Origin: Phallusia mammillata
Taxonomy: Eukaryota
Length of the DNA: 64,000 nt
Reading direction: 5' to 3'
Assembly: GCA_965637545.1 (NCBI GenBank)
Contig: OZ281499.1
Span: forward strand, 4,402,001 to 4,466,000
The translations under genes were made by a program, and so were the position numbers. Under the pieces are notes generated by a model, which saw only the letters and a list, made by a program, of their open reading frames with translations, ran no database searches and had not been told where the DNA came from. Position 1 is the stretch's first letter, and the number at the start of each line of letters is the position of its first letter. This document shows positions 1 through 64,000 of the stretch, in pieces.

Positions 1-298
1 TTGATTTGTCTTTGATCAAGTTTTTACAACGTCTGTTGTCGTGTTGGTATGTTTACTTTTCCAAGTAAAACTCAGCTCAGCACAAAATTATCTCGTAAAC
101 ATGTGTGATTTGACAGAGTTTTGTGTTCCTGTTGTGCAAATGATGGGCACCTAACGAGCCTGTAAACAAAATGCTGACGTATTTATCATGTGATATTTGC
201 AAAGTTCTGCTCATTATTCCAACGCTGCATGTCAAGCAATAACCCTGAACTTGTAACACATCATTTAGTTGCAAAGGCAGCAAATCCCAGTTTGCAAA

Positions 299-1575
299 AT
301 GAGTTTGTCGTTAGAAAACGTTCTTGCTTTGTTGAACACAACCATCGAAGTTTCTGATCAAGATTCTGTAGATCCACAAAGACTTTACGAATTTCAAGAA
401 GATTTTCGGGATGAAATTGAGAAACGAGTAGAACGCTTAAGGCATGGAAAGGTATTTTCATTTTCAAGTCTTCAATATTACAAAATTGAGATTGGTGATC
501 TGAACGGAAAACAAATTCTTCGAATGTTGATATCACTCACAAACAACGAAGGGTTGATGAAACCTGGAAATTGTTTCGTGTTTTTTATCAACAACGAACC
601 AGATACTTCACTGACTGTGATTTATCCACACTGGGTTGAACTGAGGAGTGTTTTATCTGTTTCACAGAAACACAGAGGCAATTGGGCTAGAGCATTTGAT
701 GACATAACATGTTTTGAGAGACACAATATACCCGAAAAGTACGTCGGAATGGATTCTGAAACTATTAAATTGTTTCGTTCCACATTGGCGGAACAATATG
801 CAAACTATATGCAAGAAAAAATGACCGAGATAGATCCGCAATATCGGCGATTGTTTATTGGAGTTATGTTTGAAATTGCAAAAGGTCACGTTAGAAGTTG
901 GCTGACTTACAAATACTGGAAGAATTTTCCAAAGGCTTCTCTCATCAAGTTGGCAATTGATTATGGATGCAGCGGAAAATTGCAGACAGTTTTCAATCAC
1001 CATTATTATCATCAGGATGTTGAATTCATTCGAAAAGAAACAAGAAATAAACAGAATCAAGTCAACAAAATTTTACAACAAAAATCTGAATGGCGCATAG
1101 AAGGTGCAAAGGAAATTCTTGATCGGTAAGTCAAACTTATAACTTCATTAAAACCAAAAATATGACTAAAATACTGGTAATACTTTTTAAAAGGCCCATT
1201 ATATTATCACATATAAGCATCTATACGTATAAGTGTGCTGTGATAGTTGGTCCGTATGATTGTCATAGTGTTGATCCAGTTAATAAATAGACATTTATAT
1301 TGTTCATGGCTGAACTGTAGTACAGGAAGCTGTCATGTGCAGCGTAAGAGGCAGGCATGTTAGCTTCCTCAAGTTTGGCTTTGTTAAACATGCCGTTAAA
1401 CCATAATTTATGTGTGAGTGTTCCGTTATCGCTGGTCTGTTGGGGTTACTGTTGTAAGTTAACTTTGTAAAACTGTATTGTTTCTATTAGTGTTTTTCCA
1501 CCAAACGCTGAAGGAACATACGATGAGAATGAAGTGAGACCAATCGCTGATACGATAAGGATGTTCTATGAGTAG
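299..1575 (+). CDS. Array family paralog 1, ~303 aa, uncharacterised; C-terminal module A; divergent copy with its own upstream region
   Basis: Exon 299-1125 (MSLSLENVL...GAKEILD), donor CG|GTAAGT, acceptor TATTAG| at 1490, exon 1491-1575 (R-VFPPNAEGTYDENEVRPIADTIRMFYE*). The ATG aligns with all paralogs. Confidence 0.9.
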
Positions 1576-3161
1576 ACTACGACTAAAATTCTTGAATTGT
1601 GACAGTTAGATACTAAACCTTGTGGACTAGTGTGAACATCGTCTTGAATTATGACTAATCAGAAACTTTTTTGTTTATCTGCTGATGCGTGCTTATAAGA
1701 TGCAGAAATTTATAAATTGGACTTTAAATGAAATAATGTTTTGGTATTTTTGATTCCTTCCCTCCTATCACGTGACGCATAGCTAAGATACAGCATATTA
1801 TGAATGGAAATGTTAAATGGTTTTGATATTCATAAATCAACTAGTTGTGTGACATGACCATAATGAAAACAGATATATGTAAATGTACAAGATTTCGTTG
1901 ATTTTACACACTAAATTGTATGTGCGAGTGTATGTAGATATATATATGTGTGTCGGTGTAAATACGTCATATGTTTGCGCTGTAAATATATGTAGGCCCT
2001 CGTGGCAAATAAGGGGTGTAGAAGCAAACACAAAGGATTTCAAGTTTGTAAAATGGAGAAATTGTACTTGGATACGTGTCCACAGGCTTTTGTTCTACAC
2101 AAAGCTTTGTAATCTTCGTACAACAAATTTTGTTCAAACGCAAGATAATAGTACTACTTTATGAATTTAATGCAACTGAAAAAATAACGTTCTTTTGTAG
2201 CAATAAGCGTGTCATGTAACTTTGTTAAGAAAAGAAATGTTCATTCGATACAGAGTTGTAAGGTAAACCCGAATAGGGGTCGAATCAGAAAGTAGGTTGC
2301 AAAAAGAGAATACCCAACGTTTACCAACTTGAAATTACAGTACAAATATGGTCTTGTGTGAAGTCAGGCCCGAATCAAGCCCGTTTTAATTAAATTGGAG
2401 CCCGAACCCGTCTCGAACGCAGACAACTTACAACTCAGCTGCTAGCCTTATATATGACCAAATTGAGATGGGCGATCTTAGTTCAAACTGAGTCCCAGTA
2501 ATAACCTGTCGCTAAACGACATATTCAGTACGTCTTAGTAATATTCGAAGTTCATTTGGTGGGTCTAAAATGTTCTGGATTTCTGGCGTGAATGCGTTCA
2601 CCATTCTCAATTTTTTTTTTTAAATAACCACAATTTGAGTAGTGTTCAGGGCAACAGTAAACGTTGTGTTAATGGAAGATTTGATGCTAAACCATCTAAA
2701 GCTTCAAATGTAGTCGATGTTTGACAATATACTATACACCGTTTGTAAGCTAAAAGTCTAATTTTATGGCACACGTGGACCATGTGTAAATATTTCCACC
2801 CTTTCCATTTGTCTTGTACATAGTCATCAACGTCAAATTTATACCTATGCTATTTGCTCAGAGGTGACATCGAAATTTTATGAGTTGAAAGAACACCAAG
2901 GTTGAACAGCAAAGATGCCTTGTGTTGAAAGTTTTATGATTTCGAAGGCTTGACATGCGAATGAATTGAAACGCAAAATGTCGCGTAGTCTTACAAATGT
3001 AAAGTGAAATGTGAAACCGGTTTTAAGTTGCCTGTTTCGACAAAGCTATGTAGAGGGCAGTTAGGAAATTGGTCGCCATTAACGAGATAAAAAAGCACCA
3101 TGACTTTGTGTACAAACGTTAATAAATATACTATAGTTAGGTTCTTAGTTTATCTGGGTGA

Positions 3162-3465
3162 GGTTTTCAACGCTCACAATGTGGACATTCCGTCCATTAT
3201 GAGACAAACAACAGATAGAGAAGAACAAATTGCAAATGCTCATAGCAAAAAAGCCGACGGACGTTTGAACGGGGCAGAAATCATCATCGACAAGAAGGTT
3301 GAAGAATTTTAAACAGAACAACAATCTAACAAAAAATTTTTTTATCAATTCGTTATGTTAAACTTTTCTGTTTATCACAGGTTTTTTTCACCCGATGCTG
3401 AAAGAAAATATGACGGTGAAAAAGTGAGACAAGTTGCTGAGGAGATAAAGAAATTTTATGAATGA
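3162..3465 (+). pseudogene. 5'-truncated fragment of the family (C-terminal module C plus last exon)
   Basis: Homology starts at VFNAHNVDIPSIMRQTTDREEQI. The donor is mutated (GACAAGAAGG instead of GACAAGTAAG). Last exon 3381-3465 is degenerate (FFSPDAERKYDGEKVRQVAEEIKKFYE*). Confidence 0.85.
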
Positions 3466-4328
3466 GATATTAAAAATTGTGCGAACATTTTTTGCTGCTC
3501 AAGATTACCCTGTGTGTGTGTGTAAATACGATATATTTGTACTGTAGATTTCAGATCAAATGCCGTAAAAATTATTCTCACGTTGAAATATCAACTGAAA
3601 GGGAACTCCCCATCGGTGTGAGTTAAGTTTTTTCTGTGGTGTGGTTGTCACGCACCGTTGTGACGTCACACAAGGCAGAATCACTGGTGCGTTTCAACTT
3701 CAAACGAAACTCGAAGCAATTTTTCTATATTTTTTCCGTATTTTCCTTAAGTCGTTTTTGTGCAAAATTGCTAAATGATAGTTAAAACTTTTGAATGAGG
3801 CCAAGGGTCGTATGAATAATTGTTATTTCCTGAGCGAAATCGCAGACAACCACAAGGGAACTCCCCCATGTAGTGAGTAAAGTTTCCTTGCGTTTTGTCT
3901 TTCACACATCGATGATACGTCAAAAAAATAATTTGGGAAAGCGGTGTCTACAACTTAATCCAAAATAAAAGTAATGTTGAATAGTTCTGGTTAGCTGATG
4001 GAAAAAGCTTCATTTTGGAAACCATTACGCAAGGAGGCGTGGCGATCGCGTGACATACGTTTAAACTAGTTGATGCAAGGCGAAACAGATGTCAACAATA
4101 CGCCGCTGTATGAGTGGTATTCGAATCTGACGTTAATCAATTGACGTTGACGCTCTGTGAAACGTGACACGACAGTTACGGTGCTGGTTTGTATGTTCAA
4201 CCGTAGCACCAGTAGAGAAGTAACTCATTGTGAATTTAAGGAGCAATTAAAACCGGTGGATTAAATTCCAACCACAAATAAAGTGTCAAAACTAGTAAAC
4301 GGGTTGATAAAAGAACTAGGTTTGCAGA

Positions 4329-5360
4329 ATGTGTTTGTCGTTTCAAAACGTGCTTGATTTATTAAACATATCAATTGAAGTTGGTGATCACGATTCTATA
4401 GATCCACAAAGATTTTCAGATTTTAATGAAACATTTCGAGACGATTTGGAAAAAAGAATGTCGTACTTTCAAAGCCAGAGACGTACGTTTTCGTTTGAAA
4501 ACTTACAATGTTACAAAATTGAGATTGGTGAGCTAAATGGAAAACAAGTTCTTCGAATGTTGATATCACTCACAAACAAAGAAACTTGGATAAAAGATGG
4601 AAATTGTTTCGTGTTTCTTGTCAACAACGAACCAGATACTTCACTGACTGTGTTTTACAGTAAATGCTGTGTCAAAAAGTGTTTTAGCTGAATCTGATGA
4701 AGATAAAGGAAATTGGTCTAAAGCTTTTGATGATAAAACATGTCAGGTGAGGCAAAATGACCCACGTTATGTTGGGTTCGATGACCAAACAATCAAAGAG
4801 TTTTGTTCCATTTTGCCTCAGCAATATTTAAAGTACATGGCGCTAAGAATGGTTGATTTAGAAACAAAATATCGTCGATTGTTTTGGGGAGTTTTGTTCG
4901 AGATAGCAAAGTGTCACGTGAGACATTGGAAAGTACACAAACATTTACATAACTTTCCAACGGCCTCCCTTATTAAGTTAGCAATTGATAATGAATGTAC
5001 TGGAAAGTTGCAGACAGTTTTCAATGATCACAACTTAGATGAGGTCATCAAAAATATCAAAAAACAGGCAGCCAACCACAACGCAAGATTGGATGATGTT
5101 CACCAATACAAAGCACAACTTTGTTTGAAGTGAGCTAAAACAATCATTGATCAGTAGGTTGTTTTTACAGGCTACCAACTTAAGTTGTTTTTTTATTAAC
5201 AAAGAACCTCAGTCGGAGCGTTTGTAGTTTATACAGATATATTTACTGACATTATTTTAACCTTTTTTGTCACAGGATGTTTCCTCCCAATGCTGAAGGA
5301 AAATATGATGCTGAAAATGTGAAACAAACAGCTGATGAGATAAAAAGATTTTATGAATGA
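4329..5360 (+). pseudogene. Paralog 2, disrupted (frameshift ~4660-4690 and premature TGA at 5131); module B
   Basis: ORFs 4329-4691 and 4669-5133 are overlapping halves of the family protein. GGA>TGA replaces the G of GAK. Donor at 5154, last exon 5276-5360. Confidence 0.88.
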
Positions 5361-5690
5361 AATATCAAATACTAACTTGCAGTTTCTTTATAGTGTATAT
5401 AGTAACATATAGCCTTGCAAATATGTACATTGCTTTTAACATTGAATTGTGTCTCTGTATGACAAATTTTAATGTGTAAACATTACAATTTGGAAATTAT
5501 TGTGATGTGTTATAACATATTTTCTGTTCTTAATTTTAGTGATATTTTGAGTGGTTGCTAAATGGTAGTTAACACTTTTTAATGAGGCGCAAGGGTCACA
5601 TGATAAATAATTGTTATTCGACAAGTGAATTTAAACATAACCACAATTTCCCCTCGGCGTGAGTAAACTCTTCAAACAATTGTTATTTGA

Positions 5691-5795
5691 ACTTGGCAGA
5701 ATGGCCCGGCGCGCCTGACCCATATAGAGACATAAAAAACCTGATCGGGATTCGTCCCCGGAAATGTCCTGGGTTCGCACCCCGAGAAAAAAAAA
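5691..5795 (+). mobile_element. Possible tRNA-derived SINE-like insert
   Basis: Interrupts the spacer motif TTATTTGA|TAAGCGAAA seen uninterrupted at ~9497. Has an A-box-like TGGCAGAATGG (5694), a B-box-like GGGTTCGCACCCC (5771) and an A9 tail. No clear TSD. Confidence 0.4.
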
Positions 5796-5829
5796 GATTA
5801 GCGAAATCAGTTATCAGTCACAAACGCAA

Positions 5830-5896
5830 GGGGATTCCCCCTGGGAATGAGTAAGGTTTTCTTGTGCTTCGTCGTTTGCGCCTCGATGTGACGTCA
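5830..5896. promoter_or_regulatory. kB-like site + AP-1-like TGAGTAA + CRE module upstream of paralog 3
   Basis: GGGGATTCCC at 5830, TGAGTAA, and TGACGTCA at 5889. The same arrangement recurs at 9528, 16452, 34549, 37795, 40211, 46274 and 57990. Confidence 0.6.
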
Positions 5897-6344
5897 CACA
5901 AACTGTTCTGTGGCGACACCAAGCGACACAATACTAACTCAGACCTTAAATATGAAAACAAGGTTTTTGGTTTATAATGTAAACGAAATAGGCCAAAAAT
6001 TTTACGCCACTGTGTCGTGTTTGGTTTTCGAGCAATAACTAAGGTTTAAAGAAGTGAAAATCATGTTTAGATAAGAAATTTGCAATACAAATACGTATAA
6101 TATTGACATATGAATACATACTCCTACCACTTTGTATTAATCACTACCTAGTACCAACATTTGCGTTTTATTTTTGTGATATATAAAATTAAACGAGGTT
6201 GTTGTTCCATTTAATCTAAACATTAGTTTGCTAACGAATTAAAAATGTGCTTTAAAAGGAAATCAGAGTCTGCAACATTATATGACTCATTGAGTTTTTT
6301 CATACTGTTTATAATCGTTCGTGATTTAAGCTACCTGTGCCACT

Positions 6345-6370
6345 AGTTTCTGCAAAGCGAAACTGAAGTT
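6345..6370. promoter_or_regulatory. IRF/ISRE-like element AGTTTC-N8-GAAACTGAAGT
   Basis: Conserved with small variations upstream of many paralogs (~17007, 26622, 29545, 35400, 38290, 41368, 47134, 58840). Confidence 0.5.
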
Positions 6371-6653
6371 AATTGTTTGATTGTCACCTCTGTTACAAAG
6401 GTCATAAAAAGATCCTTATCAGAAACAGTATTGCTAACAAAACGACGCCATGTGATTGGTATTTGTTTACGACGACAATTGACATAACAGCGCCTTATTT
6501 TGATACGTGACACGACAGTGACGGCCTTATTGTGAGTCTGACCTTAGTACCTGTAGGTTAAGAACTCAAGTATGGTGCCAAGTCAGTTGAATAAATTCAA
6601 ACTCAAAAGAGAGTACAAAAATTAACACAAGACAATTGAGTTAATTTTGCAGA

Positions 6654-7645
6654 ATGAGTCTGTCGTTTGAAAACGTGCTTGATTTGTTGAACATAACCAT
6701 TAAAGTTGGTCAACTAGATTCTGTAGATCCACAAAGATTTTCGGAATTTGAAGGAACATTTCGAGACGATCTTAGGAGAAGGATTTCCTCTTTTCAAAGC
6801 AATGAACGAAAGTTTTCATTTAAAAATTTACAATTTTATAAAACTGAGATTGGTGAGCTCAACGGAAAACAAGTTCTTCGAATGTTGATATCACTCACAA
6901 ACAACGAAGAGTTGATGAAACCTGGAAATTGTTTCGTGTTCCTCGTCAAGAACAAACCAGATACTTCATTGACTGTACTTCACAGTTATTGTTTTGAACC
7001 ACGAAGTGCTTTGGCTGAATCAGACGAAGATAAAGGCAATTGGGCTAAAGCTTTTGATGACAAAACATGCCAGGACAGGCAAAATGACTCACGTTACGTT
7101 GGGTTGGATGTCCAAACTATCAAAGCGTTTCGCTCACCTTTGAATGAGCATTATTCAAAATACATGCAGGAAAAGGTGGCCACTGTTGAATCGAAATATC
7201 GTCGATTGTTTTTTGGAGTTTTGTTCGAGATCGCAAAGTGTCACGTAAGAAACTGGAAAGTTTACAAATATTTGAAACACTTTCCAACAGCTTCTCTTAT
7301 CAAGTTAGCACTCGATAATGCATGCAGTGGAAAGTTGCAGGCGGTTTTTAACGACCACAATTTGGATATTTCATCCATTATGAGACAAACAAGGAACAGA
7401 GAAGAACAAATTACAAACGTCCACAAGGAAAAAGCCAGACTACGTTTGGAGGGGGCAAAGGTCATCATTGACAAGTAAGTTAAAGAATATTAAAAGGCAC
7501 AATAGGTGAAACAAATCACATCGACAGTTTGGTTTGTTGAAACTTTTATGTTTATCACAGGATTTTTCCACCCAATGCTGAAGGAAAATACGATGGTGAA
7601 AAAGTGAAAAAGGTTGCTGATAAGATAAAGGGATTTTATGAATAG
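6654..7645 (+). CDS. Array family paralog 3, ~301 aa; module C
   Basis: Exon 6654-7474, 86-nt GT-AG intron, exon 7561-7645 (K-IFPPNAEGKYDGEKVKKVADKIKGFYE*). Confidence 0.92.
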
Positions 7646-8576
7646 GCCACAAATTTAAACCATAGATTTGAACTGTAGCGAATATTTATGGTTATCACAA
7701 ATAGTGTGCTTACTAAAAAATATTAACTTATATGTTGTATACCGGTAAAAGCGATTTACCGCTATTTAAATTTTGACAATTCAAGATAAAAGCGATTAAC
7801 GCCACAGTGTAGTTTTACGCACAACTTATTTCTTTTTGCGAATTAGTTATAATTGGAAGCTATATATCATAATGTGTGTGACAGAATGCATTTGCTTGCG
7901 GTTGACTTTTTAGAGGTATTATATACATTGCAGCTGTGCACTTTCATTCCATGTTTTGCTTACAATTAGTTTGTGACTTTGTTTGAATCAATATTTGCTC
8001 GTTTGCTGACTCAGTTTGACTGCTGGTCCTGAATCTTCTTGTGCCTGTGCGTATGTAGGTCCGTACGTGTGCGTAAACACATAAAAACTACATTGTAACT
8101 ACCGTTCAAGGCAAATAAAACATGCCTTTGTATAAATAAAAAAGTATGTGTAAATCTCTGCTGAGGGGACCAGTTGGAGAAGGAAAAGTAGAGGTTTTGG
8201 ATCAAAGTTACAACAAATTACGACAAAGATGTAACTCAAATGGGCCGCTGTAGTTTTGAACAAAGAATTACGTACGAAAAAACCTCACGTCAGAACACTG
8301 TTTTCCATTTCAACCAAAAGGAAAAACCCTTCAGTAAGAGTAAGATTTTTATGTGATTGGATTGTCACGCACCACTGTGACGTCATGCATACCAGGGTCA
8401 CTGGTGTACGACGTCATGTATACCAGAGTTACTTGTAAGATTAAACCTCTGTTACATAGGACCCATGTGAATTATTTTCAGCATGACTAATGTGAACAAT
8501 ACGCCGTTATATAAAAGTATTCGCGCCCTTTACTGTCTGAATTTGCATCAACAACAAAAAAGTTTTTTTGTCACAG

Positions 8577-9203
8577 GATTTTTCCTTCCTCTAGAAAGTC
8601 TAGAGCAGTGGTTCTTAACCGGTGGGAAATTTCCCACTAGTGGGAAATTTAATGTTTTCGGAGGGAAATTATGTAAGCTTTCAAAGAACAGACTCGGGCA
8701 CGAGGGTCAAATCCGGCTTTGAATTAACCGTTGAAAGTTACTAACATTGATTTCATCAAGGTTTACAAGACACATTCAAATCTGTTACATCACAGAGAAG
8801 ACTAAACCATCAATGACTTTGCTATTGTCCGCGAACAAAAGCCTTTCCTTTGTTGATTGTGATGCAATAAATGACTAATGCAAGCAGAGCAGACTCTTTA
8901 GTCTTTAGGATTCCAAAAAGTGTAATCTCTCACAGAAGCACTTTTTAAACTAAATAAGATTGCAGTATACCTTTAGGGTCCAGAGCAAATCGCTCCACAA
9001 AATTATTTCATTTAAAGAATTTTTTTTGTTAACGTAGGGCACAAAACATGATTACAAAAATAACAGAGGGGGGAATTCGAAGTTGGTGATTGACTTTAGT
9101 GGGAAACTACAGCAAAAAGGTTAAGAACCACTGGTCTAGAGGAATATATGATGGTAAAAAAGTGAAACAAGCAGCTGATTTGATAATAAGATTTTATGCA
9201 TGA
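8577..9203 (+). pseudogene. Orphan last exon of the family, split by a hAT MITE
   Basis: Acceptor TGTCACAG| then IFLPLES..., resuming after the MITE as ...RGIYDGKKVKQAADLIIRFYA*. No large exon upstream. Related orphan exons at 43559 and 45896. Confidence 0.75.
8606..9133. mobile_element. Non-autonomous hAT (Charlie/Buster-type) MITE, 528 bp
   Basis: TIRs CAGTGGTTCTTAACC / GGTTAAGAACCACTG; perfect 8-bp TSD GTCTAGAG (8598-8605, 9134-9141). Confidence 0.92.
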
Positions 9204-9527
9204 AATATCAAATTCGAACATTATGATCGCTTGCAGTTACATTTTAATGTTTATATTAGCATAAAACATTGTAGATGTTAACCCTGTGTTTGACTTAGAC
9301 CAAATTTGGCTTGATGAATTGTATCTCTGCGTGTACAAATTATAACGTAAGTTATAAAATTTACAATATTGTAACCAATATGATATTTTATAACATAATT
9401 TCTAAACTATAATTTTTAGTCGTATGTTGTGTATATTGCGAAACGGTAATCAAAACTTTTGAATGAGGCACAAAGGTCACATGACAAATAGTTGTTATTT
9501 GATAAGCGAAAATAAACACAGCCACAC

Positions 9528-9594
9528 GGGAATTCCCCTATGTAGTGAGTAAGGTTTTGTTAAGTTTCGTCGTTCACACATCGATGTGACGTCA
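9528..9594. promoter_or_regulatory. kB + AP-1-like + CRE module
   Basis: GGGAATTCCC (9528), GTGAGTAAGG, TGACGTCA (9587). Confidence 0.6.
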
Positions 9595-11039
9595 CACTTG
9601 CGAGACGCTTTATTCTGTGGCGACACCAAGCGACACAAAATCAACTTATATCTTAACCGTTCAAAGGTTTGAGTTTCATGCTAACGAAACAGGCCAAAAA
9701 CGTCTAGTCGTAGTATCACGTTGTCATTTGAGCAATAAGAAACAACATCAATTTACGCATGGAATTTTTGTACACTTTGTAGAAGTTCGTCTCTTATTAA
9801 AATCGGAACGTTGATTTGCAGTTAAACAGTGACTTTGCGAACAGTGATTTGAGCAAAAAGCGAACCTTATAAGAATCAAAACTATTGGGGTCGATCGCGA
9901 GACTTCAATTTCAATCTACTTGTGCCGTTAAGTTCTGTGAAGCGAAACAAATGTTACTTGATTTTTTTCTCTGTTACAAAGGCCACAAAATAAATCATTT
10001 TCAGCATGACTAATGTTAACAATCCACCGCTATAAAAAAGGTGTTTGTGCCCCGCGATCATTTGAGACAAGACAGTTACGGTGTTGGTTTGTGTGCTTAA
10101 CCTTACCACCTATGGGGAAGGAACTCATTGTGAGAAGGCAATAAATCAGTTTAATAAATTTGAACTGCAAAAACAATACCAAAAGTCGAAAGTTTGCAGA
10201 CTGAGGTTGCAAACCTACTTTCTTTGTTTACCATAAGTTGGTGATCAAGATACAAATCGTTTTCATTTCAGCTGTTTATGTCAATATTTGTGTCGATAAA
10301 TTGGACTTGTTTTCATTATAAACACTTGCAAGTTACGTTTAAATTGCTTTAATCTTAACTTTGCTTATTTCGAAAAAACTAAATAGGCTACTACAGCTTA
10401 AAACAGCTTTTTAAACATCTTAAGAAAGCTTTTGAAATTCAGACATCGTACATTATCTCATTTTGTCAGCAAACAAAACTGCTGAAGTTTAAATTAATTT
10501 GATGTTTGCTATCCAATGTCCGATTTCTGGACTTTAAAGGTTTGATCTGATTTAGATATTTACCCAATGTCATGCTGTTAAAGGATAATTTTAAAACAAA
10601 CAAATTAAGTTCGAAAAAGGCTTTCAAGTATAATATCGCGTGTTTTTGCACCCTGCAAACTAGAAAGGAGGCTAAAGATTGCGTAGTCTCTTAATTGCAA
10701 TACAGGCACTACATTTATATTGTTACAATGATATTAGTCAGTTTGTAACTTAAGTGAGTAAACGTTTAGCATAACTTTGTTCACACATTTTTTTTGCAGA
10801 AGAATTGGTGTGGGTTCATAAAACCACATTTATTCGATTACCGGTGTTTGTTCGTAACACGTGATTATTGAATTACAAACGGAATACATCAGTTACTTTG
10901 TTGGTTTGGGTGCTTAACCCTACCAACTGTGGGTGAGCTCCTCATTGTAAATGTGATAAGCCACCAAACTCAGTTGAATAAGTTCAAAGTCTAAATACAG
11001 CAACAAATTTGGAAACAGACAAAGAGTTAAGTTTGCAGA

Positions 11040-12264
11040 ATGAGTTTGTCGTTTGAAAACGTGCTTGATTTGATGAACATAACCCTTAAAGTTGGTGATC
11101 AAGATTCTGTAAATCCAAAGAGGTTTTCCGATTTTCAAGGAGCTTTTCGGGACGACCTCGAATCAAGAATTCCACGCTTTGCAAATAAAGGACAAATGTT
11201 TGCATTTGATCATCTACAGTTTTACAAAATTGAGATTGGTGATTTTAACGGAAAACAAGTTCTCCGAATGTTGATATCACTTACAAACAACAAAGAGTTG
11301 ATGAAACCTGGAAATTGTTTCGTGTTTCTTGTCAACAACGAACCAGACAATTCACTGACTGTGCTGCAAAGTTATTGTTTCGAAGGACGAGGTGTTTCGG
11401 CTGAATCTGGAGAAGAAAGAGGTTTGTTTGCAAGAGCGTTTGATGACAAAACGTGTTTCAAGCGTCAAAAGAACCCTGAGTTTGTCGGCTACGATTCAAA
11501 AACGCTTGAAAAATTTCGTTTCACTTTATCTGAGCAATATGAGATATACATGCAACAGAAGATGTCCAATTTGGAACCAAAATATCGTCGATTGTTTTGG
11601 GGAGTTTTGTTCGACAAAGCCAAATGTCACGTGATCAGCTGGAAAGTACACAAATATATAAAAAACTTTCCAAAAGCCTCCTTTGTCAAATTAGCACTTG
11701 ATAATGGATGTAGTGGAAAGTTGCAGGCGGTTTTTAACGACCACAATTTGAATGAGGACATTGAAAATATAAAAAAACAGGCTGCTAACAAAAGCTCAAG
11801 CCTAGATGAAGTTCACCAATACAAAGCAGATCTTCGTTTGAAAGGAGCTAAAACAATCATTGATCGGTGAGTAAACAGAATACCAACGTTTGTTTGCATA
11901 TCTAGCTTCCATGTACTAAAAGGTAACATCAATCAGAGTGTTTGTACATCCATAACTACTGGCATTATTCAAACAAATGACTTGATTACAAATGTATGTG
12001 TGTTTATTTGTGATTATCAATTTGAAATAAGCCTTTTACTTTTCAAAAACAAAAATTATACAAAAATCAATGAAATTTAATTTGCGGTTAGTTCGCTGAT
12101 GCAACAAACCGACGCAGACTTTTAATTAAGCGAATATGCATAAACATGTTTATTTAAATTTCATTTTGTTTTGTCTCAGGATTTTTCCTCCCAATGCTGA
12201 AGGAAAATACGATGACGAAAAAGTAAGACAAGTTGCTGATGAGATGAAGAAATTTTACGAATGA
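11040..12264 (+). CDS. Array family paralog 4, ~303 aa; 'LMNITLK' N-type, module B
   Basis: Exon 11040-11866, donor CG|GTGAGT, 313-nt intron, exon 12180-12264. Confidence 0.92.
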
Positions 12265-12619
12265 GATATTAGTTTGTAGTAATGTACAGTGTTTTTACAC
12301 CGAAGTTTTTTTCTATAATTTAGATTCATAGCCAATGAGCCCCCTTGTAACTGTATGCATACGCTTATATGTCACTAACTTACAGTAAAAATTATACAAA
12401 TGTGAATGTGTGTATGCGAATTAACGATACATTTGTACTGTAGATGTAACGCTTGTGTGGCAAATAAAGTATATTTTTAGATGATTAAAATTGGTATGTT
12501 GGGGGCAAAAGCGAAAGAAACCAAATTTGTAGGGAACCAATAGGTGAAAACGTAAAGTATTAGACCGTATATTTGAAAAAATAAAATCTCAAGTCGAGAT
12601 ATTCTCTTTTGGTTTCGTC

Positions 12620-14939
12620 TTTTACCGCATCGTAATTGTGGTAAAGCATTAGAAAATGAGTGAGCACCGATAATTTACAGCTAAAAATAGTTGATTGGAA
12701 AAGGTTTAATATTGCAAATATGATAATAGTGCACGGTTAGATTTCTACGAATAGCCAAAATCTGGTCGAAACTTAAAGCAATTTCCGTTTGAAAGTAAAT
12801 TGGTTGGTATAACATGCAAATGTTACACCACACATCACGTAAACAGTTTGTGTTTACTATTAACTCTTAAACAAACGGTAAATAGTCTTTCAGTCAAGTA
12901 GGATTACCGTTTAACACGAACTACTTAGAAACACTTTCAAACTTTTTTACGGGCAGGAGTATACACACTTACAGTTACCGCAATATCAGTTAATGAAAAC
13001 ATAAAACGCCACGAACATCACGTAGGCATAATTACACAAGATAAACTCTCTCATTTCTCTACCCTTAGACATTTCAAGGCCTCTTATCTCTAGTTCAGAT
13101 GGCAAAATGCGTTTGTTGTTCCTGTTACACAGACGATCGAATGTGATATTCCTGATTTCTTTTATCGAACCTAAAGCTTCACATATATAATCTTCTTTAC
13201 CTTGCAAAATGACCGCATATGTGAATTTCACAAACTCGACTTAAAAAACTTTATACCTGCACAGTAACCTGTCATAGTGGAGGCATTACCACATTCGACT
13301 CTTTGCAACACTTCTCCGCATCGCCCACGTTAATTACTTCAACCCTGGTTGCCCCTTCAGGCAGTTGTTACGCAGTGAGGTCTCCTGGAAGCAATTGTCC
13401 CAAAGGCTGATAACCCTAGTCATTCCTTGAGGGCTAAGCAGTTGTTGTGCAGTAGGCAGTCAGGTAAAAGATTGTCCTTTAGGCCTATAATCAAAGTGTA
13501 GAGCGTTACGATTCTTGGCTAGACCCCAGGAAAAGTTTTGTTTTATAACTTTACCATTCAGGCACACATATCTATTATCCATTGTTTACCATCGTAATTC
13601 TTAACCTTACAGTGCGCTATGTGAGATTACGGGTGGCTGCAGTCATTGAGCATTTGTCTACTTTTGGATCGGATCCGGTCCACGCAACTTGAGGCAAATC
13701 AAGTTTGATTATGAAGTCATGCCCAAATCAAACCCGTTTTCGATTCAATTCTTTTGATGCCACGTTTTCAAAAACGTGAAATTAACGAAAAGTAACTTCG
13801 AGACAGGTCAATAAAAGGATAAATTATCGACCACAACCCTGGGCTGTCACGCACGACTGTGGTGTCACGCATGACAAAATTGCTGACGTGTGGCGACATC
13901 AAGCAAAAATCATTTAGCTTAGTAGTTCCAATTTTCAACACTATTTCAATACACTCCCGTTCATCTAATAAAAACTTTCCGATGTGCACTTAACTGCAAT
14001 TCAAGTTAAGAGGGCATCAAAAATAGAGCCGTGTATTCAAGTTAGGAGGGCATTAAAAATAGTGACGTGCACTTAAACACCAAAGTATTAGTTTCAAAAT
14101 TAAATTTAAACAGATAAGACTTGAAGTAATAGCCAATTGCAAATACATTTCGGGCTATAAGTTGCCTAAAAACGAATTCTGTTTACCTCAGTAAACGTAC
14201 CGTGTGACTCGGTCTTTAACTGCGGTTACACGGAAATAGTTCTTGTTTACCAAAGCAAAACAATTTAACGAAGCGTAAAAGGCACGAGGCAACTGTAGAG
14301 CTGCTAGCTAGGCAAAAACACAGCAAGCGAAATTACCGTAGCAGCTGTGGAGAAGTAACTCATTCTGAATGTTTGGAACAAGCAGAGTCAGTTGAACAAA
14401 TTACAGTACTAAAATTTGAAAAAAAAAAAAAAAAAAGACAAAAGAGTTAAGTTTGTAGAATAAAGTTGTCGTTTCAAAATGTGATTGACATGTAAACCAT
14501 AAATAGATTCTGTAGGTAAAGCGCAGGTTTAAAAGATTGTCACGAGACATTTCAAGACGATCAAGAGAAAATTTAATCAAAAAAAGAAAAAAAATTGCAC
14601 ATTTTCAAATCAAAGAAGAAGGTTTTTTGCAATTGTCCAATAATACTAAATTGAGATCGGTAATCTTAACAAAAATAGCTTTTACCAGCTTAAGTAAGCT
14701 GAAATCTGTCAGCAATACAAAAAACACTGTTTTGTAAAGTAGTTGGCTTTTTAGTCCAACTCAGCATTGTCCCGTTTTAGCGGAGTATTCGTTAACCCAT
14801 CAACTGTAATTTAAAGTTGATGGTAAAAATAGTTCATCATTTGACAGCCTTAAATCTCACCAAACGTTTACATTTAAGGGTAGGTGAAATCCAAAAATTT
14901 GTAGAACATTACTTAACTAAACAACACTGACACGTAGAA
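12620..14939. repeat. ~2.3-kb spacer duplicated at ~19130-21451
   Basis: Long near-identical stretches (e.g. 12910-13620 vs 19430-20160). Both copies precede an 'EEVL'-type paralog. Confidence 0.85.
14444..14690 (+). pseudogene. Decayed 5' part of a family copy directly upstream of an EEVL-type gene
   Basis: GAGTTAAGTTTGTAGAATAAAGTTGTCGTTTCAAAATGTG...AAATTGAGATCGGTAATCTTAAC aligns to the family start with ATG lost. Repeated at ~20971, ~35645 and ~59085. Confidence 0.75.
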
Positions 14940-16050
14940 ATGAGTTTGTCATTTGAAGAAGTCCTTGGCTTGCTAAGCATCACTGTTGAAGTAGACGACA
15001 ACGATTTTCCAAACATTCAGGAGATGCTCAACTTTGAGGGACAATTTAGGCAGTTTCTGGAAGGAAAACTACAGCACTACCTAAAAAAAGGAAAATTTAT
15101 TGCAATTTCCAATTTTGAATATTACAAAATTGAAATTGGCCAGTTAAACGGAAAACAAATTCTTCGAATGTTGATATCACTCACAAACGACGAAGAGTTG
15201 ATGAAAGGTGGAAATTGTTTTGTGTGCTCTGTAAACGATGTCGCGGAACAAGCAATTATGGTATACTCAAAATATTCTATTGAACCAAAAGGTGCCGTTG
15301 CAGAAAAAGAAGAGGAACGAGGAAACTGGTCTAAGGCATTTGATGAAAAAACATGCATCAAACAACGCAGAAATCCAAAATATCGTGGTTTAGACAAACA
15401 AACAATCGAACAGTTTCGTTCCACTTTATCAGAGCAATACAACAGCTTTTTGTCAACAAAAATGGCAGATTTGCAACAACAATATCGTCGGTTGTTCTTT
15501 GGAGCGGTTTTCGAGATTGCTAAGTGTCACGTGAGGTATTGGGAAGTTTACAAACATTTAAAAAACTTTCCATCTGCATCTCTTATCAAATTGGCAATTG
15601 ATAACGGATACAGTGGAAAGTTGCAGGCTGTATTTAACGACCATGGTATCATGAACGGTTTGTTTAAAGAAATCAGCAAACAGCTTTGTGAAGAAGAAAC
15701 ACTATCTGTCTACCATGCTCGTAAAGATGAACTACGGAAAGAAGGAGCAAAGTTAATTATTGACAAGTAAGTTAGCTACCTTCTGTTGGAAAATGTCACC
15801 ATTAGTGAAATGCTAGCTATGCAAATCGAGTATAACAGCATAAAAGCAACTGGCACACACATTAGGTGCAAAAATGGCGTTAGAATGTAGCATTTTTTAT
15901 TTTTTTTCATATTACCAACATGAGACATATTGTTTGCGCAAACGCAAATTGTTTTCTCATTTTAGAATTTTCCCACCAACTGTTGAAGGAAAGTACGATA
16001 AAAGTGAAATCACGAAAGTTGCTGATGAGATGAAATCATTTTACTTGTGA
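14940..16050 (+). CDS. Array family paralog 5, ~303 aa; 'EEVL' N-type, module D
   Basis: Exon 14940-15766, 199-nt intron, exon 15966-16050 (K-IFPPTVEGKYDKSEITKVADEMKSFYL*). Confidence 0.92.
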
Positions 16051-17259
16051 AAACGTTTGAATGTCAAGACGCTCGAGAACATACTATGATCTTTTTGGAT
16101 TCGTTTTATTCCTAAATGTGTAAATCTGTAAATAAATAATGTATATAGCGGTTGTTAATCTATTGGCGTCAAGCAAGTTGCAATTGTCCAGAATTTCGAC
16201 GTAAAATGTGTGTTGAGTATTAATCCTAAACTGGAAACATGTTACGCAATATTTAGTTGCAAAGGCAGCAAGAACAGATTTGTTTAACGTTAACTTACGA
16301 TTTTACCCTCCAATGGTTTTATTGGATCAAAAGTGATATATTTTTAAAACTGATATGCAACTTTGAGAAAAAGCAATTCAAACAAACTATAATCGTTAAG
16401 AATTTAGTTTACATTGTGTGGAATACGAGACGAAATAAATCAGAACAGCAAGGGATTCCCCCTTAACGTGAGAAAGATTTTCTCGCGTTTCGTCGTTCAA
16501 GCATCGATGTGACGTCACGCTTACCAGATGCACTGCTGTAGCGACACCTAGCGACAAAAAAGCAACTTAAGGTTTTAAGATTGATGTAAGGTAGTGTGTC
16601 GATTGTTGTGCATTACCCCATACACCTACCCTTTACCACATTGGCTCTCTAAATTTTAAAGGAATCGTACCATGTGTAGACTAAGCCATTGTAAAGCGTT
16701 ACTTACTGAGTTTTATCTTGTAGCCCTACCTGTTATCCCGTTAACATCATAAAGTAGAATAAACATTTAAGAATGTCTTATTGATTGAGATTTGCGCCCC
16801 TTAGAGCTTGTATATTTAAGCAGAATATTGATCACCTTGTTTCACTTCACATCGCAATTCCTATGGTAAATGCTAAAACTTTTTATAATAAGCCATAGTG
16901 TACGACTGTACGTTCAATTGCAATATATTCTAAGCAACCTTTCTAGTTATTTTGTTAATCATTACGCAAGTGTGACGACCGCGTGACATTGGTGACCTGT
17001 GTCACTAGTTCCTGTGAAGTGAAACTAAAGTTATCACTTGTTTGATTGTTACCTGTGTTACAACAGTCGTAAAAGCGATCATTTCAGCGTGATCCATGTT
17101 GACAATACGCCGCAACACGATCGGTATTTGTGCGAAATTACCGTAGCAGAGAAGTATCTCATTGTTTGTGTTTGGCACAAGCAGAGTCAGTTAACTAAAT
17201 TCGAACTCTAAGAACAGTACCAAAATTTTAAAAACAGACGAAAGAGTTAAGTTTGCAGA

Positions 17260-18246
17260 ATGATTTTGTCGTTTGAAAACGTGCTTGATTTGTTAAACAT
17301 AGCCATTACAGTTGGTGATCAAGATTCTATAGATCCACAATTATTTTTCGAATTTCAAGGAGATTTTCGGGACTACCTTGAGAGAAGAATTCCGTACTTA
17401 CGAAGCAAGGGAAGAACATTTTTATTTGAAAGCTTTTGTCATCACAAAATTGAGATTGGTGATCTCAACGGAAAACAAGTTCTTCGAATGTTGATATCAC
17501 TCACAAACCACAAAGAGTTGATAAAAGATGGAAATTGCTTCGTGTTTCTAGTCAACAACGAACCAAATACCTCACTGACTCTGTTGTATGAATATTCGTT
17601 TGAAACTCAAAGTGCTGCATCTGTAAATGAGAGAGGCAATTGGGCGAGGGCTTTCGATGACAAAACTTGCGTTAAACGTCAAAACAATCCAGAAAGGTAC
17701 CTTGGATTAGATCCACAAACGATGCACAAATTTCGCTCCTCATTATGTCAGCAATATGAGATATACATGCAACAGAGGATGGCCAACCTGCAGCATAATT
17801 ATCGTCGATTATTTTTCGGAGTTTTGTTTGAAATTGCAAAGTGTCACGTCAAACATTGGAGACTTCACAAACATTTAAAAAACTTTCCAACGGCTTCTCT
17901 TATCAAATTAGCACTTGATAATGGATGCAGTGGAAAGTTGCAAGCTGTTTTCAACAACCACAATTTGGATACTTCATCCATTATGAGACAAACAAGGAAT
18001 AGAGAAGAACAAATTGCGAAAGTCCACCAGGAAAAAGCCAGACTACGTTTGGAGGGAGCAAAGGTCATCATTGACAAGTGAGTTAAAGAATTTAAGACAC
18101 ACAATAAGTGAAACAAATTACATTGAGTTTGGTTTGTCTAAACTCTTCTTGTTTATCACAGGATTTTTCCACCGAATGCTCAAGGAAAATATGATAATGA
18201 AAACGTGAGACAAGTTGCTGATGAGATAAAGAAATTTTATGAATGA
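17260..18246 (+). CDS. Array family paralog 6, ~300 aa; module C
   Basis: Exon 17260-18077, 84-nt intron, exon 18162-18246. Confidence 0.92.
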
Positions 18247-18857
18247 GATATTAAATACCGTGTGAACATTTTGTCTGTTCATGATTACGCTGCACTTAAA
18301 TTATTTTTGTATTTCCGCTTCATAGGTAATGAATAATCTTGTTATTATGTAATTTTAGAAATGTTGGTTGTGAATTCGCATGTAAATGTGTGTATAAATG
18401 ACATTTCGTTACATTTGTATTGTAGATAAATGTAATGCTTCTGTGGAAAATAAAGCATATTTTGGTTGATTAAAATGACTATAATAAAGACAAAAGCAAA
18501 ACGTTGCAGCAGTTTCAGATCAAATACTTTCACAAATATTATCTCATGTCGAAAATTACTCTTAACTTCACATAAAAGGGAATTCCCCATCAGTGTAAAT
18601 AAAGTTTTCATGTGGTGTGCTTGTCACGCTCTGTTATTGCGTCACACACAACAAAATCACTGATGTGTATCGACACCAAGCGATACTTAATCACTTTGTG
18701 TTTTAAATTCAAAACAAACTTATTTCAATAACTTATAGACCGTAAGTGTGTTTTCCATAATGTTTTCGGGTAAGTAATTAGCTTTATAGAATAGATCAGT
18801 GCTACTCAAACTGTGGAACACGTACCGGCAGAAATTAGTTGATGTTTTTCCGTCATA

Positions 18858-18940
18858 AGAGTTTACCATCCCACGCTGAAGAAAAATACAATGGTGAAAA
18901 TATGAGACGAGTTGTTAACGAGATGAAATAACTCTACAAA
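18858..18940 (+). pseudogene. Degenerate orphan last exon
   Basis: Reads LPSHAEEKYNGENMRRVVNEMK*, homologous to the family last exon. Sister copy at ~52083-52170. Confidence 0.65.
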
Positions 18941-19086
18941 AAAGTCACAATGTTACGCCCCTTAAAAGTTTAATTAAAAACAGAAATAGCTTATCCGAAA
19001 AACGAAAAAAAGCAAATGTAAATCAACGTATTCGATTTAAACATCAGCTACTGCATCTCAATGCACGCTTTTGTACAACATTATAC

Positions 19087-20140
19087 CTCTCATATTTGTC
19101 ACGACGCCGCACTATACACATGGTTCCGTCTTTTTCCGCATCGTAATTGTGGAAATGTAAAGCATCAAAAATGCGTGACAATTTACAGCTGAAAAATTTT
19201 TGATTGGAAAAGTTTAGTGTTGCAAATATGATATTAATGCACGGTTAGGTTCCTACGAATAGCGAGATATGATCGAAATTTGCAACGCGGTTTCCGTTTG
19301 AAAGGAAATTGGTGGGTATAACATGCAAATGTTACACCACACATTACATAAACAGTTCGTTTTTACTATTAGATCTTGAAAAAACGGTAAATAGTATTTC
19401 AGTCAAGTAGGATTACCGTATGCAACGATATAACACGAAATACTTAGAAACACTTTCAAACTTTTTTACGGGCAGGAGTATACACACTTACAGTTACCGC
19501 AATATCAGTTAATGAAAACATAAAACGCCATGAACATCAAGTAGGCATAATTAGACGAGATAAACTCTCTCATTTCTCTACTCTTAGAAATTTAAGGCCT
19601 CTTACCTCTATTTCAGATGGTAAAGTGCGTTTGTTGTTCCTGTTACACACACGATCGAATGTGATATTCCTGATTTCTTTTATCGAACCTAAAGCTTTAC
19701 TAATATAATCTTCTTTACCTTGCAAAATGACCGCATATGTGAATTTCACAAACTCGACTTAAAAAACTTTATACCTGCACAGTAACCTGTCATAGTGGAG
19801 GCATTACCACATTCGACTCTTTGCAACACTTCTCCGCATCGCCCACGTTAATTACTTCAACCCTGGTTGTCCCTTCAGGCAGTTGTTACGCAGTGAGGTC
19901 TCCTGGAAGCAATTGCCCCAAAAGCTGATAACCCAAGTCATTCCTTAAGGGTTGTTGTGTAGTAGGCAATCAGGAAAGAGATTATCCTTTAGGCCTATAA
20001 TCAAAGTGTAGAGCGTTACAATTCTTGGCTAGGCCCCAGGAAAAGTTTTGTTTTATAACTTTACCATTCAGGCACAAATATCTATTATCCAGTGTTTACC
20101 ATCGTAATTCTTAGCCTTACATTGCGCTATGTGAGATTAC
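19087..20140 (-). pseudogene. Relic exons of an unrelated minus-strand gene
   Basis: Minus-strand 19757-19606: AG|...EFVKFTYAVILQGKEDYISKALGSIKEIRNITFDRVCNRNNKRTLPSEIE|GTAAGA. Minus-strand 19188-19087: CAG|...CKLSRIFDALHFHNYDAEKDGTMCIVRRRDKYER|GTATAA. Homologous copies at ~12620-13620 and ~52430-54410 differ partly by synonymous changes. Confidence 0.55.
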
Positions 20141-21451
20141 AGGTGGCTGCAGTCATTAAGCATTTGTCTACTTTTGGATCGGATCCGGTTTAAGTCCACG
20201 CAACTTGCGGCAAAATCAAGGTGAGTATGAAGTCAGGCCCAAATCAAACCCGTTTTCAATTCAATTCTTTTGATGCCACGCTTTCAAAAACGTGAAATTA
20301 ACGAAAAGTAACTTCGAGACAGGTCAATAAAAGGTTAAATTATCGACCACAACTCTGGGTTGTCACGCACGACTGTGGCGTCACGCATGACTAAGTTGTT
20401 GACGTGTGGCAACATCAAGCAAAAATCAATTAGCTTAGTAGTTCCAATTTTCAACACTATTTCAATACATTCCCGTTCATCTAATAAAAACATCTTTCCG
20501 ATGTGCACTTAACTGCAATTCAAGTTAAGAGGGCATGAAAAATAGAGTAGTGTATTCAGGTTAGGAGGCTATTAAAAGTAGTGACGTGCACTTAAACACC
20601 AATATATTAGTTTCAAAATTAAATTTAAACAGATAAGACTTGAAGTAATAGCCCATTGCAAATACATTTCGGGCTATAGGTTGCCTAAAAATGAATTCTG
20701 TTTACCTCAGTAAACGTACCGTCGGACTCGGTCTTTAACTGCGGTTACCCGAAAATAGTTCTTGTTTACCAAAGCAAAACAATTTAACGAAGCGTAAAAG
20801 GCACGAGGCAACTGTAGAGCTGCTAGCTAGGCAACAAACCAGCAAGCGAAATTACCGTAGCGGCTGTGGAGAAGTAACTCATTCTGAATGTTTGGAACAA
20901 GCAGAGTCAGTTGAACAAAGTACAGTACCAAAATTTGAAGAAAAAAACAAAGAGTTAAAAAAAAGACAAAAGAGTTAAGTTTGTAGAATAAAGTTGTCGT
21001 TTCAAAATGTGATTGACATGTAAAGCATAAATATTGATAATCAAGATTCTGTAGGTTAAGCGCAGGTTTAATGGAATGTCACGAGACATTTCAAGACGAC
21101 CAAGAGAAAATTTGCACATTTTCAAATCAAAGAAGGTTTTTTTGCAATTGTCCAATATTACGAAATTGATATTGGTACTCTTAACAAAAATAGCTTTTAC
21201 CAGCTTAAGTAAGCTGAAATCTGTCAGCAATAAAAAAGCACTGTTTTGAAAAGTGGTTGGCTTTTCAATCCAACCCAGGATTGTCGCGTTTTGGGATATT
21301 GATTAACCTAGCATCAAATGTAACTTGAAGTTTATAGTCAAAATAGTTCATTATTTGACAGCCTTAAATCACACCAAACGTTTAAGTTTAGGGTTAAGTG
21401 AAATCCAAAAATTTATAGACATTACTAATCAAACCACACTGACACGTAAAA

Positions 21452-22566
21452 ATGAGTTTGTCATTTGAAGAAGTCCTTGACCTGCTAAGCATCACTGTTG
21501 AAGTAGACGACAACGATTTTCCGAAAATTCAGGAGATGCCCAACTTTGAGGGACAATTTAGGCAGTTTCTGGAAGGAAAACTACAGCATTACCTAAAAAA
21601 AGGAAAAGTGACAAAACTTTCCAATTTTGAATATTACAAAATTGAAATTGGCGAGTTAAACGGAAAACAAATTCTTCGAATGTTGATATCACTAACAAAC
21701 AACGAGGAGTTGATGAAAGACGGAAATTGTTTCGTGTGCTGTGTAAACGATGTCGGAGAAAATTCAGTTGTTGTATTTTCAAAAAATTGTATTGAATCAA
21801 GAGGTGCCGTTGCAGAGAACGAAGAGGAACGAGGAAACTGGTCTAAGGCATTTGATGAAAAAACATGCATCCTACAACGCAGAAATCCAAGATATCTTGG
21901 TTTAGACAAACAAACAATCAAAAAGTTTTGTTCCACTTTATCAGAGCAATACAACAGCTTTTTGTCAACAAAAATGGCAGATTTGCAACCACAATATCGT
22001 CGGTTGTTTTTCGGAATTGTGTTGGAAATTGCCAAGTGCCATATCAGACATTGGGATGCTTACAAACATTTAAAAACCCTTCCAACTGCTTCTCTTATCA
22101 AGTTGGCAATTGATAATGGATGTAGTGGAAAGCTGCAGGCTGTTTTTAACGAACATGATATCATGAAAGGTTTGTTTAAAGAAATCAATCCACAGCTTTG
22201 TAGAGAAGAAAGACTTTCCCTCTATTACGCTCGTAAAGATGAACTACGAAAAGAAGGAGCACAGTTAATTATTGACAAGTAAGTTTGTTACCTTCTGTTG
22301 GAAAATGTAACCATTTAGTAAAATGCTAGCTATGCAAATCGGGGGTAACGGCACAAAGGCAATGGCGCACACGTTAAGTGCAAAAATGGCTTTAAAGCGT
22401 ACCTTCTTTCATTGTTGTTTGATATATTGCCACAATGAGACACATTGTTTTCGAAGACGCAAATTCCCTTTCTCGTTTCAGAATTTTCCCACCAACTGCT
22501 GAAGGAAAGTACGATAAAAGTAAAGTAACGAAAATTGCTGATCAGATGAAATCATTTTACTTGTAG
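21452..22566 (+). CDS. Array family paralog 7, ~303 aa; EEVL N-type, module D
   Basis: Exon 21452-22278, 203-nt intron, exon 22482-22566. Confidence 0.92.
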
Positions 22567-24606
22567 AAACTTTTGCAAAAATGTCAAGATGCCCAAGAAC
22601 GTATAATGATCTTTATCGAATCATTTTGTTCCTAAATGTGTAAATCTGTAAATAAATAATGTATAGTGATTGTCATTCGTTTGGTGTCATTGCAATACAA
22701 TTGACCGAAAGTTAAATGTTAGCGCAATGATATTTTTATGTGTTTTTTGACACGCACCGATGTGATTTTATGCGTACCAAAACCATTGCTCTGCAGCGAC
22801 ATCAAGTGACCTTCGACAAAAGTTAAGACAATTTTTGCGAAAATGTGACGTAAAGCGTTTGCCTTCGAATCTGACATTCGAGATCCTGTAAAACGAAATG
22901 CCATTTGAAAAATCTAGCAGTGGAACCAGCAGCATTTGAACCTACAAAGACACAAAAGATTTTACTGCGTGAATACCTCTGCTTGAAAAGGGTTATCGAA
23001 AATCCGTTAAGGAAGCTTCGAAAATGCTGTCATCGTAAATTACTTCAATTAGTCAGCAAACAAACAGTTAAAGTATAAATTTATGTCATGTTTGCTTTTC
23101 GGTGTCGTGATTGCGAAACATCAAAGCTTTTTACCTGGTTTGGGTATTTACTCCGTGTAATGTTGTAAATCAAACCCATAAATCAAAAGGCCCTATAAGC
23201 AATTTAGTGTATTTACAACTCCCAGCAAGCTAAAGAAATAACTACAGCTTTCCCGATAGTAAAATATGTCATTGCAAAGCGTCAGTAACTGGATTTTCTC
23301 TTGTAGCGTTATGTTGCATTTAAAATTGGCTGATAAATTTTGTCTCTGTGTGTGTAAATTATAATGTATAATCTTTCCAATTTTGCAACCAATATGATAT
23401 TTTATAACATATCCTCTGCACCTAATTTAAGTCGTATTTTGCGAAACAATGCGAAACGGTCATCAAGGCTTTTGAGTGAGGGGCAAAGGTCACATGATAA
23501 ATAATTGTTATTCGATAAGCGAAATCAAATCCAACCAATATGACGTCACACTTACGAGACGCTTTATTCTGTTGCGCCACCAAGCGACACAAAATCAACT
23601 TAGATCATAACCGTTCAAATAGGGGTAGACCGCGAGACTTTAATTCCAATCTACTTGTGCCATTAAGTTCTGTGTGAAGCGAAAAAAATGTTGCCGATAT
23701 GATTGTCACTTTTGTTGCACAAAATAAATCATTTTCAGCATGACTAAAGTTAACAATGTGTCGCTATAAAATGGTGTTTGTGCCCCACGACCAACTAAGC
23801 CACACTGTCAGTATTTGAGACAAGACAGTTACGGTATGCGGTTATGTGCTTAACTTCACCACCTGTGGACAAGAAACTCATTGTAAATGTGAGGTTGAAA
23901 AAACTCGAACTCTAAATTAAATTGCTTTAATCTTAACTTTGCTTATTTCGAAAAAACTAAATAGGCTACTACCGCTTAAAACAGGTTTTTAAACATGTCT
24001 TAAGAAAGTTTTTGAAATGCAGACATCGTAAATTATCTCCTTTGTCAGCAAACAAAACCGCTGAAGTTTAAATTAATTTGATGTTTGCTATCCAATGTCC
24101 GATTTCGTGACTGTTATTTAGATATTTACCCAGTGTCATGCTGATAAAGGATAATTTGGAAACAAACAAATTAAGTTCGAAAAAGGCCTCCAAGCATACT
24201 ATCGCAAGTTTTTCCACCCTGCAAACTAGAAAGAAGGTTAAAGATTACGTAGTCTCTTAATTGCAATACAGGCACCACATTTATTTTGTTACAATGATAT
24301 TAGTCAGTTTGTAACTGAAGTGAGTAAACGTTTAGCATAACTTTGTTCACACATTTTTGTCGTAGAAGAATTGGTTTGGGTTTATAAAACCACATTTATT
24401 CGATTACCTGTGTTTGTTCGTAACACGTGATTATTGAATTACAAACGGAATACATCAGTTACTTTGTTGGTTTGTGTGCTTAACCCTACCACCTGTGGGT
24501 GAGCTCCTCATTGTAAATGTGAGAAGCCACCAAACTCAGTTGAATAAGTTCAAAGTCTAAATACAGCATCAAATTTCGAAAACAGACAAAGAGTTAAGTT
24601 TGCAGA
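22520..24606. repeat. ~2-kb spacer present three times (also ~48650-50415 and ~60830-62851)
   Basis: Near-identical sequence; each copy precedes an LMN-type paralog. The distal part is also seen at ~10260-11039. Confidence 0.88.
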
Positions 24607-25706
24607 ATGAGTTTGTTGTTTGAAAACGTGCTTGATTCGATGAACATAACCCTTAAAGTTGGTGATCGAGATTCTGTACCTCCAAAGAGGTTTTCCGATT
24701 TTCAAGGAGCTTTTCGGGACGACATGGAATCAAGAATTCCACGCTTTGCAAATCAAGGACAAATGTTTGCTTTTAATCATCTACAGTTTTACAAAATTGA
24801 GATTGGTGATCTCAACGGAAAACAAGTTCTTCGAATGTTGATATCACTCACCAACAACGAAGGGTTAATGAAACCTGGAAATTGTTTCCTGTTTCTTGTC
24901 AACAACAAACCAGATAATTCACTGACTGTGCTGCAAAGTTATTGGTTCGAAGCACGAGGTGTTTCGGCTGAATCTGGAGAAGAAAGAGGTTTGTTTGCAA
25001 GAGCGTTTGATGACAAAACGTGTTTCAAGCGTCAAAGAAAGCTGACTGTGTCGGCTACGATTCACAAACACTTGGAAAATTTCGCTCCACATTATCTGAG
25101 CAATATGAGATATACATGAAACAGAAGATGGCCAGTTTGGAACCAAAAGATCGTCGATTGTGTTGGGGAGTTGTGTTCGAGATTGCAAAGTGTCACGTGA
25201 GACATTGGAAAGTTCACACACATTTAAAAAACTTTCCAACAGCCTCCCTTATGAAACTGGCAATTGACAATGAATTAAGTGGAAAGTTGCAGGCTGTTTT
25301 TAACGAACATAATATCACAAAAGATGTGTTTAAAGAAATCAGTCCACGGCTTAGTGAGGAAGAAAGAGTTTCTGCCTACCATGCTCGTAAAGATGAACTA
25401 CGAAAAGAAGGAGCAAAGTTAATTATTGACAAGTATGTATGCACCTTTATACTGGAAAATGTCGCCATTAGCCTAGTGAAGTGCAAATCCGGTGTAACAG
25501 CATCAAAGCAACTGGCACACAAGCTATGTGCATAAATGGCGCTAAAATGTAGCATTATTTCCCGTTTTTTATATACTACCAACATGGGACATCTTGAACT
25601 CAAATTTGCTTCTCATTTCAGAATTTTCTCACCAACTGCTGAAGGAAAGTACGATAAAAGTGAAGTAACAAAAGTTGCTGATGAGATGAAATCATTTTAC
25701 TTGTAA
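24607..25706 (+). pseudogene. Paralog 8, 1-nt frameshift at ~25035; chimeric (LMN N-type, module D)
   Basis: CAAAG instead of CAAAAG splits ORFs 24607-25119 and 25020-25535. Donor at 25433 (GTATGT), last exon 25622-25706. Confidence 0.85.
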
Positions 25707-26937
25707 AAACTTTTGCAGAAAATGTCAAGATGCCCCAAAACGTATATTGATCTTGCATGATTCATTTTGTTCCTAAATGTGAAAATCTGTAAATAATAAT
25801 GTATAGCGGTTGTCAGTCTATTGGCGTCAAGCAAGTTTCAATTTTCCGGAATTTTGACCTAAAATCTGTGTTGAGTATTAATCCTAAACTGAGAACATGT
25901 TACACAATATTTAGGTGCAAAGGCAGCAAAACCAAACTTGATGAACATTAGCAAACGATTTTACCCTCTAATTGGTTTTATTGCATAAAAAGATATAGTT
26001 TTAAAAAAATGGTATGAAACCTTAAGAGAAAGTAGTCGAAACAATTTATATAAGTTAAGAATTTAGCGTACATTGTGTGGAATATGAGACGAAATAATTC
26101 AGAATCGCGAGAAAGGATTTCTTGTGTTTCGTCGTAAACACATTAGTGTGACGTCACACTTACCGGTCGCACTGCTGTGTGGCGACACCAAGCGACACAA
26201 AAGCAATGTATGGTTTTGAGATTGTTGTATGGTTGTGTGTCGAATGTTGCGCATTCCCTACCACCTACACACCCACCCTTTACCCCACTGGCTAGCGACT
26301 GTAAAGCGTCACTTACTGAGTTTTATCTTGTAGCCCTACCTGTTATCCCACTAGCATTCTAAAGTATAATAAACATTTAAGAATGTATGATTTTATTGAG
26401 ATTTGCACCCCTTATAGCCTGTTTATTTAAGCAGAATATTGATTCTGCTAAATAGCCGTGTTTCACTCCACATCACAATAACTTTAGTGAAATTACATAA
26501 TATGCTATTTTATTTTATAATAAGCCATAAAGGTTATGCAATAGCAACATATGCTAAGCCACCGTTCTATTTTTTGGAAACCATGTTGTGATTGTGTTGC
26601 AATAATGCTACCTGTGCCATTAGTTTCTGCCAAGCGAAACTGAAGTTACTTGTTTGATTTTCACCTTTGTTACAAAGGTCACAAAAGATATCTATTTCAA
26701 AAAGACTGGTGTTAACAATACGCTGTTAAACAATTGATATTTGTTCGAAATCAAAACGTGCAAACAATGTTTGATACCTGAAAAGGAAGTTACGGTGTTG
26801 GTTTGTGTACTTAACCTTAGAAACTGTGGAGAAGGAACTCATTCTGAAAGTGAGGTGCCATTAAAAGCAGTTGAATCAATTCAAACTTTAGTACAGTACC
26901 AAATTTTGAAAACAGACAAAAAGAGTAAGGCTTGGGA

Positions 26938-27924
26938 ATGAGCTTGTCGTTTCAAAACGTGCTTGATTTATTAAATATATCAATTGAAGTTGCTGATCAA
27001 GATTCTTTGGATCCACAAAGATTTTCAGAATTTAAAGGAGCATATCGAGAATATCTTAAGGACAGAGTTTCGTACTTTCGAAGCGAGGGAAGAGACATTT
27101 CTTTTGAAAATTTACAATTTTACAAAATTGAGATTGCTGATCTAAATGGAAAACAAGTCCTTCGAATGTTGATATCACTTTTAAACAACGAAGGGTTGAT
27201 AAAAGATGGAAATTGCTTTGTGTTTCTTACCAACAACGAACCAGATACTTCAATGACTGTGCTTTGCAGACATTGGATTGAGCTACGAGGCACTTTGATT
27301 GAATCGGATAAAGAAAAAGGAAATTGGTTTAAAGCTTTTGATGACAAATTATGTCAGAAAAGGCAAAATAACCCTAGTTATATTGGCTTGGATGACAAAA
27401 CTATCAAAAAGCTTCGTTCCACTTTACCAGAGGAATATATAAAATACATGGAGCAAAACATGGCTGATCTGCAACCGAAATATCGTCGATTGTTTTTTGG
27501 AATTACATACGAAATAGCAAAGTGTCACGTGAAACATTGGCTGAACTACGAACACTTGAAGGATTTACCCAGGTCATCTCTTATTAAGTTAGCGATTGAT
27601 AATGGATGCAGTGGAAAGTTGCAGGCGGTTTTTAACCACCATTTTTTACATGTTTCTTTTATTCGTAAAACAACTACAGATAGACAGGAACAAATTAGCA
27701 AAACTCAACAACAAAAAGCCGAATGGCGCAGAGAAGGAGCAAAGGAGATTATTGATTGGTAAGTCAAACTTTCATCAGCAGCAAAAAGTAATTAACACCA
27801 ATAGTTGATTATTTGTGTAACTAGTTTTGTCTGTCATAGGATTTTTCCACCAAACGCAGAAGGAAAATACAATGGTGAAGAAGTGAAAAAGGCTGCTGAC
27901 AAGATAAAGAGATTTTACGAATAG
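26938..27924 (+). CDS. Array family paralog 9, ~301 aa; module A
   Basis: Exon 26938-27758, 81-nt intron, exon 27840-27924. Confidence 0.92.
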
Positions 27925-28624
27925 ACCAATATTAAACCAATATGAGTTGAACTGTAGCGAAAAGACATGAGCATCGTGAATGTAACTAGCGAAGAAAAAA
28001 ACACTTAATTTTTTAGATATTTAAGGCCAAAGCGTTTTACCTTACAGTTTAATTTCCCCTACAATTTATTTCGTATATGGAATCAGCAAATTGAAACTCT
28101 TCATCAAAATGCGTGTGACAGAATCCGTTTTGTGCGTTTGATCTTTGCAATGACCCGTGTATTTCAGCTGTGAACTTTCACTCCTCGTCCCAACCTTTCT
28201 TGGTTTGCTGACCATTAGTTCGCCGCTTTGTTTATTTCATTATTTGCCCTGCTTTGTTGAATAAGTTTAATTGCTGGTTGTAATTTGTCTTGTAGTTGTG
28301 TGTATGTACGTCCGTACGTGACACAAAACTTGCATTGTAAATAGGCTTGTCGTTCACGACAAATAAAACACGCCTTTGTATAAATAAAAACGTCAGTGTA
28401 AATCTCTGCTAAAGGGAACCAGATGGAGAAGTAGAATTTTTTGATTGAAGCAACAATAAATTACGACAAAGATGTAACGCAAAAAGGCCGCTGTAGTCTC
28501 CAACAAGAACCACGAAAGAAAAAAAACCTCACGTCAGAACACTGACTTTCATTTTAACCAAAGGAAAAACAAACCTCCAGTAAGAGTAAGATTTTTTATG
28601 TGATTGGGTTGTCACGCACGATTG

Positions 28625-28663
28625 TGACGTCATGCACACCAGAGTCACTAGTGTATGACGTCA
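28625..28663. promoter_or_regulatory. Imperfect palindrome with a CRE at each end
   Basis: TGACGTCA-TGCACACCAGAGTCACTAGTGTA-TGACGTCA; homologues at 8378, 43356 and 45693. Confidence 0.55.
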
Positions 28664-28702
28664 TGTATAACAAATTTTCTGGTAAGATTCCTCTGTTACA
28701 AG

Positions 28703-29142
28703 TAGTGATGGGACAAAACCAGGTTTTGAAGCGCGTACCGATACCGAGTACGAATACCACATGTATATACCTTCGATACCAAGCACCGAGTACTTGAGTG
28801 TAGTGTTGTACTTAGCTGTATATCACTGGCTAGTTTATCTGCCATGGCCGGGGTAAAGGCATGCACACACACATGTAGGAAAATGTAATTTCCATAATTC
28901 TCCATCCATACAATAGCAAAAAAATGTGGGTAACCTGGCGGAACTTTTCCCAATTTTGTGCTGTCCGAGGCAAATACTGGCATAAAGTTGCCCGTATTCT
29001 TATGGTGTAAATCGGCCTTAGGTACTCACACGTTGGTATAAAAAACCGAGACAAAATATTTCGATACGAGTATCGATACCACTAAAATCGTTCGATACCG
29101 TCGATACCGAGTACTGAGTACCGGATATCCGTCCCATCACCA
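28703..29142. mobile_element. Non-autonomous hAT (Ac-type) MITE, 440 bp
   Basis: TIRs TAGTGATGGGAC / GTCCCATCACCA; perfect TSD GTTACAAG (28695-28702, 29143-29150); subterminal GATACC/TACCGA repeats. Confidence 0.9.
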
Positions 29143-29400
29143 GTTACAAGGGTCACAAATGGGATCATTTTCAGCATGACTGATGTTAACAGTACGCCGC
29201 TGTATGCTTGGCATTTGTACCTGACGACAACGTGATGCGTGACGCTAAAGTTACGGTCTTGTTTTGTGCGTTTGAACCTTGGCACCTGTGGATAAGGAAC
29301 TCATTATAAATGTGAGGTACCATGAAAATCAGTTAAATAAATTCGAACTTTGAAGACAGTACAAACATTTGAAAACGAAAAAGAGAGTTAAGATTGCAGA

Positions 29401-29464
29401 ATGAGTTTGTCGTTTGAAAACGTGCTTGATTTGTTGAACATAACCATTAAAGTTGGTGATCAAG
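29401..29464 (+). pseudogene. Truncated family start (MSLSFENVLDLLNITIKVGDQ) fused to a second promoter copy
   Basis: After 21 codons the sequence switches to the upstream spacer motif TTTTGTTAATCATCACGCAAG. Confidence 0.8.
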
Positions 29465-29854
29465 CCACGTTTTTAGTTATTTTGTTAATCATCACGCAAG
29501 CGTGGCAATCGCGTGACATGAGTTTAAAACTACCTGTACCACTGGTTTCTGCGAAGTGAAACCGAAGTTACTTGTTTGATTGTCACCTGTGTTACAAAGG
29601 TCACAACTGAGATCAATTTAAAATGACTGGTGTTAACAATACGCCGTTACGCAATTGATATTTGTGCGAAATCACGATATTGACGCTATTTGATAAATGA
29701 ATTGACAGTTACGGTGTTGGTTTGTGTGATCAACCTTAGAAGCTTTGGAGAAGGAACACATTGTGAAAGTGAGGTGTCATTACAAGCAGTTAAAAATTCA
29801 AACTTTATTACAGTACCAAAATCTGGAAACAGACAAAAAGAGTTAAGTTCGAGA

Positions 29855-31379
29855 ATGAGTTTGTCGTTTCAAAACGTGCTTGATTTGTTAAACATAACAA
29901 TTGAAGTGGACGATCAAGATTCTATAGACCCACAAAGATTTTCAGATTTTCATGGCACATTTCGAGACCACCTTAAAAAAAGAGTGGCATACTTTGAAAG
30001 TGAAGGAAACACATTTTTATTTGACGATCTTCAATATTACAAAATTGAGACTGGTAATATGAATGGAAAACAAGTTCTTCGAATGTTGATATCACTCACA
30101 AACAACGAAACTTGGATGCAAAATGGAAATTGTTTTGTTTTTCTGGTCAACAACGAACCAGATACCTCCTTTACAGTGTTACGCAGGTACTGGTTTGAAC
30201 TAACCACCGTTTTGTTTCATTCAAAACAAGAAAGGGGCAATTGGGTGAGAGCGTTTGATGACAAAACATGCGAGAAACGGCAAAATAACCCTCAAAAATA
30301 TGTCGGGTTAGATTCACAAACGATCAACATATTTCGCTCCAAATTATCTCAGCAATATGAGATGTATATGAACCAGAAGATGGCCAACCTGCAGCCTAAT
30401 TATCGTCGATTGTTTTGGGGCGTTGTGTTCGAAATAGCGAAGTGTCACGTGACCCACTGGAAAGTTTACAAACATTTAAAAAACTTTCCAACTTCTCTTG
30501 TCAAATTAGCACTTGATAATGGATGCAGTGGAAACTTGCAGGCGATTTTTAACGATCACAATTTGGATATTTCGTCCAAATCGAGTCAAACAAGTAGTAA
30601 AGAAGAACATATTGCGGAAGTCCACAACATAAAAGCCAAACTACGTTCGGAGGGGTCAAAGGTCATCATTGACAAGTAAGTTCAAGAATAAGAAGGGCAC
30701 AATCGGTGAAACAAATCACATTGAGTATGGTTTGTCTAAGCCAGGGAGTGGAACCGCTTGTCATATGGGTTCATGTTCGGTTCGGGTTCACTTGGTTTTG
30801 TTTTTAGGGGTTCGGGTTCGGTTCGGGTTTTTAAAAATATATGTTTTCGGGTTCGGGTTTTGTTCCTGTTTGGGCAAATTATCCGGTCCCAACTGGTTTG
30901 CGGTTTTTAAACCAGTTTAAAATTTTATTTATTTTAATTTAATTCTACCCATCATCTACCCGACCTTAACAAACTCCAAAAGAATTTTGCTGGTACACTG
31001 TTATTTTTGACACGCCCTATAAGTGTTATATCGCGTATTCTTCAGTGCGCTGTTTTGAACAAAATCACAAAATATCAAACAGACTGCATTTTTTACTGGT
31101 TCGGTTCCGGTTTGGGTCCAACGCCAAACGAAATACGGGGTTCAACTCCGGTTCGGGTTTTCAAAAAAACGTAATTAGCGGTTCGGGTTCGGTTCGGGTT
31201 TAATGAAATTAATCGCTCAAACCGGTTCGCGGGTTCGGGTTCAGTTCCGGTTCGACTCCCTGGTCTAAACTCTAAACTTTTCTGTTTATCGCAGGATTTT
31301 TCCACCGAATGCTGAAGGAAAGTATGATGGTGACAAAGTGAGACAAGTTGCTGATGCGATAAAGAGATTTTATGAATGA
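29855..31379 (+). CDS. Array family paralog 10, ~301 aa; module C; MITE in intron
   Basis: Exon 29855-30675, 619-nt intron, exon 31295-31379. Confidence 0.9.
30742..31262. mobile_element. Non-autonomous hAT MITE, 521 bp, intronic
   Basis: TIRs CAGGGAGTGGAACCG / CGGTTCGACTCCCTG; TSD GTCTAAGC / GTCTAAAC; many GGTTCGG subterminal repeats. The empty site GTTTGTCTAAACTC is present in the paralog-6 intron (~18136). Confidence 0.9.
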
Positions 31380-32785
31380 GATATCAAATACTGTGTGAAC
31401 ATTTCGTGCTATTAAACATTACGTTGCAGTTAAATTCTTCCTCTTATTGCGAATTATAGCTAATGAATAATCTTGTAACGATCTATATATTAATGTTGGT
31501 GTAGAATTGTGTGTGTAAATACGACACATTTATACTGTAGATAAATGTAACGCTTTTGTGCTAAATAAAACATATTTTTTGACAGTTGAAATGTCTATGT
31601 TAAAGCCAAAAGCGGAACAAACCAAATTTGTAGGGAATCAATAAGTAAAAAAGTAATAAAGTTGCAGCAGTTTCAAACCAAATACTTCAACAAACAAAGT
31701 TTCACATTGAGAATTACTTTAACGTCACCCGAAAGGGAATATCCCGTCGGTGTGAGTCAAGTTCTCTTATGGTGCTTGTCGCCTACTGTTGTGGCGTCTC
31801 ACATAAAAGAATCACTTATGCGTGGCGACAGCAAGCGAAATTCAATCGATTTGTTGGTCCTATTTTAAACACAAAGAGTTAATTCACACAAATCATGCTC
31901 CTAAATTCCTTTCATGCATTTAAGTATAAGAGATAGCTCCCTGGAAGTTCTAAATTATAAGCACATAAAACTGCTATTCAAGTTAGCAGTACAACAAAAA
32001 AAAAAAAAACGTTGTGAACCGAAAAAAAACCATACGATGCAGGTTTGGAAGATGAAATTTTTTGATACCAACCAAGTTGTTGTTTAACTAATTGTTTTGA
32101 ACATGGCAAATATTCCCTTCCACGCATTTAATTAAAACCACTTTGAATTTGCCGTTTCTTTCATAACCGATAAAATTCAAGAGGTTGTAGAAGCGGACAC
32201 CCCACAAATGACAAAAACGCAGCTCTCGTAGATGTGACCAAGCAAATCATCCAAACGGGAGCTAAAACTTAACTACAGGTGGGTAAATGATGTGTGTTGC
32301 GAGAATAAAGCAAACATTTTAAGTGAAGCTTGTCATGCACGAGACTGTATAGAGCTACATTCGCGTCTTGTTAATTTGGCGTAGCTAAGACTATATTTAG
32401 AACTGCAAAAATCTCGTTACAGACCGGTTCATCGTATGAGGTGCTTGATTGTAATGAACACTATGCCACTGTAACTGACAATTACAATCGTAGACAAACT
32501 TTCAGTTACAGATACACGTCATTTTTCTAGGTGGAAACAATACTAATGAGGAATGTTGCATTTGTTTAGCATAAACAATGGTGTTCCCAAAGAGAGATAA
32601 AAAAATAGAAAAGCTACATTAGTCAATAGTAGGTTTAGTATGAAGTTGAAATCTGTTGCAGGTGATAAACCACTGTGGTTTTAGGCAACAAATCGACCGA
32701 ACGTAATTTTCCACCATGTCGGTTAGCTAGTACCTGTAACACAAGGGACGACCAGTTTAAATTCAGCAGACCAAACACAACTGTA

Positions 32786-32799
32786 ACGTCACGTGACGT
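32786..32799. promoter_or_regulatory. Perfect 14-bp palindrome ACGTCACGTGACGT (CLEAR/E-box core plus CRE half-sites)
   Basis: Lies ~235 bp upstream of ATG 33033; identical at 56236-56249. Confidence 0.5.
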
Positions 32800-33032
32800 A
32801 GTTTGTTAAGGTGATATGTCAACCATATATGATTCAACTGTTTGTGTCAATATGCGTGTCGCGTAATTGGATATGCACTTATTGTAAGTCATACTATACG
32901 AACGATGCAGCTTTTGTTCGATTTTAGCTTAATCGCAGGGAGCACAAGGTTTCTACACCTGTATGTTGATCATTACACCTGAGGCAGACATTGGAAACAT
33001 ATAACTTTAATAAAGGAAAAACAAGTTACAGA

Positions 33033-34149
33033 ATGAGTTCGTCGTTTGAAAACGTGCTTGATTTATTAAATTTCACTATTGAAGTTGGAGACCGAGATTC
33101 TGTGGATCCACAAAGATTTTCAGATTTTGAAGGAAGGTTTCGTGACGAACTGGAAAAAAGATTCAAATCATTTCAAGATGAAGGAGCAACATTTTCTTTT
33201 TCACATTTTCAATATTACAAGATTCAGATTGACAATCTCCATGGAAAACAAGTTCTTCGAATGTTGATATACCTCACAAACAACGAAATTTGGATGCAAG
33301 ATGGAAATTGCTTTGTGTTTCTTGTCAACAACGAACCAGATACTTCACTGACTGTGCTTCGCAGTTATTGTTGGTTTGAACCTAGAAGTGTTTTGGCTAA
33401 GTCTGGAGAAGAAAAAGGAAGACACGCAAGAGCATTTGATGACAAAACATGTTACAAGCGCCAAAAGATAGCTGACTTTGTCGGCTACGATTCACAAACA
33501 CTTGAAAATTTTCGCTCCACATTACCTGAGCAATATGAGATATACATGCAACAGACGATGTCCAATTTGGAACCAAAGCATCGTCGGTTGTTTTTTGGAA
33601 TTGTGTTCGAGATAGCAAAGTGTCACGTGAGACATTGGAAAGTTCACAAACATTTAAAACACTTCCCAACAGCCTCCCTTGTCAAATTGGCACTTGATAA
33701 TGGATGTAGTGGAAAGCTGCAACCGGTTTTTAACGAACATAATATTCTGAAAGATTTGTTTAAAGAAATCAGCAAACAGCTGAGTGAAGAAGAAAGAGTT
33801 TCTGTCTACCATGCTCGTAAAGATGAACTACGAAAAGAAGGAGCAAAGTTAATTATTGACAAGTAAGTTTTCTGCCTTCTGTTTGAAATAGTCACCATTA
33901 GTGAAATGCTAGCTATGCAAATCGGATATAACAGCATAAAAGCAACTGGCACACACATTAGGTCCAAAAATGGCTTTAAAACGTACCTTTTTTATTTTTT
34001 TGCTTCTATATTATTAACACGAGACACATTGTTTTCGCAAACACAATTCCTGTTCTCGTTTCAGAATTTTCCCACCAACTGCTGAAGGAAAGTACGATAA
34101 AAGTAAAGTGACGAAAGTCACTGATGAGATGAAATCATTTTACTTGTAA
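33033..34149 (+). CDS. Array family paralog 11, ~304 aa; 'SSSFEN' N-type, module D
   Basis: Exon 33033-33862, 202-nt intron, exon 34065-34149. Confidence 0.92.
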
Positions 34150-34686
34150 AAACTTTTGCAGAGAATGTCAAGATGCCTCAGAACATATATTGATCTCGAT
34201 TTATTTGTTTCTAAACGTGTAAATCTGTAAATAAATAATGTATAGCGGTTGTCAGTCTATTGGCGTCAAGCAAGTTACAATTGTCCGGAATTTCGACGTA
34301 AAATCTGTGTTGAGTATTATTCCTAAACTGAGAACATGTTACAATACATTTAGCGACAAAGGCAGCAAAAAAAAACTTGATGAACGTTAGCAAACGATTT
34401 TCCTCTCCAATCGTTTCATTGCATCAAAAAAAAATAGTATTAAAAACTGGTATGCAACCTACAGAAAAAGTTATTGAAACAAATATTAAACGTTAAGGAT
34501 TTAGCGTACATTGTGTGGAATACGAGACGAAATAAATCAGAACAGCAAGGGATTTCCCCCTTAACGTGAGAAAGGTTTTCTTGCGTTTCGTCGTTCAAGC
34601 ATCGATGTGACGTCACGCTTACCAGGCGCACTGCCCTGTGGCGACACCTAGCGACACAAAACCAAGGTTATGGTAATGGTATAGTG

Positions 34687-34996
34687 CAGGGGTCGGCAAC
34701 CCCTGGCACACGTGCCAAGGTTGGCACGCGAGGTGGTATTTCATGGCACGCCAACCGGTTTGCGTGTTATATTAAAGTAAAAATTTAACCTGTTACAATG
34801 CTTGTTTGTAGTTTTTATCATGCCATTATCTTAAAATTCAGCCTTACATGCAAAAAAACACTCTGCTTTCTCTTTATCATTAATATTTGTTGGCACGAAC
34901 CAGTATTATTTGGAAAAACGTTGGCACGCGAGGTCATTAACACATGGAAATAACAAGTAAATTGGCAAGCGTCGCCTAAAAGGTTGCCGATCCCTG
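34687..34996. mobile_element. Non-autonomous hAT (Charlie/Buster-type) MITE, 310 bp
   Basis: TIRs CAGGGGTCGGCAACC / GGTTGCCGATCCCTG; perfect TSD GTATAGTG. Confidence 0.92.
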
Positions 34997-36111
34997 GTAT
35001 AGTGTGTCGATTGTTGTGTATTACCTATACACCCACGCTATTACCCCACTGACTCTCTAAATTTTAAAGGAATCGTACCATGTGTAGACTAAGCCATTGT
35101 ACATTTGTAGACTAAGCCATTGTAAAGCGTTACTTACTGAGTTTCATCTTATAGCCCTACCTGTTTTCCCATTAACATCCTAAAGTAGAATAAACATTTA
35201 AGAATGTCTTATTTTATTGAGATTGGCACCCCTTATAACCTGTATATTTAAGCAGAATGGTAAATGCTAAAACTTTTTATAATAAGCCATAGTGTACGAC
35301 TGTACCTTCAATTGCTACTTATGCTAAGCAACCTTTTTAGATATTTTGTTAATCATTACGCAAGTGTGACGACCGCGTGACATTGGTTACCTGTGTCACA
35401 GTTTTTGCGAAGTGAAACTAAAGTTATCACTTGTTAGATTGTGACCTGTGTTACAAAAGTCGTAATAGGAATCATTTCAGCGTGACCCATGTTGACAATA
35501 CGCCGCTACACGATTGGTATTTGCGCGAAATTACCGTAGCGGCTATGGAGAAGTAACTCATTCTGAATGTTTGTAACAAGCAGAGTCAGTTGAACAAAGT
35601 ACAACACAAAAATTTGAAAAACAAAACAAAGAAAAAGACAAAAGAGTTAAGTTTACAGAATGAAGTTGTCGTTTTAAAATGTGATGTAAAGCATCAATAT
35701 TGAAGGTCAAGATTCTGTAGGTTAAGCGCAGGTTTAATGGAATGTCACGAGACATTTCAAGACTATCAAGAAAAAATTTGCACATTTTCAAATCAGGAGA
35801 AGAACGTTTTCTTTGCAATTGTCCAATATAACTAAATTGATATTAGTAATCTTATCAAATATAGCTTTAATCAGCTGAAATCTGTCAGCAATACAAAAGC
35901 ACTGTTTCGAAAAGTGGTTGGCTTTATAATCCAATTGAGCAGTGTTACGCTTTGGCGGGATGTTAATTAATCCATCAACTGTAACTTAAAGTTTATGGTC
36001 AAATAGTTTATTATTTGACAGCCTAAATCTCACCAAACGTTTAAATTCTAGGATAAGTGAAATCCAAACGTTTGTAGACATAACTTAACGAAACCACACT
36101 GACACGTAAAA

Positions 36112-37426
36112 ATGAGTTTGTCATTTGAAGAAGTCCTAAACTTGCTAAGCATCACTGTTGAAGTAGACGACGACGATTTTCCCAACATTCAGGAGATGCT
36201 CAACTTTGAGGGACAATTTAGGCAGTTTCTGGAAGGAAAACTACAGCACTACCTAAAAAAAGGAAAAGTGACACAACTTTTCAATTTTGAATATTACAAA
36301 ATTGAAATTGGCGAGTTAAACGGAAAACAAATTCTTCGAATGTTAATATCACTAACAAACAACGAGGAGTTGATGAAAGATGGAAATTGTTTTGTGTGCT
36401 GTGTAAACGATGTCGGAGAAAATGCAATTATTGTATTCTCAAAATATTGCATTGAGCCTAAAGGGGCTGTTGCAGAGAACAAAGGGGAGCGAGGAAACTG
36501 GTCTAAGGCATTTGATGAAAAAACATGCATCCTACAACGCAGAAATCCAAAATATCTTGGTTTAGACAAACAAACAATCGAACAGTTTCGTTCCACTTTA
36601 TCAGAGCAGTACAACAGCTTTTTGTCAACAAAAATGGCGGATTTGCAACCACAATATCGTCGGTTGTTTTTTGGAGTTGTATTCGAAATAGCGAAGTGTC
36701 ATGTGAGGCATTGGGAAGTTTACAAACATTTAAAACACTTTCCAACTGCTTCTCTTATCAAATTGGCAATTGATAATGGATACAGTGGAAAGTTGCAGGC
36801 CGTGTTTAACGACCATGACATCATGAAAGATTTGTTTGATGAAATCAATCCACAGCTTTGCACAGAAGAAAGACTTTCTGTCTACCATGCTCGTAAAGAT
36901 GAACTACGAAAAGAAGGAGCAAAGTTAATTATTGACAAGTAAGTTTGTTACCTTCTGTTGCAAAAAGTCACAATGCTAACTCGGATGTAACAGCATAAAG
37001 GTAACTGACACACACGTTAGGTTAAAAAATGGCGTTAGAATGTAGCATTTTTTAGTTGTTTTTTCATATACTCCCAACATGAGACATATTGAGATTAGAA
37101 GCCCAATCATTTTTTTGATATCGCGCGGTGTTTTCGTGGCGTTGTGACGTGCTTGCGTTTCATTCTTTTTTCCTTTGTTTATCGTGCACTGTACTAGTCG
37201 CATTCAGTGTTATTTACCCTGATGAAGACGACCTGTATAGGACGTCGAAACGTCGGAATAAAATTACATTTGCCAGAAGAGCTCTACAAACTTGATGAGA
37301 CATATTGTTTTCGCAAACGAACATTTCCTTTCTCGTTTCAGAATTTTCCCACCAACTGCTGAAGGAAAGTACGATAAAAGTAAAGTAAGTAAAGTCGCTG
37401 ATGAGATGAAATTATTTTACTTGTGA
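36112..37426 (+). CDS. Array family paralog 12, ~303 aa; EEVL N-type, module D; intron carries the ribozyme insert
   Basis: Exon 36112-36938, 403-nt intron, exon 37342-37426. Confidence 0.92.
37092..37294 (+). mobile_element. 203-bp retroposon-like insertion (Penelope-like/retrozyme remnant)
   Basis: Flanked by a 13-bp direct repeat ATGAGACATATTG (37079-37091, 37295-37307). Absent from the homologous introns of paralogs 5, 7, 11 and 16. Confidence 0.8.
37210..37261 (+). ncRNA. Minimal type I hammerhead ribozyme
   Basis: CUGAUGA (37219-25), extra A, stem II GACG/CGUC capped by CCU-GUAU-AGG, GAAA (37247-50), palindromic stem III ACGU, cleavage triplet GUC (37252-54), stem I UUAUU-(UA)-CC / GG-AAUAA. 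Confidence 0.75.
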
Positions 37427-38602
37427 AAACAAGATGCCCAAGAACGTATATTGATGTTTTTCGATTAATTCTGTTCCTAAATGTGTAAATCTGTAAATAA
37501 ATAATGTATAGCAATTGTCAGTCTATTGGGGGAAGCAAGTTACAATTGTCCGGAATTTCGACGTAACATCTGTGCTGAGTATTAATCCTAACCCGAGAAC
37601 ATGTTACGCAATGTTTACTTGCATAGGCAGCAAAACCAAACGATTTTCCCCTCCAAAGGTTTTATTGCATCAAAAATGATATAGTCTTAAAAATAGTATG
37701 CAACCATGCGAGAAAGTAGTTGAAACAATTCATAAACTTCATGCATTTAGCGTACGTTGTGTGGAATACGAGACGAAATAAATCAGAGCCGCAAGGGAAT
37801 TCCCCCTTAATGTGAGAAAGGTTTCTTTGTGTTTCTTTGTTCACGCATCGATGTGACGTCACACTTACAGGACGCACTACCGTGTGGCGAAACCAAGCGA
37901 CACAAAACCAATGCATGGTTTTGATTGATGTTGGGTTGTGTGTCGAATGTTGTGCATTACCTACCACCTACACACCCACCCTTTACCCCCCAGGCTATCT
38001 AAATTTTAAAGGAATCGTACAATTTGTAGACTAAGCCACTGCAAAGCTTCACTTACTGAGTTTCATCAAGTACAATAAACATTTAATAATGTATGATTTT
38101 ATTGAGATTTGCACCCCTTATAGCCTGTTTATTTAAGCAGAATATTAATTCTGCTAAATAGCCGTGTTTCACTTCATAATAAGCCATACAGTTTATGCAA
38201 TAGCAACATATGCTAAGCCACCTTTCTATTTTTTTGAAACCATTACGCAAGTGTGGTGATCGTGTTACAAAGATGCTACCTGTACCACCAGTTTCTGTCA
38301 AGCGAAACTGAAGTTACATTAATGATTGTCACCTCCGTTACTAAGGACATAGAAGATATAATTTACCAAATGACTGGTGCTAACAATACGCGTTACACAA
38401 TTGATATTTGTGCAAAATCACGATATTGACGCTATTTGATAAGTAAATTGACAGTTAAGGTGGTGGTTTGTGTACTTAACCTTAGAAACTGTGGAGAAGG
38501 AGCTCATTGTGAAATTGAGGTGCCATTAAAAGCAGTTAAATAAATTCAAACTTTAGTACAGTACCAAAATTGGAAAACAGACAAAAAGAGTTAAGTTCGA
38601 GA

Positions 38603-39591
38603 ATGAGTTTGTCGTTTCAAAACGTGCTTGATTTGTTAAACATAACAATTGAAGTTGGTGATCAAGATTCTGTAGATCAACAAAGATTTTCAGATTTTAA
38701 AGGAGCATTTCGAGAATATCTTAACGATAGAGTTTCGTACTTTCGAAGCGAGGGAAGAGACATTTCTTTTGAAAATTTACAATTTTACAAAATTGAGATT
38801 GCTGATTTAAATGGAAAACAAGTCCTTCGAATGTTGATATCACTTTTAAACAACAAAGAGTTGATAAAAGATGGAAATTGCTTCGTGTTTCTTACCAACA
38901 ACGAACCAGATACTTCAATGACTGTGCTTTGCAGATATTGGATTGAGCTACGAGGCACTTTGACTGAATCGGATAAAGAAAAAGGAAATTGGTTTAAAGC
39001 TTTTGATGACAAATTATGTCAGAAAAGGCAAAATAACCCACGTTATATTGGCTTGGATGACAAAACTATCAAAAAGCTTCGTTCCACTTTGCCAGAGGAA
39101 TATATAAAATACATGGAGCAAAACATGGCTGATCTGCAACCGAAATATCGTCGATTGTTTTTTGGAATTGCATTCGAAATTGCAAAGTGTCACGTGAAAC
39201 ATTGGCTGATCTACGAACACTTGAAGAACTTTCCCAGGTCGTCTCTAATTAAGTTGGCGATTGATAACGGATGCAGTGGGAAGTTGCAGGCGGTTTTTAA
39301 CCACCATTTTTTACATGTTTCTTTTATTCGTAAAACAACTACAGATAGACAGGAACAAATTACCAAAACTCAACAACAAAAAGCCGAATGGCGCAGAGAA
39401 GGAGCAAAGGAGATTATTGATTGGTAAGTCAATCTTTTATAAGCAGCTAAATAGAATATTAACACTAATAGTTGATTATTTGTGTAACTAGTTTTATCTG
39501 TCACAGGATTTTTCAACCAAACGCTGAAGGAAAATACAATGGTGAAGAAGTGAAAAAGGCTGCTGACAAGATAAAGAGATTTTACGAATAG
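38603..39591 (+). CDS. Array family paralog 13, ~301 aa; module A; close to paralog 9
   Basis: Exon 38603-39423, 83-nt intron, exon 39507-39591. Confidence 0.92.
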
Positions 39592-40398
39592 ACCACGAGT
39601 TTAACCAATATGAGTTGAACTGTAGCGAAAAGACATGAGCATCGTGAATGTAACTAGCGAAAAAAAAAACACTTAAATTTTTAGATATTTAAGGCCAAAG
39701 CGATTTACCTTACAGTTTAATTTCCCCTACAATTTATTTCGTATATCGAATCAGTAAATTGAAACTCTTCATCAAAATGCGTGTGACAGAATCCGTTTGT
39801 GCGTTTGATCTTTGCAATGACCCATGTATTTCAGCTGTAAACTTTCACTCCTCTTTCCAGCCTTCGTTTGCTGACCATTAGTTCGCCGCTTTGTTTATTT
39901 CATTATTTGTCCCTTTGTTGAATAAGTTTAATTACTGGTTCTAATTAGTCTTGTAGTTGTGTGTATGTACGTCCATGCGTGTGAGTAAATACACAGAACT
40001 TGCCTTGTAAATAGGCTTGTCATTCAGGGCAAATAAAACACGCCTTTGTACAAATAAAAAAGTCAGTGTAAATCTCTGCTAAAGGGAACTAGTTGGAGAA
40101 GTAAATCAGAACTTTTGGATTGAAGCAACAACAAATTGCGACAAAGATGTAACGTTAAGGATTTAGTGTACATTGTGTGGAATACGAGACGAAATAAATC
40201 AGAACCACAAGGGAATTCCCCTTTAAGGTGAGAAAGGTTCTCTTGCGTTCCGCCGTTCACGCATCGTTGTGACGTCACACTTACTCGACGTACTGCTGAG
40301 TGGCGACACCAAGCAACACAAAGCAACACAAATCCAATGTATGGTTTTGAGATTGATGTATGGTAGTGTGTCGGTTTGTTGTGCATCACCCTCTACAC

Positions 40399-40728
40399 CA
40401 GGGGCGGACAACTTTTGTTACTGTGGGGGCAAATATAATAGCCAAAATTATATCGCGGACCGCACCAGTCTAAAACACAAGGTGGTTTTACTTTGTTGCT
40501 TACCATGCTTACCAAATATGCTTAACTACAAGTAAAATTGGCATTTGATTATTGCCACAAATTGCCAGGTTGCAGAAAAATACCATCGGGCGCATTAATC
40601 AGCTCAAAATATACATTATAGTTGGACTCGTATTCCAGAACTTTTGAAATCCAAGCGTCTCTACGGGCCGCACAACCTTTAATCCAGGGGCCGCATTTTG
40701 CCCGCGGGCCGCAGGTTGCCCACCCCTG
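40399..40728. mobile_element. Non-autonomous hAT (Charlie-type) MITE, 330 bp
   Basis: TIRs CAGGGGCGGACAAC / GTTGCCCACCCCTG with a GCCCGCGGGCCGCA subterminus. TSD is degraded (CTCTACAC / CTCTTAAG). Confidence 0.78.
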
Positions 40729-41051
40729 CTCTTAAGCCACCTTTTAACCCAATGGTCCTCTAACATCAGTTAGGAGGAATTCAAAAACAATACCTTAAAT
40801 TGCCTTTTAAAGTACCATTTGTGAAGTATTTCATCGTGAAGCGTCATTTTTTCATTTAATAGCCCTACCTGTTACCCCACTACACACTTAAAGTACATTA
40901 CACATTAAATGTCTAGATTTAATGCGAATTGACTGGTTTTCACCCCATATAGTATGAATATTTAGGCAGACTATTGATCACCGTGTTTCACTTCACATCG
41001 CAATACCTGGTGAATGCACGAACCTTTCATAATAAGCCGTAGTGTTTATGC

Positions 41052-41267
41052 CAGTAGTTCTCAAACTGTGCGTCGCGACGCCCTGGTGCGTCGTTTCAAT
41101 TTTCCAAGGGCGTCGCAGAATAGATCCGTTTTTTTGAGTTTTTGTTGTTGTATCAATAAACACAACTTTAATAATAAGTTTCCTCATTAAATTTTATTTG
41201 CTGGTCTGTCACAAGTCCAGAAAAACTTGTTCAGGGGCGTCGCAACAAAAAAGTTTGTGAACCACTG
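41052..41267. mobile_element. Non-autonomous hAT (Charlie-type) MITE, 216 bp
   Basis: TIRs CAGTAGTTCTCAAACT / AGTTTGTGAACCACTG; TSD GTTTATGC / GTTTGTGC; empty site GTTTATGCAATAGC at ~38192. Confidence 0.88.
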
Positions 41268-41627
41268 GTTTGTGCAATTGCGACATATGCTAAGGCACCT
41301 TTCTAATAATTTCCTTAATCATTACAAAAGTGTGGCAATCGCGTGACATTGGTTACCTGTGCAACTAGTTTCTGCGAAGCGAAACTAAAGTTATCACTTG
41401 TTTGATTGTCACCTGTGTTACAAAAGTCGTAAAAGGGATCATTTTACGCTTGCCCCATGTTGACAATACGCCGCTACACGATTGGTATTTGTGCGAAATT
41501 ACCGTAGCAGCTGTGGAGAAGTATCTCATTGTGTGTGTTTGGCACAAGCAGAGTCAGTTAAATAAATTCGAACTCTAAGTACAAAACCAAAATTTAAGAA
41601 AACAGTCAAAACAGTTAAGTTTGCAGA

Positions 41628-42614
41628 ATGAGCTTGTCGTTGGAAAATGTGCTTGATTTGTTGAACATATCAATTGAAGTTGGTGATCAAGATTTTGTAG
41701 AGCCACAAAGATTTTCAGAATTTGAAGAAACATTTCGAGACGATCTTAGGAGAAGAATTTCCGACTTACAAAGCAACGGAAGAACGTTTTCATTCGAAAA
41801 TTTACAATTTTACAAATTTAAGATCGGTGATCTGAATGGAAAACAAGTTCTTCGAATGTTGATATCACTCACAAACAACGAAGAGTTGATGAAAGATGGA
41901 AATTGTTTCGTGTTTCTGGTCAACAATGAACCGGATATTTCACTGATTGTGCTTTACAGATATTGGATTGAACTACGAGGTACTTTGACTGAATCGGATA
42001 AAGAAAAAGGAAATTGGTTTAAAGCTTTTGATGACAAATTATGTCAGAAAAGGCAAAATAATCCACATTTTGTTGGTTTGGATAACGAAACTATTAAAGA
42101 GTTTCATTCCACTTTGCCTGAGGAATATACAAAATATATGGAGCAAAAAATGCCCAATCTGCAACCAAAATATCGTCGATTGTTTTTGGAATTGTATTCG
42201 TAATAGCAAAGTGTCACGTGAAAAGTTGGCTGGTTTACGAACACTTAAAAGACTTTCCTAGGTCGTCTCTCATTAAGTTAGCACTTGATAACGGATGTAG
42301 TGGAAAGTTGCAGGCAGTTTTCAACAACCATTTTTTGGACGTTTCTTGCATTCATAAAAAAACTACAGATAGAAATGAACAAATTACCAAAATTCAACAA
42401 CAGAAAGCCGAATGGCGCAGAGAAGGAGAAAAAGATATTATTGATTGGTGAGTCAAACTTTTATAAATAGCAAAAAAGTAACACCATCAAGAGCCTATAG
42501 TTTGTTTAAACTAATTTTGTCTGTCATAGGATTTTTCCACCAAATGCCGAAGGTAAATACGATGGGGAAGAAGTGAAAAAGGCTGCTGACAAGATAAAGA
42601 GATTTTATAAATAG
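41628..42614 (+). pseudogene. Paralog 14, 1-nt frameshift at ~42185; chimeric; module A
   Basis: TTTTTGG instead of TTTTTTGG splits ORFs 41628-42203 and 42218-42451. Donor at 42448, last exon 42530-42614. Confidence 0.85.
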
Positions 42615-43974
42615 TTCACGAATTTAAACCATAGATTTGAACTGTACCGAATATTCATGGATATCACAAATTATGTCTTTACTGACAAAATAATAACTTA
42701 TCTGTTACTGACTGTATGCGGATAAAATCGGCTTACCGCCATTAAAATTTTGACCATTCAAGATAAAAGCGATTAACGCAACAGTTTATTTCTACTTATA
42801 ATTGATTTAACATAGTGAATTAGTTAACTTGAAGCGATATATCAAAATGTGTGTGACAGAATGCGTTTGCGTGCGGTTGACTTTTTTTAGACGTGTTATA
42901 TATATCCAAGCTGTGAACTTGCATTCCTTGTTTTGCTTACCATCAGTTTGCGACATTGTTTGTTTCAGTATTTGCTCGTTTGCTGACTCAGTTTAATTAC
43001 TGGTTGTGAATCTTCTTGTGCTTGTGTGTTATGTACGTCGGTGCGTGTAAGCAAATACACAAAACTTGCATTGTAACTACCTATCAAGGCAAATAAAACA
43101 CGCCTTTGTGTAAATTAAAAAGTCTGCGCAAATCTCTGCTGAGGGGGCCAGTTGAAAAAGAAAAGTAGAGGTTTTGGATTGAAGCAACAATAAATTACGA
43201 CAAAGAAGTGATGCAAAAAAAGGCCTCTGTAGTTTTGAACAAAGAACTACGAAAGAAAAAAATCACGTCAGAACACTGGCTCCCATTTCAACCAAAAGAA
43301 AAAACCCTTCAGCAAGAGTACGATTTTTATGTGGTTGGGTTTTCACGCATCACTGTGACGTCATGCATACCAGAGTCACTGGTGTATGACATCATGTATA
43401 CCAGAGGCACAAGATTAAACCTCTGTTACACAGGACCCATCCGAATTATTTTCAGCATGACTAATGATAACAATACGCAGCTATATAAAAAGTATTTTCG
43501 CCCGCCACTGTATGAATTTGCAATAAAATGTTTAAATAAAGTTTCATTTTTGTCACAGGATTTTTACTCCCGCTGGAGTTAACCTTGTATTTGACATTGA
43601 CTTGATGAATTGTGTCTATGTGTGTACAAATTATAATGTATAAACTGTACAATTGTAATTAATATGATATTTTATAACATATTCTCTGCACTTAATTTTA
43701 GTCGTATGTTGCGTAATATTTTAATTGGTAGTTACAACTTTTCAACGAGGCACAAGGCCCATTCGAACATAACCACAAGGGAATTACCCCTTGGCGTGAG
43801 TAAGGTTTTGTTGTGTATCGTCACGGAATGGTTTGTGCGGTTAACCTTAGCACACAAGCAGAAGTAACTCATTGTGAAAATGGGAAGCCACTACAAACAG
43901 AATCAGTTGAATAAAATCGAACTCAAAATACAGCACCAAAGTTTAGAAACATACGAAAGAGTTAATCTTAGAGA

Positions 43975-44962
43975 ATGAGTTTGTCGTTTGCAAACGTGCT
44001 TGATTTGTTGAACATAACAATTGAAGTTGGTGATCAAGATTCTGTAGATCCACAACTATATTTCGAATTTCAAGGAGATTTTAGAGAATATCTTGAGGGA
44101 AGAGTTCCGTATTTTCAAAGCGAGGGAAGAGAGATTTCTTTTGAAAATTTACAATTTTATAAAATTGGCATTGATCATCTGACCGGAAAACAAGTTCTTC
44201 GAATGTTGATATCACTTACAAACAACGAAAAGTTGATGAAAGATGGAAATTGCTTTGTGTTTCTTACCAACAAAGAACCAGAAATTTCACTGACCGTGAT
44301 TTACAGATATTGGATTGAAATACGAACCGTTTTGGCTAAATCGAATGAAGATAAAGGAAATTGGCCAAAAGCTTTTGATGACAAAACATGTCAGGAAAGG
44401 CAAAATGACTCACGTTACATTGGGTTGGATGACAAAACTATTAAAGAGTTTCGTTCCACTTTACCTGAGGAATATTCAAAATACATGGAGCATAACATGG
44501 CTGATCTGCAACCAAAATATCGTCGATTGTTTTTTGGAATTGTATTCGAAATAACAAAGTGTCACGTGAAAAATTGGCTGGTCTATGAACACTTGAAAGA
44601 CTTTCCAAGGTCGTCTCTCATTAAGTTGGCGATTGATAACGGATGTAGTGGAAAATTGCAGGCGGTTTTTAACAACCACTTTTTACACGTTTCTTATCTT
44701 CGCGAAAAAACTACCGATAGACAGGAACAAATTACCAAAATTCAACAACAAAAAGCCCGATGGCGCAGAAAAGGAGCAAAGGAGATTATTAATTGGTAAG
44801 TCAAACTTTTAAAAAAACAAAGATGTTATTAACACCAATAGTTGATTATCACTGTACACTCGTTTTGTCTTTCGTAGGATTTTTCCACCAAACGCCGAAG
44901 GTAAATACGATGATGAAGAAGTGAAAAAGGCTGCTGCCAAGATAAAGAGATTTTATGAATAG
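43975..44962 (+). CDS. Array family paralog 15, ~301 aa; module A
   Basis: Exon 43975-44795, 82-nt intron, exon 44878-44962. Confidence 0.92.
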
Positions 44963-45895
44963 GCCACAAATTTACCATAGATTTGAACTGTACCGAATAT
45001 TCATGTATATCACAAACAGTGTGTTTACTGAAAAAATAGTCCATGTCTGTTACTGTATGTTGATAAAAGCGACTTACCGCCATTAAATTTTAATCATTCA
45101 AGATAAAAGCAATTAACGCCACAGTCTAATTTTATCTACAACCTATTTCTTTTTGCGATTTAGTTAACTTGAAGCAATACTTTAAAATTTGCGGGCGACA
45201 ATGCGTTTGCTTGCGGTTGACTTTTTTTAGACGTATTAAATGTATTCCAGCTGTAAAGTTTCTTTTCTTGTTTTGCTGGCCGTCTGTTTGCGACTTGGTT
45301 TGTTTCATTACTTGCTCATTACATGACTCAGTTTAATTACTGGTTCAAAATCTTCTTATGCTTGTGTGTATGTACGTGCGTGTGCAAAACTTGCATTGTA
45401 AATAAACCTACCTTTCGAAGCAAGGCAAAAAAACACGCCTTTGTACATGTAAAAAAGTCTGCGTATCTCTTTGCTAAAGGGACCAGTTGGAGAAGAAGTA
45501 GAGGTTTTGGATTCAAGCAACAATAAATTACGACAAAGAAGTGACGCAAGAAGGCCGCTGTAGACTCGAACAGAGAATTACGAAAGAAAAAAACCTCACG
45601 TCAGAACATAGGCTTCCATTTTAACCAAAAAGAAAAAAAACACCTTTGGTAAGAGTCAGTTTTTTATGTGGTTGTGTTGTCACGCACCACTGTGACGTCA
45701 TGCATACCAGAGTCACTGGTGTGTGACGTCATGTAAACCAGATTTACTGGTATTATTTACCTTCTGTTACACAAGACTCAGTTATTTTCAGCATAACTAA
45801 TGTTAACAATACGCCGCTATGTGAATAGTATTTTGCGCCCGTCACTGTTTGAATTTGCATTAAAATATTTAAACAAAGTTATATATTTTTCACGG

Positions 45896-45977
45896 GATTT
45901 TCCCTCCCGCTGGAGCAAATTATGATGGTGAAAAAGTAAAACAAGCAGCTCATAAGATAAAGAAATTTTATGAATGA
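45896..45977 (+). pseudogene. Orphan last exon (uninterrupted relative of the 8577 exon)
   Basis: IFPPAGANYDGEKVKQAAHKIKKFYE*; acceptor mutated to CGG. Confidence 0.7.
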
Positions 45978-46534
45978 AACATCAAATACGAACATTATGA
46001 TCGCTTGCAGTTTCATTTTAATATTTATAGTAGCATATAACCTTGTAAATGTTAACCTTGTGTTTAACATTGACTGATGAATTGTGTTTCTGTGTCTACA
46101 AATTATAATGTATAAACTTTACAACATTGTAACCATTACGATATTTTATAACATATTTTCTGCAGTTACTTTTAGACATATTTTTGCGCAACATTGCTAA
46201 ATGGTAGGTTTAAGACATAGGCGTCACAGAATAAATAATTGTTATTTGCGAGCGAATTCAAGCATTACCACAAGGGAATTACCCCTCGGCGTGAGTAAGG
46301 TTTTGTTGCGTTTCGTCGTTGACACATCGATGTGACGTCACGCATACCATATGCTCTGCTTTGTGGCGACACCAAGCGACACAAAATCAACTCATATACT
46401 TTAAACATTTCTAAAACTTTCAGTTTGTTGCAAACAAAACAGGCCAGAAACGTTTAGCTACTGTGTCATGTTCAGATTTTTAGCAATTACGTAAAAAAAA
46501 CGAAACATGTGAACCCATATTATTGACCTTAGTT

Positions 46535-47106
46535 CAATGGTTTTCAACCTTTCATAGATCATGGACCTTTCAAAGTACTTTTAAAACCTAAGGCCCCCCT
46601 TAAATAACCAGTAATCACACAAAATTCAAAAAAAAAACTTAACTTGTAGTCTAGGTTTTATCAAGGTAGGTAATATTTTTCCCAAAACAGTCGAGCGGAA
46701 TGAATATTAAGACACTAAACAGGCCCCGCGGAGCTCAACACGAAAAGGCCCACGTTTAACGATATGCTATGGCCATGGAAATAAGTGACATGCCGAATCA
46801 CTTAAATTAGTAAAAGCAGCTTAAGTTATAGAAACTTTATTTTAGTTTCACAATAAATTCATCTTTAAGTAAGTAGAATAAAGTATTTTAGTAAAAGTAC
46901 TCGGTGGCTCCAATGTGGACACAAAGATCGAGTGGAAAATTGTCAACTAACGCAGTAAAACGATTGTTCATCCACTCGTTATAAATCGAAACTCAAAATT
47001 TGCAAAATACCCTTAATTCTGTGCATTACGAACGAAAAAGGGTTACACCACAATGTTTCCAGTGACCCTTATAGGGGCACAGGATCCCGGTTGTTGAGAA
47101 CCACTG
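46535..47106. mobile_element. Non-autonomous hAT (Charlie-type) MITE, 572 bp
   Basis: TIRs CAATGGTTTTCAAC / GTTGAGAACCACTG; TSD CCTTAGTT / CTTTAGTT. Confidence 0.85.
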
Positions 47107-47376
47107 CTTTAGTTCCTGGCTTCCTGTGCCACTAGTTTCTGTAAAACGAAACTGAAGTCACAAAAGATTTTTTATTTTCAGCATGACTGATGTTAACAAT
47201 ACGCCGCCATGTGTTTGGCTTTTGTTCTGACGATAATTAAAACGACACTGACGCAATGTGATACGTGACAGTTACGGTGTTGTTTTGTGTGCTTAAACCT
47301 TAGCACCTGTGGAAAAGGAACTCATTGAGAATGTGATCAGCCATTAAAGTTAGTTGAAAAGTTAAAAGCTTGCAGA

Positions 47377-48493
47377 ATGAGTTTGTCGTTTGAAAACGTG
47401 CTTGATTTGTTAAACATAACAATTGAAGTTGGTGATCAAGATTCTGTGGATCCACAAAGATTTTCAGATTTTAAAGGAACATATCGAGACCAACTTGAAA
47501 TAAGAATGTCGTACTTTCAAAGTCAGGGACGTACGTTTTCATTTAAAAATTTACAATATTACAAAATTGAGATTGGTGATCTTAACGGAAAATAAGTTCT
47601 TCGAATGTTGATATCACTCACAAACAACAAAGAGTTGATGAAACCTGGAAATTGTTTCGTGTTTCTGGTCAACAATGAACCAGATACTTCACTGACTGTG
47701 TTTTACAGTCATTGGTTTGAGCCACGAGCTACTTCTGGATCGGATAATGATAGAGGAAATTGGACTCGAGCCTTTGATGACAAAACACGAGAAGAGAGGC
47801 AGAAATATCCCTTTTCCTTTGGATATGACAACCAAGCCATCAATGAGTTTCGCTCCACATTATCTGAGCAATATGTGAATTATATGAGGCAAAAAATGGT
47901 CAATATAGAACCAAAATATCGTCGATTGTTTTTTGGAGTTTTCTTTGAAGTTGCCAAATGTCACGTGAGAGATTGGAAAGTTCACAAATATTTGAAAAAC
48001 TTTCCCACTGCTTCTCTTATCAAGTTGGCAATTGATAATGGATGTAGTGGAAAGTTGCAGGCTGTTTTTAACGACCATGACATCTTGAAAGATTTGTTTA
48101 AAGACATCAGTCCACGGCTTAGTGAAGAAGAAAGACTTTCTGTCTACCATGCTCGTAAAGATGAACTACGAAAAGAAGGAGCAAAGTTAATTATTGACAA
48201 GTAAGTTTGCTACCTTCTGTTGCAAAAAGTCACAATTAGTAAAATGATAGCTATGCAAATCGTGTGTAACAGAATAAAGGCAATGGCGCACACGTTAAGT
48301 GCAAAAATGTCTTTAAAACGTACCATTTTTTCATTGTTTATGTATATATATTATTACCAACATGAGACATATTGTTTTCGCAAACGCAAATTCCCTTTCT
48401 CGTTTCAGAATTTTCCCACCTACTGCTGAAGGAAAGTACGATAAAAGTGAAGTAACAAAAGTCGCTGATGAGATGAAATCATTTTACTTGTAA
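47377..48493 (+). pseudogene. Paralog 16, single in-frame nonsense (CAA>TAA at 47593); module D
   Basis: ORFs 47377-47595 and 47605-48204 are in the same frame. Donor at 48201, last exon 48409-48493. Confidence 0.88.
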
Positions 48494-50415
48494 AAAGTTT
48501 GCAAAAAATGTCAGACGCCCAAGAACGTATCGTGATGTTTTTCGATTCATTTTGTTCCTAAACTTGTAAATAATGTGTAGTGATTGTCATACTAGTGGCG
48601 TTATGCAATTGGCCGAAATTTGTAAAGTTAAATGTTACCACCACGATATTTTTCTGTTGTTTGTTCGACACACACCCATGTGATATTATGCGTACCAGAA
48701 CCATTGCTCTGCAGCGACGTCAAGTGACCTTCGACAAAAGTTAAGAAAATTATGCGAAAATATGACGTAAAGCGTTTGTCTTCGAAATCCTGTAATACGA
48801 AACGCGATTTGAAAAATCTAGCAGTGGAACCAGGAGCATTTGAACCTACACAGACACAAAAGATTTTACTGCGTGAATACCTCTGCTTGAAAAGGGTTAT
48901 CGAAAATCCGTTAAGGAAGCTTCGAAAATGCTGTCATCGTAAATTACTTCAATTAGTCAGCAAACAAACAGTTGAAGTATAAATTTATGTCATGTTTGCT
49001 TTTCGGTGTCTGGTTGCGAAACATCAAAGCTTTTTACCTGGTTTGGGTATTTACTCCGTGTAATGTTGTAAATCAAAGCCATAAATCAAAAGGCCGTATA
49101 AGCAATTTAGTGTATTTGCAACTCCCAGCAAGCTAAAGAAATAACTACAGCTTTCCCGATAGTAAAATATGTCATTGCAAAGCGTCAGTAACTGGATTTT
49201 CTCTTCTAGCGTTATGTTGCATTTAAAATTGGCTGATAAATTTTGTCTCTGTGTGTGTAAATTATAATGTATAATCTTTCCAATTTTGCAACCAATATGA
49301 TATTTTATAACATATCCTCTGCACCTAATTTCAGTCGTATTTTGCGAAACAATGCGAAACGGTCATCAAAGCTTTTGAGTGAGGGGCAAAGGTCACATGA
49401 TAAATAATTGTTATTCGATAAGCGAAATCAAATCCAACCAATATGACGTCACACTTACGAGACGCTTTATTCTGTTGCGCCACCAAGCGACACAAAATCA
49501 ACTTAGATCATAACCGTTCAAATAGGGGTAGACCGCGAGACTTTAGTTCCAATCTACTTGTGCCATTCAGTTCTGTGTGAAGCGAAAAAAATGTTGCCGA
49601 TATGATTGTCACTTTTGTTGCACAAAATAAATCATTTTCAGCATGACTAAAGTTAACAATATGTCGCTATAAAATGGTGTTTGTGCCCCACGACCAACTA
49701 AGCCACACTGTCAGTATTTGAGACAAGACAGTTACGGTATGCGGTTATGTGCTTAACTTCACCACCTGTGGACAAGAAACTCATTGTAAATGTGAGGTTG
49801 AAAAAACTCGAACTCTAAATTAAATTGCTTTAATCTTAACTTTGCTTATTTCGAAAAAACTAAATAGGCTACTACCGCTTAAAACAGGTTTTTAAACATG
49901 TCTTAAGAAAGTTTTTGAAATGCAGACATCGTAAATTATCTCCTTTGTCAGCAAACAAAACCGCTGAAGTTTCAATTAATTTGATGTTTGCTATCCAATG
50001 TCCGATTTCGTGACTGTTATTTAGATATTTACCCAGTGTCATGCTGTTAAAGGATAATTTGGAAACAAACAAATTAAGTTCGAAAAAGGCCTCCAAGCTA
50101 GAAAGAAGGCTAAAGATTACGTAGTCTCTTAATTGCAATACAGGCACCACATTTATTTTGTTACAATGATATTAGTCAGTTTGTAACTAAAATGAGTAAA
50201 CTTTTAGAATAACCTTGTTCACACATTCGTGTCGCAGAAGAATCGGTTTGGGTTTATAAAATATCAGTTAATTTATTGGTTTGTGTGCTTAACCCTAGCA
50301 CCTGTGGGTGAGCTCCTCATTGTAAATGTGATAAGCCACCAAACTCAGCTGAATAAGTTTAAAGTCTAAATACAGCATCAAATTTTGGAAACAGACAAAG
50401 AGTTAAGTTTGCAGA

Positions 50416-51356
50416 ATGAGTTTGTCGTTTGAAAACGTGCTTGATTTGATGAACATAACCCTTAAAGTTGGTGATCAAGATTCTGTAAGACCAAAGAGGT
50501 TTTCCGATTTTCAAGGAGCTTTTCGGGACGACCTCGAATCAAGAATTCCATACTTTCAAAACAAAGGACAAATGTTTACATTTGCAAGTCTTCAATTTTA
50601 CAAAATTGAGATTGGTGATTATAATGGAAAACAGGTTCTCCGAATGTTGATATCACTCACAAACAACAGAGAGTGGATGAAACCTGGAAATTGTTTCGTG
50701 TTTCTGGTCAACAACGAACCAGATACTTCACTGACTGTGCTTCACAGTTATTGTTTCGAAGTACGAGGTGTTTCGGCTGAATCGGGAGAAGAAAGAGGTT
50801 TGTTTGCAAGAGCGTTTGATGACAAAACGTGTTTCAAGCGTCAAAAGAACCCTGAGTTTGTCGGCTACGATTCACAAACACTTGAAAAATTTCGCTCCAC
50901 ATTATCTGAGCAATATGAGATATACATGCAACAGAAGATGTCCAATTTGGAACCAAAATATCGTCGATTGTTTTTTGGAGTTGTGTACGAAATTGCAAAG
51001 TGCCATGTGAGGCATTTAGAAGTTTACAAACATTTATGGAACTTTCCAAAAGCCTCCCTTGTCAAATTAGCACTTGATAATCGATTTAGTGGAAAGTTGC
51101 AAGCGGTTTTTAACGACCACAATTTGGATATTTCGTCCCATTCGGGTAAAAAAGTCCACAGCATCAAAGCCAAACTGCGTTTGGAGGGGGCAAAGGTCAT
51201 CATTGACATGTAAGTCGAAAACGAGACAGCAGTGAACAATAAATAAATTGTGAGTTTTCTGTTCATTACAGGATTTTTCCACCGAATGCTGAAGGAAAAT
51301 ACGAAGACGAAAAAGTAAGACAAGTTGCTGACGAGATGAAGAAATTTTATGAATGA
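50416..51356 (+). CDS. Array family paralog 17, ~292 aa; LMN N-type with a shortened module C
   Basis: Exon 50416-51209, 62-nt intron, exon 51272-51356; in-frame deletion in the C-terminal variable segment. Confidence 0.9.
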
Positions 51357-54300
51357 GATAATAGTTTGTAGTAATGTAGAGTAGATTACACCGCAGTGAA
51401 TTTTTCCAGTATTTTGAATTGATTTCTAATGAATAACCTTAAATGTTACCCTTAACTTGTATATATGTAAATGTGTATGTGAATTTACGATACATTTGTA
51501 CTGTAGATAGATGTAATGCTTGCATTCCACCATTGTGCCCTTAACTTTGTCGCGCTTTATAGCGTCCCAACGTTGCGCAGCTATTTCCTGGTTTGGTGAA
51601 TATTTTAGCGCTATTGTGCTGCTACGATTTGCCCAGCGAAATAAACTCAACTTAACTAAAAAAATGTCAAATAAAACATGTTTTTAGATGGTTTAAAAGC
51701 GTATCTTAAAGGTAAAAGGCCAACTAACTAAATTTGCAGAGACAAAATGGGTAAAAATGAAAAAAAGTTGCAGCAGATTCAGATTAAATACTTTAACAAA
51801 TATTATTTTATGTCGAGAGTTACCCTTTATTTCACATGAAAGGGAATTCCCCATCGGTGTGAAGGAAAATATTAACACAATCACTGATATGTGGCGACCC
51901 AAGCAAAATTTATTCAGTTCGTTTTTTTGATTTGAAACACAAAGGAATTATTTAATCAATCAAATTGTAAATTTCTTCATACAGTTTTAAGGTAATTAAT
52001 AAGCTTTACGGAACATTTAGATCAGTGCTACTCCAATAGTGGAACACGTACCGGTAGAAATTAGTTTTGCTTTTCGGTCAAAAGAGTTTACCATCTCACG
52101 CTGAAGAAAAACGCAATAGTGAAAAAATGAGACAAGTTTGTTGATGAGATGAAGTAACTTTACGAAAATGTCGCAAAACAAATTTATCTTACCCGAAAGA
52201 ATACTGCTTCCATTTAGAGGCTGTGTGATCTGGAGCTATTTGTTGCTAGAATTTGCCAAGTTTTGAATTCCTTTTCTTCACTTTCATCTTCCATGTTCCA
52301 GGACACAAGCTAAATGTGTTTTTGGATTCACACATAAATATTAAAGCAAATGCAGATCAACGTATTACATTTAAACATTAGCGAATGCATCTTTATTTCG
52401 ATTTGATTTAACGCTTGTGTACAACATTATACCTCTCATATTTGGCACGACGTCGCACTATACACATGGTTCCGTCTTTTTCCGCATCGCATTTGTGGAA
52501 ATGCAAGGCATTAGAAAATGAGTGAGCACCGATAATTTACAGCTAAAATATAGTAGGTTGAAAAGGTTTAGTATTGCAAATATGATAATAATGCACGGTT
52601 AGACATAACAGACAAATGTTACACCACACATTACATAAACAGTTTGTTTTTACTATTACCTCTTGAGAAAACGGTAAACAGTCTTTCAGTTAAGTAGGAT
52701 TATCGTTTGCAACGACATGACACGCACTACTAAGAAACACTTTTGAACCGCACTACTACGGGCAGGAGTATACCACCCTTACAGTTACCCCAATATCAGT
52801 TAATGAAAACATAAATGGCCTTAAACATAAATTAGACTTACTTACACAATGTAACTTTCGGAATTTACGCGCCTGGTACCGCGCTCGTGTCACACTAGAA
52901 GTCCAATTTCTGGAAATGCGTGAATTTTATTTGACGCACACGTCAATTATGTGGCACATGTCAACACGGTTTTCTGCAAAGAAAACATACACTCAAAAAA
53001 TGGGAAACAGAAATTTATTTTATGTCGGTAAAAGTGTTACCGAATTATTTCGGCTGGCCTGATAAATCGATGTTATGCACCAAGCCTGCTTACTTAATTC
53101 GCAACCGGTCCAGAACCCTGCAGTAACGACACACCACTAAAGCCAATTACTCCCGCACACTGGTTTAGCTTATGGGCGGGGATTGTATTTAAAACAATGT
53201 AAAAACGCCACCAATACCAACACTAACACCACCACGTTTCATGGCGAGAAAAAGCCATTTAATCGACTAAAGACGCCCTATTTATAGCACGTGAAACAAG
53301 AAAGCACATTCCGGCGCAATCAACGCCTTGCAAACCAATCACCCCTAAGGGGAAGCAGCGAGGGTGCCACAACACAAAAAACGTTATTAAGGTGCCACAA
53401 CGAAAAAGAATGAAAACAATAAGCGACGGTGACAAAAACCAACAAGCAAATAAAATTTCGCTACAAAAGCTTACCGGAGTTTTGGACCACATAGCTTGAT
53501 ATCGTCAGAAAGCATTCTACACATATAAAACCGTGTACTTCAAATATACGGTAAATTGGACATATTTAATACAAAATCAAGCTCACATTGTAAAAGCATC
53601 ATTATTCCTTTCATCAGAGTTATAAACTAAGCATTACTCCCTATTAATGACAAACAAAATATATTTCATCACTTCAATTACTTAAAGTTTGCAAATTCAA
53701 ACCAGCAATTAACAAACTACACGTGGTCCAAACTAAACCTAATACTAAATGGGCAAAAGCACAGCAGAGAGAAAGAAACTACAAGGGTATCGTTACGTCA
53801 TAGGGGATTCTGGCATTGAGGCGCAATCACACCATACGAGATGTGACGTAGGTATACGGTTGAGTAATTTACAATGTTACATAAAGATAAACTCTTATTT
53901 CTTGGCCTCTTACCTTGTGTTTTAGATGTTAAAATAATGTTTGTTAATGCTGTTACACACATGAACGAATGGTATGTTCCTCATTTTTTAATCAAACCCA
54001 AAGCCTCACTGAGAAAATCTTTTTTGCCTGTAACACCTCGCATAATAACCACATATGTAAATTTAACAAACTCGACTCAAAAACGTAATACCTGGACAGT
54101 AACCTGTCAAACTGGAGGCTTTATTGCAGTAAATGAACTCCTAGCAACGTTTATCTGCAAACGAAGGCATCGTCCACGCTAATTACTTCAAACCTTGTGG
54201 TTCCTTTAGGGCTAGGCAGCTGTTGTGCAGTGGGCAATCAGGAAAGCGCTTATCCCTAAGACAGGTAATCACAGAAGTGTAGAGCATTTAGGTTCTTGGT

Positions 54301-54702
54301 TTGGCCTTGAGCAAGGTCCGGTTTTGGAACTTTACTATTCAGGCACAAAAGGTCTGTTTAAATTCTTCAATGTTTAGCTTCGTAATTCTCAGTCTTGCAT
54401 TGCACTATGCGAAATTTCAGCGTTCCGTCGTTTACGCATCAGTGTGACGTCACACACACGAACGCACTGCTGTGTGGCGACACCAAGCGACGCAAAACCA
54501 ACTTAAGGTTTTGAGATTTATACAATGATAGCGTATCGATTGTTGTACATTACCTATGCACCCATCCTTTACGCCACTGTAACTAGTTTACATTGCAATA
54601 CAGAGTGAATTTACAAACTTATAATAATAACTCAGGGTGCTTTTGCAATAGCGACATATGCTAAATTATCTTTTTAGTTATTTTGGTCACCATTGCGCAT
54701 AT

Positions 54703-54980
54703 GAAAATTGGTTCGTGTTTCTGGTTAACAACAAACCAGACACTTTACTGACTATGAAGTACGAAGTGTCGGGGTAATTTGGAACAATGCAATTGGGCGA
54801 GGGCATTTGTTAAAAAAAATATAAGAAACGACAAAATAACCCAAAAATGTACGTGGGTTGCAATCCACAAACGACCAATGATTTTCGTTCCACATTGCCA
54901 CATCAGTATAGCAAACACATCGAAGACAAATTGGGCGACGTAGAACCTAGATACCGTCAACTGTGTGGAGTTGTTCAGAT
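54703..54980 (+). pseudogene. Heavily decayed internal fragment of the family
   Basis: GAAAATTGGTTCGTGTTTCTGGTTAACAACAAACCAGAC...GCAATTGGGCGAGGGCATTTG...GAACCTAGATACCGTCAACTG aligns to GNCFVFLVNNEPD...GNWARAFD...EPKYRRL. Confidence 0.75.
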
Positions 54981-55469
54981 ATAAAGCGTTAATTCACACA
55001 AATCAGGCTTGTTAAGTTTTATCGTACATTTTAGGTTGAACAGTTAGCTTGATAATAGCTCTAAATTATGAGCACATTAACCTTCTTTGTCGAGTTAGCT
55101 AACGTTGTGAACCGATGAGATATGGGTCTGGAAGATTGATTTTTTCTAAAACCAACCAAGTTGTCTATTATGTTCAAAAAATAGGGAATATTATGTTCAA
55201 CCCATTTAATTGAAACCATTTCGAATTTGCCCTTTATTTCACAACAGTTAAAAAAGTTACATGAAGCGGACACACCGCAAATGACGAAATGCAAATCTCG
55301 TTGATGTGACCAAGCAAATCATCCAAATGGGAGCTAAAACTTAATTACGGATGGGTAAATGATGTTGCGAGAACAAAGCAAACATTTTAAGTGAAGCTTG
55401 TCATGCACGAGACTGTATAGAGCTACATTCGGGCCTTATATGTTAATTTGGCGTAGCTAAGACTATATA

Positions 55470-55852
55470 CAGGGTTGCCATCGACTTGAAACTAAAAATA
55501 AGGACAACCGAAAAATTAATTTTTTATGCGAAACGAAACAAACGTTTTTGAACAAACCTTTGCATTTATACGAGTCATGATACATCATTTGCAATATTTT
55601 GGCCAGAAACATCATGTTCCAGCAACCCGTTGTTCGTAGAAAATACTAAGTGCATCTCACAACAGGCCAGGTCTGGGTTTACTTTTACTTGTAGCATGGT
55701 TTTGACTATAGTAATTGTTGAAAATAAGACAAAATAAGGACTCCAGTCAAAAATAAGGACATTTCTTAGAAATAAGGACAATGAACTTTTCTAAGACGTA
55801 ACCCTTCAAAATAAGGACAAATCTTAGAAATAAGGACGGTATGGCAACCCTG
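55470..55852. mobile_element. Non-autonomous hAT MITE, 383 bp, present in only one duplicate
   Basis: TIRs CAGGGTTGCCA / TGGCAACCCTG; TSD ACTATATA / ACAATATA; AAATAAGGAC subterminal repeats; empty site at ~32390. Confidence 0.88.
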
Positions 55853-56482
55853 ACAATATATTTAAAACTGCAAAAATCTCGTTACAGGCCGGTTCATCGT
55901 ATGAGGTACTTGATTGTAATGAACACTATGCCACTGTAACTGACAATTACAATCTTAGACAACGCTTCAGTTACAGATGCACTAATTTTTCTACGTGGAA
56001 ACAATACTAAAGAGGAATGTTGCATTTGTTTAGCATAAACAATGGTGTTTCCAAAGAGAAAAGCTACATTAGTCAATAGTAGGTTTAGTATGAAGTTAAA
56101 AGCTGTTCCAGGTGATAAACCACTGAGGTTTTAGGCGACAAATCGACCGAACGTAATTTTCCACCATGTCGGTTAGCTAGTACCTGTAACACAAGGAACG
56201 ACCAGTTTAAATTTAGCAGACCAAACACAACTGTAACGTCACGTGACGTAGTTTGTTAAGGTGATATGTCAACCATATATGATTCAACTGTTTGTGTCAA
56301 TATGCGTGTCGCGTAATTGGATATGCACTTATTGTAAGTCATACTATACGAACGATGCAGCTTTTGTTCGATTTTAGCTTAATCGCAGGGAGCACAAGGT
56401 TTCTACACCTGTATGTTGATCATTACACCTGAGGCAGACATTGGAAACATATAACTTTAATAAAGGAAAAACAAGTTACAGA

Positions 56483-57589
56483 ATGAGTTCGTCGTTTGAA
56501 AACGTGCTTGATTTATTAAATTTCACTATTGAAGTTGGAGACCGAGATTCTGTGGATCCACAAAGATTTTCAGATTTTGAAGGAAGGTTTCGTGACGAAC
56601 TGGAAAAAAGATTCAAATCATTTCAAGATGAAGGAGCAACATTTTCTTTTTCACATTTTCAATATTACAAGATTCAGATTGACAATCTCAATGGAAAACA
56701 AGTTCTTCGAATTTTGATATCACTCACAAACAACGAAATTTGGATGCAAGATGGAAATTGCTTTGTGTTTCTTGTCAACAACGAACCAGATACTTCACTG
56801 ACTGTGCTTCGCAGTTATTGTTGGTTTGAACCTAGAAGTGTTTTGGCTAAGTCTGGAGAAGAAAAAGGCAGACACGCAAGAGCATTTGATGACAAAACAT
56901 GTTACAAGCGCCAAAAGATAGCTGACTTTGTCGGCTACGATTCACAAACACTTGAAAAATTTCGCTCCACATTACCTGAGCAATATGAGATATACATGCA
57001 ACAGACGATGTCCAATTTGGAACCAAAGCATCGTCGGTTGTTTTTTGGAATTGTGTTCGAGATAGCAAAGTGTCACGTGAGACATTGGAAAGTTCACAAA
57101 CATTTAAAACACTTCCCAACAGCCTCCCTTGTCAAATTGGCACTTGATAATGGATGTAGTGGAAAGCTGCAAGCGGTTTTTAACGAACATAATATTCTGA
57201 AAGATTTGTTTAAAGAAATCAGCAAACAGCTGAGTGAAGAAGAAAGAGTTTCTGTCTACCATGCTCGTAAAGATGAACTACGAAAAGAAGGAGCAAAGTT
57301 AATTATTGACAAGTAAGTTTTCTGCCTTCTGTTTGAAATAGTCACCATTAGTGAAATGCTAGCTATGCAAATCGGATATAACAGCATAAAAGCAACTGGC
57401 ACACACATTAGGGCCAAAAACGTACCTTTTTTCATTTTTTTGCTTCTATATTATTAACACGAGACACATTGTTTTCGCAAACACAATTCCTGTTCTCATT
57501 TCAGAATTTTCCCACCAACCGCTGAAGGAAAGTACGATAAAAGTAAAGTAACAAAAGTTGCTGATGAGATGAAATCATTTTACTTGTAA
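56483..57589 (+). CDS. Array family paralog 18, ~304 aa; near-identical to paralog 11
   Basis: Exon 56483-57312, 192-nt intron, exon 57505-57589. Confidence 0.92.
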
Positions 57590-58127
57590 AAACGTTTACA
57601 GAAAATGTCAAAATGTCCGAGAACATATATTAATCTTTATCGATTTATTTTATTCCTAAACGTGTAAATCTGTAAATAAATAATGTATAGCAGTTGTCAA
57701 TCTATTGGGGAAAGCAAGTTGCAATTGTCCAGAATTTCGACATAAAATCTGTGTTGAGTACCCTAAACTGGAAACATGTTACACAATATTTAGTTGCAAA
57801 GGTAGCAGGAACAGATTTGTTTAACGTTAACTTACGATTTTACCCGTTAATGGTTTTTATTAAATCGATAAGATATAGTCTTAAAAACTGGTATGCAACC
57901 TTGAGAAAAAGTAATTCAAACAAATATTAAACGTTAAGGATTTAGCGTGCATTGTGTGGAATACGAGACGAAATAAATCAGAACAGCAAGGGATTTCCCC
58001 CTTAACGTGAGAAAGGTTTTCTTGCGTTTCGTCGTTCAAGCATCGATGTGACGTCACGCTTACCAGGCGCACTGCCCTGTGGCGACACCTAGCGACACAA
58101 AACCAAGGTTATGGTAATGGTATAGTG

Positions 58128-58437
58128 CAGGGGTCGGCAACCCCTGGCACACGTGCCAAGGTTGGCACGCGAGGTGGTATTTCATGGCACGCCAACCGGT
58201 TTGCGTGTTATATTAAAGTAAAAATTTAACCTGTTACAATGCTTGTTTGTAGTTTTTATCATGCCATTATCTTAAAATTCAGCCTTACATGCAAAAAAAC
58301 ACTCTGCTTTCTCTTTATCATTAATATTTGTTGGCACGAACCAGTATTATTTGGAAAAACGTTGGCACGCGAGGTCATTAACACATGGAAATAACAAGTA
58401 AATTGGCAAGCGTCGCCTAAAAGGTTGCCGATCCCTG
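58128..58437. mobile_element. Duplicate of the 310-bp hAT MITE
   Basis: Same TIRs and GTATAGTG TSD as 34687-34996. Confidence 0.92.
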
Positions 58438-59552
58438 GTATAGTGTGTCGATTGTTGTGTATTACCTATACACCCACGCTATTACCCCACTGACTCTCTA
58501 AATTTTAAAGGAATCGTACCATGTGTAGACTAAGCCATTGTACATTTGTAGACTAAGCCATTGTAAAGCGTTACTTACTGAGTTTCATCTTATAGCCCTA
58601 CCTGTTTTCCCATTAACATCCTAAAGTAGAATAAACATTTAAGAATGTCTTATTTTATTGAGATTGGCACCCCTTATAACCTGTATATTTAAGCAGAATG
58701 GTAAATGCTAAAACTTTTTATAATAAGCCATAGTGTACGACTGTACCTTCAATTGCTACTTATGCTAAGCAACCTTTTTAGATATTTTGTTAATCATTAC
58801 GCAAGTGTGACGACCGCGTGACATTGGTTACCTGTGTCACAGTTTTTGCGAAGTGAAACTAAAGTTATCACTTGTTAGATTGTGACCTGTGTTACAAAAG
58901 TCGTAATAGGAATCATTTCAGCGTGACCCATGTTGACAATACGCCGCTACACGATTGGTATTTGCGCGAAATTACCGTAGCGGCTATGGAGAAGTAACTC
59001 ATTCTGAATGTTTGTAACAAGCAGAGTCAGTTGAACAAAGTACAACACAAAAATTTGAAAAACAAAACAAAGAAAAAGACAAAAGAGTTAAGTTTACAGA
59101 ATGAAGTTGTCGTTTTAAAATGTGATGTAAAGCATCAATATTGAAGGTCAAGATTCTGTAGGTTAAGCGCAGGTTTAATGGAATGTCACCAGACATTTCA
59201 ACACTATCAAGAAAAAATTTGCACATTTTCAAATCAGGAGAAGAACGTTTTCTTTGCAATTGTCCAATATAACTAAATTGATATTAGTAATCTTATCAAA
59301 TATAGCTTTAATCAGCTGAAATCTGTCAGCAATACAAAAGCACTGTTTCGAAAAGTGGTTGGCTTTATAATCCAATTGAGCAGTGTTACGCTTTGGCGGG
59401 ATGTTAATTAACCCATCAACTGTAACTTAAAGTTTATGGTCAAATAGTTTATTATTTGACAGCCTAAATCTCACCAAACGTTTAAATTTAAGGATAAGTG
59501 AAATCCAAACGTTTGTAGACATAACTTAACGAAACCACACTGACACGTAAAA

Positions 59553-60876
59553 ATGAGTTTGTCATTTGAAGAAGTCCTAAACTTGCTAAGCATCACTGTT
59601 GAAGTAGACGACGACGATTTTCCCAACATTCAGGAGATGCTCAACTTTGAGGGACAATTTAGGCAGTTTCTGGAAGGAAAACTACAGCACTACCTAAAAA
59701 AAGGAAAAGTGACACAACTTTTCAATTTTGAATATTACAAAATTGAAATTGGCGAGTTAAACGGAAAACAAATTCTTCGAATGTTAATATCACTAACAAA
59801 CAACGAGGAGTTGATGAAAGATGGAAATTGTTTTGTGTGCTGTGTAAACGATGTCGGAGAAAATGCAATTATTGTATTCTAAAAATATTGCATTGAGCCT
59901 AAAGGGGCTGTTGCAGAGAACAAAGGGGAGCGAGGAAACTGGTCTAAGGCATTTGATGAAAAAACATGCATCCTACAACGCAGAAATCCAAAATATCTTG
60001 GTTTAGACAAACAAACAATCGAACAGTTTCGTTCCACTTTATCAGAGCAGTACAACAGCTTTTTGTCAACAAAAATGGCGGATTTGCAACCACAATATCG
60101 TCGGTTGTTTTTTGGAGTTGTATTCGAAATAGCTAAGTGTCATGTGAGGCATTGGGAAGTTTACAAACATTTAAAACACTTTCCAACTGCTTCTCTTATC
60201 AATTTGGCAATTGATAATGGATACAGTGGAAAGTTGCAGGCCGTGTTTAACGACCATGACATCATGAAAGATTTGTTTGATGAAATCAATCCACAGCTTT
60301 GCACAGAAGAAAGACTTTCTGTCTACCATGCTCGTAAAGATGAACTACGAAAAGAAGGAGCAAAGTTAATTATTGACAAGTAAGTTTGTTACCTTCTGTT
60401 GCAAAAAGTCACAGTAATATGCTAACTCTGCAAATCGGCTGTAACAGCATAAAGGTAACTGACACACACGTTAGGTTAAAAAATGGCGTTAGAATGTAGC
60501 ATTTTTTAGTTGTTTTTTTCACATACTCCCAACATGAGACATCTTGAGATTGGAAGCCCAATCATTTGATATCGCGCGGTGTTTTCATACGTTGTGACGT
60601 GCTTGCGTTTCATTCTTTTTTCCTTTGTTTATCGTGCACTGTACTAGTCGCATTCAGTGTTATTTACCCCGATGAAGACAACCTGTATAGGACGTCGAAA
60701 CGTCGGCATAAAATCACATTTGCCAGAAGAGCTCTACAAATTTGACGAGACATATTGTTTTCGCAAACGAACATCTCCTTTCTCGTTTCAGAATTTTCCC
60801 ACCAACTGCTGAAGGAAAGTACGATAAAAGTGAAATAACGAAAGTTGCTGATCAGATGAAATCATTTTACTTGTAG
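59553..60876 (+). pseudogene. Paralog 19, duplicate of paralog 12 with a TCA>TAA nonsense at 59880
   Basis: ORFs 59553-59882 and 60063-60383 are in the same frame. Donor at 60380, last exon 60792-60876. Confidence 0.88.
60547..60744 (+). mobile_element. Second copy of the ribozyme-bearing insert, catalytic core mutated
   Basis: CCGATGA at 60669 (U4>C) and GACA in stem II; flanking 13-bp repeats each carry one mismatch. Confidence 0.78.
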
Positions 60877-62851
60877 AAACTTTTGCAAAAATGTCAAGAT
60901 GCCCAAGAACGTGTAATGATCTTTATCGAATCATTTTGTTCCTAAATGTGTAAATCTGTAAATAAATAATGTATAGTGATTGTCATTCGTTTGGTGTCAT
61001 TGCAATACAATTGACCGAAAGTTAAATGTTAGCGCAATGATATTTTTATGTGTTTTTTGACACGCACCGATGTGATTTTATGCGTACCAAAACCATTGCT
61101 CTGCAGCGACATCAAGTGACTTTCGACAAAAGTTAAGACAATTATGCGAAAATGGGACGTAAAGCGTTTGCCTTCGAATCTGACATTCGAGATCCTGTAA
61201 TACGAAATGTCATTTGAAAAATCTAGCAGTGGAACCAGCAGCATTTGAACCTATAAAGACACAAAAGATTTTACTGCGTGAATACCTCTGCTTGAAAAGG
61301 GTTATCGAAAATCCGTTAAGGAATCTTCGAAAATGCTGTCATCATAAATTACTTCAATTAGTCAGCAAACAAACAGTTGAAGTATAAATTTATGTCATGT
61401 TTGCTTTTCGGTGTTTGATTGCGAAACATCAAAGCTTTTTACCTGGTTTGGGTATTTACTCCGTGTAATGTTGTAAATCAAACCCATAAATCAAAAGGCC
61501 CTATAAGCAATTTAGTGTATTTACAACTCCCAGCAAGCTAAAGAATTAACTACAGCTTTCCCGATAGTAAAATATGTCATTGCAAAGCGTCAGTAACTGG
61601 ATTTTCTCTTGTAGCGTTATGTTGCATTTAAAATTGGCTGATAAATTTTGTCTCTGTGTGTGTAAATTATAATGTATAATCTTTCCAATTTTGCAACCAA
61701 TATGATATTTTATAACATATCCTCTGCACCTAATTTAAGTCGTATTTTGCGAAACAATGCGAAACGGTCATCAAAGCTTTTGAGTGAGGGGCAAAGGTCA
61801 CATGATAAATAATTGTTATTCGATAAGCGAAATCAAATCCAACCAATATGACGTCACACTTACGAGACGCTTTATTCTGTTGCGCCACCAAGCGACACAA
61901 AATCAACTTAGATCATAACCGTTCAAATAGGGGTAGACCGCGAGACTTTAGTTCCAATCTACTTGTGCCATTAAGTTCTGTGTGAAGCGAAAAAAATGTT
62001 GCCGATATGATTGTCACTTTTGTTGCACAAAATAAATCATTTTCAGCATGACTAAAGTTAACAATGTGTCGCTATAAAATGGTGTTTGTGCCCCACGACC
62101 AACTAAGCCACACTGTCAGTATTTGAGACAAGACAGTTACGGTATGCGGTTATGTGCTTAACTTCACCACCTGTGGACAAGAAACTCATTGTAAATGTGA
62201 GGTTGAAAAAACTCGAACTCTAAATTAAATTGCTTTAATCTTAACTTTGCTTATTTCGAAAAAACTAAATAGGCTATTACAGCTTAAAACAGGTTTTTAA
62301 ACATGTCTTAAGAAAGTTTTTGAAATGCAGACATCGTAAATTATCTCCTTTGTCAGCAAACAAAACCGCTGAAGTTTAAATTAATTTGATGTTTGCTATC
62401 CAATGTCCGATTTCGTGACTGTTATTTAGATATTTACCCAGTGTCATGCTGTTAAAGGATAATTTGGAAACAAACAAATTAAGTTCGAAAAAGGCCTCCA
62501 AGCATACTATCGCGAGTTTTTCCACCCTGCAAACTAGAAAGAAGGCAAAAGATTACGTAGTCTCTTAATTGCAATACAGGCACTACATTTATTTTGTTAC
62601 AATGATATTAGTCAGTTTGTAAGTGAAATGAGTAAACTTTTAGAATAACCTTGTTCACACATTCGTGTCGCAGAAGAATCGGTTTGGGTTTATAAAATAT
62701 CAGTTAATTTATTGGTTTGTGTGCTTAACCCTAGCACCTGTGGGTGAGCTCCTCATTGTAAATGTGAGAAGTCACCAAACTCAGTTGAATAAGTTCAAAG
62801 TCTAAATACAGCACCAAATTTTGGAAACAGACAAAGAGTTAAGTTTGCAGA

Positions 62852-64000
62852 ATGAGTTTGTCGTTTGAAAACGTGCTTGATTTGATGAACATAACCCTTA
62901 AAGTTGGTGATCAAGATTCTGTAAGTCCAAAGAGATTTTCCGATTTTCAAGGAGCTTTTCGGGACGACCTCGAATCAAGAATTCTACACTATGCACAAAA
63001 AGGACAAACGTTTGCTTTTGATCATCTACAGTTTTACAAAATTGAGATTGGTGATTTAAAAGGCAAACAAGTTCTTCGAATGTTGATATCACTCACAAAC
63101 AACGAAGAGTTGATGAAACCTGGAAATTGTTTCGTGTTCCTTGTCAAAACCGAACCAGATACTTCACTGACTGTGCTTCATAAGTATTGTTTCCAAGCAC
63201 GAGGTGTTTCGGCTGAGTCTGGAGAAGAAAGAGGTTTGTTTGCAAGAGCATTTGATGACAAAACATGTTCCAAGCGTCAAAATAATCCCGAGTTTGTCAA
63301 CTACGATTCACAAACGCTTGAAAAATTTCGCTCCACATTATCTGAGCAATATGAAATATACATGAAAGAGAAAATTTTTAATTTGGAACCAAAATATCGT
63401 CGATTTTTTATTGGTGTTGTGTTCGAAATAGCCAAATGCCACGTGAGACATTGGAAAGTTTACAAACATTTAAAAAACTTTCCAACCTCTTCTCTAATCA
63501 AATTAGCACTTGATAATGAATGCAGTGGAAAGTTGCAGGCTGTTTTCAATGATCACAATTTGGATGAGGACATTGAAAATATTAAAAAACAGGCTGCCAA
63601 CAAAAGCTCAAGCCTAGATGAAGTTCACCAATACAAAGCAAATCTTCGTTTGAAGGGAGCTAAAACAATCATTGATCGGTGAGTAAACAGAATACCAACA
63701 GAAGTTTGTTTAAATATCTAGCTTCCATGTACTAAAAGGTAACGTCAATTAGAGTGTTTGTACATCCAGCACTACTGGCATTGTTTAAACAAAAGACTTT
63801 ATTACAAATGTATATGTGTTTACTTGTGATTATCAATTTGAAATAAGCCTTTTACTTTTCAAAAACAAACATTATACAAAAATCAATGAAATTTAGTTTG
63901 CGGTAAGTTCGCTCATGCAACAAACCGACGTAGACTTTAAAAGAAGCGAATATGCATAAACATGTTTAATTAAATTTCATTTTGTTTTGTCTCAGGATTT
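62852..64000 (+). CDS. Array family paralog 20; LMN N-type, module B; last exon cut by the window edge
   Basis: Exon 62852-63678, donor CG|GTGAGT, 317-nt intron, acceptor TCTCAG| at 63995. Confidence 0.88.

What the first reader, a model, noticed from the sequence alone, without database searches (positions are those of the whole stretch)
11040..63682. Combinatorial module shuffling: the same N-terminal type is joined to different C-terminal modules
Seen: after the invariant GKLQAVFN.H anchor there are four alternative ~40-aa modules. A is HFLHVSFIRKTT.DRQEQ.., B is HNL.EDIENIKKQAANK.., C is HNLDISSIMRQTRNREEQ.., and D is H.I.KDLF.EI..QL.EEE.LSVYHARKDEL. The LMN N-type carries B (11040, 62852), D (24607) or C (50416). 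Module D follows four different N-types (EEVL, LMN, SSSFEN, 47377). Each module generally travels with its own intron and last exon. Inference: recombination at conserved anchors builds a germline repertoire of mosaic proteins.
Basis: partly seen in the sequence, partly recalled or inferred. Interest (0 to 1): 0.8.

Follow-up and report, generated by a model that had tools for sequence, protein, structure and literature searches.

The report
Mosaic tandem gene array, sea squirt
A sea-squirt chromosome carries about 50 head-to-tail copies of an uncharacterised two-exon gene whose front, middle and tail segments have different family trees, so the copies are true recombinant mosaics; this is ordinary gene conversion between tandem paralogues, in a protein family of unknown function.

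Summary
The window has 20 full-length copies on the + strand (15 with an intact exon 1). They belong to an array of 51 copies over about 170 kb. Each gene has an exon 1 of about 276 codons, a short intron and a 27-codon last exon.

After the near-invariant GKLQAVFN motif the tails fall into five discrete classes, not four.

Recombination is strongly supported:
- Segment trees reject each other (ΔlnL 325-1551, against 54-150 for random-column controls).
- PHI z = -17.
- 42 of 46 non-twin copies give significant triplet breakpoints.
- Pairs with the same N-type but different tails are 91.5% identical in the N segment and 49.5% in the tail. The converse pairs are 68.9% and 89.2%.

The tail travels with its intron, last exon and about 200 nt of 3'UTR. 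One recent patch of at least 1.15 kb has two ends, which indicates gene conversion.

Junctions are spread over the whole exon and are not confined to anchors. Shuffling is incomplete.

The protein is ascidian-specific (uncharacterised relatives in Ciona and Clavelina), has no Pfam hit, and its confident model matches no known fold. The idea of a functional "repertoire" is untested. This is a new member of a known kind.

The parts
299..1575 (+). Copy g299: exon 1 299-1125, intron 365 nt, last exon 1491-1575. Divergent A-like tail (A0). Intact.
4329..5360 (+). Copy g4329: B-like tail, broken by a 5-nt deletion near 4666. B-type last exon at 5280-5360.
6654..7645 (+). Copy g6654: tail C, intron 86 nt, last exon 7561-7645. 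Intact.
11040..12264 (+). Copy g11040: LMN N-type, tail B, intron 313 nt, last exon 12180-12264 of C/E type (an extra mosaic junction). Intact. CDS 912 nt = 303 aa.
14940..16050 (+). Copy g14940: EEVL N-type, tail D, intron 199 nt, last exon 15966-16050. Intact. Four small runs of one study hold 96-100% of the sampled words of its exon 1.
17260..18246 (+). Copy g17260: tail C, intron 84 nt. Intact.
21452..22566 (+). Copy g21452: EEVL N-type, tail D, intron 203 nt. Intact.
24607..25704 (+). Copy g24607: LMN-type body (95-98% to g11040/g109926) joined to a D tail, D-length intron and D last exon (25622-25704). Best single body/tail breakpoint at alignment columns 583-590; the copying model finds further junctions. 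Frameshifted by a 1-nt deletion near 25043.
26938..27924 (+). Copy g26938: tail A, intron 81 nt. Intact.
29855..31379 (+). Copy g29855: fifth tail class E (anchor GNLQAIFN), intron 619 nt. Intact.
33033..34149 (+). Copy g33033: SSSFEN N-type with D tail, intron 202 nt. Intact. Triplet breakpoint at columns 709-721, inside the anchor.
36112..37426 (+). Copy g36112: EEVL N-type, tail D, intron 403 nt (carries an insertion of about 200 nt). Intact.
38603..39591 (+). Copy g38603: tail A. Intact. Nearest relative of the body of the out-of-window recombinant g118376.
41628..42614 (+). Copy g41628: tail A, broken by a 1-nt deletion near 42182.
43975..44962 (+). Copy g43975: tail A. Intact.
47377..48493 (+). 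Copy g47377: N cluster 15 with D tail. In-frame stop at 47593.
50416..51356 (+). Copy g50416: LMN N-type. Tail E-like then C-like with a 27-nt deletion. Intron 62 nt. ORF intact.
56483..57589 (+). Copy g56483: near-twin of g33033 (SSSFEN + D), part of a 5.1-kb segmental duplication.
59553..60876 (+). Copy g59553: near-twin of g36112. In-frame stop at 59880.
62852..64000 (+). Copy g62852: LMN N-type, tail B, intron 317 nt. The last exon (63996-64080) runs over the window end.

Best explanation
The window is the first 64 kb of a head-to-tail tandem array of about 170 kb (G000:C6:4.402-4.574 Mb). It holds 51 full-length copies, 36 of them with an intact exon 1. The family is an ascidian-specific two-exon gene encoding a protein of about 303 aa with no signal peptide.

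The array evolves by duplication and loss, plus pervasive non-allelic homologous recombination. Most exchanges look like short-tract interlocus gene conversion; occasional patches exceed 1 kb. As a result every stretch of the gene has its own genealogy.

The most variable part is the last roughly 40 codons of exon 1, which lie in the C-terminal helices of the model. It exists in five old classes that are about 50% identical at the nucleotide level, with saturated dS between classes.

Inference: this divergence leaves too little homology for exchange inside the tail. Junctions therefore resolve in the conserved block just upstream (about the last 200 nt before and including GKLQAVFN) and in the 3'UTR. 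The tail, intron, last exon and proximal 3'UTR (0.75-1.15 kb) then move as one cassette onto unrelated gene bodies.

Shown here: the mosaic structure, its statistics, the co-travelling 3' block, and one two-ended conversion patch. Inferred: the homology-barrier mechanism. Unknown: what the protein does. My guess is a fast-evolving intracellular family in which the variable C-terminal helices set partner specificity.
For: Array and gene model. The Ciona homologue XP_002129972.3 (304 aa) ends with a homologous last-exon peptide.

Incongruence:
- The four contiguous segment trees reject each other with ΔlnL 325-1551 (AU p at most 1e-3). Four random-column partitions of the same sizes give ΔlnL 54-150.
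- PHI observed 0.789 against 0.915±0.007, 0 of 1000 permutations.
- Triplet scan: 42 of 46 non-twin copies have corrected p<0.05. The best is g118376, with 210/10 sites like g38603 on the left and 1/65 on the right.

Identity by N-type and tail class:
- Same N, different tail: 91.5% (N), 87.2% (middle), 49.5% (tail).
- Different N, same tail: 68.9%, 76.3%, 89.2%.

Divergence: within a tail class dS is 0.165 in the tail but 0.67-0.87 in the body. Between classes the tail dS is saturated.

Class signal per site: AMI 0.4-0.54 from column 720 on, 0.09-0.18 upstream.

Co-travelling block: the D class runs from about +520 to +1270 relative to the ATG. g118376 is 99-100% identical to g122924 from +684 to about +1840 and about 97% identical to g38603 upstream. 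Similarity to g122924 ends on both sides.

Not assembly chimeras: donor segments are mostly 86-98% identical, not 100%. The same combination recurs in diverged copies, for example SSSFEN + D in four copies.

Tail classes are interspersed along the array.
Against: - No read or contig spans a junction. The only reads call returned unitigs of 130-490 nt, so independent confirmation of the assembly across junctions is missing.
- Expression is only indirectly indicated. Four runs of about 25 Mb from one study hold 96-100% of the sampled words of g14940 exon 1. Three other equally small runs of that study hold none of the 11040-13500 stretch.
- The class-signal step at the anchor is partly circular, because the classes were defined from the tail.
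- Triplet tests count inherited events many times.
- For most events conversion and unequal crossover cannot be told apart.
- The homology-barrier idea was not tested.
- Function is unknown: no Pfam, PDB or Atlas match.
Confidence: 0.85

Rival explanations
1. A germline-encoded combinatorial recognition repertoire. Selection favours new head/tail combinations, for example for immunity, allorecognition or genetic conflict in the sea squirt, and recombination at the anchor is the adaptive device that makes them.
For: - Discrete, old tail classes are kept on many bodies.
- The tail has the highest dN/dS in the gene, 0.44-0.54.
- The family is large and lineage-specific, with many pseudogenes.
- A kB-like decamer, GGGRNWYYCC, recurs in the spacers: 29 matches against 1.1 expected. 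These matches are copies of one repeat unit, so they are not independent.
Against: - dN/dS is below 1 in every segment.
- The protein has no signal peptide or membrane segment (inspection of the translations).
- Junctions are not confined to the anchor.
- Assortment is incomplete.
- Several mosaics are pseudogenes.
- There are no data on expression, polymorphism or binding.
Confidence: 0.1
2. Assembly artefact. Mis-joined or collapsed reads in a repetitive array create chimeric copies that do not exist in the animal.
For: - The array is highly repetitive.
- g118376 and g122924 share at least 1.15 kb at 99-100% identity, only 4.5 kb apart.
- No spanning reads could be obtained.
Against: - Most mosaic segments differ from their nearest donor by 2-14%. 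Chimeric assembly would not produce that.
- The same combinations occur in several diverged copies.
- The window lies in a contig of 27.35 Mb.
- Unitigs of an independent run cover all 30 bins of the 6 kb tested.
Confidence: 0.03
3. No exchange. Tree-like divergence with strong rate differences between segments and convergent tails mimics mosaicism.
For: The tail evolves faster than the rest of the gene and is hard to align between classes.
Against: - Random-column partitions keep the rate heterogeneity yet are 3-20 times less discordant than contiguous ones.
- The PHI test is positional.
- Within a class, tails are 89% identical on bodies that are 69% identical. This includes introns and 3'UTR, where convergence is implausible.
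Confidence: 0.02

Closest known systems
Interlocus gene conversion and unequal crossing-over in tandem multigene families, such as plant NLR/R-gene clusters, MHC and KIR hybrid genes, and fission-yeast wtf genes (recalled from general knowledge, not tested here)
   Same: Same-orientation tandem paralogues. Segment-wise discordant genealogies. Chimeric paralogues. Many pseudogenes. Exchange limited by local homology.
   Different: The protein family is unrelated and uncharacterised. Here the exchanged unit is a 3' cassette of tail, intron, last exon and 3'UTR in five discrete classes.
Sea-urchin Sp185/333 (SpTransformer) genes (recalled from general knowledge, a lead only)
   Same: An invertebrate deuterostome. 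Small two-exon genes in tight tandem clusters. Paralogues that are mosaics of shared sequence blocks.
   Different: Sp185/333 proteins are secreted. Their mosaics arise from presence or absence of elements and repeats, and they are immune-induced. Here there is no signal peptide, the mosaics are substitution-type segments of one collinear alignment, and expression is unknown.
Uncharacterised ascidian proteins: Ciona intestinalis XP_002129972.3 and XP_009860047.1, and Clavelina lepadiformis CAK8672537.1, CAK8695969-74 and others
   Same: True homologues: profile E-values from 2e-36 (the best named one) to 3e-16, full-length matches, the same length of about 300 aa, and a homologous last-exon peptide.
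   Different: Only distant similarity (the best score is 171 bits). Whether those species also have large arrays and tail classes was not examined. Consecutive Clavelina accessions hint at clustering.
Another tandem cluster in this genome: CUZD1-like CUB-CUB-ZP genes (earlier scan note s1-380845)
   Same: Same genome. A tandem cluster with patchy gene conversion and domain-specific divergence.
   Different: A different protein family and the opposite polarity (constant tail, variable heads). I did not re-examine it.

Membership tests
Tandem multigene family evolving by non-allelic gene conversion / unequal crossover | Paralogues in tandem, in the same orientation, with shared flanks | tested here: met
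   51 full-length copies, all on the + strand, spaced 2-12 kb (mostly 2-5 kb)
Tandem multigene family evolving by non-allelic gene conversion / unequal crossover | Genealogy changes along the gene more than site sampling alone explains | tested here: met
   AU tests with a random-column control, and the PHI test
Tandem multigene family evolving by non-allelic gene conversion / unequal crossover | Individually significant parent/child breakpoints | tested here: met
   42 of 46 copies have corrected p<0.05
Tandem multigene family evolving by non-allelic gene conversion / unequal crossover | A transferred tract bounded on both sides (conversion rather than a single crossover) | tested here: met
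   One case: g118376, tract from +684 to about +1840. Other events are unresolved.
Tandem multigene family evolving by non-allelic gene conversion / unequal crossover | Junctions confirmed in independent long reads or other individuals | tested here: inconclusive
   Only unitigs of 130-490 nt were available
Secreted mosaic immune effector family (Sp185/333-like) | An N-terminal signal peptide or secretion signal | tested here: not met
   The N-terminus MSLSFENVLDLLN.. is acidic/polar with no hydrophobic leader (inspection only)
Secreted mosaic immune effector family (Sp185/333-like) | Induction by immune challenge | not testable with these tools
   No usable RNA data
Somatic cassette-copy diversification (VLR, VSG or chicken-Ig pseudogene type) | Incomplete donor cassettes feeding one expressed site | tested here: not met
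   Each intact copy is a complete gene with an ATG, a GT-AG intron, its own last exon and a stop codon
Any named protein family or known fold | A significant sequence or structure match | tested here: not met
   Pfam none. PDB sequence E at least 0.02. Foldseek PDB E at least 0.035 and viral E at least 0.087. VIA Z at most 4.7 for the whole model and 3.8 for the N-domain. Atlas TM at most 0.36.

The most novel reading that the evidence does not exclude
The array is a germline combinatorial specificity system of ascidians. A conserved intracellular scaffold with a previously unseen fold carries an exchangeable C-terminal helical cassette in five classes, and selection maintains and reshuffles these to vary partner recognition in immunity, allorecognition or intragenomic conflict.
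Probability: 0.1. Interest if true: 0.75.

Novelty: new member of a known kind. Interest (0 to 1): 0.4.

Why it matters
This is a clean, quantified case of cassette-like 3' block exchange inside a large tandem array. It fits the idea, not tested here, that a divergence barrier can turn ordinary gene conversion into apparent module shuffling.

It also flags an expanded protein family, seen so far only in tunicates, with a confident predicted structure that matches no known fold and with no annotation. That makes it a reasonable target for expression and functional work in ascidians.

It does not reveal a new diversification mechanism.

Tried and rejected
- Word-index protein search: no hit.
- ESM Atlas by features: no usable hit.
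- Pfam on window proteins, distant paralogues and other-species homologues: nothing above noise.
- PDB by sequence and by profile: nothing.
- Fold searches found no credible match. I tried the full model against PDB (Foldseek), PDB representatives (VIA), the Atlas and the viral library, and the N-domain model against PDB representatives.
- Read laying on window 21400-27399, meant to bridge the g24607 junction and to see splicing, returned only short unitigs and no convincing RNA.
- Both run searches listed no run on record as RNA.
- Literature searches for the Ciona accessions and for ascidian tandem gene conversion found nothing on this family.
- Rfam at gathering threshold: no hit in the window.
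- The gap at 51.4-56.4 kb holds no ORF of 110 aa or more and no long repeats.
- A general breakpoint hot spot at conserved blocks was not significant (rho 0.34, p 0.08).
- I did not compare the protein with Botryllus BHF or fuhc, because no tool-supplied sequence was at hand.
Full report
**What is there**

The window (G000:C6:4402001-4466000, + strand; GC 35-39%) is eukaryotic DNA. A six-frame scan finds the motif G[KR]LQxVF 19 times, all on the + strand, each inside an open frame of about 276 codons. With blastn I find 20 full-length copies of this exon in the window. After fetching the flanks, the array holds 51 copies, running from window coordinate 299 to about 171600. Upstream of the window there are none in the 20 kb fetched.

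Thirty-six copies have an intact exon 1, 15 of the 20 in the window. The five broken window copies are:
- g4329: 5-nt deletion.
- g24607: 1-nt deletion near 25043.
- g41628: 1-nt deletion.
- g47377: in-frame stop at 47593.
- g59553: in-frame stop at 59880.

Each exon 1 ends two bases into a codon at a GTAAGT or GTGAGT donor. After an intron of 60-620 nt, an AG acceptor opens an 85-nt last exon that encodes I-F-P-P-(N/T)-..-F-Y-(E/L)-stop. The CDS is 912 nt, or 303 aa. The annotated Ciona homologue XP_002129972.3 (304 aa) ends with a homologous peptide, which supports this gene model.

**The observation**

The four tail types A-D are real, and there is a fifth, E. In the window E is g29855, whose anchor reads GNLQAIFN; outside the window it is g79802, g86761 and g99279.

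The classes align with each other and with distant paralogues. They are therefore diverged versions of one hypervariable region, not unrelated modules.

Clustering the first 200 nt gives 19 N clusters.
- The LMN cluster carries B three times, D once and E twice.
- The SSSFEN cluster carries D three times, B once and C once.
- The D tail sits on eight N clusters.

Intron length and last-exon type follow the tail class. The one exception is g11040, which has a B tail and B intron but a C/E-type last exon.

**Is it recombination?**

ML trees for four contiguous segments reject each other with ΔlnL 325-1551 (AU p at most 1e-3). Four random-column partitions of the same sizes give only ΔlnL 54-150. 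The PHI statistic is 0.789 against 0.915±0.007 in 1000 permutations, z = -17.

A single-breakpoint triplet scan, corrected for all triplets and breakpoints, is significant for 42 of 46 non-twin copies.

Mean nucleotide identity by N-type and tail class:

| Pair type | N segment | Middle | Tail |
|---|---|---|---|
| Same N, different tail | 91.5% | 87.2% | 49.5% |
| Different N, same tail | 68.9% | 76.3% | 89.2% |

Within a tail class dS is 0.165 in the tail but 0.67-0.87 in the body. Between classes the tail dS is saturated.

**Where the junctions are**

The association of individual sites with tail class is 0.4-0.54 (AMI) from alignment column 720 onward. It falls to 0.09-0.18 immediately upstream; the anchor occupies columns 698-722.

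However, body/tail breakpoints from the triplet scan range over columns 560-735, and a second group lies at 378-390. A copying-model Viterbi path needs 5-8.5 donor switches per gene, spread over the whole exon. Switches are fewest inside the tail and correlate only weakly with conservation (rho 0.34, p 0.08).

Among D-class genes with different N-types, identity rises gradually:
- 0.60 at +400.
- 0.87 at +640.
- 0.76-0.94 through the tail, intron, last exon and about 200 nt of 3'UTR.
- About 0.6 after +1270.

So the 3' block really does co-travel, but its 5' edge is a zone rather than a point.

**A worked event**

g118376, outside the window, is about 97% identical to g38603 from -40 to +683. 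It is 99-100% identical to g122924, which lies 4.5 kb downstream, from +684 to about +1840. Similarity to g122924 ends on both sides. The local gene order also parallels the window block g36112-g38603-..-g47377. This is a two-ended patch, which means gene conversion of at least 1.15 kb, with g118376 as the recipient.

**Not an assembly artefact, as far as can be judged**

Most mosaic segments differ from their nearest donor by 2-14%. The same combinations recur in diverged copies. The one reads call returned only unitigs of 130-490 nt, which cover the region but cannot bridge junctions. Direct confirmation is therefore missing.

**What the protein is**

- No Pfam hit and no PDB sequence hit.
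- Nothing in the word-index search.
- A profile of window copies plus distant paralogues found 49 representatives among 1.84 billion proteins. Those paralogues come from C1:9.44-9.48 Mb, C6:1.48-1.55 Mb and C6:4.10 Mb. Of the 20 representatives I looked up, every one that carries a name is an uncharacterised protein of Ciona intestinalis or Clavelina lepadiformis. An earlier scan note also calls this genome a sea squirt.
- AlphaFold2 with the paralogue alignment gives a confident model (pLDDT 89.8, pTM 0.87). It has an N-terminal alpha/beta domain and a C-terminal helical domain. The variable tail lies in the last helices, and the lowest confidence is at residues 231-250.
- No credible structural neighbour was found in PDB, the viral library or the Atlas, for the whole model or for the N-domain alone.
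- There is no signal peptide or membrane segment on inspection.
- dN/dS is 0.17-0.33 in the body and 0.44-0.54 in the tail.

**Expression**

Four runs of about 25 Mb of contigs from one study hold 96-100% of the sampled words of g14940 exon 1. Three other equally small runs of that study hold none of the 11040-13500 stretch. This is what RNA runs would look like, but nothing is on record as RNA.

**Verdict**

Recombination is firmly supported. The "anchor" and "repertoire" parts of the interpretation are only partly supported or untested.

The mechanism is ordinary non-allelic gene conversion or crossover in a tandem array. I infer that the deep divergence of five tail classes makes the 3' end behave as a cassette. 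This is a new member of a known kind, in an uncharacterised family that has so far been seen only in tunicates.

Noticed in passing
window:32392-37520 and window:55857-60985: A 5.1-kb segmental duplication (96.2% identity overall; the two exon 1 pairs are 99-100% identical) carries g33033+g36112 and g56483+g59553. The second copy of the EEVL gene has acquired an in-frame stop at 59880. Another pair is 22437-24389 and 60747-62697 (97.8%).
   Followed up: partly
window: 3601, 3856, 5830, 9528, 16452, 18578, 31736, 34549, 37795, 40211, 45894, 51842, 57990: A kB-like decamer GGGRNWYYCC (mostly the palindrome GGGAATTCCC) matches 29 times against 1.1 expected. Where the upstream gene's last exon is mapped, the motif lies about 330-620 nt after its stop codon. 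At 9528 a TGACGTCA (CRE-like) follows 50 nt later. The copies belong to one repeat unit, so the enrichment is not independent evidence of function.
   Followed up: partly
window:36939-37341 (intron of g36112) and 60380-60791 (g59553): These D-type introns are about 400 nt instead of about 200 nt because of an insertion. Three out-of-window EEVL copies have introns of 390-396 nt. Rfam at gathering threshold finds nothing in the window.
   Followed up: partly
window:3163-3294, 3395-3465, 9141-9203, 29401-29464, 45921-45977, 54702-54756: Orphan fragments of exon 1 and of the last exon lie in the spacers. They look like debris of deleted or rearranged copies.
   Followed up: no
G000:C6:1476001-1550000 (L029-L033) and G000:C1:9440001-9480000 (L025-L028): Two further clusters of distant paralogues (20-28% and 35-42% identity) share the ~270-280-codon first exon. 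At least 17 copies in both orientations lie in the C6:1.48-1.55 Mb cluster. Single copies lie at C6:4100098 and C6:26411142.
   Followed up: partly
Clavelina lepadiformis proteins CAK8695969, CAK8695971, CAK8695974: Near-consecutive accession numbers on one 10.8-Mb record suggest that the family is also clustered in Clavelina.
   Followed up: no
window:21400-24600: Unitigs of two DNA runs differ from the assembly at many sites (about 4% in places), and most laid pieces are 95-99% alike. This could be high heterozygosity or cross-mapping of paralogues; it was not resolved.
   Followed up: no
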